Positions 1 through 64,000 of a DNA stretch of 64,000 bases are shown in pieces. Each line of letters starts with the position of its first letter. Within the stretch, counting starts at the first letter, position 1. The notes below the pieces were generated by a model. That model did no database searches, had not been told where the DNA came from, and saw only the letters and a list, made by a program, of their open reading frames with translations. Origin of the DNA: Mobula birostris (taxonomy: Eukaryota). The stretch covers positions 43,381,451-43,445,450 of the forward strand of contig NC_092373.1 in the NCBI RefSeq assembly GCF_030028105.1, written 5' to 3'. Both the position numbers and the translations under genes were made by a program.

Positions 1-1284
1 GGGCAGGTATTCAGATCTCTGGATCATTGGGACTTCTTTTGAGGCAGGTGTGACCTGTACAAAAAGGACGGGTTGCACTTGAATCCTAGGGAGACCAATA
101 TCCAGGCAGGGTGGTTTGCTAAGGCTACTGGGGAGAGTTTAATCGAGAATTGTTGGGGGGTGGGAACCGAACTGAAGAGACTGGGGAAGAGGTGTTTGGC
201 TCACAAATAGAAAAAGCTTGGAGACAGTGTGTGAGGGAGAATAGGCAGGTGGTAGAGAAGGGACGTGCTCAGACTGACGGTTTGAATGTATCTCTTTCAA
301 TGCAAGGAGTATTGTGAACAAAGCGGATGAGCTTGGAGCATGGATCAGTACTTGGAGCTATGGTGTGGTGGCCATTACAGAGACTTGGATGGCTCAGGGA
401 CAGGCATGGTTACTTCAAGTGCCAAGTTTTAGATGTTTCAGGAAGGACAAGGAAGGAGGCAAAAGAGGTGGGGGCGTGGATCAGAGATAGTGTCACGGCT
501 GTAGAAAAGCTGGACGCCATGGAGGGATTGTCTACGGACTCTCTGTGGGTGGAGGTTAGGAACAGGAAGAGGTCAATAACTCTACTGGTTGTTTTTTATA
601 GGTCACCCAATAGTAACAGGGATCTCGAGGAGCGGATAGGGAAACAGATCCTGGAAAAGTGTAATAATAACAGAGTTGTCATGGTGGGAGATTTTAATTT
701 CCCAAATATCGATTGGCATCTCCTTAGACCAAGGGATTTAGATGGGGTGGAGTTTGTTAGGTGTGTGCAGGAAGGTTTCTTGACACAATATGTAGATAAA
801 CCTACAAGAGGAGAGGCTGTACTTGATTTGGTATTGGGAAATGGACCTGGTCAGGTGTCAGATCTCTCAGTGGGAGAGCATTTTGGAGACAGTGATCATA
901 ATTCTATCTCCTTTAGCATTGGAGGGAGATAGGAACAGACAAGTTAGAAAAGCGGTTAATTGGAGTAAGGGGAATTATGAGTCTATCAGGCAGGAAATTG
1001 GAAGCTTAAATTGGGAACAGATGTTCTCAGGGAAAGGTATGGAAGAAATGTGGCAAATGTTCAGGGGATATTTGTGTGGAGTTCTGCATAGGTACTTTCC
1101 AATGAGACAGGGAAGTTATGGCAGGGTACAGGAACCGTGGTGTACAAAGGCTGTAGTAAATCTAGTCAAGAAGAAAAGAAAAGCTTACAAAAGGTTCAGA
1201 GAGCTAGGTAGGGTTAGTGATCTAGAAGATTATAAGGCTAACGGGAAGGAGCTTAAGAAGGAAATTAGGAGAGCCAGAAGGGAT

Positions 1285-2392
1285 CATAGAAACATAGAAA
1301 ATAAGTGCAGGGATAGGCCATTCGGTACGATCATGCCTGATCATCCAACTCAGAACCCTGTACCTGCCTTCTCTCCATACCCCCGATCCCTTTAGCCACA
1401 AGGGCCATATCTAACTCCCTCTTAAATATAGCCAATGAACTGACCTCAACTGTTTCCTGTGGCAGAGAATTCCACAGATTCATCACTCTCTGTGTGAAGA
1501 AATTTTCCTCATCTTGGACCTAAGAGGCTTCCCCTTTATCCCCAAACTGTGACCCCTCGTTCTGGACTTCCCCAACATCGGGAACAATCTTCCTGCATCT
1601 AGCCTGTCCAATCCCTTTAGAATTTTATACGTTTCAATCAGATCCTTCCTCAATCTTATAAATTCCAGAGAATACAAGCCTAGTCAATCCAGTCTTTCAT
1701 CATATGAAAGTCCTGCCATCCCAGGAATCAATCTGGTGAACACTCCTTTGTGCTCCCTCTATGGCAAGAATGTCTTTCCGCAGATTAGGGGACCAAAACT
1801 GCACGCAATACTCCAGGTGTGGTCTCACCAAGGCCTTGTACAACTGCAGTAGTACCTCTCTGCTCCTGTACTTGAATCCTCTTGCTATGAATGCCAGCAT
1901 ATCATTCGCCTTTTTCACCACCTGCTGTACCTGCATGCCCACTTTCAATGACTAGTGTACAATGACACCCAGGTCTTGTTGCACCTCCCCTTTTCCTAAT
2001 TGGCCACCATTCAGATAATAACCTGTTTTCCTGTTCTTGCCACCAAAGTGGATAGCCTCACATTTATCCACATTAAATTGCATCTGCCATGAATTTGCCC
2101 ACTCACCTAACCTATCCAAGTCACCCTGCATCCTCTTAGCATCCTCTTAGCATCCTCCTCACAGCTAACACTGCCGCCCAGCTTCGTGTCATCCGCAAAC
2201 TTGGAGATGCTGCATTTATTCCCTCGTCTAAGTCATCAATATATTTTGTAAACAACTGGGGTCCCAGCACTGAGCCTTGCGGTACCCCACTAGTCACTGC
2301 CTGCCATTCTGAAAAGGTCCTGTTTATTCCCACTTTTTGCTTCCTGTCTTCCAACCAATTCTCTAGCCACATCAATACCATACCCCCAATAC
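1285..2392 (-). mobile_element. 5'-truncated CR1 LINE nested in the first CR1
   Basis: Minus-strand ORFs [23 protein letters not shown] and RTRGH. Tail (TTTCTATG)n reads as catagaaacatagaaa. Host CR1 resumes at CATgggaaggcc (~2393). Confidence 0.88.
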
Positions 2393-2442
2393 CATGGGAA
2401 GGCCTTGGCAGGCAGGATTGAGGAAAACCCTAAGGCATTCTA

Positions 2443-3051
2443 CGAGGGGTGATTGATAAGTTCATGGCCTAAGGTAGAAGGAGTCAATTTTAGAAAAACC
2501 TAGCACATTTATTTTTCCTATATTTACACACTTAGTCCAACGGTCGTGGAGCAGACGGATCCCTTCTTTGTAGAAGTCGGCGTCTTGGACCTCCAGAAGA
2601 GGTCCACAGCAGGGATGATTGATAAGTTTGTGGCCTAAAGTAGAAGGAGCTGAGGAGAAACTTCAAACTTTCTGCATTTTCACTCAAAGAGTTGAACTGC
2701 ATGTGCATGTAACGAAAGCTGTATAGCTCATCTCCTTCTACTCTAGGCCATGAACTTATCAATCACCCCTGCTGTGGACCTCCTGGAGGTCCAAGATGCT
2801 CTCGTTACCTGCACATGCAGTTCAACTCTTGGAGTGATAATGCAGAAAATTTGAAGTTAATAACTCATCTCCTTCTACCTTAGGCCACAAACTTATCAAT
2901 CACCCATGCTGTGGACCACTTCTATAAAGAAGGGATTCGTATGCTCCACGACCACTGGACTAAGTGTGTAAATGTAGGAAAAATAAATGTGCTAGGTTTT
3001 CTAAAATTGCATCCTTCTACCTTAGGCCACGAACTTATCAATCACCCCTCA
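2443..3051. mobile_element. Mariner-derived fold-back MITE, copy 1
   Basis: TA at 2441-2442 and 3052-3053. TIR cgaggggtgattgataagttc... occurs five times (2 forward, 3 reverse). Contains mariner-like C-terminus FYKEGIRMLHDHWTKCVNVG. Confidence 0.88.
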
Positions 3052-6000
3052 TACAAGTATGTGAAGAGCAAGAGGGTAAGACGTGAAAGAATAGGACCTA
3101 TCAATTGTGACAGTGGGAAAGTGTGTATGGAACTGGAGGAAATAGCAGAGGTACTTAATGAATACTTTACTTCAGTATTCACTATGGCAAAGGATCTTGG
3201 TGATCGTAGTGATGACTTGCAGCAGACTGTAAAGCTTGAGCATGTAGATATTAAGAAAGAGGATGTGCTGGAGCTTTTGGAAAGCATCAAGTTGGATAAG
3301 TCACCGGGCTACTGTGGCTACTGTAGGAGGTGAGGGAGGAGATTGCTGAGCCTCTGGCAGTGATCTTTGCATCATCAATGGGGATGGGAGAGGTTCCGGA
3401 TGATTGGAGGGTTGCGGATGTTGTTCCTGTATTCAAGAAAGGGAGTAGAGATAGCCCAGGAAATTATAGACCAGTGAGTCTTACCTCAGTGGTTGGTAAT
3501 TTGATAGAGAAGATCCTGAGAGGCAGGATGTATGAACATTTGGAGAGGTATAATATGATTAGGAATAGTCAGCATGGCTTTGTAAGGGCAGGTCGTGCCT
3601 TACGAGCCTAATTGAATTTTTGAGGATGTGACTAAACACATTGATGAAGGAGGAGCAGTAGATGTAGTGTGTATAGATTTCAGCAAGGCATTTGATAAGG
3701 TACCCCATGCAAGGCTTATTGAGAAAGTAAGGAGGCATGGGATCCAAGGGGAAATTGCTTTGTGGATCCAGAACTGGCTTGCCCACAGAAGGCAAAGATG
3801 TGGTTGCAGATGGGTCATATTCTGCATGGAGGTCAGTGACCAGTGGTGTGCCTCAGGGATCCGTTTTGGGACCCTTACTCTTTGTAATTTTTATGACTGA
3901 CCTGCATGAGGAAGTGGAGGGATGGGTTAGTAAGTTTGCTAATGACACAAAGGTTGGGGGTGTTGTAGATAGTGTCAGAGGTTGCAGCGGGACATTGATA
4001 GGATGCAAAACTGGGCTGAGAAGTGGCAGATGGAGTTCAACCCAGATAATTGTGAGGTGGTTCATTTTGGTAGATCAAATTTGATGGCAGAATATAGTAT
4101 TAATGGTTAGACTCTTGGCAGTGTGGAGGATCAGAGGGATCTTGGGGTCGGAGTCCATAGGACGCTCAAGGCAGCTGCGCAGGTTGACTCTGTGGTTAAG
4201 AAGGCATATGGTGTATTGGCTTTCATCAACCTTGGAATTGAATTTAGGAGCCGAGAGGTAATGTTGCATCTATATAGGATCCTGGTCAGACCCCACTTAG
4301 AGTACTGTGCTCAGTTCTGTTCACCTCACGACAGGAAGGATGTGGAAACCGTAGAAAGAGTGCAGAGGAGATCTACAAAGATGTTGCCTGGATTGGGGAG
4401 CATGCCTTATGAGAACAGGTTGAGTGAACTCGGCCTTTTCTACTTGGAGCGACGGAGGATGAGAGATGATCTGATAGAGATGTATAAGATGATGAGAGGC
4501 ATTGATTGTGTAGATAGTCAGAGGCTTTTTCCCAGCGCTGAAATGGCTGCCACTAGGGGACACAGGTTTAAGGTGCTGGGGAGTAGGTACAGAGGAGATG
4601 TCAGAGGTAAGTATTTTACGCAGAGAGTGGTGAGTGCGTGGAATGAGCTTCTGGCAACGATGGTGGAGGCGGATACGATAGGGTCTTCTAAGAGACTTTT
4701 GGATAGGTATATGGAGCTTGGAGAAATACTATGGATAACCCTAGTAATTTCTAGTGTAGGGACATGTTCGGCACAACTTTGTGGGCCGAAGGACATGTTT
4801 TATGCTGTAGGTTTTCTATGTTTCTAGATGTAATTGTACAGTGTTGCAAATACATGCATCAACAAGATATTTCATTAATGTTTTTATATTAAAGTTCACT
4901 GTGCCACCGGAATTATAGGACAACCTTGACACAATATGATTTAGAGGATTAGACCACAGGGTAATACCTTGATAAATATTTTTGCCTCAGTGAGTTGGTT
5001 TATTGTCATCACTGTTACTGAAGTACAGTGAAAATCTTGTCTTGCATGCTGTTCATGCAGATCAATTCATAACAACAGTGCATTAAAGTAGTACAAGGTA
5101 GAACAATAGCGGAATGCATAAAAAGTAGCTGTGAACTGCTGCCTTGAAAATATACAGACCTAAAGTGGTTAGCTCCACAGTAGGTTGGGAATTTCAGCCT
5201 TTTAGCCCAGTGAAGGCAAAGAAATTGTAATTTATATATAGATTAATATGGCCTGTGATTTGAAAGGAAACTTAGAGACAACAGAGTTCCCATAACTCTA
5301 CTGCCATCATCTTTGACAGCGGTTTTCTTGATGGAAGCTAGAGCATGAAGGTGATAAGCAATAGAACCGAGAGATTGAATATGATTTTTTGACCAACAGT
5401 AGGTGCTTAAGGTTAAGAATACACTGTCTGAGAATGTAGAAGAAGCACATTCAATTGTAGCATTCAGAAGGGAGCTGTGTATGTACTTGAAAAAATTAGG
5501 TTGTAGGACTATGCAGAGAGGGTGTAGGAATGGGAGTAGCTAGATTGGCCCTGGTATGGGCTGAATGGGCCAAATGCCCTTCTTCCATACTGCTCTGTGG
5601 TACTTGCCTTTCCAAGGGCATGTTGATGTTACACATAGCCAAAGGCTGCTTTGAATATCATGGAGTATTGAAGTCTTTCAGGAAAGTGGTTCTTTTGTCT
5701 ATGTTTGGACAAAGACTATAGTGAAGTCTTAGATTAGTTGTACTTGTGAACCAGAAGAGTTCATTGGTAAGTAGATTTTTGGTGGGTAGTGTGATTTAGA
5801 AACATCTTCCATCATTTTGCTGATGATTGAAGGTGGACAGTATTTTCTGAATTTAGTGAATAGGACATATGTTTCACTTTACTGACACAATAGCAGTGCT
5901 ATATCAGTACTGGAATGGAACATTTGGCTTGAGTGTGGCAACATCGGTCTTCAGACTAAATCTTTAATGGAGTGTGATCTAGCCATGTATCTTTAATCAT

Positions 6001-7925
6001 CAGCGCACAATGTTTTTACCTGAATTATTTGGAGTGAATTGAATTGATAAAAGATTGGCTTCCCTGATGGTTTGGACCTTAGGGGGAAGCAAAATAATCA
6101 CCCATTTAGTATTTCTGAAGGAAGGCGGTTATAATTACTTCAGTTGATTACACTAATTTCTATTTCTGCCATCACCAATGATAGGAATGTCCAAAGAACT
6201 TCCTTCTTTCCTTTCAGATGTTTAATGCTCCACAGTCTTGGTATGGCAAGGCTGCAGGTCTCTGCTGTAATTTTGAGATATAGTCTTCTGCTTTGGCCTT
6301 GATAGTTTGGCATCTTATTATTTTTTTGATGCTTATATTTATATTTTCCAGCAAGGACAAAAAAAAAGTCGGGGAAGACCATGTGGCTCTGCCATTAAAA
6401 AAGATCGTGGCTGATCATCTTTGCTTTTCCTGCCTGACTCTATTTCTTGCTTCCTTTAGGTTTACATATCTATCAGTCTTAGACTTGACCTTGATTAGCA
6501 AAATATCCATAACTTTCTGTGCAAGAAAAATTCCACAGATTAAGAACTCTTTAGCTGAAGAAATTCCTCCTAGCAGTCTTTAGTGTCTCTTAGACTAGAT
6601 CTAGAGCATGTAGAGAAGAGAAATCCCCTCTCACCATCCACCGTCTACACTCTCATGTTCCTCAGAACCTTACATTTTAGTTATATCATTTCTCCAAATC
6701 CCAGCAAGTCCATCCTCTTCTACTTTCATCGGAGATAAGCTCTTTTTATCTCAATAATCAACCAGTAAATTCTTAATTATTCTATCTGGCACCTCTACAC
6801 TTATCAGTAAACCAAAGGTGGTCCCCTGATTCGATAGTAATAGCAGTGTTTTTATGCAAGCCACAGGTTTGCTTGTTTTTGTGATGGTGTTGCATTTTAC
6901 TCAAATTTTAAGTTGTGGATCCTTTTAAAATTTGTCCTCTTTGTCGGAGTGGCAGTAATGCACAGTGCAATGTAGAATTTCTTCTTGTAAAAACTAGGCC
7001 CCATCTCTTGGGATGCTGTCCTCTATTGTTACTATCATAGGCAGATCTATTTGTGTCAGTACAGTGATATGGACCATCACTGTCTATAAATGGCAAGACC
7101 GAGACTCTGACAACTAAGCCCATCAGAAATTTTGCCACCTCAACGAGTGACAATGCAATTGAGCTACATTTGGTGACAGATTTTGAAGTCCTCCGCTCTA
7201 TTTCTCTACAGTGCTTCTTCCAAATGATATTCAATATGTTGGAGCATTAACTCATCTGCTAAGGGTTGGTAACTAGCAATAGGATTCCTCACTTGTGGTA
7301 GTCTAATTCCATGAGTAGTCATGGTGTCTAAAGTTAATAATATAGACCAATCAAAGCCTGCTTCTCATTTTCCTGTATTCATTATGGACGAGTTCTTCTG
7401 GTGGGATTGAATGCAACCACATAGGAATGTGATAGAGAAGTTGTGATTATCAGCTGGAAGTGAGGCTGTTGAGTGTGCTGATGCTTGGCTAGTCTGTGAA
7501 ATTGTTTGCCCAATTTAAGCAGTCTTCGAAGATTGCATGTATGAATTCTGTGTGTAGATCAGTGCTGGGCAGTCCGCCTCACTATAAGTTACTGTATGTT
7601 AGCAAAGTGCTTCAAAAACTGACTATATAGATCAGACCAAATTGTTATCCTTTCCTTATTGATATGTGTGAACAAAATACTTATTACTGCTGGTATTCAT
7701 TTTTCTATTCAAAATTATTTAATTAGTCAAATCAAAATCTTTGTCTGTTTATTGATCTACAAAGTGTTGTGATTCACCAATATAGCATATCTAAAATTTG
7801 TACCCTCATGTTGAACCCTGCTTGGCTTTGCCTATATCCACCTCTCTAGCTTTCAAAGGCAATTTTTCCAATCATGGCTTTGTATAAGTGGCTTTAAAAA
7901 AGAGTAAATAGCACCTATAATTATA

Positions 7926-8058
7926 GACACAAGAGATTCTGCAGATTCTGGGAATCCTGAGCAACACACGCAAAGTGCTGGAGGAACTTAGCAAGTCAGT
8001 CAGCATCAATGGAATAAATAGTCGACATTTTGCGCCAAGACCCTTCACCTGTACCCTA
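7926..8058 (-). mobile_element. Degenerate copy of the hammerhead-bearing Penelope-pLTR-like element
   Basis: Similar to 35474-35635 (ctgcagat.ctgg...caacacac...gtcgac.tttt...gacccttc). Ribozyme core is mutated. Confidence 0.65.
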
Positions 8059-8421
8059 TAATTGTTGTGGAACATGAGCTCCATATTTGGTTTTCTTGCC
8101 TTAACCTTTAATCCCTTTCTGAATTTCTCCATCTTACTTCCCTTGAGATCCTGCTATTTGTTGCAGTGGTTCAGTGCTCAACTTAACTGCAAAACATTCA
8201 ATGTGTATTTTTTGTTTTTGCAGTCAATGTTATTAAATCTAATTGGCGCTGTATTATTTGATATAATCATAAAATATAATATTTAGTCTTTAGACAGAAT
8301 TTAAAATCAGTTTGGCAGGTCTTAGTGGCAAATCTGTTAAGGATTAAAAATGGCTTGGAAATAACATATAAAATGTCAAAGTTTTTCACAAATTGAGTTG
8401 TATTATGTTTCTCTGTAATAG

Positions 8422-8595
8422 GCGTTTGACCAGAAGTCTGGGGCAAGCTGGTGAAATTGAACCTGAAACTGAAGGCATCCTTATAGAATATGATGTGGAT
8501 TTCTCGGATTTCCCTGCTGAAGTTCTGGAATGTCTACCAAAATCTCGACCATGGACGATCCCACGTGAAGAACTTAGAGACCGTAAAGATTTACG
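8422..8595 (+). CDS. DIS3L2: DIS3L2 coding exon (174 nt; equivalent to human exon 9)
   Basis: Acceptor ...gtaatag|G and donor CG|gtgaat. Translates [58 protein letters not shown], matching DIS3L2 as recalled. Phase 2/2. Confidence 0.95.
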
Positions 8596-8739
8596 GTGAA
8601 TGTCTGTTCAGAATAAATTTTAACTTTGTATTTAGTTAGCTAATCTATGCTTAGATTTATGCATTCTGTTAGAGATGTTTGGGCATCCTTGAAAGAAATT
8701 TATTTGGTATATTTGCTTATTATTGTTACATGTATCAAG

Positions 8740-11700
8740 GTTCAGTGAAAAACATATATATCTCCGTCCTAAATCTCCTCCCCTGAATCTTGAGGCAATG
8801 TCCCCTAGCTCTAGTCTCACGTACCGATGGAAACAACTTTCATACTTTTATCTTATCTATCCCTTTCAAAATTTTGTATGTTTCTATAAGATCCCTTCTC
8901 ATTCTTCTGAACTCCAGAGAGTATAGTCCCAGGCAACTCAATCTCTCCTCATAGGTTAACTCCTTCATCCCTGGAATCAACCTAGTGAACCTCCTCTGCA
9001 CTGCCTCCAAAGCCAGTATATCCTTCCTCAAGTATGGAGACCAGAACTGCACACAGTACTCCAGGTGCGGTCTCACCAGCACCCTGTGTAGTTGCAGCAT
9101 GACCTCCCTGCTCTTGAATTTAATCCCTCTAGCAATGAAGGCCAACATTCCATTTACCTTCTTAATAACCTGTTGTACCTGCAAGCCAACTTTTTGCGAT
9201 TCTTGCACAAGCACTCCCAAGTCCCTCTGTACAACAGTATGCTGCAATCTTTCACCATTTAAATAATAATGTGCTCTTCTATTATTCCCTCCAAAGTGCA
9301 TGATCTCACATTTATCAACGTTGTATTCCATCTACCAGACCTTGGCCCACTCACTTAACCTATCTATATCCCTCTGCAGACTCTCCACATCCTCTGTACA
9401 ATTTGCTTTTCCACTCAGTTTAGTGTCATCAGCGAATTTTACTATGCTACACTCAGTCCCCTCTTCAAATCATCAATGTAAATGGTAAACAGCTGTGGGC
9501 CCAGCACCGAACCCTGCGGCACCCCACTCACCACAGACTGCCAACCGGAGAAACACCCATTTATACCAACTCTCTGCCTTCTGTCGGTTAACCAATCGGA
9601 TATCCATGCCAATACACTTCCTCCGACTCCATGCATTTATAAGTCACTTGTGCGGCACCTTATCGAACGCCTTCTGGAAATCCAAGTATATGACATCCAC
9701 TTGTTCCACCTATCCACTGCACTCATTATGTCCTCAAAGAACTTCAGTGAGTTTATCAAACAGGAGTTGCCCTTTCTGAATCCATGCTGTGTCTGTCTAA
9801 TGGAACTACACCTTTCTAAATGCTTCGCTATCTCTTCCTTAATGACAGCTTCACGCATTTGCAGTACTACAGATGTTAAGCTAACTGGCCTATAGTTGCC
9901 TGTCTTTTGCCTACATCCTTTTTAAAAATTGGTGTGACATTTGCTGTCTTCCAGCCTACTGGGACCTGGCCAGGGTCTAGAGAGTTTTGATAAATGATTA
10001 CCAACGTGTCTACTATAACCTACGCCAATTCCTTCAGCACCCTGGGATGCATCCCATCAGGACCAGGGGACTTATCTATCTTCAGGCCCTCTAGTTTGCT
10101 CATCTTTAGTGACAGTGATTTATCGAGGTCCCCACCTCCCACTTCGTCCATGACATCCTCTTCGGCATATTAGACGTGTCCTGCACCGTGAAGACCGACA
10201 GAAAATAGTCTTTCAATGCCTCAGCCATTTCCTTATCACTCAATAGCAATTTCCGCTTCTCGTCTTCCAAGGGACCTACGTTGACTTTAGCCATCCTCTT
10301 CCGCTTTATATATTTATAAAAATTTTTGCAATGTTTTTGTATTTTGTGCTAATTTACTGCTGCACTCTATCTTCCCTTTCCTTATTTCTTGTTTAGTTGT
10401 TTTCTGTTGCTTTTTAAAGTTTTCCCACTGCTCCAGTCTCCCACTACTCTTTGCGAACTTTGTACACGAGCTTTTAATTTGATACTGTCGTATATTTCCT
10501 TAGTTATCTAAGGCTGACTCTCCCCACACTTAATGTCCTTACTTTTGACTGGAATATACTTTTGTTGAGCACTGTGGAAAAATCTCTTTGAAAGTATTCC
10601 ACTGTTCCTCAACTGTCCTACCAAGTGGCCCATCCACATTAGCCAATTCCTCACTCATCCTGTTGTAGTCTCCCTTGTTCAAGCATAATACACTAGTTTT
10701 AGATCTAACTATTTCATCCTCCATCCGAATGCAAAATTCAGTCATACCATGATCACTCTTTCCAAGAGGATCCCTGACTACAAGATCGTTAATCTTACCT
10801 GTGTCATTACACAGGACTAGATCTAAGACAGCATTTTCTCTTGTAGGTTCACTAACATGCTGCTCAAGGATGCATTCAATGAAGTCCTCCTCAAGACTTC
10901 CTTGACCAACCTGATTCACCCAATCTATGTGGAAGTTAAAATCCCCCATGACAACTGCTGTTCCGTTCTTTCAAGCCTCAGTTATTTCTTGGTTAATCGC
11001 CTCTGTCACTGCAATATTTTTATTAGGTGGCCCACAGACAACACTCACCAGTGATTTTTTTTCCCTTTACTGTTCTTAATCTCTATCCAGATGGACTCAA
11101 CATTCTGCTTTGTAGATCTTATATCGTCTCTCACAATCACCCTGATCTCATCCCTAATCAAGAGTACCACTCCACCTCCTCTGCCTTCCTGCCTGTCTTT
11201 CCGTATTAGCTGATACCCTTGGATATTTAATTCCCAGGCATCTCCACTTTGCAACCGGATTTCTGTAATGGCCGCTAAATCACATGCCTTGGTACCACAA
11301 GTTCACTAACCTTGTTTTTAATATTACGGGCATTTAGATAAAGTGCCCTTATACTCATTGTCCTTTTAGAACCTAGTGACCTATGTGATTTTTGCTTTTT
11401 ACTTTTTACTTTTATGTTCTCTACTCTTACTTTTTTCTTCACTAACTCCAGCTTTGGTCTCCGCATCGCTACCCTCTTCTTTTCTGGGTGGGTTCCCATC
11501 CCCCTGCCATATTAGTTTAAAGCCTCCCCAACAGCACTAGCAAACAATCTCCCTAGGACTGAACACAAGGAAATCTGCAGATGCTGGAATTTCAAGCAAC
11601 ACACATAAAAGTTGCTGGTGAACGCAGCAGTCGGGACGAAGGGTCTCGACCTAAAACGTCGACTGTACCTATTCCTATAGATGCTGCCTGGCCTGCTGCG

Positions 11701-12003
11701 TTCACCAGCAACTTTTATGTGTGTCCCTACGACTGATCCCTGCCCTGCCCAGATGTAGACCGTCCGACGGTACTGGTCCCAACTCCCCCAGAAGTGGTTC
11801 CAATGCCCCAAGAATTTGAAACCCACCCTCCTGCACCACTGCTCAAGCCACATATTCATTCTAGCTATCCTACCATTCCAACTCTGGCTAGCATGTGGAA
11901 CTGGTAATAATCCCGAAATGATTACCTTTGAGGTCCTACTCTTTAATTTATCTCCTAGCTCCCTAAATTCAGCTTGTAGGACCTCATCCTGCTTTCTTCC
12001 TGT
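8740..12003 (-). mobile_element. Decayed CR1 LINE (ORF1 esterase to RT C-terminus)
   Basis: Minus ORFs KVIISGLLPVP...GFKFLGHW (ORF1 esterase), [30 protein letters not shown] and RPHLEYCVQFWSP. Confidence 0.9.
11563..11723. mobile_element. Fold-back Penelope-pLTR-like mini-element with degenerate hammerhead
   Basis: TSD tccctaggactga (11550-11562) / tccctacgactga (11724-11736). Inverted arms acacacataaaagttgctggtgaacgcagcag / ctgctgcgttcaccagcaacttttatgtgtgt. Confidence 0.8.
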
Positions 12004-12508
12004 AATGTTCAATTCATTACAGCAGTGCAGTGAGGAAGCATAAATTAAAACATCCACAGAGTGCAGAATCACGAGATTATAAATTGGTTCCGGTAGACTT
12101 GTAATTTGCCTAAAGCTGAAATTATAGATTTCTCTCATTTCTCTCCTGTCCTCCCTCTAAGCTCCCTTTGAGCTTACCATAACTACAAAATCTACCTCCT
12201 GCTCCCTTTCTCTTAACTATATTAAACTGCAGCCCATATTTGCTGACATTGTTAAAGGTTACCTTTCCTCAGGCACTGTTCTCCTTTTAAATCTATACTA
12301 ACCATCCTCCTCAGTAAACAAATTTAGAAGCCACCCCTCCTGCTCAAAACCTTGCAAACCACTGGCCCTCGTCTCAGAATGTTTGTTTAAAATCATTTAA
12401 CCAAAATTCAGTCACAAAATGTGTAATGTGGTTGTAACCAAATTCTTTCGCAACCATTGTTCTTACTTACTGTGCTTTTAAACAAATGGAAACATCCTAT
12501 ACCGATTA

Positions 12509-13074
12509 CCCTCAGTGGCCACTTGTTAGGTACATCAGCACACTGACAAGTATCTAATCGGCCTATCATGTCACAGTAACTCAATGCATAAAAACATGCC
12601 AACATTGTCAAGTGGGCCAGTTGTTGCTCAGACCAAGCATCAGAATGGGGAAGAATTGTGATCTAAGTGACTTTGTGGAATAATTGTTCGTGCTAGATGG
12701 GGTGATATGACTATGTAAGCAATTACTGATCTCCTGGGATTTTTATGCACAACAGTTTACAGTGGATGGAGGTATGGAGTTTACAGAGAATGGTGCAAAA
12801 ATTGAAAACAACATCCTATTAGTGGCAGTTCTGTGGGCAAAAATGCCTTGTTAATGACAGAGGACAGAGTAAAATGGCCAAACTGGTTCAGGTTGACAGG
12901 AAGGCTATAGTAAGTCAAATAATCACACGTTGCAACAGTGGTCTGTAGATCATCATCTCTGCACAACACGTCAAACCTTGAGTGAATAGGCTACAGGAGT
13001 AGAAAACCATGAGCACACACTCAATGGCCACTTTATTAGGTACAGGAGGTACCTAATAAAATGATCACTGAGTG
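12509..13074 (+). mobile_element. Non-autonomous Tc1-like DNA transposon
   Basis: TA-flanked. TIR c(a)ctcagtggccacttt.ttaggtac. Remnant Tc1 N-terminal HTH coding (ATGGGGAAGAA.TGTGATCTAAGTGACTTTG). Extra internal TIR at ~13017-13043. Confidence 0.82.
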
Positions 13075-13129
13075 TATTATATAGGCAATGATCAGTGCCA
13101 GTGCTGGAGAATTTCTGCTACTTTGTGCT

Positions 13130-13465
13130 TCAGTGGAAGACAATTGTGAAAAATCTGCCAAATCAGGTGTTAATAAATCACTCAGAAATCTGGTAGCAGA
13201 GGGGAGGAAGCTGTTTCTAAAATGTTGAGTGTGTCTTCAGTTTCCTGCGTCTCCTCCCTGATGGTAGTAATGAGAAGAGGGCATGCCCTGGATGGTTAGG
13301 ATACTCAGTGATAGATGCTGCTTCCTTAGGAAGATATCCTCAATGGTGGGGAGTTTAGTGCCCCACCCTGGCTGAGGCTACAACCCTCTGAAGCTTTTTT
13401 CGATCCTTTACATTGGAGCTTTCATATCAGGCGGTAATGCAACCAATCAAAACGCTCTCCATGAC
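13130..13465 (-). mobile_element. Rex/Babar-like LINE 3' fragment
   Basis: Similar to 44016-44381 (ggggaggaagctgtt...ctccctgatggtagtaatgagaagagggcatgccctgg). Confidence 0.65.
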
Positions 13466-13599
13466 TGCGCTTGCAAGTGGAACTGCTGGCATTTACCTGC
13501 AGGATCTGATCCAATAATTTCCAGGTATACTGTGACATCCAATGCCATTTCATTTTCACATATATCAACTCCATCTTTGTTTCGTCAAAGTTAAATATT

Positions 13600-14200
13600 A
13601 ATTGAGCAGGAATTTCTTCAAACTAATTACTGACAGTGTCTTCAATCCTAGGTGTGAACTTCATTTCCAAATCTTTTCAAACTTTGGTATAATTTCTAAC
13701 TGAGGATGAACTACGGCAGCACCATGATTATCAATTTCTGCTTTCAAAGTGCCACTTAACTTGACTGTTGTCTCAGCTCACCTGTTCTCTAACAGTCGTC
13801 TATTTATTTAGGGCTCGGGACTCTCCAGGATACCTATCCTTAGTTTACTCTCCGTAAATCTGAGGACATTCAAACTCTGCTGTGTCTGTGCTCAGACTCA
13901 TTCTCATGTAGCTATTGTCACTTTGCTTGATTATCCCTATCTCCCAGTTACACTATGTTCCAATTTTAAAATGCTGATCTATATTTGTAAATCTACGCTC
14001 ATTGATCTTCAACTATTTAACCTTGCATGTTATCTGAGCTCCTCCACTTCTTGGCTTTTTATGTTCCAATTATTCCAGCATCGGCAACTATGCTTTTTGC
14101 TGCCAAGTCTTTTAACTTTAACTTTCTCTGATTCTTTCTGTGCCTCTGTCCCTCTTTCTGTCTTTGAGATGCACTTCTAAACACTTCTTTTATATGTAGT
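13600..14200 (+). mobile_element. Ancient L2-like LINE 3' remnant
   Basis: Weak resemblance to L2 3' region (aattttaaaatgctg..., pyrimidine-rich end). No ORF. Confidence 0.35.
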
Positions 14201-14379
14201 CTTAATAATGTTTTAAGTGGTTTGGAATTGGATTTTGTTTGGTAATGGTCTTCTGAATTGGATCTTGGGATCTTTTGGAACTTCAAAACAGAATCAGCAA
14301 TCCAAGAGATTCCTACATAGTTTTCATCAGAAAATTAATAGTTTCTACAAGAAGATTTATAATTTGATTTTCTTGACAG

Positions 14380-14459
14380 GAATGAATGCATATTCACAAT
14401 TGATCCAGTAACTGCAAGAGATTTGGATGATGCATTATCTTGCCGTGAACTCCCTGATG
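14380..14459 (+). CDS. DIS3L2: DIS3L2 coding exon (80 nt; RNB catalytic aspartate motif)
   Basis: Acceptor ttcttgacag|G and donor G|gtatgt. Translates (R)[26 protein letters not shown](G), the RNase II-family TID..DLDDA motif. Not shown as such in the ORF track. Phase joins both neighbouring exons. Confidence 0.95.
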
Positions 14460-14490
14460 GTATGTTCTTTTTGTTAGCTTTATCTTGTAA

Positions 14491-14570
14491 CAGGGGTTCC
14501 CAGCCTGGGGTCCACAGACCCCTCAGTTAATGGCAGGGGTCCATGGCATAAAAAAGGTTGGGAACCCTTG
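14491..14570. mobile_element. 80-bp hAT (Charlie-like) MITE
   Basis: TIR caggggttcccagcct / aggttgggaacccttg. 8-bp TSD-like flanks tcttgtaa / tcttagaa. Confidence 0.75.
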
Positions 14571-16232
14571 TCTTAGAAATTATTTGATGAAAATCTGTTG
14601 TTATATTTCTTTATGAAACATTATACAAAGTTATAAAAACAGGAATAGAACAAGTGTCTCATCTCTTCTAAGCATTAGTGATTAAAAATATCTATTTATG
14701 AAAATACTAACGTAACTTGTCAGTGAAATAAGCTTTCAGTTGGTTTGATAGAAGTAAAGTTTGTCTTTCCCTTCCATCTCTAGGAAACTTACATTTATAA
14801 TGATCTTGCTTGAAGATGCATGGAATATTTTTTAAAATCAGGACTAGAAGAAGAATGGGAAAAGCTCTGCATGCCTTGCTTATTTTGCATAAGCTGCCTT
14901 TTAGAGATCACCATTAGCGCAGAAGATTCTGCATTGCGAATGTGTAAATGAAACTAAAAAGGAAATATATTAGATGAAATTAACCTGAAATGCAAAATAT
15001 AAGATCAAAGAAATGGATAGCAGGTCAGTCACCATCTGTAAGCCTAGATATGTGACATTTTAGGTGTGCCTTAGCAAAGTCATAATCAGTCTGTTATTGT
15101 TTCAGATAGTTACTGATTCATATCTTTCCTGGGTTAATATTGTGAATGAAGGTAGTTTAGTAGTTTGGCTCTTGTCTGATGATATATGAAGGAAAATATT
15201 CCATTTGTCTTGGGCAGGTTCAGAGAAAAATTACTTCTATTTCCATGCTGACAAATGATGAATGGTCCAGCCGCTATGATTGCATGTCATTACAAGTTAG
15301 TTGATTTCCTGCATGATTGCCAACAATGAGTCAGAGGGTAGAATTTGTCACAACATGAAGATGATATCCTGTTAGTTATTGATGTTGTTGACTTCTTGCC
15401 CTGTGTCTTGCCTAGTAATATTGTGCTGGTAGTTATAGATAATGGCCTCATGTCTTACAATCTTGAATCTGTTAAACTTCTGCTATTTGACAAAATCTTA
15501 AAATTAGTTAGATGCTTACTTTTCTTTACTTGAGGCAAAAGGGTAGTGATTCCTATCAAATGATCCTTTATCAGAGAACTCATAGACATTGGCTTGGCAA
15601 GTTTAAGACAAAAATCCCCAAGTTCACAAGCTGTTAAAGCTGTTACTGAAATTGAATGTTTATGGATGACCTTGTTCACCAATCAACCAAGATGCATTTT
15701 CAAAAATCCTTTTCGAAATTAAAATTAGTTGTAAAACTTAGAATACTAAAGAACACATGCAGTTAAAAATTAAATTTTAAAATTTAAGTCATTTAATTTT
15801 AAAGGATTAATTACTGTTCATCCAGTAGCTATTTCTTAGTTTTGATTGCAGTGGGCTGCATTATGTGGATGATCTAACGTACTCTAAACCCAGTGGGTAT
15901 ATTTCCTTTCCTGAGAACTTGGAAGTCTGACGAAGTTCATGCTGTTCCATTGGAATCAAGTAATAATATTGGATGATGCTGCTGCTTAAATATGCTCCAT
16001 CATTGGATTCATGACAATGGAGAAACAAGGGAAAGCAACCCAAAGCACTGCTGGCTCAATGGTCTCAAAATCTAATGGATCTAAGATTAAACTACCCATA
16101 AAAATCCATAAGCCTGGTCAATTGCTATTGATAGCAATCCTATTGGTTAACAGAAACCTACTGTTTTTCTTAGATACTTAAATCAAAGTATATTACAGGA
16201 TTGGAAGTAGCAGCAAATTTGAATAATGTTCC

Positions 16233-16270
16233 GTGTGCGTGCGTGTGTGTATGTGTGTGTGTGTTTGTGT
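16233..16270. repeat. Imperfect (GT)n microsatellite
   Basis: gtgtgcgtgcgtgtgtgtatgtgtgtgtgtgtttgtgt. Confidence 0.9.
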
Positions 16271-17689
16271 ATTGATTCTCAAAACCATTAGAATTTTATT
16301 CTTGGTCAAAATGATCAGTTTAAACGGCAAATAGTATTTGACATGCCATTGACGTCCAAACATCATTTTAAAAATTCCATATACCCACCACTTTCTAGGT
16401 GCAAAAGTCTCCCCTAAGGTCTCCCTAAGATGTTCCCCTCTTTTTTTAAGCCATGCTCATTGATTTTATTTACTTCTGTAAGGTCACCCCTCAGCTTCTT
16501 ACACTACAGGGAAAACAACGCTAGCCTATTCTGTGTCTCCTTATAACTCAAGCCCTTTGACCCTGGCAATATCATTCTGAATCTTTTCAACACCCTTTCC
16601 AGCTTAATGATATCTTTTCTATAGTTGAGTGACCAGAGCCACACATAGTCTCACTGATGTCTGGCCATTGGTGAGGCTGAATTAGAATGATTTCGTACCT
16701 TTGCATTTTCTTGAGGTAACTTTTCAAATTTTAACCTCTCCATATCCATAACTGCCTGCTACCAGCTCCAAGATGGCCACACCGCACTGTATGTCTGACT
16801 GAAGTCTTTACCCATACTTAATGCATGGACTTTTTCAGGACTCTCGGTCATCCTACCTTTCACCATGTGTTAATTGGAATTCAACACAGAACTCACTCAC
16901 AATATCACAATCCCTTGCACTTGTTGATCTATCCAGGCCCTTTGTTTAGCTACGCCTTATTTTTTATTACTCATTCCTGTGCTGAAGTTATTTAGGCATT
17001 TATCTTCCCTTTCAGCAACCCTCTGTGAATTATGCAATGCTTAAATTCAGGCTTATTGACCACCACTATAACTGCTTTAGCTGTCCACTACCTCTGTCAT
17101 CCCAACATATCCTAAATTTTCTAAAACCTGAACTTTTTGCACTTTCTTCATCTTCTCCGAAGATACTCATTAAATCCTTCCTTCATAATCCAATTTTTAT
17201 CACCTAAATAGATTACCTTTAAGTGGCTGTTTTTGTGTCCAATTTTGTCTGATAACATTCTTATAAAAGTTCTTGATAAAATGGGTAAGGTGGAGGTCGT
17301 GATAATATTGCTAAGAGTCTGTAAGGTAATGGTGTACTCGGTCGCAGTGCCCTCTCGACCCAACCAGTGGTGTACAGTAATTGTTTGTCCTTGATGCCTT
17401 TTTATCAATCACAAAACACTGCTGGATGTTAAGAACATCAGGTACTGCAGGTCTACCTCATCAGTGAGTCGCTGGATAGTGACGGAGCTGGACTTGTTGC
17501 ATACCACCTTGTTGCCAGGATTTGTAGTCTTCCATTGTTGTGCAGAGGCAGTGCGCAGTCCAATAAAGGGTGCAAATGATTACCTTGGATATTTTTATTG
17601 TGATAGTAAGACCCTGTTGGGCATAGGTAACAAAGACAGCAAGTCTTGTTCACTGCTTCATTGGTGACACTGATGGTGGGGGAGCTGCC

Positions 17690-18141
17690 AAGCCTCAGCT
17701 GTTGTGCGGACCAGGCCTTGATGCCGTGGTGACGCTTGTTGCAGCCGCCCAGGAGTGGGTAAGAGCAGAGGTTCGGATGGAGTAGGTACTGGGTTAGGAA
17801 CTGGTCCCTCCCATTGGTGCTGCCCTCCAGTATTCACTCGGTGGAAGACAAGCTGGATTGTGTTTGTCTGTGGCTGCACCAGCAATGAGGAAGAGATGAG
17901 CAACTGCTGCATGCTTGTTCTTGCAGAACTATGGCTCCAGGACAACATCCCATGTCCCATCAATCTTCAGGCCATGTGACTCAGCGACTTTGGCTATATT
18001 ATTTTCTGTGACTGTTTTCTGCTATATGTGCTGTGTGTGTGACTGTTGGTACTGTGATTTGCACCTTGGGCTTGGAGGAATGCTGTTTCATTTGGCTGTA
18101 TTTTTGTGTGTAATTAAAAGACCGTTAAACTTGAACTTGAG
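17690..18141 (+). mobile_element. Internally deleted Rex/Babar-like retroposon
   Basis: Peptide ...NCCMLVLAELWLQDNI resembles the APE N-terminal ETW motif also seen at 41660-41887. Tail aaacttgaacttga. Confidence 0.55.
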
Positions 18142-18630
18142 ATGTTTTACTGTATTTAAGCTATAGTAATGATGCAGATTGTTGTAGTTATTTAAATATT
18201 TGCACTTTGTTACTGATTTTGTTGCTATGGATAATTTCATCATTTAGGACTTGTTCAAGATTTGGAAATCCAGTGGTAAAAATACAACAAAATTAATGAC
18301 TGAAAATCAGTGACGCTCTGATTTTTTTTTGGGAGGCATTTAAGTAGGCTCATGAACAGGCAGGGAACTGAGGGAAATAGACCTCATGGTTGGCACAGAC
18401 ATCATAGGCCAACAGATCAGTTCCTGTGCTGTACTGATTTATGTTTAGGAGCTGGTTTTAAACAAGCCACTGCAAGTTTTTAGGTTAGGTAAGATTTGAA
18501 ATCTTATTTCGTTTAATACTGAATCATTGATTCAAAATATATTGGTTATAAATACATTTAGTAAATTTTCGATGTTCATTATTTATGAAGAATGTATATT
18601 TGGTTAATATTTCTAATGATTTATTTAAAG

Positions 18631-18743
18631 GAAACATGGAGGTTGGAGTGCATATTGCAGATGTGAGTTACTTTGTTCGTGAAGGGACTGCCGTTGATGA
18701 AATTGCCAGCAAGAGGGCAACCAGTGTCTACCTAGTTCAGAAG
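18631..18743 (+). CDS. DIS3L2: DIS3L2 coding exon (113 nt)
   Basis: Acceptor tttaaag|GA and donor AAG|gtaatg. Translates (G)NMEVGVHIADVSYFVREGTAVDEIASKRATSVYLVQK (RNB VHIADV and R.TSVY motifs). Confidence 0.95.
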
Positions 18744-19427
18744 GTAATGCATACAAAGATTGACCTTTGCTCTAAAGAACCGACAAGTGATGGAATACCT
18801 GTAATTATTTTGGTGGACATGATTAGGAACTACATTTATAATAGTGGTGGGCATTTTTATGATGATATCATCTAGTTCTCCACCACCCATGTTCACCTGA
18901 CCCCATTAACTAGTTTGCCTCAGTCATCATCATTGACATCACATACCACATTCTACCACTCTCTGATTAAATAAGTTCCTTTTGAATTCTCTCTGGATTT
19001 ATTAGTGACCATCTTGGATTTGTGGGCCCTTGTTTGAGACTTGTCTGTAAATGGAAATATTTTCCCAAACAATGTTTGAGGTAATCAGAGGGTTGTGTGA
19101 CTGTGGAAGGAGTTGCCAGTAGAAGTGGTAGATGCAGGTTCAGTTGTAGGACAGGTACATGGATAAGTGGGGCATGGAGATCAATGGACTGGGTGCAGGT
19201 ACGTGGGATGAGGCAGAAGACCAGGTTAGCACAGACTGGATGGGTCAAAGTCCCTGTTTCTGTGGTGTATTACTCCGTGACTAATGCTGTTTTAAAATGT
19301 TTGAGTAGTTAAGAAGTCTCAGCTTGAGAGTTATAACCTCCCCTTGTGGTATAAATTTTGCAAACCTGGGACCTTGTGGTATAATTTTTGTAAAGCTAGG
19401 TTATATAATTTGCAAAATGTCTCTGAT

Positions 19428-20321
19428 TTCAAAGGTTCATCAAAGCATGTACCCATATACAACTCTAAAATTTGTCTTCTCCAGATAGCCAGGAAACAAA
19501 GAAAGAACATGAAAGTTGTTCAGAGGGAAACATCAAACCCCACCCCCCACACAAAAAAGGAATAGCATCCCAATCATTCACCCCCTCACCCTACACAAAA
19601 CGGAACAGGAACATCACCCCCCATAAAACAACTCTTCCCCCCGCCCCAACAAAAAAAGCTAACAGGACGCAACGGAAGATCAACCTGTAAACACCCTCCT
19701 CTCGCACAACAAAACGGAAAAGGAACGGGCGATAAAGAGCACACAACATAAAAACCATAAGTCTGAAAAAGTCCACAGTCCGTAAATGCAATAGTCCAAT
19801 CCATAAACACAGAACCATGATACCATCCCCCGATATCACTGACATTCATCAAAAGAGAGGGACACCACACAAGGCAGAGAGGCCTACCTGCCTGTCACAG
19901 CAAGCCACACAGCAATAGGCTGCTCACACATTCCTTCTCCGGCAGCGATCAGAAGGAAAGCGGTCGGTGCGGAACTCTAGCTCACCTTCTCTTTTCGCTT
20001 CGATGTCTCAATCTTCCTCAGTGCTTTAATTGGCGATTAATTAACGCTTTAACCAGCGAAATGGAGTCAAACATCAGCTCGCACCCGTCTTGGAGTTTCT
20101 TTGCATCAAGGCCGTATGAGTACGCGCTCGCTTCCTGGAATCTTCTCAGAGACAGCAAAGTAATGGATCACTTAAATGATCTCCCAACAGCAATTCACAG
20201 TCTCTGACAGTCCCAGAAACACATTTAAGGTGAAAAGCAGATGTAAAAGAGTGAAAAAGACATTTTTGTGAGCTATCTGGAAAATGCTGATCGAGGGAGT
20301 GTTGTATGCTGACGCCATCTG
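19428..20321 (-). mobile_element. Non-autonomous retroposon with 5' AGATGGCG and short-repeat tail
   Basis: gacgccatct at 20311-20320 is the 5' end on the minus strand. GT-rich body. Tail near 19430. Confidence 0.5.
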
Positions 20322-20679
20322 ATACAACATTGAGATAGGATCAGCCCGCAGTATTCAAAGTGAATTGCAATCAAGGATTTATACCAAGTTAACATATTTT
20401 CCAAGGATTACATGGTTTTTTTTTCCTACCCATGTGTTCGTGTTTATTTGTCTGTCACACATTTCTTCCACATTTATTAATATCTATCCATATATTCTCA
20501 TCTATACTCCTATACAGTATTTATTCCTGCATGGTGTTCCTTTGTCTCTGTTTAAAATAAATGCTCCCTAATTATCTTGGAAGCAGCTTAACATACCTTC
20601 TCATGCCATCCAGAATCTTAAGATCACTCCTCTTTCTTCTAAACGTCAAGGAATAGAAATCTAATTTGTTTTAACTGCT

Positions 20680-21445
20680 CATGAGAATTATCTACAGCTT
20701 AATGTGAAAAAGACTAAAGAGCTGGTGGTAGACCTGAGGAGGACTAAGGCACCGGTGACCCCTGTTTCCATCCAGGGGGTCAGTGTGGACATGGTGGAAG
20801 ATTACAAATACCTGGGGATACGAATTGACAATAAACTGGACTGGTCAAAGAACACTGAGGCTACCTACAAGAAGGGTCAGAGCCATCTCTATTTCCTGAG
20901 GAGACTGAGGTCCTTTAACATCTGCGGGATGATGCTGAGGATGTTCTATGAGTCTGTGGTGGCCAGTGCTATCATGTTTGCTGTTGTGTGCTGGGGCAGC
21001 AGGCTGAGGGTAGCAGACACCAATAGAATCAACAAATTCATTCGTAAAGCCAGTGATGTTGTGGGGATGGAACTGGATTCTCTGACGGTGGTGTCTGAAA
21101 AGAGGATGCTGTCCAAGTCGCATGCGATCTTGGACAATGTCGCCCATCCACTACATAATGTACTGGTTGGGCACAGGAGTACATTCAGCCAGAGACTCAT
21201 TCCACCGAGATACAACACAGAGTGTCATAGGAAGTCATTCCTGCCTGTTGCCATCAAACTTTACAACTCCTCCCTTGGAGGGTCAGACACCCTGAGCCAA
21301 TAGGCTAGTCCTGGACTTATTTCCTGGCATAATTTACATATTACTATTTAATTACTTATGGTTTTATTACTATTTATTATTTATGGTGCAACTGTAAGGA
21401 AAACCAATTTCCCTCGGGATCAATAAAATATGACTATGAATATGA
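20680..21445 (+). mobile_element. Rex/Babar-clade LINE 3' fragment with an uninterrupted 199-aa ORF
   Basis: KTKELVVDLRR...YKYLG..IDNKLDW...LYFLRRLRSF...FYESVVAS (RT C-terminal, DUF1891-like). Tail caataaaatatgactatga. Confidence 0.85.
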
Positions 21446-22051
21446 TAAGGGAAAACCTGTCTTCCCAGGGTAATTATAAGTTTGCCCTCACATTAGCAAT
21501 GTGCTGCTGAGTAATGAGCAGCAGCAAATTTTTGTGGAAAAACTTCTACCCTTTCCCAGTCTACATTAGTTAACTTTAACCTTGACTTTTCATTTTCAAT
21601 TTGTAACCTGCTTTCCATCTATTCTGCTGCTTGTTCCCGACTTGACATCTTCTGACCATCGACATGATTCTGTAATGCAAAATCTTTTTAGATATTCACT
21701 CATATATCTACTGGAGTATTGCTGTCTCTGTTTCTATTGTCCTTTGGTTAATCAAACCTGATATTCATTTTGGAATCCATGCTGATTACTCTTGCATATA
21801 TTATACATTAAGAGTTCAATGGAGTAGAAAATCTGGAAAAGTGTAGAAAATATAGAATCCAAATTGGAGAGATGGTTAAAAAGTAAAGAGAGGTTAGGGG
21901 AAATATTGGCAACCAAAATCATAGAAAATCCAAAGAGGTTTTATAAGTACATAAAGAAGGTAACTAAGGAAAGTCGGGACAAAAAAAATTGCCTCTGTAT
22001 GGATGTACAGGATGTTTGTAAGTTTAAGTAATATTTTATGACCTTCTTCTT

Positions 22052-22979
22052 TCTTGTTCTTTTTCAATCTTTTTATTAATTTCAAAGTATAGAAACAAAA
22101 CATAGCAATAATACAAATAGTAGGAGAAATATTGTTACACTTAGGAAAAGTAATTGTAAAATCAAATAGTGTAAGTTAACAAAGTTCCCAATCATGTAGA
22201 ACTGACAATGGATAATACAAATCAAAATAAAACTGAAAAAAAATCATGAAAAAGAAAAAAAACAAAACCAAAAAAAAAACAAACCCCATCCCCGAAGAAA
22301 AACAAAATTAATCAACTAAACTAAAATACTTGGGCAAAACTAACAACTTAAAAATGGAAAAGAAGAAAACCTTAGTGTCGACGACTCCATTCCCCTCCAA
22401 CAACAGTACAGAGAGATAAAACAAGTTTGGAAATGATCAAATTACATCAAGTGAAAATGCTGAATGAATGGCCTCCAAGTTTTTTCAAACTTAATGGAAG
22501 GGTCATAAACTGCACTTCTAATTTTCTCCAAATTCAAACACACCATAGTTTGTGAAAACCAATGAAATACCTTAGGCGGGTTAATCTCTTTCCAATTTAA
22601 CAAAATGGACCTTCTAGCCATTAAAGTAAGAATTGCAATCATCCTTCATGATGAAGAGGTTAAATTATTTAAGTCTATCATTGGTAGTCCAAAGATAGCA
22701 ATAATTGGATGAGGTTGTAAGTCTATGTTTAGGACCGTTGAAATAATATCAAAAATATCTTTCCAATATTTCTCCAACAAGGGACATGACCAAAACATGT
22801 GGGTTAAAGAAGCTATCTCGAAATGACATCTGTCACATATTGGATTAATATAAGAGTAATAACGAGATAGTTTATCTTTGGACATATGAGCCCTGTGCAC
22901 TACTTTAAACTGTATCAACCTATGCTTAGCACATACAGAGGATGAATTCACCAACTGAAGAATTTTTTCCCATTTCTCA
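22052..22979 (-). mobile_element. 5'-truncated L1-clade LINE
   Basis: 12-bp TSD gaccttcttctt (22040-22051 / 22980-22991). A-rich tail. ORF2 C-terminus QFKVVHR...CDRC...HMFWSC (zinc knuckle). Confidence 0.88.
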
Positions 22980-24289
22980 GACCTTCTTCTTAAAAGAGGA
23001 GAATGGTGCAAACATTGTAGAAAAAGAATGTGAGGTACCAGATTTGATAATCAGTAAAAAAAAAGCTAAGAGCTAAGGTGTTTATCATCTTTGAAAATGG
23101 ATAAATTGCTAACTCCAGATGAAGCACTGCTCTCTAAGCAGTGAAGATACAGATAATGAATTGCTGCCACAGTGAAGGATTAAATTTGTAACTTGAAGAA
23201 AGTTTTATTCATGCAATGAAGGGTAGGGAATGTATTAGGAGACTGTCTTTCAAACACAGATCCCCCCAAAATGCCAGTAGATTCATATGTCTTAATGGTC
23301 AGTGATAAATGATTCAGTTAAGTAGGTGATTTAAGGTGGGAGGATAAAGATTTGCGTTGAGCTACCGTGATCTTCTATCTGGCAATCATGGTCATTTGAT
23401 AATGATTTGTACTTTGCACATTGTGTGTTCAGCTTGTTAAGATAAGCAGATTTTACTCTTGATTTACTGCATTCTTACAGCACGAGTTTTTTTTTGGAAA
23501 GTGAGACATGACCGATCACACTTTCTTCACAGGTACAATCACGAATGGCTAATTGTTTCTGCCATTTTGCAGTAAATTTAATTGTATCTCTTGAAGGCCT
23601 TGTCTGTACCTTGAATTTTAAGGTGCTGTCCTTTTACTTTCACTGTTAGAGCTACAGGAAAGGCATCTGGATGTTATCTCCTTGTGAGCACAGAAGTTCA
23701 ATAGTAGGAAATTCAAAATGGATAGTGTAATAATAAGAGATAATCTTCACTTTTATTGCAAGGGTAAATATTGGCCAAGATCCAAGGAATAACTTCTGAT
23801 GAGTGATGTAGAACTTTCATGGTTCTACATCAGAAGTTTTAGAAGTTTTAGAAGTTTCAGAAGTAAGAAGTTTTAGTATCTTTGTTTAATATGAGGTAAA
23901 TGAAAATGTATAAACTTTATAGGTGTTCATTTGCAGAATAACCTTTAGTGTCCTTGAGTGTTGAGGGTAAAAGAAATTTAACAAAAACTTTATCTCTCTT
24001 AGCTACAGAAGTAAGTAACAATCTTTGGTTCATGACTGAGACATTTATTCCCACAGAAAAGCAGCAAAATACTCCTCAGATTGTAGCAAGGTCACATAAA
24101 ACAGCATTTGTAAAGGTCACATTTTTGACATTGAATCATTAGAGCATTGCTCGCACCAGTGCCCATTACATCTTCATGTGGATTACTGCAAGGCTACATG
24201 AATTTATTTAAGTTAAAAAAATTTCCATTAAAAACAATACCTACGGTCTCCAGAACAAGATGAAGTTTCAAGGGTGACCATGAGGAAGA

Positions 24290-24928
24290 ATAATGATTAT
24301 GATTATGAGGACATGCAGTCCCCTTTTATTGTCATTTAGTAATGCATGCATTAAGAAATGATAAAAATGTTTTTCCAGAATGATATTACGAAAACGCATG
24401 ACAAACTGACCTGAAAACTAACAAAATCCACATAATTATAACATATAGTTACAACAGTACAAAGCAATACAATAATTTGATAAGAACAGACCATGGCACA
24501 GTAAAAGTCTCAAAGTCTCTCGGAAGTCCCATCATCTCATGCGGATGGTAAACCTCCAGCACCGCCAACTTGCCGATGCAGCATCCCAGAAGCATCCGAC
24601 CACAGTCCAACTCCAAGTCCGTCTGAAAACTTTGAGCCTCCGACCACCTCTTTGACACCGAGCACCATCTCTGCCGAGCGTTTCGACCCCGGTCCCAGCA
24701 ACAGGCGATACGCAAAGCCGAGGATTTGGGGCCTTTGTCTCCGGAGATTCTCGATCGCACAGTTGCAGCGGCAGCGAAGCAGGCATTTCAGAAGTTACTC
24801 CAGATGTTCCTCTGCGCTTCTCGCGGCTGTCCCCATCAAATTCGGATTGTGAACGGCACCCCGATATATTCATATCAATATTCATTTGGAACGGCACGTG
24901 CATGCTGCGTCGCGCCGCCATCTTCTCC
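24290..24928 (-). mobile_element. Non-autonomous retroposon with 5' AAGATGGCGGCG and (CATAAT)n tail
   Basis: gcgccgccatcttctcc at ~24912-24928. CpG-rich body. AATAAA plus repeat tail at 24290-24331 (minus strand). Confidence 0.6.
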
Positions 24929-25190
24929 CCCCACCTCCCAGGACCAGGATTAGCTGAACAGCAAGGAAGAATATGTGGGAGATGAGAATGGGTGCAATTT
25001 TAGGAACTAGTTTACAATATGATTTACTTACTTTAATAAGCTGTGCTAGGAGAGATTGACTAGCGCCTACAAAGTAAGTTATGCTTTTAGGTTTGGTAAT
25101 GTATGAGAAAGAAATGAATGAGGTTGCATCTCATAAAAATATCCTTTATTTAAACTTCATTTGTCTTGCTTTGGTAATATTTTAATACAG

Positions 25191-25298
25191 GTTATCCCAA
25201 TGCTTCCAAGATTCCTTTGTGAAGAACTTTGCAGTTTGAATCCAATGGAGGATAAGCTAACCTTCTCTATCATTTGGACATTGACTCCTCAAGGAAAG
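25191..25298 (+). CDS. DIS3L2: DIS3L2 coding exon (108 nt)
   Basis: Acceptor aatacag|GTT and donor AAG|gtactg. Translates [36 protein letters not shown] (PMLP..L....CSL motif). Confidence 0.95.
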
Positions 25299-25399
25299 GT
25301 ACTGTTTTATCATTACCTGTATTCAACAAGTGTACCTTATTTCTGCGGTGTCTGGGTCAGGCTGTGCATTGAAGAATGTTTGCCATTGTTGAAGAGCAC

Positions 25400-25830
25400 T
25401 GGAAATGGCTGTTACAGTGGCTCTTATAATATACAAGATATTAAGAGGAATAGATAGGGTGGACTCGCCAGTGCCTTTTCCCCAGGGCACCACTGCTCAT
25501 GGCTTTAAGGTAAGGGGTGAGAAGTTCAAGGAGGATATTAGAAGAAGTTTTTTTTACTCAGAGAGTGGTTGGTGCTTGGAGTGCACTGCCTGAGTCAGTG
25601 GTGGAGGCAGATACACCGGCCCACAATGTTGTGCCTACCCTCAAACCTTGCTTCTCATATAACCCCCCACCTTAAATTCCTCCATACACCTGTCAAGTAG
25701 TCTCTTAAATTTCACTAGTGTATGGAGGAATTTAAGGTGGGGGGGTTATATGAGAAGCAAGGTTTGAGGGTAGGCACAACATTGTGGGCTGAAGGGCCTG
25801 TACTGGGCTGTACTATTTTATGTTGTGGGC
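25400..25830 (+). mobile_element. CR1 3' end containing an internal inverted duplication
   Basis: [11 protein letters not shown]...HGFKVRGEKF. Same subfamily as the 30768-31130 3' end. Confidence 0.8.
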
Positions 25831-26150
25831 CTGTACTTAGTAGGATTCAGAAGAATGGGGGGGGGGGGGTGTCATTGCAACTGAATATTGAAAGGCCTGG
25901 AGACAGTGGATGTGGAGAGGATGTTTCCTATAGTGGGGGAGTCCTGGACCAGAGGGCACAGCCTCAGAATAGAAGGTTGTCCCTTTGGGACAGCGATGAG
26001 GAAGAATTTCTTTAGACAGAAGGTAGTGAGTCAATGGAATTCATTGCCTCAGGCAGCTGTGGAGGCCAAGTCATTGGGTAAACTTAAGGAGGAGGTTGAT
26101 AGGTTCTTGATTAGTAAGTGCATCAAAGGTTATACGTAGAAAGCAGGAGA
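25830..26150 (+). mobile_element. CR1 3' fragment
   Basis: KGLETVDVERMFPIVGESWTRGHSLRI...KVVSQWNSLP. Confidence 0.8.
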
Positions 26151-26329
26151 ATGCCTTCTGTGCACCACAATTCCTATGGGGACGTTTTGTGGGTGAGAGA
26201 GTTCAAAATATCTGAGCATGGGCCATCAGGACATTTTGCGTGCCATTGTTCCTGAAGAGGTATTGGATTGTGCATAATTAGGGACTTGGCAAGGGCCAAT
26301 AAAAAGAAGTTGAGTTTAAGTGGAGTGGC

Positions 26330-29112
26330 CATTGTTGGAACATCCATTGTGTGAGTGGGTCAGTGTTAGAGTGGGGAATTGAGGCTTTGGCCTCAATTTA
26401 GGCAGGAGCTGTAGGTAGATGTTTTTGTTTATTCTTAAAGTTTTCTTTCCTTCTGATTACATATTTACGGCATTGGGGATGGCAGGCAGGATAGTGGAAT
26501 GCTCGTCTTATGGTATGTGGGAAGGCAGGAAGACCTCCAGTGTCCCTGACGACTACACCTGCAAGAGGTGTATCCTGCTGCAGCTTCTTTCAGACCGTAG
26601 TAAAGAATTGTCAAGAAATTGGAGCTAGAACTAGATGAACTCCGAATCATTTGGGAAGCTGAAGGGCTGATCGACAGGAGATAGAGGGAATCAGCTATAC
26701 CCAAGGTGCAGGGACACAAGTATTAGGTGACTGTCAGGAGGAGGAAAGGTAATAGAGTACCCTTGTAGCCATTCCCCTCAGAAACAAGTATAGTTTATTT
26801 TGAATATTGTTGGGAGATAACCTAGTAGGGGAAAGCCACAACGGTCAGCTCTCTGGCACTAAGTTTGGCTCTGTGACTTAGAACAGGAGTGGGGAGAAGA
26901 GGTGAGCTGTAGCGATGCAGTTCCTCATTGGTTTGGGAAACAGACAGGAGGTTCTGTGAACAAGAACTTGATTCCTGGATGGTATGTTGCCTCTCATGTT
27001 CCATGGTCAAGGACATCTCAGATTGAGTCCACAGCATTCTGAAGTGGGAGGCTGAGCAAACAGAGATTATGGTCCCTGTAGGTACCAATAACAGGAAGAA
27101 TTCTGAGGTTCTGCAAAGTGAGTCAAGAAGTTAGGTACTAACGTAAAGGACAGGACCTCCAGGGTTGTGATCTCAGGATTGCTACCTGTGGCACTTGCTA
27201 GTGAGGCCAGAAATAGAAAGATCATACAGTCTAAAACGTGGCTAAGGAGATGGTGCAGGAGGGAGGACTTCAGATTTTTGGATCACTGGGTTCTGTTCCA
27301 GGGAATGTGTACAGAAGGGATGGTCCGCACCTGAACTGGAGGGGGACTAATATCCCTGCAGGAATGTTAGCTAGTGCTGCACGAGGAAGTTTAAATTAGA
27401 GTTGCAGGAGAATGGGAACCAGACTGCCGGAACAGATAGAGGAGGGGTTGTGGAGACAGATTCTGTTAAAACCTCAGACAAAGTCAGCAATCAAAGGGTT
27501 GAACATGGTGGGATTAATGTTCTGAGTTGTGTGTATTTCAATGCAAGGAGTATTGTAGGAATGGTGGATGAGTTTAGTACATAGTTCAGCACATGGAATT
27601 ATGACATTGTACCATTAGTGAGACCAGGTCTGGCATCTCAGTGTTCCATGATTCCGTTGATGTAGACATGATAGAGTGGAAGAGATTAAAAAGGGAGGGG
27701 TGGCATTACTAGTCAGGGAAAATGTCACAGTGCTTAGACAGGACAGACTGGAGAGTTCATCCACTGAGGCTATATGGGTGGAACTGAGGAATATAACTCA
27801 GGAAGGGGATGACCACGTTAGTGGTACTATATTATAGACTACTCAACAGTCCTTAGGATTTAGAGGAGAAAATTTGTTGAAAGATCACAGACCTTTGCAA
27901 GAAAAATAAGTTTGTTGGATCAGAATCAGGTTAATTATCAACAGCATGTATCCTGAAATTTGTTCACTTAGCAGCTGCAGTACAATGCGATATATGATAA
28001 TATAAAAAGAATAAATAAATTACAGTAAGTCAGTAAGACAAGAATCAGCATGGGAGGCTGGTTAAGAAGGCTCAGTCACTTGGCATTCAGGATGAGGTAG
28101 TAAATTGCATTAGACATCGGTTTCGCAGGAGAAGTCAGAGTGATAGCAGATGGTTGCCTCACTGACTGAAGGCCTGTGTCTGGTGGTGTGCCACAAGGAT
28201 TGGTACTAGGTCATTTGCTGTTTGTCATCTCTCTCAATGATCTGGATGATAATGTGGTAAACTGGATTTTCAATTTGCAGATGCCACCGAGATTGGGGGT
28301 GTAGTGAACAGTGAAGAAGACTTTCAAAGCTTGCAGTGGGATCTGGACTAGCTGGAAAAATGGGCTGAAAAGTTGGAGATGAAATTTAATGCAGACAAGC
28401 ATGAGGTGTTGCATTCTTTGGAAAGACAAACCAGGGTAGAATTCAAATAGTGAGCAGTAGGGCACTGAAGCATGTGGTAGAACAGGGAGATCTGGGAATA
28501 TGGATTCGTAATTCCTTGTAAGTGGTGTCACAGGTAGGTGGGATTGCAAAGATAGCTTTTGGCACAGTGATCTTCATAAATCAAAGGAGTACAGGAGATG
28601 GAATGTTATGTTGATATTGTATAAGATGTTGGTGAGACCTAATTTCTACTATTGTGTGCAGGTTTGGTCACCTACTGATGGGAAGGATGTCAAATAGGTT
28701 GAAAGTGTGCAGAGAAAAATTAAAACGATGTTGCTGGGACTTGAGACCTGAGTTAAGGGAAAGGTTGGTTAGGACTAGGGTAAATGCAAGAAGGCTTTTT
28801 CCTCTGAGGGTGGGTGAGACTAGAACTAGTAGCCATTGGATAAGGATGAAAGGTTGAAAAGTTTGAGAGGAATCTGAAGTGGAGCTTCTTATCTCAGACA
28901 GTATTGAGAGTGTAGAACAAGCTGTGGGTGGAAGTGGCAGATACAGGCTTGTTATTAACATTTAAGATAAGTTTGGATAAGTACGCAGGTGAGAGGGGTG
29001 TGGAGGGCTATGATCTGGGTGCAGGTCGATGGGACTCGGCAGATTAATGGTTTGGCAAGAACTAGATGGGCCAAAGGACCTGTTTCTGTGTGTAGTGTTC
29101 TATGACTCTGAC
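26330..29112 (+). mobile_element. Decayed, internally deleted CR1 LINE including ORF1 N-terminus
   Basis: MAGRIVECSSYGMWE...YTCKRC (ORF1 Cys-rich), esterase remnants, YFNARSI and RT remnants. Tail tctatgactct. Short Rex-type tail fragment at ~27915-28030. Confidence 0.8.
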
Positions 29113-29644
29113 TTAAATGGGGTTAAGAAGGATGATAAATGAGCCATGGTGTAATGTCGGAGTAGACTTAATGGGCTGAATGGCCTAATTTGCTCCTATG
29201 TCTTATGATTTGATGGTCTTGTATTTTAATGAACACGATGCAATCAGAGTTTTCCCCTGATAACTCCCTTCGCCAAAATAGCTTACCTCTGGATATTTTG
29301 CGGTTGCAGTAATTCCAAAGCATAAATGGAATTTTGAACACTATTTTATGGCAGGAAGCATTTTTTCCCACTTACATGCCTAAACAAAGCAATATGTTTT
29401 TCCATAAAAAATATTATCCTACAGGTTTTGTTCATAGGTTTCAAGATGTCACTCAAGTGTTTCTTGGAATCCAGTAAGTTCAGCTCAAGTGATGGCACTG
29501 AAACATCGTGCAGCTGATCTCTGCTGTTGCTCATGTAGTTGAATGGTAATAGCAAAATGATCACAGGTGCAACAACTGTGATTCAGATATACTGTACACT
29601 AATAGAAATGGCCATTTTCTCATCTTCTTTAGGTACTAATTTTA

Positions 29645-30478
29645 TTTCTCAGATTCATTTATTTATCACATATACATCAGAACATACAGGGAAATGTGTC
29701 ATTTGTGTTAACAGCCAACACAGCCCTAAGAATGTGCTGGGGGCGATCACAAGTGTCAACCTCAGGTATGTGCTAGGGGCAGATCACAGGGTCATCTCAC
29801 ATTCCGGCACCAACATAGCATGCCCACAATGTTCAGCAGAACAACACAAGAAATAGCAACAAAACTAGGCCTTTTCTTCCCTCCTACTAGGCCTTTTCTT
29901 CCCATCTACTCATACACACCGATATGACCCCACCTCCAGGCCACCAATCTCCAGCGGACTCTCAGACTGCCAGACATTGGGCCTCTGATTCTCCCAGTGG
30001 ACTCGCAGACATCGGGCCTCCGACTTCTGCACAAGTGACTCAAGGGCTTTGAATATTGGGCTTCGGCTTCTGAACTCACCAACTGGGAGGTCACCAACTC
30101 ACCAACCTCGTGCCTCCTGCTTGCATGGACCTCCTATCTAGGGACCTAATGACATGGATAGGTCACCAACCCTCATCCAAGGGGCCTACCAGCCTCTGCC
30201 ATTGTCCATGGAGATTGCTGTTCTTCATCAGCAGTCCCTGCTGACCTGACATACAGTATGTCCTTGAAGATCGCTGGCCTTTGACTGTGGAGCACTCTGA
30301 CCTGAACTACAGCCACAGGCTCCTACCCCTAATCTCTAACTCTCTCATATCTCTGTCCCTAAACCTTAATCTGACCCCTGACTCCCTGTGCTGTCTACAA
30401 AGCTATCCGTACAAACTTAGTAAACAACTAAGACTGAATCACGACCTTGACGGACATCGCAGCTCAGCACCATCTTGA
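29645..30478 (-). mobile_element. Non-autonomous retroposon (5' AAGATGG, AATAAA/gaatct tail)
   Basis: caccatcttg at ~30468-30477 and tcagattcatttattt at ~29649. Same architecture as 24290-24928. Confidence 0.45.
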
Positions 30479-31707
30479 ATGGAAGAATTTCTCATTTCAT
30501 TTAAGTATTCAAAGAAATGGCTCAATTTTTGCAAGAATTAACTGCACAAAATAATTCACCTGAGTATACTGTCGCTCACATCACCTCCTCTTCCTGTGCC
30601 TGCCACTAATTGTGTAGTAACTAATTCTAGTTTAAGTTAATCTTTATCTTTTTTTTCTAATGCTGAATGACCACCCTTATTATTAAATAGGTTCTCTTTC
30701 AGTTTGTAAATAACCTATTAAGTCTGTATATTTAAGGTTTATATATCCTGTTTTGTACTGATTTGGTTTGAACATTGAACATAGGATAATACAGCACAGT
30801 ACAGCCCCTTCGGCCCACAATGTTGTGCTGACCCTTAAACCCTGCCTCCCATATAACCCCACACCTTAAATTCCTCCATATACCTGTCTAGTAGTCTCTT
30901 AAATTTCATTAATATATCTGCCTCCACCACTGACCCAGGCAGTGCATTCCACGCACCAACCATTCTCTGAGTAAGAAACCTTCCTCTTATATCCCCCTTG
31001 AACTTCCCACCCCTTACCTTAAAGCCATGTCCTCTTGTATTGAGCAATGGTGCCCTGGGGAAGAGGTGCTGGCTATCCACTCTATCTATTCCTCTTAATA
31101 TTGTGTATACCTCTATCATGTCTCCTCTCATCCTCTTTCTCTCCAGAGAGTAAAGCCCTAGCTCCCTTATCTGTGATCATAATGCATACTCTCTAAACCA
31201 GGCAGCATCCTGGTCAATCTCCTCTGTACCCTTTCCAATGCTTCCACATTCTTCCTATAGTGAGGTGACCAGAACTGGACACAGTACTCCAAGTGTGGCC
31301 TAACCAGAGTTTTATAGGGCTGCATCATTACCTCGTGACTCTTAAACCCTATTCCTCGATTTATGAAAGCTAACATCCCATAAGCCTTCTTAACTACCCT
31401 ATCTACCTGTGAGGCATGTACCCCCAGATCCCTCTGCTCCTCCACACTACCAAGTATCCTGCCATTTACTTTGTACTCTGCCTTGGAGTTTGTCCTTCCA
31501 AAGTGTACCAGCTCACACTTTTCCAGGTTGCACTCCATCTGCCACTTCTCAGCCCACTTCTGCATCCTATCAATGTCTCTCTGCAATCTTTGACAATCCT
31601 CTACACTATCCACAAAACCACTAACCTTTGTGTTGTCTGCAAACTTGCCAACCCACCCTTCTACCCCCACATCCAGGTCGTTAATAAAAATCACGAAAAG
31701 TAGAGGT

Positions 31708-33573
31708 CTTCGTTACTCTCCTGTTTTAGCCAGCTCTCAGGCTATAAACTGAATTTACATAAGAGTGAACTTTTTCCTTTGAATAATTGGATATCAACTA
31801 ATTCTAACCTTATGTTTAAAATTGTGAGAAACCAACTTACTTAGGTACAACAATTACTAAAAATTGTAAGTACTTATTTAAAGAAAATTTTCTTACCCTA
31901 TTAAATTATGTAAAAAGGACACTATCAAATTGGTTGCCTCTCGTTATCATTGATTGGTCGAATTAATTCTATTAAAATGAATATTTTACCTAAATTTATA
32001 TATCTTTTTAAGGCATTGCCTGTTTTTATCCCTAAATCTTTTTTTGATTCTCTTGATTCTATTATATCATCCTATATATGGAAAAATAAGCGTCCTAGAC
32101 TAAGCAAAATTCATCTTCAGAAAGCTAAAAAGAATGGAGGCCTAGCTTTACCAAACTTTAGGTTTTATTATTGGGCGGTTAATATACGTAATCTTACATT
32201 TTGGTTATATTACATTAATCGTAAGGATTGTCCGATGTGGGTTTCTTTAGAAGCTAACTGTTAATAAATTTGCTATTATTTCTCCTCTTGGACCCTCACG
32301 TCCTTTATCCCTGAGTAAGTTAACTGACAATTTGGTAGTTAAACATACAATGAGAATGTGGGTACAATTCCGAAAATACTTTGGCTTCTTGAGATTTTCT
32401 CTTTCAAGTCCCATTTTTTCTAATTAGTTTTTTAAATCTTCTATGATAGATGTAGCTTTTAAAGAATGGGATAGATTGGGTATTAAATGCTTCCAGGACT
32501 TGTTTGTGGAGGAAAGTCTCCTTTCGTTTGAGCAACCGTCAGCTAAATATAGCTCACTTTTTTCGATACCTACAAATAAGAGGCTTTTTACAGTCTCAAA
32601 TATGTACATTTCCTAAAAGTCCTGATAAAAATCTACCAGATGTAATTTTTAATTTGAAACCTTTTTATAATAGATCTATACCTAATATTTATAATATGTT
32701 GCTGGGAATGAGAAGTGTTCCTTTAGATAAAATTAAAAATCTTTGGGAACAAGACTTACAGACTTCAATTTCTGAGGAAACTTGGAATGAAATTTTTAAA
32801 TTGGTTAATATTTTATCGTTATGTGCTCACCGCTCTCCCCTACAATTTAAAACGGTCCATAGGGCCCATATGACCAAGGATAAGTTGTCTCACTTTTATT
32901 TGGATATATCTCCTGATTGTGATAAATGCAATAATGGAGAAGCTTTTTTCATTCATATGTTTTGGACATGTCTGAGTCTTGAAAAATATTGGAAAGAAGT
33001 ATTTCAAACCTTCTCGGTACTTTTTAAAGTAAATTTAAGCCTAATCCTTTGACTGCTTTATTTGGTATTGTTGGAGGAAAGGATATTTTGGAGAAATCTG
33101 ATTTGCATATTTTGGCTTTTATTTCTGTTATGGCTAGGAGGCCGTTTTTGCTTAAATGGAAAGATGCAGTTCCGCCCACTCATGTTAAATGGCTGCGTGA
33201 TGTGATGTCATGTTTAAATTTAGAGAAGATTCGGTGTTCAATTTTTGAATCCAGTCAAGACTTTCAAACTTTGTGGGGACCTTTTTTGAACTATTTTCAA
33301 AACCTTTGATTTGCCGTTAAAGCACAGATGATGGCTAATAATATACTTCTTTTTTCTTCTTCACTAATCAGCTTCGGTCTTGGTAGTGAGTTAGGGTTAT
33401 TTTCCATATAATAAATTTACTATATTTCAATATTATGAATTAATCAATTTGTATGAATATAGAGCAAGGAGTTTGTATGTGCGATTCAGTATAATATATT
33501 TGATATATTTCTTTTTTCTTAAACTCTGTATTCTTCTATGCAGAAAATTAATAAAAATATTGAAAAAGAAAAA
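31708..33573 (+). mobile_element. 5'-truncated L1-clade LINE nested in CR1
   Basis: 12-bp TSD aaaagtagaggt (31696-31707 / 33574-33585). AATAAA plus poly(A). ORF2 fragments GRINSIKMNILPKFIYLF, GGLALPNFRFYYWA and CDKC...HMFWTC. Confidence 0.92.
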
Positions 33574-34571
33574 AAAAGTAGAGGTTCTAGAACCGATTCG
33601 TGTGGGACACCACTAGTCACAACCCTCCAATCCGAATGTACTCCCTCCACCACGACCCTCTGCTTTCTGCAGGCAAGCCAGTTCTGAATCCACCTGGCCA
33701 AACTTTCCTGGATCCCACGCCATCTGACTTTCTGAATAAGCCAACTGTGTGGAATCTTGTCAAATGCCTTACTAAAATCCATGTAGATCACATCCACTGC
33801 ACTACCCTCATCTATATGCCTGGTCAACTTCTCAAAGAACTCTTATCAGGCTTGTTAGACACGATCTGCCCTTCACAAAGCCATGCTGACTGTCCCTGAT
33901 CAGACCATGATTCTCTAAATGCCCATAGATCTTATCTCTAAGAATCTTTTCCAACAGCTTTCCCACCACAGACGTAAGGCTCACTGGTCTATAATTACCC
34001 GGACTATCCCTACTACCTTTTTTGAACAAGGGGACAACATTCGCCTCCCTCCAATCCTCCGGTACCGTTCCCGTGGACAATGAGGACATAAGGATCCTAG
34101 CCAGAGGCTCAGCAATCTCTTCCCTTGACTCGTGGAGCAGCCGGGGGAATATTCCGTCAGGCCCCGGGGACTTGTCCGTCTTAATGTATTTTAACAACTC
34201 CAACACCTCTTCTCCCTTAATATCAACATGCTCCAGAACATCAACCTCTCTCATATTGTCCTCACCATCATCAAGTTCCCTCTCACTGGTGAATACCAAA
34301 GAGAAGTATTCAGTGAGGACCTTGCTCACTTCCACAGCCTCCAGGCACATCTTCCCACTTTTATTTTTAATTGGTCCTACCTTCACTCATGTCAGCCTTT
34401 TGTTCTTCACATAATTGAAGAATGTCTTGGGGTTTTCCTTTACCCTACTCGCCAAGGCCTTCTCATGCCCCCTTCTTGCTCTTCTCAGCCCCTTCTTAAG
34501 CTCCTTTCTTGCTACCCTATATTCGTGAATAGACCCATCTGATCCTTGCTTCCTAAACCTCATGTATGCTG

Positions 34572-34660
34572 ACGAAGGGTATCGGCCTGAAACGTCGACT
34601 GTACCTCTTCCTATAGATGCTACCTGGCCTGCTGCATTCCACCAGCATTTTGTGTGTGTT
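34572..34660 (+). mobile_element. 89-bp hammerhead-core mini-insertion
   Basis: Perfect 14-bp TSD cctcatgtatgctg (34558-34571 / 34661-34674). Core ctgacga-agg-gtatcgg-cct-gaaa-cgtc-gactg. Confidence 0.85.
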
Positions 34661-35473
34661 CCTCATGTATGCTGCCTTCTTCCATCTGACTAGATTTTCC
34701 ACCTCACTTGTCACCCATGGTTCCTTCACCCTACCTTTATCTTCCTCACTGGGACAAATTTATCCCTAACATCCTGGAAGAGATCCCTAAACATCGACCA
34801 CATGTGCATAGTACATTTCCCTGCAAAAACATCATCCCAATTCATGCCTGCAAGTTCTAGCCTTATAGCCTCATAAATTGCCTTCCCCCAATTAAAAATT
34901 TTCCTGTCCTCTCTGATTCTATCCTTTTCCATGATAATGCTAAAGGCCAGGGAGCGGTGGTCACTGTCCCCCAGATGCTCACCCACTGAGAGATCTGTGA
35001 CCTGACCCAGTTCATTACCTAATACTAGATCTAGTATGGCATTCCCCCTAGTCGACCCGTCAACATACTGTGACGGGAATCCGTGTTGGACGTACTTAAC
35101 AAACTCTGCCCCGTTTAAACCATTGGAATTAATCGGGTGCCAATCAATATTAGGGAAGTTAAAGTCACCCATGATAACAACCCTGCTATTTTTGCACCTT
35201 TCCAAAATCACCTTCCCAACCTGCTCCTCAGTATCTCTGCTGCTACCAGGGGGCCTATAGAATACTCCCAGTAAGAGTAACTGCTCCCTTCCTGTTCCTG
35301 ACGTCCACCCATACTGACTCAAAAGAGGATCCTGCTGCATTACCCACCCTTTCTGTAGCTGTAATAGTATCCCTGACCGTAATGCCACCCCTCTTCCCCT
35401 TTTCCTCCCTCTCTATCCCTTTTAAAGCACTGAAATCCAGGAATATTGAGAATCCATTTCTGCCCTGGTGCCA

Positions 35474-35635
35474 ACAACAGGAACTCTGCAGATGCTGGAA
35501 ATTCAAGCAACACACATAAAAGTTGCTGGTGAACGCAGCAGGCCAGGCAGCATCTCTAGGAAGAGGTGCAGTCGACGTTTCAGGCCGAGACCCTTCGTCA
35601 GGACTAACTGAAGGAAGAGTGAGTAAGGGATTTTC
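35474..35635 (-). mobile_element. 162-bp Penelope-pLTR-like mini-element
   Basis: Perfect 15-bp TSD tctgccctggtgcca (35459-35473 / 35636-35650). Contains a complete hammerhead motif. Confidence 0.85.
35569..35606 (-). ncRNA. Minimal type I hammerhead ribozyme motif
   Basis: Minus strand reads UAGUC-CUGACGA-AGG-GUCUCGG-CCU-GAAA-CGUC/GACUG. This gives both conserved boxes, helix I (UAGUC:GACUG), helix II (AGG:CCU), palindromic ACGU helix III and a GUC cleavage triplet. Confidence 0.78.
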
Positions 35636-37652
35636 TCTGCCCTGGTGCCAGCCAAGTTTCTGTAATGGCCACTACATAATAATTCCATGTACGTATCCAA
35701 GCTCTCAGTTCATCACCTTTGTTCCTGATGCTTCTTGCGTTGAAGTACATGCACTTTAGCTCTTCTACCTTACTACCTTTACACCTTTTATTCTGCTTCT
35801 TTTTCCTCGAAGCCTCTTTATATGTTAGATCCGGCTTTACTCCATACAGTATACTTGCAATTCTTGCATGACCTTTATCCTCCTCCACCTCACTATGTGC
35901 TCTAACACTCTGGTTCCCCTCCCCCTGCAAATCTAGTTTAAACCCCCCGCGCCCCCCCCCCCCCCCGGAGCAGCACTAACAAACCTTCTCACAAGAATGT
36001 TTGTCCGCCCCCCCAGTTCAGGTGCAAACTGTCCCGTTGGAACAGGTCCCACCTTCCCTGGAACAAGGCCCAATTGTCCAGAAACATGAAGCCCTCCCTC
36101 CTGCACCAACTCCTTAGCTATGTACTTAGCAGAATTATCTTCCTATCTCTAGCCTCACTAGCACGTGGCATAGGTAACAATCCTGATATTGCAACCTTGG
36201 AGGTCCTGTCCTTCAACTTTGCACCTAACTCCCTAAACTCTTTTTGCAGGGCCTCCTCCTGCTTCCTATCCACGTCATTGGTCCCTACATGGACCATGAC
36301 CTCCGGCTGCTCACCTTCCCTCTTGAGAATACTGAGAACTCGATCCGAGATATCGCGGACCTTGGCACCAGGGAGCCAACAGACCATCCAGGATTCTTGA
36401 TCTCTCCCACAAAACCTCTTATCTGTCCCCCTAACTATCGAATCCCCTAAAATTACTGCTCTCCTCTTTTCCCTCCTTCCCTTATGAGCTGAGGGTCCAG
36501 TCTTGGTGCCAGAGATGTGATCACTGCAACTTGTCTCTGGTAGCTCATCCTCACCAACAGTACCCAAAACGGTATACTTATTATTGATGGGAATGGCCCT
36601 TTCCCTCTCCTGACTGTCACCCAGCTACCTGTCTCCTGACTTATAGGAGTTTGCAAATCAGATTCTCAGCATGTTTGTTGTGTGTTTGTCAGCAAAATAG
36701 CGCTATCTTGATCTATTCTTGAAATTCCAGAACTTTTGATCATATCCCAGTCTTGCCTTTCTTGCATGTATCATTGAATTTTGCTGCCTCAGGGTGGCTT
36801 AAGATTCCTCAGCAAAGGTAGCTTACCAAAGCACATTGATAATTATTTCATATTTTTGCTATTGTTTTCCTATGATATGGAAGGAGGTCACTTGGCCCAT
36901 TCACTTTATACTACTCTCAAAACAATACCATCATTTTCATTCCCCTGTTATTTCCTTAGAGCTACATTGTAACTGTAATCAAATTGCAAAATGTAGGAAA
37001 ATCCTTAAAATTGACCTGATAGTGAAATAAATTAGATGTTTGTCATATTTTAGTTAGAGACACCGTTGCTTTTTATGTTTTCAAATATTTGTTGAAGTCA
37101 TTTAAATTCTTCATTAAAATGAAAGGAAACAGTTAATAAACATTGTGGTTCATGACTGAGTCTGCAATGCTAATTTACATGGACTGATAATCTGTTTCCC
37201 AACTGAGAAGGAGTCTTTGAGGAGCTGAAAGAAAACCTTTCTCATATCCTGTGAAGCTAGAAAAAGGATAAAATGTGTCAGTGCATGTTTTATCGCCTGC
37301 TGAGTAATTGATTGTGTTACTGGTATAGCAGCTTTATTATCCATGGGTAGGCAAGGCCAGCTCCATATTTTCTAATGATGACATTCATAATAAGTCAAAC
37401 AAGAAATACAGCATCGTTTTTCAGTCAATTCTTTAAAAATGAGGAAAAATTATAACATTCATTTTGGCATGAACCATATTCTCTTTAACAATATACTTGT
37501 AATTAGTCAGTTCCTCTTTTAAAGTGGCATATATTTGCTGTCTCCTTTACAATACTATATCTGTGTATTAGAGGATCATACAAAGATGCGAACTGTCAAG
37601 TTGCAGAAAATAATATCGAAAGGAAAAGACCATAAGGTCCCGCTGGTATATA

Positions 37653-37806
37653 CAGGTCGACCTTCACTAATCCGACATCATTGGGACCTGAGGAGTGCTG
37701 GATTAGTGAAAATGCCAAATTACAGAAGGATCACATTTAGCATAATCAGTGCCAAATTATCGAAGGAACTGGATTACAGGTAGTCGGATAAGTGAAGGTT
37801 GACCTG
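37653..37806. mobile_element. 154-bp Tc1/pogo-type MITE
   Basis: TA-flanked. TIR caggtcgaccttcactaatccgac / gtcggataagtgaaggttgacctg. Confidence 0.85.
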
Positions 37807-38129
37807 TACTAAATAAATATGATACCTTGTATAGGTATACATGCCTGTCAAAACTATGCAACTGTTGGGAGAAGTGCAAACCCAGGTTAAAGATCCAGGC
37901 CTTCCTAACCGATTAAAATTAATCCTGTGCATCACCTGTCATTGATAATGCATTATTTATCCGCAGAATAGGGGTATATCAATGAATTTGTGTTCACTGC
38001 ATGTGCCTGGGGTTTTTCTCAAAGAAACTACCATTTTCAAGTTTGAAAAAAATTCGACATTAAAACACAACAGAAATTCATTACCCCAGCTACTCACTAA
38101 GTTAATTATCGAAGCAAATGAATCGTGTA

Positions 38130-39320
38130 ACATTTATGACTCAGGAGGAGGCCAATTGGTGTATTATGTCCATGCCAACTGATAAAGAGCCGTGCTGCCT
38201 CATTTTGCCTTCCAGCGCTTGTTATCTGGTCCTTCAGGTTAAAGCTCTTTAAGTACGTATCCAAGTACGTTTAATGTCATTAGAATTTCTGCTAGGAGCA
38301 AGCTTTCAAGCAATGAGTTCCAGAATCTTACCACTCTATGGGTGAAAATAACTTAGCCCATCTCCCCTCTAATTCTTCTACCAGTAACTTTAAGTCCGTA
38401 ATCCTAGCACCTGCTGCTTTGCTCCACTTAGTCCCCATATTATTTGATACTCCTCAGTCAAGTATCCTAGCCTCTAATACAATTAATCCCAAATTATTCA
38501 ATAGCAACCTTTTTCTAGCCCTGGCAACAGCTGTGTAAATCCCTTATTTAATGCAATCACATCTTTTGTACGAAGTCTCAACCAGAGCTGGATCTAATAA
38601 TCCGGCTTTGGCCCAAATAAGTTTGTTCTAGCATGACCTCTGCTGTCAACATCTCTTCTTTTTTCCAATAAAGGAAACGATTTCGTATGTCTCATTAACC
38701 ACTCATGTGACCTTTAAGTATATATGGTCTTGGACTTGTCCCTCTGTTTATAGCACTTCTTGTATCCACATATAGTATGCTCTTGTTTTGGTTTCCAGTG
38801 CAATTCTTGACAACTCTGGATTAAATTCCATTTGTAATAAACTTATTACCTTCTCAAACAAATTCAATCACAATATTCCCTTAACAGATCCATGCTGACT
38901 ATGCTTGTTTAATTTGTGCCTTTCTGAATGGAGGTTATTACTTTCCCTCAGAAATGAATCCAGTAATTTGCACTGCACTAATTTTATAGTTAGTGGACTG
39001 TAATTATTTTTATATACCAATCTTGCTTTTTCAACAGTGCTACAACATTACCAGTTCTCCAAGCATCTGGAAGAAGTGAAAATGTTGATCACCAATTTTC
39101 TGCATTGAATTTTTTAAAGGTCTTGGTTATGTTCCATCTGGGTCAGGCAATTTATCGACTTTCAAAGACGCTAACTGTCTTAGTAATCTCTATCTTATGT
39201 GTTCATTCCATCTACTATTTTTCAAATTACCATCTAAACTATAGTGGTAGTGTGATTTCCTCCTCCCTTCTTTGAAGATAACTGCAAAGTATTCATTAGG
39301 AATCTTGCTTAAATTGCCAA
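38130..39320 (-). mobile_element. Old, highly decayed CR1 fragments
   Basis: Residual similarity (gagttccagaatcttaccactct, ccatgctgact, tgcaaagtattcatt). No ORF. Confidence 0.5.
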
Positions 39321-39519
39321 TATAAATGCAATACATTCCCATCATCATATAAAACAAAATTACATCAGTCCCATAGCAAAGCTTTTCAAATATAGAAGCT
39401 TTTAGCCTTTCTAGACCACCTTAATAATTTATAATAAACTGGTGCACATCCTTCTCCTTTCCCAAAAGCTCAATATCATCTAAAGAGGCTAGAACTGGAT
39501 ATAGTTGTCCACTATGGAG

Positions 39520-40226
39520 TAGAATAGACAATAGACAATAGGTGTAGGAATAGGCCATTCGGCCCTTCGAGCCAGCACTGCCATTCACTGTGATCATGGC
39601 TGATCATCCACAATCAGTATCCAGTTCTTGCCTTATCCCCATAACCTTTGATTCCACATCTTTAAGAGCTCTATCCATCTCTTTCTTGAAAGCATCCAGA
39701 GACTTGGCCTCTACTGCCTTCTGGGGCAGAGTATTCCATACATCCACCACTCTCTGAGTGAAAAAGTTTTTCCTCAACTCCGTCCTAAATGGCCTACCCC
39801 TTATTCTTAAACTGTGGCCTCTGGTTCTGGACTCACCCATCAGCGGGAACATGCTTCCTGCCTCCAGTATGTCCAATCCCTTAATAATCTTATATATTTC
39901 AATAAGATCCCCTCTCAGCCTTCTAAATTCCAGAGCATACAAGCCCAGTTGCTCCAATCTTTCGACATATGACAGTCCCGCCATCCCGGGAATTAACCTT
40001 GTGAACCTACGCTGCACTCCTTCAATAGCAAGAATGTCCTTCCTCAAATTTGGAGACCAAAACTGCACACAGTACTCCAGGTGTGGTCTCACCAGGGCCC
40101 TGTATAGCTGCAGAAGGACCTCTTTGCTCTTATACTCAATTCCCCTTGTTATGAAGGCCAGCATGCCATTAGCTTTCTTCACTGCCTGCTGTACTTGCAT
40201 GCTTGCTTTCAGTGACTGATGTACAT
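39520..40226 (-). mobile_element. Young 5'-truncated CR1 with an open 198-aa RT C-terminal frame
   Basis: ORF 39604-40200 KKANGMLAFI...RPHLEYCVQFWSP...RTRGH is uninterrupted. Tail (attgtct)n. Confidence 0.9.
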
Positions 40227-41359
40227 AGTATGGTAGGTCTGATAATTAACTGCTAAAAAAGTTTGTGTCAATAAATTAAACTATTTTGAAAATAACTGGT
40301 CACTAGAACTTCCAATGTGATGCAGCTGGCTCATTACTTTTGCTTTGGACTTCATTCATTCCTAATTACCCTTTCTCCTCTGTGCTTTACTGCCTGGCCC
40401 TGCTGAAGACTATTGCCTTGATCTTCGAGCTAGCCTTTAGCAGAGGATAATGAGACTTGTAGGGAAGAGAGGAGAGGGAGAAAAGGGCAGCCAAAGGCTT
40501 GATGTTTTTTCCCCCTAGGTTGGATTAGACTTGGTTTCTCTAATTAGAATTTTGGATCTCAGTTGAATTTACTGACCACAGGGGCAGGATGACACCAAGT
40601 TTAACAATTTCCCTGGCACTGACAACTGTGAATGTAATTTTATATTTCCATCTGTATATGTGCTTGGACATAGATCTAATATGCTGTTGTCTCATGACTA
40701 TTGCATCATTCGTGTTTCTCTCTGCCTAACTCAGTCACTAACAAGTGGAGTGCATGGGCATCTATGGACTCCAGTCAGTTTTGACCACCTACACAGCTAC
40801 ATATTCTTCTTAGTTTGTCATTGTTCTGTAGCAGTCTCTCATTTTAAAAATAAGCAATTCTTACAATATAGGCTTAGCATTGTGTAACTAAGCTATTTGA
40901 CTGTAGACATGCATCACCAGTGACAGGGCAAAAAAACTTAGAGGTGCACAAGAGAACTGAATTAGAGAAAAGCAGAGACCCAAGGATGTGGCACTGGGCG
41001 ATGTTACATTTAATAAGGCAAATTTACGTAGGGGTTCATACATAATGAATATTTAAAATGAAATCTTTTGTGGTGATACAGGCACAGCTTTGTAATTGGA
41101 CTTCCAAAGGTATTGATATTCTGTTGCTCATAACAATGTGATTAAACCTGTGATTAAAGCTCATTTTTATTTTATGTGATTAACTGTTTAATTTCATGAC
41201 CTGTCTCATTGTTAAGTCATCTTTCTCAGCTAAAACTTTTGCTTGTTTATCAGAGATGGACAAGTATCTGCAGCAAAATCTCATTTCTTAGTTGGTTCAC
41301 CCTCAATAAATCTCATTTCTTAGTTGGTACACCAGCAGTTCAGCTGCTCTAGTTAACTT

Positions 41360-41590
41360 AATGGCATAAGACATTGGAATAGAATTAGTCTGTTTGGCCC
41401 ATCGAGTCTGCTCTGCCATTTGATCATAGCTGATTTATTTTCCTTCTCAACCTCATTTTCCTGCCTTTTCCCTGTAACCTCTGATTCCCTTACTAATCAT
41501 AAACCTATCAAGCACCGCTTTAAGTATGTCCAATGACATGGCCTCCACAGATTCCATAAATTCCACGGATTCACCACCCTCTGGCTAAAG
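41360..41590 (-). mobile_element. CR1 3'-end fragment
   Basis: cataagacattggaatagaattag...ggcccatcgagtctgc...caccaccctctgg. Confidence 0.7.
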
Positions 41591-41679
41591 TACTTCAGTA
41601 AGCAGTATTGTTTTAAGACATTTAAAATATTTGTCGTTATCAAAATTGATGAACCTCTGATGGCAGAATCAGGCCATAA

Positions 41680-42700
41680 ATGCAGTTCTCCTTTAAGAAA
41701 ATGGAAGCAGCAATGCCGCGCTGGTCTACAGGTACGACTGAAGCACAGAGGCCTTCGATTTCCACTTCCAACTATATTGTTGGTGAATGTACAATGTATG
41801 GAAAATAAAAATGAAGACCTCAGAGCAAGATTGCTGTACCAGAGGGACATTAGACACTGCTGTGTACTTCGCTTCACGGAAAAATGACTATCCCCTGTCA
41901 TTTCAGATACAGCGCTGCATCTCGATGGCTTCACCATTCTTCACAAAAAATGGACAGCTCAGTCTTTTGGAAGAGGAAGTGGAGCATGCTTTCTGATTAA
42001 CTCATGATGCCACAAACGTGGTAGTTCTGACTTGGGCCTACTCACCTGACCTGGAACATCAAGCAGTCAAGTGTCATCCATTTTATCTGCCGAGGGAGTT
42101 TTTTTTGCCATCATCCTGGTGGTGGTGTATATTTCACCTCAGGACAAGGCCAGGCAGGTACTGCCCATGCTTTGGAAAGTCTAATCATCTAGCTGTACTT
42201 CTAATCCCAGTGTATGGTCAGAAACTAAAGACTGCAGTGCCACTGGTGAAGACCAAGAAGGTAGGGTCAAGGGAGGCAAGGAGCGCTTACAAGGCTGCTT
42301 TGAGGCAGTGGACTGGACAACGGTTCAAGGATTCATCTTCAAGTGTGAATAAATATGCTGCAGTTGTCACTGACTTTATCAAGGTCTGGGTGGATGAGTG
42401 TGTGCCTTCGAGAACATTCTGCACGCACCCAAACCAAGAGCCAAGGGTGAATCAGGAGATTTGTAGTCTGCTGAGGGCCGGATCTGTGGCACTTAAGACC
42501 CGTGATCCAGAACTATACAAAAAGTCCAGGTACGACCTACAGAAGACTATTTTAAGAGCTAGCAAGCAATTCCAATTGAGGTTAGAAACAGAATTGGTTG
42601 CACGTCAGCTGTGGCAGGTTTTGCAGGCCATTACTTCCTACAAAGCAAAACCTAACATCATGAATGCTGTAATGGTTCACTCCCAGATAAGCTCTCACCA
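41680..42700 (+). mobile_element. Rex/Babar-like LINE 5' (APE) fragment
   Basis: PLPTILLVNVQCMENK...CCVLRFTE, HPFYLPREF, FGKSNHLAVLL, YKKSRYDLQK and WQVLQAITSYK. Confidence 0.8.
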
Positions 42701-43806
42701 GAGGTGAGAGTGGATTACAGACCGTTGGAAATCAATGCTAGCGAGGTAGTAATGTTAACCCTTTCATTCCGAGGATCATTATTGTAAACCACCTCTGGAC
42801 TTTCACCAGTGTGCATCCTTTCTTAGATATGGGGCTCAAAACTGCTCACAATACTCCAAATGTTATCTGAATAATTGCTTTTCTTTTGATTGCATAACTC
42901 TGGAAACAAACTACATTGTTTCTTGTTTCTTGACCTCAGCTTTCATGGATTGCTTGTATAGAATCTGGCCACTGACCATATATGTACTAACTCTGTACAG
43001 CACCTCTGTTTTCCTACTTTGTTCTCAGGAGGCAGGAGATATTGTAAGATATAAAAATTGCGTGATTTTCTTCCCGATCTCTGGTTCCATATATCTAATG
43101 CTGTCTAAAATATCAATTTTGTTATAATTATTATCTAAAACTGATAGTTTCATGCTGTTCAGAATCTGATTCACTTCATTTCTTAAGTTGAAAAAATTGG
43201 TGATAACACACTTTGTCACTGCCAGTGTTTCTAGATGAATTTGATCATTGTTGATTGCCAGCTGCATCAGAAGGAGCTTATTATTTGGTTTATAAAAGAC
43301 AAAAACACAACATTGAGGCTGCATGTGTCTTGTTTTGATACTGTACAATCAATAGGCCAGTCCATTGTTGAACACATCTGATTATCGTTAACTGATAAGC
43401 ATGTTCTCCACCTTTGCATTACCTTCCTTTTTACATCAACCACTAATGTATCACATACCTTGTGATGCTGGTGAGTTTTTAGTGCATGGCATTCATAAAT
43501 TACTTTGGGAATCTTCTTCATTTGTTTGTCAGTGATTATCTGGATAATTGCTTCTATGATCACTTTATCTTGTACACTTTATGTAGTCCTGTGTAGGTCT
43601 GAAGTCTAATGTACTGTAGTTGTGTGTTGTTTCAGGTAGTCTAGTGTAGTTTTGTGTTGTTTCAGGTAGCACCATGGTTCTGGAGGAACGTCATTTCATT
43701 TTTACTGTGTACTGTACCAGCAGTTATGGTTGAAATGATAATAAAAGTGACTTAACTTGACTTGGTTTTTCAAGACAGAGAAAATTGAAAGGAAAATTTC
43801 TTTAAA

Positions 43807-44435
43807 GAATCAGAACCAGGTTTATTATCACCGGCATGTGACGTGAAATTTGTTAATTTAGCAGCAGCAATTCAATGCAATACATAATCTAGCAAAGAGG
43901 AAAAAAAATATAGTAATAATAAACAAGTAAATCAATTACGTATATTGAATAGATTTTTTAAAAATGTACAAAAACAAATACAGTATATTTAAAAAAGTGA
44001 GGTAGTGAACAAAGTTTAATGTCCATTTAGTAATTGGATGGCAGAGGGGAAGAAGCTATTCCTGAATTGCTGAGTGTGTGCCTTCAGGCTTCTGTATCTC
44101 CTACCTGATGGTAACAGTGAGAAAAGGACATGCCCTGGGTGCTGGAGGTCCTTAATAATGGATGCTACCTTTCTGAGACACTGCTCCCTGAAGATGCCCT
44201 GGGTACTTTGTAGGCTAGTACCCAAGATGGAGCTGACTAGATTTACAACCTTTTGCAGCTTCCTTCGGTCCTGTACAGTAGTCCCTCCATACCAGACAGT
44301 GATGCAATTTATCAGAATACTCTCCACAGTACAACTATAGAAGTTTTTGAGTGTATTTGTTGACATGCCAAATCTCTTCAAACTCCTAATAAGGTATAGC
44401 CACTGTCTTGCTTTCTTTATAACTACATCGATACA
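43807..44435 (-). mobile_element. Rex/Babar-like LINE 3' fragment
   Basis: LKNFYSCTVESIL..CITVWYG...HPGHVLFSLLPSGRRYRS...NSFFPSAI. Tail aataaacctggttctgattct. Confidence 0.85.
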
Positions 44436-45637
44436 TCAGCATATGTTGAAGAGACTTTGCATTAGAATAGTACAGTAGGAAAAGTGAAAATACATGGAAC
44501 AGGTTATGGAGGTTCATAGAAGAATACTTAATTGGCCATAGGATGTGTCCAGTTTAGTTTTCTGTATGTGTATTCACTCACTAAATGTCACTTTCTTATC
44601 CATTACTATAAATTTGCACCAACAAAGGAGACTTGTGATCCATGTTTTCCTTGTCAACGTTTCCTTTTGTCAGCACTGTGTAGATGTGCATATGTGCACT
44701 CACAGCAGCTTATCAAAAATTTGGCAAATAAATCACCCAGACTAAGCCGGATGCTAAGCGCAATTTCCTATTATTCAGCAGTTCCACCCTTTGATTTGAT
44801 CATTTTCACCTAAACTAGAATATCGGTGGACTAAAAAAACTCCTTATGTCATATCATTGATAAAATAGAATATTCACATCTCATCACTCCCAGATGAATG
44901 CATCCATTTTATTGTTGGAATTTAAACATTTATTATTGAAAGCCATGTATAAATCATGAACAAAGTTTTCACTTTGGCCGTGACTTTTACTTAAATTCCA
45001 CTCAGTTATCTAAGCCATTCAGGCGGTTGAGTTCTCTGATTTATTGTACTAGTTCAATGCATCCTTATAAATTTAACAACTATAAATTCATTCAGAAGAA
45101 AGCATTGCTGCTTTCTTTGCTGTAATTCAGTATCTTTAGTTTTTGTCACAGGAGATAATGAGGCTATAAGACTACTGAACTCCCTGCCACCACCCATATG
45201 AAGTGCTAGTAGCATTATACTGTTTACTTGTACGTACACCTTTATTATTTGTAAAGTTATTTCTGGTAATATTATTTCTTGTTTTATGTGTGTGAGCTAT
45301 CTCTCATTTGGCAGTATACATGTATCATGTGTATTGTTGAATGACAATAAACTTGAACTTGACATTATAAAACCTGCTTAACAATTACAGTTTGCATTTA
45401 AATATAACCTCTAATGTAATTAAACAAAATCACTGGGTACTGTACAACAGCATTTTGAAACAAAAGTGTTAACCTGTCTATGTAAGATAGGATTAGGCTG
45501 ATGATCAAGTAGTTAATAAGAGTGAGTATCATCAGATGTGTGATAGGTAGGGAGGCTGGTTTAGAGAGTGGATTCCAGAGTTCAGGATCTAGCAGGGTCT
45601 AATTGTTTTATTTGATTTATGGAGAAAAGGTATTGCA

Positions 45638-45651
45638 CCACCCTCTGGTGG
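45638..45651 (-). promoter_or_regulatory. Candidate CTCF site
   Basis: Minus strand CCACCAGAGGGTGG, one mismatch to CCASYAGRKGGCRS, in apparently non-repeat AT-rich DNA. Motif match only. Confidence 0.3.
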
Positions 45652-46819
45652 TTAATTAAAATGTTGTGTTAGGCTGCTATTATAACAGTAGTATTTATGA
45701 TGGTAAAAGACATGACACCAGTTAAGATTCAAGATTTTTAATATATTTTGGAAAACTGTATACATTGGTCTACATATTGGTTGTATTCATGATTGCCATG
45801 TCGTCATGTTGAGTTTTCCTAACTTATAAATTGGGTAGATATCACTTTAGTCTGTTCTATTTTCAAAAACTTCAAATTAAAGTTAGGACATTTGCAATAA
45901 CCTGAATATTAGATTTGCCTTTAGAATGTCATGGAGATTGTCCTTTCAATATATACCTCGATATTTTTGTCTTTATGTTGGCATAAGGTGGAAGTTTTCT
46001 TTCCAATCTTATTGAACTGAACTCCTTTTGCTTTCCTTGTTATTATAGGCATGCAAAACCTTTGATATCAGTGATTTCCCCAAGATAGTTGAAGCTTGTA
46101 TGTTCAGCTGTGATGTTTGTTGTATTGTAGCAAGTGCAATCCTAGTTGTTGGAAACTTGGGGAGCAGTTAAAGAAAATACTGGAACCTGTGAATACTTGT
46201 AATCTAATAATTCTTTGCTTGTGGGACACTGTGTATGTAAGTGTGTTTTTAGTTAGTTTGGTAAATCTGCTTCATTAAGCAACACATATCAATTTCTGGT
46301 TTGAACTTGCTCCATTCTGAACAGAGAAAGTTTTATGCAGTATTCCCTGAAGAGTTCATTTGGTTTTTGTAAGAGTGAAAATAGCTGTATGAGGTTCAGT
46401 AAAGGGGTTATGATAATTTGATCAGGATCTTGTCAGTATAGCTGACATCATTTATTATAGTGATACGAGGGGATGGTTTGAAGATGAAAAATAAGAATGT
46501 CCAATGATAGGTTAACTGTGCAGAAGCTGAATTAGAAGCATTGCAAATCATTCGAAGGGCAGGCATGGAATCAAAATAATTGTGTGACCTTAAAATGGCA
46601 GAGTCCAAATTGGCAGCTAAGGCAATGAAATTTCCGAGTTCGGCTGAAGTGGCATTGGTGCAGTTATCTCTATACTTGTACAGATGGTGGGGGAGCTTAC
46701 CTGAGTCAAATTGAAATACGAAATGACATATGCAATTAAAAAGCAAAACATGATTGGTTTCCAAAGCAATTCCGTTTCTTTGAATTGAAGGAGTTATTTA
46801 TCAGTCTGAGAACGATCTG

Positions 46820-47615
46820 AATCCTCTTCCCACTCATCATTAACAGTTCTACAATTAGCACCGTTCCAACATTCAATTTCCTGGGCATCATTATTTTGTA
46901 GGACCTCGTGGGAGAACCATATCTCCATTAACAAAAAGGCTTAGCAAAGGATATACTACTTTCAGCAGTTGGTAAAATCCCATCTTTCCTGGAACTTACT
47001 GTTGCAATAATACACTACCATCATAGAGAGAATTCTCACATCAGCTATTACTGTCTAGTTTGGTGCAGCATCCTCTCACAATATATAAAAGGTACAGCAA
47101 ACTGTCAGGTGAGAAGAAATGGTCATTGGCTGCAGTCTACCATCACTTCAGGACTTGTATGTATCCAAGAAGAAGAAGCAGGCAGGAAAGATCATTGCAG
47201 ACATTACCTATCCTACATACTGTCTTTTCCAAAAGTTCCCTTCTGGAAAGTGCTATAGAGCTATTAAAATAAAAAAACTTCATGTCATCTTAAAAGTTTC
47301 TTCCCCCAGTCAGTTAATCTGATCATTCATTCTAGTTAGCCCACCCCCACCCCACCAACCCTCCTCTGTCTATTATTCCTGTCACTGCACTGCACTGTAA
47401 ACACGTAGACCATTTTTTATAATGCTTTTTACACTCTGGTATTTCTGTTTTTATACACATTTTATTCTGTATCTGTACTTAACCTCTAACTTTATTCTTT
47501 ATGCAATTCTTTATAATTGTTGAATGCTGTTTATTTTTGTTGCGTATCACACCCTGACCAAGACACAAATTCCTATTACATGTATATGGCATAAAAAGTT
47601 GATCTTTGATTCTTG
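46820..47615 (+). mobile_element. Decayed Rex/Babar-like LINE 3' fragment
   Basis: ttcaatttcctgggcatc..., LPSLQDLY...HP...FPSGKCYR-type remnants. Tail ataaaaagttgatctttgattcttga. Confidence 0.7.
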
Positions 47616-47767
47616 AGTAATCTGTTGTGGTGCTACAGCAGAGAGAATAGGTGTGAGTAAACAAGTTGCGTACTTGGTCTCAAACAGCAGATGAAAGGAC
47701 TTGGTTTTGTTATCCTAGTATCAGCAATGAAAAGTGATAACGAGATTTGGATATATTTTGCAATATA

Positions 47768-50700
47768 TCTACTGTCTTTACTGTGCGTATATACACAACT
47801 ATGCAATGAGTTAAACAACTTCTCAAAAATCACCTGGGGACAGAAGCTTTCTTCACCATTTTTAGTGAGTTCTCTTTACTTGTGAAACTGTAGAGAGTTA
47901 AGTAAATAAGCATTAAATTTAATACAGATCCACTGCGCACCTGAGTATACTCATACTGTTGATTATTCTCAGAACAGGTGTTAACCAACATAATACAAAT
48001 ATGCAATGCGGTGTAAACAAGAGTAAACTCATCGCACAACAATAAACTTAAATATAATACTTCCTTCAATATATATCTTCCAAGTGTTTACCAACATTAG
48101 TAAAAACTTAAGACTCACAGGTACTGCTGTTTCAAGAGCAAATAAAGAGTAGATGGAGATGTGTCTTCCACCATACTTAAAATCAAATCAAAACTAATCC
48201 ACACAAGAAATGATATATAAAAATAGCTTATGTATAAGAAATGGTGTTCATAGAAATGAACTGCGTCTCTGGAGGCCAGAACATGTCCCACCTGACATCC
48301 ATAAAATGTCAACCTTAATTACTTAAACTAAGAGTCAATGATCACCTCACTAAATCTTCATCAAAAGAAAGACAGTCTCAGTGACTGATCTTGAAAGCTG
48401 TCTTACTCTGGTCTTTAACCGATCTCTGCTTGAAAACGATGAACTTGATAACATACTTGCTTGTGGTAGTGTCTAATGAGCAGAGGTGACATGATGCTCA
48501 CCCAGAATGATGATTGTGTGAGTTACTTCTGAAGTGAGTTGTCCTAATACGACCTCCAACTTACATTGCTCCTCAGAGACAAGAAAGGGCCAGAGTTTAC
48601 TAAGGGAACTTTGTTTTTGTTTTGATTCCTGCTTTGTGATGCATGACACTTTCTCTTCTTAAACCTGTCTTTGAGCAACAAGGAGTCTAACCATTGTTGA
48701 TTCAGTTGTTCTGCACTGAAACGTTGCTTACAAATGTGCCAACCACTACAAAGGCTGTCTTTGGCTACTCCTGTAAAGGAATGAGCAATATGTAAGAGCC
48801 AGGCAATTGCTCTGGTAAGCGACTTCCAGCTTGAAAAATGTTCAAAGCATGCACTGCCAAGTTGGAACAGTGATAAATGAGTGATGTTGGTCGACACTTG
48901 ACGTATTTCTACATCTGCCTCAGAGTCGGCTAATCACCAGTTTCCTGCTAACTATGTTCCCATTGAGGATTAGCAAGAAATACTGGGCCAGTTAAGGGTT
49001 CAGTCCTGAAAACTTTCTCTCCCTCGATAACTGTCCTGTTAAGCTGCCAGCTTGTAATCATCTTCCGAGTGACAGGAGACCTGCTTGCCTAAATCTAGTT
49101 GAGTGGAGGTAAATGTGTCAGGGTGCTTGGCTTGCGTACCTACAATCTTTTCTTTCATGCAGATTCTACTCTCACAGGGCCTGAAATGGCTTGGGTGCCT
49201 GTTCTCCAGGACATTAGTCTTAAATGTGCTTACAGTGGGTTGATGAGCACCATCAAGTCAGACTTCACCCACAATGACACAACTGAAGTTCTGTCAATGG
49301 GCATAAGGTCCATTGCGTCAACCATTGCACTATTCACGTGACTTAAGTGCACGGATGGTATCAATGCCAAGTGACAGGAGAATTGCAGCAGAAAAGTCAC
49401 GTGCTGGAATCTTGTCAGCAATGGCCTTAAGATGTGAATGATCGCTTGCAGCCTGAGGAGTTGAAATCTTATCCCTGTTTTTGGGAGTGTAGTCACATTC
49501 AATGAGAGTTGACAAGGATAAGCGGACCTCCAGTCCTATTAACTCCATGACAAATTCAATGGCTTTTCTTCCAGCAACTTCTGACATTCCAGAACATGTC
49601 TTTAGAGTGTATGGGAAATCTGAACTTTGAGTACTCTGTATGGCAAAGTATGTTGATTTTTGCCAATGACACATTTCTCTGGTCATCTAATAATCACATA
49701 TACCTTTATTTTTTGCTCTGGATGATGTCCTATTGAGTAGTTGTTGACTAGACATATTTTAGAGCTGGATTTGCCTTGGAGCCTTTCCTGCCTACCTCTG
49801 TGCATGAAGAAGTAGCAATGTCTGATGGATGCTCAGGTGGGTTCCTGCCCTGCTGTGGTCTGCTGTTGGTGTGCTGGCACGAGTAGAAGCCCAAGATGCT
49901 GGACCTGAATAAGACCATAAGACATAGGAGCAGAATTAGACCATTCCACCCATTGAGCCTGCTCTGCCATTTCATCATGACTGATCCCGGATCCCATTCA
50001 ACCCCATACACCCGCCCACTCAGCATATCCCTTGATGGCCTGACCAATCAGGAATCTATCAACTTTCGCTTTGAATATACCCATGGACTTGGCCTCCACC
50101 ACAGCCTATGGCAGAGCATTCCACAGATTCAGCACTCCTTTGCTAAAAAAAATCCTCCTTCTATTTGCAAAGGTCGTCTCTCAATTTTGAGGCTGTGCCC
50201 TCCAGTTCTGGATATCTCTACTATAGGAACATCCTGTCCACATCCACCTTATCTAATCCTTTCAACATTTGGTAGGTTTCAACAAGATCCACCCCCCCCC
50301 CCCCGGCATTCTTCTAAATTCCAGTGAGTACAGGCACAGAGTTGCCAAATGCTCCTCATATGTTAACCCCTTCATTCCCGAAATCATCCTTGTGAACCTC
50401 CTTTGGACTTTCTCCAATGACAGTACATCCTTTCTGAGATAAAGGTCCCAGAACTGTTGACAGTACTCCAAGTGCAGCCTGACTAGTGTCTTATAAAGCT
50501 TCAGCATCATCTCCCTGTTTTTATATACTATTCCTCTTGAAATAAATGCCAAAATTACATTTGCCTTCTTTACCACAGATTCAACCTGTGAATTAATCTC
50601 CTGGGAGTCTTGTATAAGGATTTAAGTCTCTTTGCACCTCTGATGTTTCCATTTTCTCCCCATTTAGATAATAGTCTACACTTTTATTCCGTTTACCAAA

Positions 50701-51618
50701 AATACATTTGTCATATATTTTCCAACAGTACTCTATCTGCTACTTTTTTTGCCCGGTCTTCCAATTTGTCTATCCTGCTACGATTGCACTGCCTCCTCAG
50801 GACTACCTACCCCCCACCTATCTTCGTATCATCCGCAAACCTTGCCACAAAGCCATCATTTCCAGTATCTAAATCATTGACAAGCAGTTTGAAAAGCAGC
50901 GATCCCAATACTGACCCCTGAGGAATGAAGTGCTGATTCACACTGATCACTGTTGTACTCAGTACAGTGGATGATAGCTTCAGTCTTTTTGCTTCGTATG
51001 CTGTTGAAGCGCAAAATTTGAAACACTTAAAAAGCAGCTTATTGGCCTGTGAGCAACGCCTTTGAAGACGAGTTATCTTTTCACTCTATTGCCCTCACTG
51101 TGCACTGTACACAAATACAAAGTGAGTTAAACAACTTGTTTAAATCAAAATCAAAAAAATCACCTGAGATGAAAGCTTTCTTCAGTGTTTTTCTTGAGAT
51201 TGCTTTACTTATGAAATTGCAGAGGGTTAAGTAAAATATGTATTAAATTCAATGCAGAATCGCAGCATGCCTAAATATACTAATACTATCGATTATTCTC
51301 ACAACCAGAGTTAAACAAGATAGTGCACATACGCAGCACTTCATAACTACGCAGTGTAACTAAGAGTAATCTCATGGCACAAAGGTAAACATAATACTTA
51401 CTTCAAATCTATCTACTGAGTGTTTAACAATATTACCAAGAACTCAAGACTCACAGATACTGCTGTTTCAAGAGCAAATAAAGAGTAGAAGGAGATGTGT
51501 CTTCCACCATACTTCAAATCGAATCAAAACTAATCCACGCAGGAAGTGATATAAAAAACAGCTTATGTATAGGAAGTAATGTTCATACAAATGAACTACA
51601 CGTCTAGAGGACGGAACA
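47768..51618 (-). mobile_element. Internally deleted BEL/Pao LTR retrotransposon with both LTRs
   Basis: Diverged direct repeats 47768-48283 and 51085-51618. Purine tract-like gtcaggtgggaca next to the 3' LTR. Peptides FSSWKSLTRAIAWLL and PYTLKTCSG...TLIECD...HLKAIADKIP are BEL-type pol/protease remnants. Possible TSD atata/atatg. Confidence 0.8.
49908..50926 (-). mobile_element. CR1 3' fragment nested in the BEL element
   Basis: KKANVILAFISRG...RLHLEYC. Tail ctatgtcttatggtctt. Confidence 0.85.
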
Positions 51619-51725
51619 ATATGCATGCTTTTCATTTGCCATTCAATTTATGGAAGATGTGATGTGGAACTGAATAAATAGTAATTGTTTCCTTTAAAAA
51701 TCTTTCTCTAATTTATATTTTGCAG

Positions 51726-51959
51726 ATACTGAGTCAGTGGTATGGGCGAACCATTATTTGTTCCTGCGTAAAGCTGAGTTATAACCATGCACAAAGCATT
51801 ATCGAGGATCCCGAAAAGATATTAACCCCTGATGAACTGCCACCCATTTCACCTGATCATAGTATTGCTGAAGTAAAGGCTGCAGTCATCAATCTTCATA
51901 ACATTGCTAAACAGCTTCGTAAGCAAAGGTTTGACAGCGGTGCTTTACGCTTGGACCAG
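51726..51959 (+). CDS. DIS3L2: DIS3L2 coding exon (234 nt)
   Basis: Acceptor ttttgcag|ATA and donor CAG|gtgagc. Translates [26 protein letters not shown]...[15 protein letters not shown]. Confidence 0.95.
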
Positions 51960-53194
51960 GTGAGCGTATTTTATTTTTCAGAGGGCATATGGAAGAATAA
52001 CATTTCCTCATATAATGCAAGTGTTTTGAAATGGTATTCCTTTTTTTAAAAATGATTGAACAATAATGCCTAAACAAATACTTGAGATGGTTTTTTTTTC
52101 TTCCATTAAGATCAGCTAGTTAGTTCCTCCCCATGCCATGTGTTGCACTGGGCGGCAAACTTGCTGTTTCTTTGGCATTTTTGTCTGTTTTTTATGAGGC
52201 TGAGTTGCTAGCCTGACTCTCAACTGGCACTGATGGAAAGAGTGAATGGATTTGAACTTGGGGCTACTCACCTGCAAGTCCGATGTGGATGCTACTGGCT
52301 GGTATTTAATACCCATCCCTAACTAGCACTAGTCTGGACTCAGTGGAGTCTTTGTGGTGAAAGTAGCAAAGGAGTTCTGGGATTTTCCTGTGAAATAGTG
52401 AAGGACTAACAATACATTGCAAACGATGATGAGATTTATGGCACTTGCTATTCTTGTTTAACCAGGAGGGCTGATTTTGCAGTTTTCGGTGGTGCTGTCA
52501 AACAAATTTAGTAATGCTTTGAACACAGTTCCTCAGTATAATTGTGTACTTCGAATGTTTTATCTTATTAGGATTAGAAGAGCAAAATTATTAGTATAGA
52601 ATTTTAAAAAGCATTTCAAAGCTATCCTATATGGAAATGTAAAGTTCAGGATTATGGTTCAGAGCAATGTGATTCATTAATATTTTTCAGACAAGTTGGT
52701 GTGGGAAACTGTTCATTGTAGATTTCCTTTGTACCACAGAAATACAGTTTTTATCAGCCAATTCAGGCCAGCATAAAAGAGCAGCACATTATGAATTTCC
52801 TTTCAAAAACACTTGAGAACATGGAAAAAAAAGTCAAAATCTGATATTAAACATTAATCTGTACTTTGTCAATATTTCCATTTATTTGTTTATATAATCT
52901 ATATTGTAGGTATCAAAGGTCCATTTTTTTGTCCATTGCAGTTATTTTTATTACATCTCTGAACAATTTGGTGGTACCCAAAAAGGAATTTGATAAGCAA
53001 ATTGCAATCTAAGCATTCTCTGAAATCTACTTTCCAATGACAATGTATTTTTAAATGACCTATCTACTAAAATTCAAAGATGTTTCTCTTTGCCAAAAAT
53101 ATATTGCACTGTAATTAAGGAAACCGAGGCATTTAATGCTTAGAAGAATTTGATCAATTTGTATTCAGCATCTTTAAATTAGGAGCAGAATATA

Positions 53195-54249
53195 CACTCA
53201 CTAGGCACTTTATTAGGTACGCCTGTACACTTAACAATGCAGATATCTCGTCAGCCAATCATGTGGCAGCAACTCAATTCATGAAAACATGCAGAGATAT
53301 GGTCAAGAGTCCAGTTGGTGTTTAGACTGAACATCAGAATGGGGAAGAAGTGTGATCTCAGTGACTTTGACTGTGGAATGAATGTTGGTGCTAGACGGAG
53401 TGGTTTGAGTATCTCAGAAACTGCTGATCTCTTGGGATTTTCACGCATAACAGTCTCTAGAGTTTATAGAGTATGATGCAATAAACAAAAATCATCCAGT
53501 GAGTAGCAGTTCTGTGGGCAAAAGCACCTTGAGAGAGGCCAGGTGACCAGGTTGGTTCAATCTGCCATGAAGGCGACAGTCACTCAATCATGCGTTTCAA
53601 CAGTGGTGTGCAGAAGAGCATCTTTGAACACATATGAGGGGTGATTGATAAGTTCGTGGCCTAAGGTAGAAGGAGCCAATTTTAGAAAACCTAGCATATT
53701 TATTTTTCAACATAGTCCCCTCCTACATTTACACATTTAGTCCAGCGGTCGTGGAGCATACGAATCCCTTCTTTGTAGAAGTTGGCATCTTGGACCTCCA
53801 GAAAGTGGTCCACAGCAGGGGCGATTGATAAGTTTGTGACCTAAGGTAGAAGAAGATGAGTTATTAACTTCAAACTTTCTGCGTAATCACTCAAAAAGTT
53901 GAACCGCACGTGCATGTAACGAGAGCTGTATAACTCATCTCCTTCTACCTTAGGCCACAAACTTATCAATCACCCCTGCTGTGGACCACCTTCTGGAGGT
54001 CCAAGACGCTAACTTCTACAAAGAAGGGATCCATATGCTCCACGACCGCTGGACTGAGTGTGTAAATGTAGGAGGGGACTATGTTGAAAAATAAATGTGC
54101 TAGGTTTTCTAAAATTGATTCCTTTTACCTTAAGCCACGAACTTATCAATCACCCCTTGTACTATGTCAAACCTTGAAGTGGATGGGCTACAGCAGTAGA
54201 AGAGCACTCCAAGTTCTACTACAGTACCTAACAGAGTGGCCACTGAGTA
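53195..54249 (+). mobile_element. Non-autonomous Tc1-like element (same family as 12509-13074), hosting a mariner MITE
   Basis: TA-flanked TIRs cactcactaggcactttattaggtac / gtacctaacagagtggccactgagt. Encodes MGKKCDLSDFDCGMNVGARRSGLSISETADLLGFSRITVSRVY (Tc1 HTH). Confidence 0.85.
53635..54159. mobile_element. Mariner-derived fold-back MITE, copy 2
   Basis: TA at 53633-53634 and 54160-54161. Four TIR units. Arms carry FYKEGIHMLHDRWTECVNVGGDYVEK* in both orientations. Confidence 0.9.
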
Positions 54250-54346
54250 TATATTTCCTTGTGCTTCTCTGAAATCAAATTTACTTTTTTGTGCCCAATT
54301 GATACATAACTATGCTTCAGACCAGTCATGTACTTATTTATATATA

Positions 54347-55925
54347 CAGGTTTCCCCCGCCATCCGAAGGTAAAGCGTTCCTATGAAACGGTTCGTAAGC
54401 CGAAATGTTGTAAAGCGAAGAAGCAATTACCATTTATTTATATGGGAAAATTTTGTGAGCGTTCGCAGACCCAAAAATAACGTACCAAATCATGCCAAAT
54501 AACACATAAAACCTAAAACAACAGTAACGTATAGTAAAAGCAGGAATGATATGATAAATACACAGCCTATATAAAGTAGAAATACTTTTCCACAATCATT
54601 ACTGCACTGTTCTCTGTAGCGAAAATCTCACGCATGCGCCGTTGGCAGAAAATCTCACGCAAGCGCTGTTGGCAAAAACGCAGCGCAAGCGCTCTCCAGT
54701 AATCTTTAAGCTATGAAGCTGCCAAATCATACCAAATAACACGTAAAAATACACAGCCTATTTAAAGTAGAAATAATGTATGTACAGTGTAGTATCACTT
54801 ACCGGAATTGGGGCAGCGCCGAGCACACTGATGATGGTGTGTTAGGCTGAGTCGGAGTTTGGGTGGTGCAGTGGCCCCCACCTTCCAGGCCGCCGAACGA
54901 TACGTTGCCGCGAAGCATGCAGGGGTGCAGCAGTAGCTGGGAGGCACGCAGCACGTCTTTAAGAAAAAAGCGGAAATAAACATGCTAATTAATTAGGTGC
55001 CGCCCGGCATGTAATTGTCTGCCCAGATCAGTGCCGATTTCCGATTGCATCGTCTCTGATCTGGGCCGACAATTACATGTTGGCGGTACCTAATTAATTA
55101 GCATGTTTATTTCGTCTTTTTTCTTAAAGATGTGCTGTATGCCTCCCGGCTACCGTTGCATTCTCCGTAAATCGATATCTGTCCGTGGCCTGGGGGTTGG
55201 GGTGGTGGGACACTGGGGTGTCATCACGTCATCATCTGTTTCCACCAGGGCAGGCAGGTCATCTTCTCCTATGACTGCCCGCCTCAATGTCGAAGGTCGA
55301 GGTTCGTTGTCTGCTGTGGCTGATGTGGAAGGCTTGCTTGACTGCTGAGCCCCGCGCATTTTTCTATCACACAGTTCTTTGTAAGGACTCAAACCATCCT
55401 GCAAATATCCCCTAAACCGACATACCCTTTCAAAATTAAAGTCGTACTTTATCATTACTCATTCGGTTTCGATTGTTATCCTTTTTTCTTCCAGTTGCAT
55501 CAGCTCTTCATCTATCAGATCTTGGTCATGGGATGCCAAAACCTCTTCAACATCATGTTCGTCAGCTTCCACAAGCCAAATTCACTTTGTCTTTACTTCA
55601 TCTACCACGATCGAAACCCTTAATTATGTCTAGTTTTATGCTAAGTGTAACACCCTTATGAGCTCTTTTAGGCTTTTCTGATACCATAGAACTCATCTTG
55701 CAAACGACTGCTCACAGGCATGTGTTTAAGCAATGACGGCGAGAATGCAGTTCCAAATCCGGGGAGAGCGGCTGCCTTTTATCGCACGCTGATTTTTTAA
55801 TCATGCACTGCTTTTTTTTCATAACAGTGAAAACACCTTCTGAAAGCGAAAACAGGGTACTAATGTAGGTCTTTCGTAACAGTGAGGTTTCGTAAAGCAA
55901 ACATTCGAAAAGCGGGGGACACTTG
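54347..55925 (-). mobile_element. Tigger/pogo-like deleted DNA transposon
   Basis: TA-flanked TIR caggtttcccccgc / gcgggggacacttg. Minus ORF 55150-55455 DFNFERVCRFRGYLQDGLSPYKEL resembles a Tigger transposase C-terminus. Confidence 0.78.
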
Positions 55926-55969
55926 TATTGCTATGTTGAACTGAGCAATTTGAACTAACCAGTTATTTC

Positions 55970-56755
55970 TTATTCATTCAAAGGATTTGGGCTGAGTTAG
56001 TTAGTCCATCCCTAATTACTCTTGAGAAGGTGGGCTGCCTTCTTGAACTGCTGCCCTACTTCGCATGTGGGTATGTCTACAATGCTGATAGAGTAGGACC
56101 CTGGAAGGAGTGGTTTTTTTTTTCCAAGTCAGGATAGAGGACAATTTCTAGGTGATAGTGCTCCATGCTTCTGCTGCCCTTCTTCTACCAGCTGATAGAA
56201 ATCTAGGTTTGGAAGATGATGTTTACGAAGTCTTGGTAAGACATTCCAGTCTATCCTGCAGATGGCACGCACAGATGCTACTGTGTATCAGTGTGGGGTG
56301 AATAAATAGTTACAGCCGGCTCAGTCCTCCATGGCATCAAGCTTCATAAGTTGTTGAAACTGCACTTATCCAGGCAAGTGGAGAGTCTTCCATCAGACTC
56401 CTGCTGAGCCTTGTCAATGGTGGAAAATGTCAGGGAGTTACTCACCATAATATTCCTAACTTCTCACCTGTTCTTGTACCCACATTGGGCATATGGTCAG
56501 GATATTGATACTGGCATATTTAGTGATGGTAATGCCATTGAACATCAGGAGGTGATAGCTGTATTTTCTCTTGTTAGTTACATTCATTATCTAGAACTTC
56601 TGTGGTGTGAATGTTACTTGTGAACTATCATATTGTCCAAGTCTTGCTGCATTTGGATTTGGACGACTTCATTACATGAGGAGTCATGAATGGTGCTGAA
56701 GGTTGTGCAATCATCAGTGAGCATCTCTACTTCTGATCTTCAAACTGAAGGAATG
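55970..56755 (-). mobile_element. Ancient LINE remnant (related pieces at ~5130-6320, 7000-7560 and 15180-15450)
   Basis: Recurrent motifs such as cctaattactcttgagaagg...cttcttgaactgctg. Family not assigned. Confidence 0.4.
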
Positions 56756-56758
56756 CCA

Positions 56759-57232
56759 TTGCTGTTGTGTGCTGGGGCAGCAGGCTGAGGGTAGCAGACG
56801 CCAACAGAATCAACAAACTCATTCGTAAGGCCAGTGGTGTTGTGGGGATGGAACTGGACTCTCTGACGGTGGTGTCTGAAAAGAGGATGCTGTCCAAATT
56901 GCATGCCATCTTGGTCAATGTCTCCCATCCACTACATAATGTACTGGTTGGGCACAGGAGTACATTCAGCCAGAGACTCATTCCACCGAGATGCGGCACA
57001 GAGCATCATAGGAAGTCATTCCTGCCTGTGGCCATCAAACTTTACAACTCCTCCCTTGGAGGGTCAGACACCCTGAGACAATAGGCTGGTCCTGGACTTA
57101 TTTCATAATTTACTGGCATAATTTACATATTACTATTTAACTATTTATGGTTCTATTACTATTTATTATCTATGGTGCAATTGTAACGAAAACCAATTTC
57201 CGCTGGGATCAATAAAGTATGACTATGACTAT
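56759..57232 (+). mobile_element. Rex/Babar-clade LINE 3' fragment, near-identical to 20978-21445
   Basis: CWGSRLRVADANRINKLIRKAS...RKSFLPVAIKLYNSS. Tail aataaagtatgactatgactat. Confidence 0.88.
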
Positions 57233-57244
57233 ATTCATATGTAC

Positions 57245-57690
57245 GACAGCTTCTTAAATGCCACTGTACTGTCTGCTTTCACCATTCTCCCTGGGTGCCT
57301 GCTACTCTCTGATTTTAAAAAAACTTGCCCCACATATTTCCTTTGAACTTTGTCTCTCTCATCTTAAATGCATGTCTTCTAGTGCTTGGTACTTCTGTCC
57401 TTGGGGAAAATATTCTGATTGTCTACCCGATCTGTTCCTTTCATAATATTATAGACTGCCATCAGGTCTCCACTCAGCCTCTAACTCTCCAGAGAAAATA
57501 ACCCAAGTTTGTCCATTATCTCCCTATAGCTTATATCCTCTTATCCAGGCGGCATCATGTAAACTCTTTACACCCTTTGCATAGCCTCCACATTCTTTAC
57601 AATGGGGTGAGCAGAGTTGCACAGCTTACTCCCGAGTGCAGCTTAACCATAGTTATATACAGCTGCAACATGGTTTCCTGTCTTTTTAAA
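57245..57690 (-). mobile_element. Old CR1 3' fragment
   Basis: ctccagagaaaataaccc...atccaggcggcatc...gagcagagttgcac. Confidence 0.6.
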
Positions 57691-59494
57691 GTTAAAGAAC
57701 TATTCGGCTTGTACGTTTGTGTACAAATGTGAAAAAAAAATTATTTCCCTGCCTTTCTCTTAATTTGTGCAATTGTGCAATTTGCAATTCATCTACAAAC
57801 GTAGTTTCTGAGACACTATGCTTGTAAATTAATTTAATTTTTTATAAAGACACGGATTTGTAGCTGTGGATCTTTTGGCTTGCTGAACGTCATTGCCATT
57901 ATTTAGTATTTACAATGTAGGATCTAAACATAAATTAAGTGTCCCAAAAATTTTTAAATAATTGTCATACTGCTTACAGATACGACAAAACGCTTGCCCA
58001 GAAATAGATTTTAAGTTGCTTGCTATAGGAGAATAAACACTATTGACGAAACTCCAATATTAAGAATCAGGATAGCAGATGACATTTGATGTTAGAATTT
58101 GAGGAATCCAAGTAAAAGAGGTTATGGAGGTAGTCAGCTGGAAGGCCATGTACAAATTTAAAAATAGGAATAGAATTTGTCAAAACTGAGATACTGGTGG
58201 GCTGGGTATTGATGAAAGCTAGCAATTTGTTGTCTTGATGAATGTAGATAACGAAATGGGCAGCAGTATGTTCATGCCTAAAGTTCAGCTATTTGTGATG
58301 GAATAGAAAATCTACTTTTCTCAAATTGGCAGCATCTCATGCCAACATTATTTCTAACTGTCCTCATTAATCTTTCAACGACCTCACTACTGTGTCAACC
58401 ATGGGCTCACACTATCCGACTTTCCCTTTGCCCTCTCCCTTCCTACCCCATCTTTTCTACAACTTGAAAACAATCTTACCCAGTTCTGACAAACATTTTT
58501 TAAGATAAAATGGTAATTCATTATTTGCACACTGACTGACCTGCAGAATGTTTCCAGCAGTTTCTGTTTTTATTTTGGACCCAGCATCTTTCTCAGAACC
58601 TTACTGAAATTTATAAAATCATAAGGAGCATGGATGAGGTGGATGGTCACAGTCTTTCCATAGGCTAGGGGAGTCTAAAGCAGGAGGGTAGGGATTGAAA
58701 GTGAGACCAGAAAGATGTAAAGGAGCCTCAATGACCATATTTTTCACTCTTAGGTGGCCAAATGCAGACAAACGGGACTTGGGAAGGCATCTTGGTCAGC
58801 ATGAACAAGTTGGGCTTTAGGGTTTGTTTCTATGTTGTGTAACCCTGTGCTTCAGTAGAGAAAAAGGACAAATGGCTGCCGTACAAATGTGCTTGAAGCA
58901 TATTTGCAAGAATAACTTTTTTATATTTAATATCAATGAGACAACAAAATTAAGAACAATGTTTGTGGTCATCCAGCCCTTGCTTGCACATTCCTGACCT
59001 CTTTTACTTTTGTTGCAAACTAATGTAGTGGTCTGCTATTAAATAGCTTTACAGTGCTAATTCTCAAGTGTCTCTTCTGCATTACATTTTTACAAGAATG
59101 TTGTGATAGATAGGTTGGGGCTGGTCTGGGTTTGAGAGATTGAAGAGTGGAGAGAGTGAGAGATCAAGAGGAAGAATGAATGGCCCCTATTCACATTCTC
59201 TTGTTCCCTTCTCCTTGTCCTCCTCTTTTGTTTTCTGTTATTTGAAAAGGGAGTATAAAACAAGTAACCAGTCTGGATGTTTAATGTCTAGTGTGAAGAT
59301 GTTACTGGAATCTTTAATCAGAACTAAAATGACTGAACGCTTTGAACAAGTGTGATTTGATCAGGTTTGAATGGATGTGCATCATGATTGAGTAATTGAG
59401 TTGGATTTTTTGAATGTGAGGTGGGAATAATTTATGAATCATTTTGGATGCCATCTTCCTACATTTTTGTTGTATGTTTGGAGAAGGATGGAAA

Positions 59495-62400
59495 GAAGAG
59501 GAATAAACTGCAGGGGTAAAAGGACCCTGATGGGAGTTATATACAGGCCCCTGAACAGTAGCCAGGATGTGTTCTACAAATTACAATGGGAGATAGAAAA
59601 TGCATGCAAAAGGGCAATGTTACAGTAATAATAGTTTTTCAATATGCAGGTAAAATCAAGTTGGTGCTGATTTTGGATCCCAAGAGAGGAGAATTGGTAG
59701 AATGCCTATGAGATGGCTTTTTAGAGCAGCTTGTGGTTGAGCCCATGAGGAGATCAGCGATACTGGACTAGGTGTTGTGTAATTAACTGGATTTTATTAG
59801 GGAGCTTAAGGTAAAGGAACCCTTAGGAGAAAGTGATCATAATATAAGATGTAAGACCATAAGGTAAAAAAGCAGAATTAGGCCATTTGGCCCACCGAGC
59901 CTGCTCCACTATTTCATCATGGCTGATTCAATATTTCTCTCAGCTCCTATCGCTTGCCTTCTCCCTGTACCCCTTCATTCCCTGACCAATCAAGAAACTA
60001 TCACCTCTGCCTTAAATATACATAAACTATTGGCCTCCACAGCTGCCAGTGACAAAAAATTTCACACATTCACCACTTTCTACCTATAGAAAATCTTCCT
60101 CATCTCCGTTCTAAAAGGACGCCCCTCTATTCTGAGGCTGTGTCCTCTGGTCTTAGTCTCTCCCACCACAGGAAACATCCTCTCCACATCCACTCTATCA
60201 AGGCCTTTCACCATTCGACAGGTTTCAATGAAGTCACCTCTCATTATTCTGAATTCCAGTGAATACAGGCTCAAACTCTCTTCATGTGACAAGCCATTCA
60301 ATCCTGTAATCATTTTCGTGAATCTCCTTTGAACTGGAGTACCCTCTCCAGTTTCAGCACATCCTTTCTAAGGTAAGAGTCCCAAACCTGCCCGTAGTAC
60401 TCCAAGTGAGGCCTCAACAGTGTTTTATGAAGTCTCAACATTACATTCTTGCTTTTATATTCTAGTCCTCTTGAAATGAATGCTAAGATTGCATCTGCCT
60501 TCCTCACCACAGACTCAACCTGCAAATTAACCTTCTGGGAACCCTGCACAAGGACTCCTGAGTGGCTTTGCACCTCAGTTTTGTGTATTCTCTGTCCATT
60601 TAGAAAATAGTCAATCCTTTCATTTCTTCTACCAAAATGCGTGACAATACACTTTCCAACGCAGTGTTCCATCTGCCTTTTCTTTGCCCATTCTCATAAT
60701 CTGTCTAAGTCCTGCTGTAGCCTCTCTACTTCTTCAAAACTATCTGCCCTTCAACCTATTTTCATATCATTTGCAAACTTTGCAACAAAGTCATCAATTC
60801 CATCATCCAAATCATTGATATATAACATGAAAATAATTGGTCCCAACACAGACCCCTGAGGAACACCACTAGTCACCAGCAGCCAGCCAGAAAAGGCTCC
60901 CTTTATTCCTACTCTTTGCCTGCTTCCAATTAGTCACTGATTTATCCATGCTGGAATCTCTGCTGTAATACCATGGGCTTGTACCTTGTTAAGCAACCTC
61001 TAGTGTGGCATCTTGTCAAAGTCCTTCTGAAAATCGAAGTACACAACATCAATCAATTCTCCTTTGTCTATCCTGTTTGTTACTTTTTCAAAGAATTTCA
61101 ACAGATTTGTCAGGCAAGACTTTCCCCTTGAGGAAACCATGCTAACTACGGCATATTTTATCATGTGCCTCCATGTACCCTGAAACCTCATCCTTAATGA
61201 TCGGCTCCAACATCTTCTCAACCAATGAGGTCAGACTAACTAGCCTGTACTTTACTTTCTTCTGCCTCTTTCTTCTTGAAGAGTGGAGTGATGTTTGCAA
61301 TTTTGAAGTCTTCCGGAACTTTTCCAAAATCTAGTGATTCCTGAAAGATCATTACTACTGCCTCCATGATCTCTTCTACCACCTCCTTCAGACCTCTGGG
61401 GGTTACACAGTCTGGTCCAGGTGACTTATTTACCTTCAGTCCTTTCAGTTTCTCAAGAACCTGTTCTCTGGTTCTGGTAACTTCACACACTTCATGCCCT
61501 CTGACACCTGGAACTTCCTCCAAACTGCTAGTGTCTCCCACAGTGAAGATCGATGCAAAATACTTATGAAGTTCATCCGTTATTTCATAGTCCCCCAGTA
61601 CTACCTCTCCAGTATTGTTTTGCAATGGTCCAATATCCACTCTCACCTCTCTTTTACACTCTATGTATCTGAAGAAGCTTTTGGTAAACTCATTAAGATT
61701 ATTAGCTAGCTTACTTTCATATTCCATCCTTGCGTCAAGTTCCATACGTCAAGTAATGACAGTTACTTACCTTATGTTGGTTTTTAAAGGCTTCCCAATC
61801 CTCTAACTTTCCACAAATTTCTGCTCTGTTATATGTCTTCTCTTTGGGTTTTATGTTGGCTTTGACTTTTCTTGTTAGCCATGGTAGTGTCACCTTGCCT
61901 TTAGAATACTACTTCCTCTAGGATAGTAACCCTCTCACCGGCCTGGAAAGCAGCGTTGTATCTCTACTAACAGCCATGTGACTCCTTCTCAAATCTCAGG
62001 GTGAATTCTATCATATTATGATCTCTTGCCCTGATGGGTTCTTTTACCTTATAGAATATGGTAAAATGATAGAAATCACCCTGAGGAAGAAGCAAAAAGT
62101 CAAATGAATCAGTATTACAGTGGAATAAAGAGAGTTACAGAAGCATGAGAGAGGAGCTGGCCAAAGTTGACTGGAAGGAGACATTAGCAGGAATAACAGA
62201 AGAGCAGCAATGGCTGGAGTTTCTGGGAATAATTTGGAAGGTGCAGGATAAGTACTTCCCAAAGAAAAAGTATTCTAAAGGCAAGATGATGCAACCGTGG
62301 CTGACAAAGGGAAGTCAAAGCGAACATAAAAGCAAAAGAGTGGGTGTATAATAGAGCAAAAATTAGTTGAAAGAGGAATGGGAAGCTTTTTATAAACCAA

Positions 62401-63099
62401 CAGAAGGCAACTAAAAAACCATAAGGAGGGAAAGGATGAAATATGAAGGTAGGCTAGCTGATAATATCAAGAGGACACCAAAAGATTTTTCAGATATATA
62501 GAGAATAAGAGAGAGACAAGAATTGATATTGGACCACTGGAAAATGACACTGGAGAGGTAGTAATTGAGGGCAAAGAAATGGAGGACGAAGTTAATAAGC
62601 ATCTTGCTTCAGTCTTCACTGTGGAAGACTTTAACAGTATGCCAGAGGTTTGAGGGTGTCAGGAGGAAGAAGTAAGTATATTTGCTATTACTAAGGAGAA
62701 GGTGCTTGGGAGGTTGAAAGGTCTGAAGGACCAGATGGACTGCACTTCGGGTTTCTGAAAGAAATAGCTGAAGAGATTCTGGAGGCATTAGTAATGATCT
62801 TTCAAGTATCACTAGATTTCTGGCATGGTTCTGGAAGACTGGAAAATTGCAAATGTCATTCCACTCTTCAAGAAGGGAAGGAGACAGAAAAAAGGAAATT
62901 ATATGCCAGTTAGTGATTGGGAAGATGGAGTCAGTTGTTAAGGATGAAGCATGTGGTAAAATAGGATGAAGTTAGCATGGTTTCCTTAAGGGACCTTGCC
63001 TGACAAATCTGTTGGAATTCTTTTGAAGAAATAACAAACAGGACAAACAAGGAAGAATCGATCAATGTTGTGTACTTGGATTTTCAGAAGGCCTTTGAC
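59495..63099 (+). mobile_element. Decayed CR1 (APE to RT), split by a nested CR1 and cut by an LTR-like insertion
   Basis: NCRGKRTLMGVIYRP, MREELAKVDW and final YLDFQKAFD ending abruptly at 63099. Confidence 0.8.
59846..62050 (-). mobile_element. 5'-truncated CR1 nested in the opposite-strand CR1
   Basis: KSPGPD, YFDFQKDFDKMPH, RPHLEY and KTRGH. Tail cttatggtcttacatctt. Confidence 0.88.
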
Positions 63100-64000
63100 T
63101 GTCATGGTCCGGATCGGGGTCCCTTTAAATTTAGCTTGTTTATGTTACGATCCGGACTGTTGATTCCCTGTTTTCCCGTGTCCCGCGACTTTTGGTGATT
63201 AGAGGCAATTAACACTCGGCTGAACCGGTAGTTTATAGTCTCCGGCTTTCAGCCGTTCGGTGCGGGAGCGTTTGCAAAGTCACCAAGGTACGGCGTGCCA
63301 ATGTCATCTGGCCGGAGCAAGCCTAGTCTCCCCCGAAGTGAGTGCTGGTAATTCGCCTTTCCTCACTGGAGCAACCTTGTCAAGTTACCTCACCAAAGCG
63401 AGCCTGCAAAGTTTCCTTACCGAGGTGGGTCCGTCAGTTAACCTGCCGGAGGGAATCAAGAACCGCTGTCTACTGTTCCCGGGTTAAGTCGAGAGCTCAC
63501 CACTACCCAGAGGCTCCAAGTCAAGTCCTGGCTCTGGGCGGCATTCACGTACCATGTCAAGTCCTGGCCCTGGTGGCGTTCAAATATCATGTCAAGTCCT
63601 GGCCTTGGCGGCGTTCAAGTACCATGTCAAGTCCTGGCCCTGGCACCGTTCAATTACCACGTCAAGTCGTGGCCCTGGCGGCGTTCAAGTACCATGTCAA
63701 ATCCTGGCCCTGGCGGCATTCAAGTACCATGTCAAGTCCTGGCCCTGGCGGCTTCCCAGTTCTGAGTCAAGTCCTGGCCCTGGCGGTCTGTGATTCCTGT
63801 CCTACCCCTTTGTCTGAATCCTTTCTCTGCCCCTCTCGCCTCTAACCCTCGTCTGTAGCCCCCGCCTGCACTTTGGTCTAGTTCCATCGCCAGAGCTAGG
63901 TAGGTACTGTCTGGTGTTCATTCGTGTTGGTCTTGTCTTGTCTTGTCTTCGCCTCCATGGGGGTAAGTCTGGCCATCTTGCTGTTGCCCCGCGGGGAGTC
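63100..64000. mobile_element. Probable LTR of an LTR retrotransposon, extending beyond the window
   Basis: Abrupt start TGTCATGG inside CR1 coding sequence. Shift to GC/CpG-rich composition. Internal tandem array. Other end not visible. Confidence 0.6.
63520..63786 (+). repeat. 35-bp minisatellite, about 7.6 copies
   Basis: Unit gtcaagtcctggccctggcggcgttcaagtaccat repeated head-to-tail with substitutions. Confidence 0.92.

Follow-up and report, generated by a model that had tools for sequence, protein, structure and literature searches.

The insertions and their target sites

The window analysed here is a 64,000-nt stretch of Mobula birostris DNA (NC_092373.1, positions 43,381,451 to 43,445,450). 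It carries three related inserts (E1, 11563-11724; E2, 34572-34660; E3, 35474-35635; blastn against E3, E values 2e-36 to 6e-31), which, as an earlier sequence-only reading had stated, lie inside CR1-type LINE copies retaining pieces of an esterase-like ORF1, an endonuclease and an RT (Table 1). Over shared columns the forward arm of E1 is identical to E3 at 87 of 94 positions and to E2 at 78 of 91, and E2 is identical to E3 at 81 of 91. An older copy overlooked in that reading, E4, matches E3 at 82 of 120 positions, and in this CR1-rich window blastn gives the inserts strong matches only to one another and to E4. Two weak nhmmer matches (15018-15064 and 58531-58589, E ~0.003) were excluded from every count, because a seemingly unrelated stretch at 41121 equalled the score of one of them. 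E1, previously taken as one 161-bp unit, instead consists of an inverted 68-nt piece and a forward 94-nt piece joined head-to-head. The inverted arm is identical to E3 at 64 of 68 positions, duplicates the 3' end and carries no upstream sequence; the two arms overlap by 32 nt, with 32/32 identical. The inserts have no poly(A), as had been noted, the longest A run being 3-4.

Table 1. Coordinates of the inserts, the E3 hammerhead, the flanking duplications and the host LINEs in the window.
Feature	Position	Strand	Description
E4, older copy	7927..8054	-	ends at B with tail; core decayed; outside CR1
E4 probable TSD	7914-7926 / 8055-8067		9 exact, 11/13 identical
CR1-type LINE region, E1 host	8741..12156	-	E1 within esterase-like ORF1
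E1 left TSD copy	11550..11562	+	13 bp, 1 mismatch with right copy
E1 inverted arm	11563..11630	-	pLTR 3' end and 36-nt tail (11563-11598); ends at B
E1 forward arm	11631..11724	+	hammerhead region, core damaged; ends at A, no tail
E1 right TSD copy	11724..11736	+	first base common to element end
CR1-type LINE copy, E2 and E3 host	33573..36624	-	
E2 left TSD copy	34558..34571	+	14 bp, perfect
E2	34572..34660	+	pLTR fragment; 5' start in ribozyme core; ends at A, no tail
E2 right TSD copy	34661..34674	+	
E3 TSD copy, element 3' end	35459..35473	+	15 bp, perfect
E3 tail	35474..35509	-	36 nt, spans 3' positions A to B
E3 pLTR body	35510..35635	-	
E3 minimal type-I hammerhead	35570..35605	-	predicted cut after 35574
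E3 helix I	35605-35602 with 35573-35570	-	
E3 core CUGACGA	35601-35595	-	followed by unpaired A
E3 helix II	35593-35582	-	4 bp and 4-nt loop
E3 ribozyme GAAACGUC	35581-35574	-	
E3 TSD copy, element 5' end	35636..35650	+	

Each insert is flanked by its own TSD, as claimed before; in a control search at random sites, TSD scores of at least 10 and at least 14 arose in 4/1500 and 2/1500 cases. At the E2 and E3 sites a further CR1 copy in the window runs on without a break, with a single 13-14 bp overlap; this rests on the CR1-copy comparison, the two-sequence global alignments having misplaced the gap. The E1 insert is absent from two other CR1 copies. At the 5' junction of E2 there is microhomology, the ribozyme core opening with the same three bases that close the left TSD. 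The target sequences of the three inserts are unrelated to one another, and no shared ATT target was seen at five junctions.

Within their common host LINE, E2 lies between endonuclease and RT and E3 in the 5' part of the endonuclease domain, in opposite orientation and 813 bp apart, which bears out the spacing of about 800 bp given earlier. This proximity is not significant, since random draws placed two copies within 900 bp in 8% of cases for n=3 and in 16% for n=4. The CR1 share of the window is 24-32% at the protein level, a measure preferred because iterated tblastx rose to 48-51% by drawing in other repeats. At that share the presence of all three young copies in CR1 has P 0.014-0.033; with E4 included, at least three of four in CR1 has P 0.046-0.10. 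CR1 targeting is not supported at P ~0.05-0.10 with E4, and the earlier caution that the overlap may reflect CR1 abundance alone was reasonable. CR1 or some other LINE might instead have moved a SINE or a processed RNA, preferentially into CR1 targets, which would fit the TSDs of 13-15 bp and the location of the three young copies. We regard this as extremely improbable: no tRNA head, A+B box pair, LINE-derived tail or poly(A) is present, strong matches in so CR1-rich a window are limited to the inserts and E4, E4 itself lies outside CR1, the three targets are unrelated, and in E1 it is the 3' end that recurs in inverted form, an arrangement that differs from LINE twin priming.

The hammerhead motif and coding potential

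The layout of the E3 hammerhead fits the min-HHR consensus as given in a portion of the PMC4209133 supplement, with a G-U pair in place of the consensus G-C at the base of helix II. The description of the family as hammerhead-bearing applies fully to E3 only; E1 has core changes and E2 is without the 5' strand of helix I, so that the motif is intact in one of four copies and damaged or partial in E1, E2 and E4. Both descriptor scans of the whole window returned E3 as the single match. The call rests on the descriptor because the motif is without helix III; Rfam covariance models placed no hammerhead family among nine matches in the window or two in 35500-35660. The miRNA matches from Rfam were rejected, being long inverted repeats at other positions in the window. 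The predicted stability of the fold is not above that of shuffles (z -1.06 to +0.95), and no helix pair is altered on both sides among the five rows compared for covariation. An ATG downstream of the E3 ribozyme meets a stop after 15 codons, and the pyrimidine-rich 30 nt upstream of helix I appear to resemble the 3' end of an intron, with an acceptor-like site at 35610-35608.

No convincing PLE RT or GIY-YIG motif, and hence no linked RT + GIY-YIG ORF of the kind raised in the sequence-only reading, was found in a six-frame motif scan of this window, which would miss decayed ORFs. Three protein searches with two translated E3 frames likewise gave no RT or GIY-YIG protein. Such an absence is expected of fragments this short. 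The search with sense frame 0 gave two matches among 18 candidates, both host-gene models, and that with sense frame 1 none among six. With translated E3, phmmer over all libraries gave four matches, two with the element peptide; the other two, unrelated repetitive proteins, were dropped. Insert sequence occurs in two Mobula gene models (STARD3NL and CoA synthase) and its translation in three predicted proteins, and in one Mobula gene model the match to E3 extends upstream as far as about E3 position 22.

Positions of the ends

All five 3' ends fall at two positions 36 nt apart, two at A and three at B; A lies 64 nt and B 100 nt downstream of the predicted ribozyme cut site. Under a uniform-end null this pattern arises in 463/400000 (100-nt range) or 6574/400000 (40-nt range) cases. 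The different end points reported earlier are thus real for the 5' ends and are replaced by two fixed positions for the 3' ends. Three of the four outer 5' ends (E1 forward, E2 and E4) lie in E3 positions 31-40, at helix I and the CUGA core; clustering of three of four within 7 nt has a null frequency of 17824/400000 or 2212/400000 (0.6-4.5%) in a test made post hoc. None of the five 5' ends and none of the five 3' ends is at the cut site (35574-equivalent). The copies are co-linear, with no circular permutation among them, and the sense-strand ends of the inserts are GU-rich.

Origin of the insertions

The inserts are most probably (roughly 0.83) solo pLTR fragments made by the protein of a putative endonuclease-bearing PLE. 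The proposal that they are truncated Penelope pLTRs gains support from two features that had gone unnoticed, the two discrete 3' ends and the head-to-head inverted copy. Several hallmarks of PLEs are present, including an optional tail, an adjacent inverted 5'-truncated copy (E1, one of four insertions), 5' truncation with a TSD, and the lack of poly(A). The 3' tail of PLEs is optional and 30-40 bp long (PMC8557442; PMC11167929), a range that covers the 36-nt tail of the inserts, and an adjacent inverted 5'-truncated copy has been described for PLEs (PMC8557442; PMC3846280), as in the E1 arm duplicating the 3' end. Towards the 3' end, endonuclease-bearing PLEs (Penelope/Poseidon and Neptune clades) carry a minimal type-I hammerhead, a feature shared by the inserts; they also have a linked ORF, of which none was found with the inserts in this window. 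Most min-HHR motifs occur singly and scattered, and have been put down to truncated PLEs (PMC4209133). The TSDs of the inserts, at 13-15 bp, are longer than the 8-10 bp of rotifer PLEs given in a portion of PMC3846280.

The closest mechanistic parallel comes from PAc, the Poseidon of Anolis carolinensis (PMC11167929), in which two adjacent internal initiation sites bound the tail downstream of the hammerhead. PAc nicks and extends both strands, and E1 holds copies on both strands; uncut RNA is its main substrate in vitro, a preference matched by the absence of insert 5' ends at the cut site (0/5). There are also differences: the PAc ORF starts in stem II, whereas the downstream ATG of E3 soon meets its stop, and the PAc initiation sites are AC-rich with ATT targets, in contrast to the GU-rich sense ends and the absence of a shared ATT in the inserts.

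The sequence itself shows that staggered cuts 13-15 bp apart gave the TSDs, and that copying began at A or B, passed through the uncut ribozyme and halted after 70-160 nt; in E1 each of the two cut ends bears a copy, one from A and one from B, joined head-to-head. By analogy with the anole PLE in vitro, a GIY-YIG/RT protein would nick and extend both strands and start reverse transcription inside the RNA at A and B. An autonomous PLE located elsewhere in the genome would supply its RNA as template, and the ribozyme would be a passenger of the pLTR, unneeded for insertion. The copies are probably dead ends, derived from at least two source subfamilies, as they are 7-14% apart while the TSD pairs differ at 1/42 positions.

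The clustering of three of four outer 5' ends at the ribozyme start is unexpected from random truncation and counts against the PLE fragment reading, as do the negative searches for a PLE reading frame, the GU-rich sense ends, the longer TSDs and the fold and helix-pair results. The clustering could mean that the same PLE protein used a discrete short RNA template of about 95 or 130 nt, running from the first ribozyme strand to A or B, either as a non-autonomous solo-pLTR element or by run-off to a fixed RNA 5' end, in the latter case with internal initiation in the upstream pLTR. There is precedent, since in a rotifer pLTR sequence by itself mobilised unrelated DNA in trans (PMC3846280) and non-autonomous PLE derivatives have been described (PMC8557442). 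We nevertheless think this unlikely: E3 reaches 30 nt further and the Mobula gene model mentioned above keeps upstream sequence, the E1 inverted arm goes no further than position 95, there are just four outer ends and these were tested after the pattern was seen, and there is no Pol III A+B box pair and no tRNA gene.

The other alternative put forward in the sequence-only reading, a retrozyme/SINE-like RNA, fares worse. Non-LTR retrozymes are recognised by units in tandem, two or more of which have a complete ribozyme, and by the expression of circular RNA (PMC7229834; bioRxiv 10.64898/2026.07.22.740005), and the 2026 preprint derives them from PLE pLTRs (bioRxiv 10.64898/2026.07.22.740005). 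Like the inserts, those of metazoans are non-coding, PLE pLTR-related and endowed with a type-I hammerhead. The inserts would then be monomers, with hammerhead-cut tandem repeats yielding unit RNAs that are circularised and reverse-transcribed by a PLE. Dispersed monomers do exist, and the preprint reports retrozymes, with a mean consensus of 363 bp, in its one sampled chondrichthyan (bioRxiv 10.64898/2026.07.22.740005). This origin is very unlikely for the inserts, however: no tandem array of the insert unit is among the 20 rows listed for this window and no pair of complete ribozymes is seen there, circular permutation is absent, none of the ten ends is at the cut site, the ribozyme is intact in one of four copies, and that of E3 is of the minimal PLE type, unlike the canonical ribozymes carried by the PMC7229834 retrozymes.

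The same chondrichthyan record weakens the premise that a ribozyme-based system would be new to cartilaginous fishes. No cartilaginous fish is among the ribozyme rows in parts 1-2 of 3 of the PMC4209133 supplement, and the word shark and two genus names are absent from the portion of its text covered; two short insert motifs and four genus names gave no match in the PMC8557442 supplement. The elements listed for the whale shark genome include Penelope. We found no description in the literature of the PLE family ribozyme of this ray.

Implications

The inserts look like ordinary PLE ends, not a new ribozyme-based element, and their value is modest, as a compact genomic example of a PLE mechanism proposed in vitro. 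E1 in particular is a 162-bp insertion in which both initiation sites are represented on opposite strands inside a 13-bp TSD. There is a small chance that the mobulid PLE pLTR is a discrete SINE-like, non-tandem unit distinct from retrozymes, with its 5' end fixed at the first ribozyme strand, and also an exon donor; an RNA 5' end or a splice acceptor, and neither random truncation nor ribozyme cutting, would then define the fixed point. Such a unit, if true, would offer an extensive natural archive of two-strand priming by PLEs and of where their RNA begins. The 5' clustering, if it holds genome-wide, would bear on where PLE RNA starts and on the role of the ribozyme, questions open in PMC11167929 and PMC8557442.

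Insert copies and their host sequences

All three insertions claimed by the sequence-only reading, each with its own target-site duplication (TSD), are present, and an older fourth copy that it overlooked, E4, is 82/120 identical to E3. TSDs of this kind are rarely equalled at random sites (a score of at least 10 in 4/1500 control trials, and of at least 14 in 2/1500), and copies of the host LINEs with empty sites were found in the window: both flanks of E2 and of E3 match one other LINE copy with 13-14 bp overlap, and for E1 there are two other LINE copies without the insert. Possible very decayed older relatives lie outside CR1 at 15018-15064 (-) and 58531-58589 (+), with nhmmer E values of about 0.003, near noise.

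Insert copies and their target-site duplications
Copy	Position	TSD	Remark
E1	11563-11724	13 bp, one mismatch	
E2	34572-34660	14 bp	
E3	35474-35635	15 bp	
E4	7927-8054	probable, 13 bp (11/13)	older copy; outside CR1 intervals

The host LINEs contain pieces of an esterase-like ORF1, an endonuclease and a reverse transcriptase (RT), the esterase and RT matches falling below the Pfam curated cut-offs; from this layout, we take them to be CR1. The claimed CR1 location is correct for E1, E2 and E3; E4 lies outside CR1. With a CR1 share of 24-32% of the window, the placement of all three young copies within CR1 has a P of 0.014-0.033, rising to 0.046-0.10 for at least 3/4 when E4 is included; the placement is compatible with CR1 targeting but does not support it. 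Among the neighboring repeats, a pair of related foldback/MITE-like elements, long and internally inverted, occupies 2438-3056, between CR1 pieces, and 53633-54161, and 92% identical copies of another LINE-like 3' end lie at 20978-21443 and 56759-57232, the former in a region where frame 20665-21303 matches Pfam ALKBH8_N. A reading frame at 32456-33052 (+) with a weak zf-RVT match is presumably the end of an L1/Tx1-type element. In the whale shark genome, CR1 amounts to 21.78% and Penelope is also listed (PMC8455134).

Anatomy and identity

Aligned in ribozyme-sense orientation, the insert pieces are co-linear, and the five 3' ends occupy just two positions, 36 nt apart: A, at 64 nt downstream of the predicted ribozyme cut site (E1 forward arm and E2), and B, at 100 nt (the inverted arm of E1, with E3 and E4). 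Uniform placement gave such two-position ends in 463/400000 cases over 100 nt and 6574/400000 over 40 nt; the different end points claimed earlier therefore do not extend to the 3' side. E1, taken for a single unit, is a composite of a reverse complement of the element 3' end including the tail between A and B (11563-11630) and a forward copy without the tail (11631-11724). Because 32 bases are identical between the arms, the inverted one is a duplicate of the element 3' end, whereas LINE twin priming would invert upstream sequence. The copies differ by 7-14% while TSD pairs differ at 1/42 positions, which points to several source elements.

We conclude that the inserts are most probably solo pseudo-LTR (pLTR) fragments of a Penelope-like element (PLE), and they match the PLE features quoted below from PMC8557442, PMC3846280, PMC11167929 and PMC4209133. 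PLE insertions are 5'-truncated, and many have a truncated copy in inverted orientation next to them and, at one end, a tail of 30-40 bp (PMC8557442); the same features are given in PMC3846280, with TSDs of 8-10 bp compared to 13-15 bp here, together with solo pLTRs and the mobilization of other DNA in trans by pLTR sequence. In the anole, the PLE protein nicks both DNA strands and extends them, mainly uses uncut RNA, and begins reverse transcription at two internal sites bounding the tail (PMC11167929). E1 probably arose from priming at both nicks, with copying begun at A for one and at B for the other. The anole initiation sites are described as AC-rich and the targets as ATT, whereas the sense-strand ends of the inserts are GU-rich and their five genomic junctions have no obvious common target. 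A stem-loop predicted at 35474-35540 (-), covering end A and the tail with A near the loop (z only -1.06), resembles that at the anole initiation site. PLE repeats contain minimal hammerheads, most of which are dispersed as single copies (PMC4209133). The truncated Penelope pLTR alternative of the earlier reading thus fits the two 3' ends, the inverted E1 arm and the minimal hammerhead in E3. The linked RT and GIY-YIG ORF proposed as a check did not appear, there being no PLE ORF in the window or in protein searches with two of the six E3 frames. In the mainly open-access literature on Penelope and hammerheads in sharks, and on Penelope in cartilaginous fish, elasmobranchs and Mobula, we met no description of this pLTR family.

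Predicted ribozyme and rival mobile elements

A descriptor scan of the whole window found one minimal hammerhead, in E3. It has a helix I of 4-5 bp and a helix II of 4 bp, the CUGACGA core, one unpaired A and GAAACGUC, and helix III is absent, in agreement with the consensus in the PMC4209133 supplement. The hammerhead claimed for the family is thus predicted to be intact in E3 only: E1 is altered in both core boxes, E2, which starts within the core, has no helix I, and E4 has decayed. Since Rfam hammerhead families have no match in the window, insert folds are not better than shuffles, and the helix pairs show no two-sided change over five rows (21/22 cells paired), the assignment of the E3 motif as a putative hammerhead ribozyme rests on motif layout. 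Long hairpin-forming inverted repeats underlie sub-threshold Rfam miRNA matches at 25619-25789 (related to 30778-30917), 54926-55160 and 13013-13079.

The second alternative, that the inserts are retrozymes, fails: the insert unit is nowhere in tandem in the window, the cut site coincides with none of their five 5' ends, the co-linear copies show no circular permutation, and the ribozyme type differs from that in PMC7229834. Retrozymes derived from PLE pLTRs have already been reported in one chondrichthyan (bioRxiv 10.64898/2026.07.22.740005), which weakens the novelty suggested for cartilaginous fishes. A SINE identity fails as well, the inserts having no tRNA head, A/B boxes or SINE-type tail. 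At 63516-63786, a different unit of 35 bp is repeated in tandem (7.7 copies, 86% matches).

5' ends and occurrence in gene models

The E3 translation matches 36/37 residues in the Mobula hypostoma STARD3NL isoform X3 gene model (P0001) and 27/31 in a Mobula birostris CoA synthase gene model (P0002), and is also found in a third predicted protein, P0003. The 5' ends of the E1 forward arm, E2 and E4 cluster within E3 positions 31-40, in the first ribozyme strand (null 0.6-4.5%, post hoc, n=4), as would be expected if the inserts were copied from a discrete short template starting at the ribozyme. The E3 sequence just upstream of this cluster looks like the 3' end of an intron, and helix I is where the intron ends in the Drosophila virilis Penelope (PMC4209133). 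The P0003 match starts at the first ribozyme strand, but that of P0001 starts further upstream. We consider a discrete short template possible but improbable. Because the translation of E3 matches three protein models, the pLTR family probably occurs at other loci, where it is drawn into predicted exons; the piece in P0001, P0002 and P0003 suggests either exonization or mis-prediction.

Follow-up and report, generated by a model that had tools for sequence, protein, structure and literature searches.

A short hammerhead sequence lies in a 162-bp insertion on the antisense strand of a gene of Mobula birostris, and the question is to which RNA it belongs. The initial annotation saw a potentially active self-cleaving RNA in a tiny non-coding retroelement of its own. 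The window, that is, the whole stretch of 64,000 bp that was analysed, and the related copies in the genome point to a different origin. With a probability of roughly 90%, the motif (38 nt) is the type I minimal hammerhead in the pLTR of an abundant Penelope-like element (PLE), and the 162-bp copy is a 5′-truncated insertion of the 3′ end of this element that is likely inert in place.

The motif occupies 35569..35606 on the minus strand, and re-reading it from 35606 to 35569 gave the annotated sequence. The CUGANGA-type box (CUGACGA, 35601-35595), the GAAA box (35581-35578) and the GUC triplet are all present. In hammerhead numbering, 35595..35601 represents C3 to A9, and 35574..35581 comprises G12 to A15.1, helix III and C17. 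Helix III is the palindrome ACGU without a loop, as had been claimed. The 5′ strand of helix I (35602..35606) pairs with 35569-35573. Its annotated extent of 5 bp was correct, but it consists of four Watson-Crick pairs and a terminal U·G. According to folding and the sampled copies, 35582..35594 comprises a bulged A (35594) and helix II, which has 4 bp closed by G10.1·U11.1 and a loop of 4 nt. The cut between 35574 and 35573 is a prediction from the hammerhead numbering. The motif combines CUGANGA, GAAA and a UH triplet with an open helix I of 4-5 bp and a closed helix II. The unpaired base between A9 and 10.1 is an A in 88 of 96 copies, and positions 15.2-16.2 are CG.

A structural descriptor of type I minimal hammerheads found one match in the window and none in 100 dinucleotide shuffles. 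In 660 kb of random genome, it had eight matches, against none in 10 shuffles. The motif in the window is more than a chance occurrence. Covariance models had also been suggested as a check; here, an Rfam scan of 33000-38000 detected no hammerhead family at E ≤ 10. We take this as a limit of the models and not as evidence against the motif. The assignment to the minimal type I hammerheads of Penelope pLTRs was borne out by the boxes, by the pLTR location and by motifs identical to that of the window on either side of the element's ORF (L067, L070 and others). The motif is of the published kind and the window copy is an ordinary one. The requirement for a dimer, put forward in the initial annotation, is to be expected from the literature on PLE minimal hammerheads (PMC4209133).

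Helix II had been drawn with 3 bp, AGG/CCU. A better solution is GGGU/GCCU, 4 bp with the loop CUCG after a bulged A. The open hammerhead fold has −7.0 kcal/mol with the bulged A and 4 bp, compared to −5.6 kcal/mol in the 3-bp register. In a sample of 96 copies, G10.1 and 11.1 were paired in 75 of 87 scorable cases, the A-U closing pair of the 3-bp register in 40 of 90. Energy and pairing counts across the sampled copies rule out AGG/CCU as the family structure. The minimum-energy fold of the monomer (−11.0 kcal/mol) retains helix I and the 4-bp helix II and pairs the core GACG with CGUC; this predicted fold blocks the core and is inactive. Folding z-scores of −1.24, 0.18 and 0.22 are unremarkable, so stability gives the motif no support.

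The closing pair of helix II deviates from the published pattern. Positions 10.1 and 11.1 form the most conserved pair after 15.1-16.1, with tolerated exceptions noted (PMC3088659), and G10.1-C11.1 is described as highly conserved in the PLE minimal hammerheads (PMC4209133), whereas the window copy has G·U, as has the dominant young class. In the random sample, 37 of 87 copies had G-C and 34 had G-U. Genome-wide, the exact 35-nt core occurred 20,359 times in the U11.1 (T) form and 4,733 times in the C11.1 form, a ratio of about 4.3. Decay of CpG in individual copies was ruled out as the source of U11.1: the opposite-strand decay product had 1,076 exact matches, far fewer than the T form. Given this scarcity, U11.1 was likely already present in the elements from which the youngest burst arose.

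The insertion (35474..35635, minus strand) consists of 160 bp of the PLE 3′ end, pLTR plus tail, and two extra bases at the 5′ junction. These two bases are absent from the parent, with which the copy agrees from the third base on. The tail of about 33 nt (35474..35506) is present in about half of the family copies. The insertion is flanked by a target-site duplication of 15 bp, the 5′ copy at 35636..35650 and the 3′ copy at 35459..35473 in the orientation of the element. Both copies are 100% identical over 15 nt and 177 apart, as annotated. The duplication may be 14 or 15 bp long, as the first base of the 3′ copy, a T, may be the last base of the element. Homologous LINE copies with an empty site (L113, L115) contain the sequence once each, which identifies it as a true duplication. 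The insertion splits a decayed LINE fragment with an APE-type endonuclease region (35001..36100, minus strand, limits extending past the examined range). It matches PF14529 with E = 1.7e-8, is 86-93% identical to L113 and L115 and belongs to a LINE that we take to be CR1-like.

The position antisense to DIS3L2 was confirmed. Plus-strand exons have matches to OB_Dis3 and RNB, and in the PDB the best match was DIS3-like exonuclease 2. The insertion is located in a 26-kb intron (25299..51725, plus strand, AG/GT boundaries read) between consecutive RNB exons at about 25191-25298 and from 51726. The DIS3L2 pre-mRNA contains only the antisense, non-catalytic strand of the motif. Lying backwards within the intron of a gene, the hammerhead copy is likely an inert passenger. 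A same-strand partner for a dimer was sought in the window, where no other minus-strand copy of the motif was present within 7 mismatches.

Other family pieces are present in the window. At 34569-34663 on the plus strand, sense to DIS3L2, lies a tail-less copy that starts at C3 and so lacks the 5′ strand of helix I. On both sides, it is bordered by a perfect repeat of 14 bp (34558-34571, 34661-34674). This copy is inverted to the 162-bp copy at a distance of 891 nt, and the two could pair in the pre-mRNA over 71 nt with 93% complementarity. At 11568-11724, element positions 95-157 (minus strand) are joined head-to-head to a tail-less 31-126 (plus strand) with mutated core boxes, a typical inverted PLE stub. 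An old family copy of 74-76% identity is located at 7936-8046 on the minus strand. Near the window end, open frames of repeated units at 63239-63842 (plus strand) are probably a tandem repeat.

The parent element was recognised in related loci. A genome search with the 162-bp query yielded 398 candidates, of which 40 were scored and 30 loci retrieved; all 40 were 98-100% identical to the window copy. In these 30 best-matching loci, the 3′ end was nearly fixed and the 5′ end variable. Six of the 30 shared the whole retrieved 1.66 kb, with homology continuing beyond the 1.5-kb fetch (a four-copy duplicated locus excluded). Their frames carry the RT motifs QTKGVAMG and YIDD, a CX4CxxC linker, seen between RT and EN in L034 and L035, and GVIY-CxxC-LYIG. 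Pfam matches to RVT_1 (E 3e-5 to 8e-4) and GIY-YIG (E 4e-4 to 1e-3) were below the gathering cut-offs and a PDB search with the PLE ORF had no match, so the protein call is based on weak matches together with the motifs. A probe from the 5′ part of the ORF gave 2,202 candidates genome-wide, and the same pLTR was directly upstream in 7 of the 30 loci examined. In five of these seven near-full-length loci, the ORF lies between two motifs on the same strand, at a distance of 3,507-3,727 bp from each other. The parent unit is 3.5-3.7 kb long and forms partial tandems, pLTR-ORF-pLTR, in which either end carries the same motif. The length varies because some copies contain a direct repeat of about 205 bp in the Pro/Ser-rich N-terminal part of the ORF, seen in L068, L069 and L070 at about 4000-4490 (oriented). 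The likely start codon follows the hammerhead at a distance of about 135 nt. None of the seven near-full-length loci has an unbroken ORF; a currently active source was therefore not seen among them.

The fixed 3′ end, the frames with RT and GIY-YIG motifs and the flanking pLTRs together identify the window copy as the truncated 3′ end of an EN+ PLE. The view of the carrier as a tiny non-coding element of its own thus gave way, since the 162 bp are the 3′ end of a protein-coding element. By motif, the parent would be an EN+ PLE of the Neptune/Nematis type. It has the RT, a CX2-5CxxC linker and a GIY-YIG domain with CxxC between its motifs described for these elements (Craig et al. 2021, PMC8557442). 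Like the PLEs of that study, the family has a tail of 30-40 bp on one side, partial tandems, 5′ truncation and inverted 5′ copies. It differs by the N-terminal internal repeat of about 200 bp in some copies, and its clade is assigned by motif, not by phylogeny. The Poseidon PLE PAc of Anolis carolinensis (Frangieh et al. 2024, PMC11167929) likewise has a hammerhead near the junction of pLTR and ORF and two classes of 3′ ends that are one tail apart. The PAc hammerhead overlaps the start codon, unlike that of the family studied here, and the linker Zn-finger of this family is described as absent in Poseidon (PMC11167929).

The closest match for the ribozyme are the minimal hammerheads in the pLTRs of PLEs (Cervera and De la Pena 2014, PMC4209133). 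As reported there, they are type I, with a helix I that is short, one unpaired base separating 9 from 10.1 and a palindromic 15.2-16.2 without loop 3; they are located in the pLTR and occur mostly as single copies from truncated PLEs. The family is larger, with at least 30,087 copies compared to 4,000-9,000 in coelacanth and Xenopus (PMC4209133), counts obtained by different search methods. No paper on this particular family was among the results of the literature searches; the supplements of PMC4209133 or bioRxiv 10.64898/2026.07.22.740005 may list it.

The abundance estimates depend on the probe. Besides the exact 35-nt core, its degenerate form had 30,087 genome matches and a downstream 40-mer had 37,809. 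BLAST detected 86 family fragments in 660 kb (66 random stretches), about one per 8 kb; the roughly 520,000 fragments genome-wide that follow are a rough extrapolation from these 86. Four of the retrieved loci (L009-L012, G000:C33) have the same 161-bp insertion. They are 97-98% identical over 1.66 kb including the flanks and 8-12 Mb or less apart. The near-identical flanks indicate a duplication of the host region after insertion.

The ends of family copies were mapped in the first 100 exact 40-mer matches on contig C1, copies starting beyond position 70 being excluded. Because extension stopped at subfamily differences in this mapping, the 5′ ends that lie upstream of position 0 are minimum values. 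The 3′ ends were bimodal, with 49 copies ending at element positions 114-136 and 51 at 151-173; the difference between both classes is the PLE tail. An inverted piece directly preceded 20 copies. At least 5 nt were kept 5′ of the scissile bond in 94 copies, which suggests that most family copies were likely made from uncut RNA. 5′ ends of the kind that cleavage would give were not enriched: one copy of the 100 starts at position 63, the cut, compared to about 0.44 per position over 46-70. Half of the copies (50) start within the 162 bp; 23 of these begin at positions 30-36, where helix I has its front edge, a clustering with p ~7e-11 relative to a uniform distribution. A transcript start or an RT stop at this site may account for the cluster. 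The window copy is outside this class. It extends beyond the predicted cut by 60 bases of the parent, so its RNA template was likely uncut at this hammerhead.

Sequence decay was analysed in older copies. The initial annotation had asked for preferential conservation of the core boxes and helices. In 71 older copies, the columns of core plus helices were more uniform than the linker that follows the motif (p = 0.004), whereas the core did not exceed the downstream block in uniformity (p = 0.56); the majority fraction was 0.84 in the core, 0.68 in the linker and 0.86 in the downstream block. No two-sided compensatory change stood out in the older copies. The copies fit neutral decay after insertion, with only partial support for constraint on the ribozyme; selection on catalysis was not shown by these comparisons. 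The core boxes were intact in 20 of 25 young copies and, with increasing age, in 7 of 43 and then 0 of 28. The least conserved core base was A6, replaced by C in 13 of the 96 copies sampled. The A6C change is known from natural hammerheads and favours Mn2+ (PMC7151607). A C6 class of middle age (L095, L099, L116, L123, L124, L134 and others) seems to have been amplified with this non-canonical core.

An inert window copy is compatible with activity elsewhere in the family. The family hammerhead may cleave in vivo within the PLE RNA cycle, with short copies or small circles arising from cut RNA, a possibility that we regard as doubtful. Contigs of four sequencing runs cover the element; the RNA nature of these runs is a guess, and none of the runs listed as containing the element is recorded as RNA. 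One contig each in runs X1 and X3, from two studies, joins element position 136 to position 63 (window 35500/35573), exactly at the cut and without microhomology. The joint is absent from 1.13 Mb of retrieved genomic DNA and not among the joints listed for X9 and X19. It gives a weak hint at some cutting, in line with the intact core boxes of most young copies. Against this, the joint is a single contig per run and one of 10 listed joints, it may be a genomic tandem, and contigs can show neither strand nor ends. The lone genomic start at position 63, the G·U closing pair as the dominant young state and the C6 copies also speak against cleavage in vivo. Taken at its strongest, the joint would mean that the hammerhead cuts in cells despite its weakened G·U closing pair and that a 74-nt circle or repeat (element 63-136) forms by joining of the 3′ product at its tail-less end. 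It would be among the smallest ribozyme-made RNA circles, with tens of thousands of genomic templates, but this version is very improbable.

The 162-bp piece could also be an independent non-autonomous element, SINE-like or a monomer of a non-LTR retrozyme, which would have a short transcript of its own that is cut and mobilised. Four independent copies with target-site duplications start at positions 1-3 (L001, the L009-L012 group, L014 and L015) among the 30 best BLAST loci. This list was ranked by the match to the window copy itself and is biased to such ends; among the first 100 copies of C1, none starts at 1-3 and six start at 1-24. Half of the C1 copies are shorter than 162 bp, with the aforementioned cluster at 30-36, but copies retain sequence 5′ of the cut and the window motif is identical to the motifs flanking the ORF. 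Animal retrozymes were proposed to derive from pLTRs (bioRxiv 10.64898/2026.07.22.740005). Like the insertion, the animal non-LTR retrozymes are short and non-coding, are related to a pLTR and have a type I hammerhead and a target-site duplication of more than 4 bp (PMC7229834; bioRxiv 10.64898/2026.07.22.740005). They are defined by tandem units (PMC7229834), whereas the window copy has none, its motif is minimal and not canonical, and its ends are not set by the cut. The locus has no head-to-tail array, and no re-entry joint was present in the 1.13 Mb. Membership in the retrozymes fails on the missing tandem organisation, and we consider an independent element very improbable.

A co-option of the window copy to regulate DIS3L2, either by a self-cleaving antisense RNA or by base-pairing with the inverted copy at a distance of 0.9 kb, is hardly credible despite the intron location and the complementary neighbour: the copy is young, being 98-100% identical to other top copies, it lies deep in the intron inside a LINE relic, and at the observed density of family fragments such inverted neighbours are expected.

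A truncated PLE insertion, the preferred reading, would have the following history. The PLE protein would have nicked the LINE fragment in the DIS3L2 intron. Reverse transcription may have been primed at the tail end of a PLE RNA that was uncut at this hammerhead, and would have stopped after 160 nt. Repair would have left the duplication of 14-15 bp. In the parent transcript, the motif may cleave slowly and require a dimer or the protein of the element, as the literature suggests. Metazoan PLE minimal hammerheads showed no cleavage as monomers and low cleavage as dimers (PMC4209133; review PMC6765202; PMC6155905). For the anole PLE, hammerhead cleavage was reported to need the element's protein and to be dispensable for insertion in vitro (PMC11167929). 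Cleavage would, by the same literature, not be needed for insertion of the window copy.

The single copy in the window is of little importance. The family lends itself as a natural test of two questions, namely if PLE hammerheads are cleaved in vivo and if their cleavage has a bearing on transposition. Its youngest burst, at least 20,000 copies likely derived from sources with a G·U pair, its older C6 class and its likely mostly uncut templates fit the dispensability of cleavage observed in vitro.
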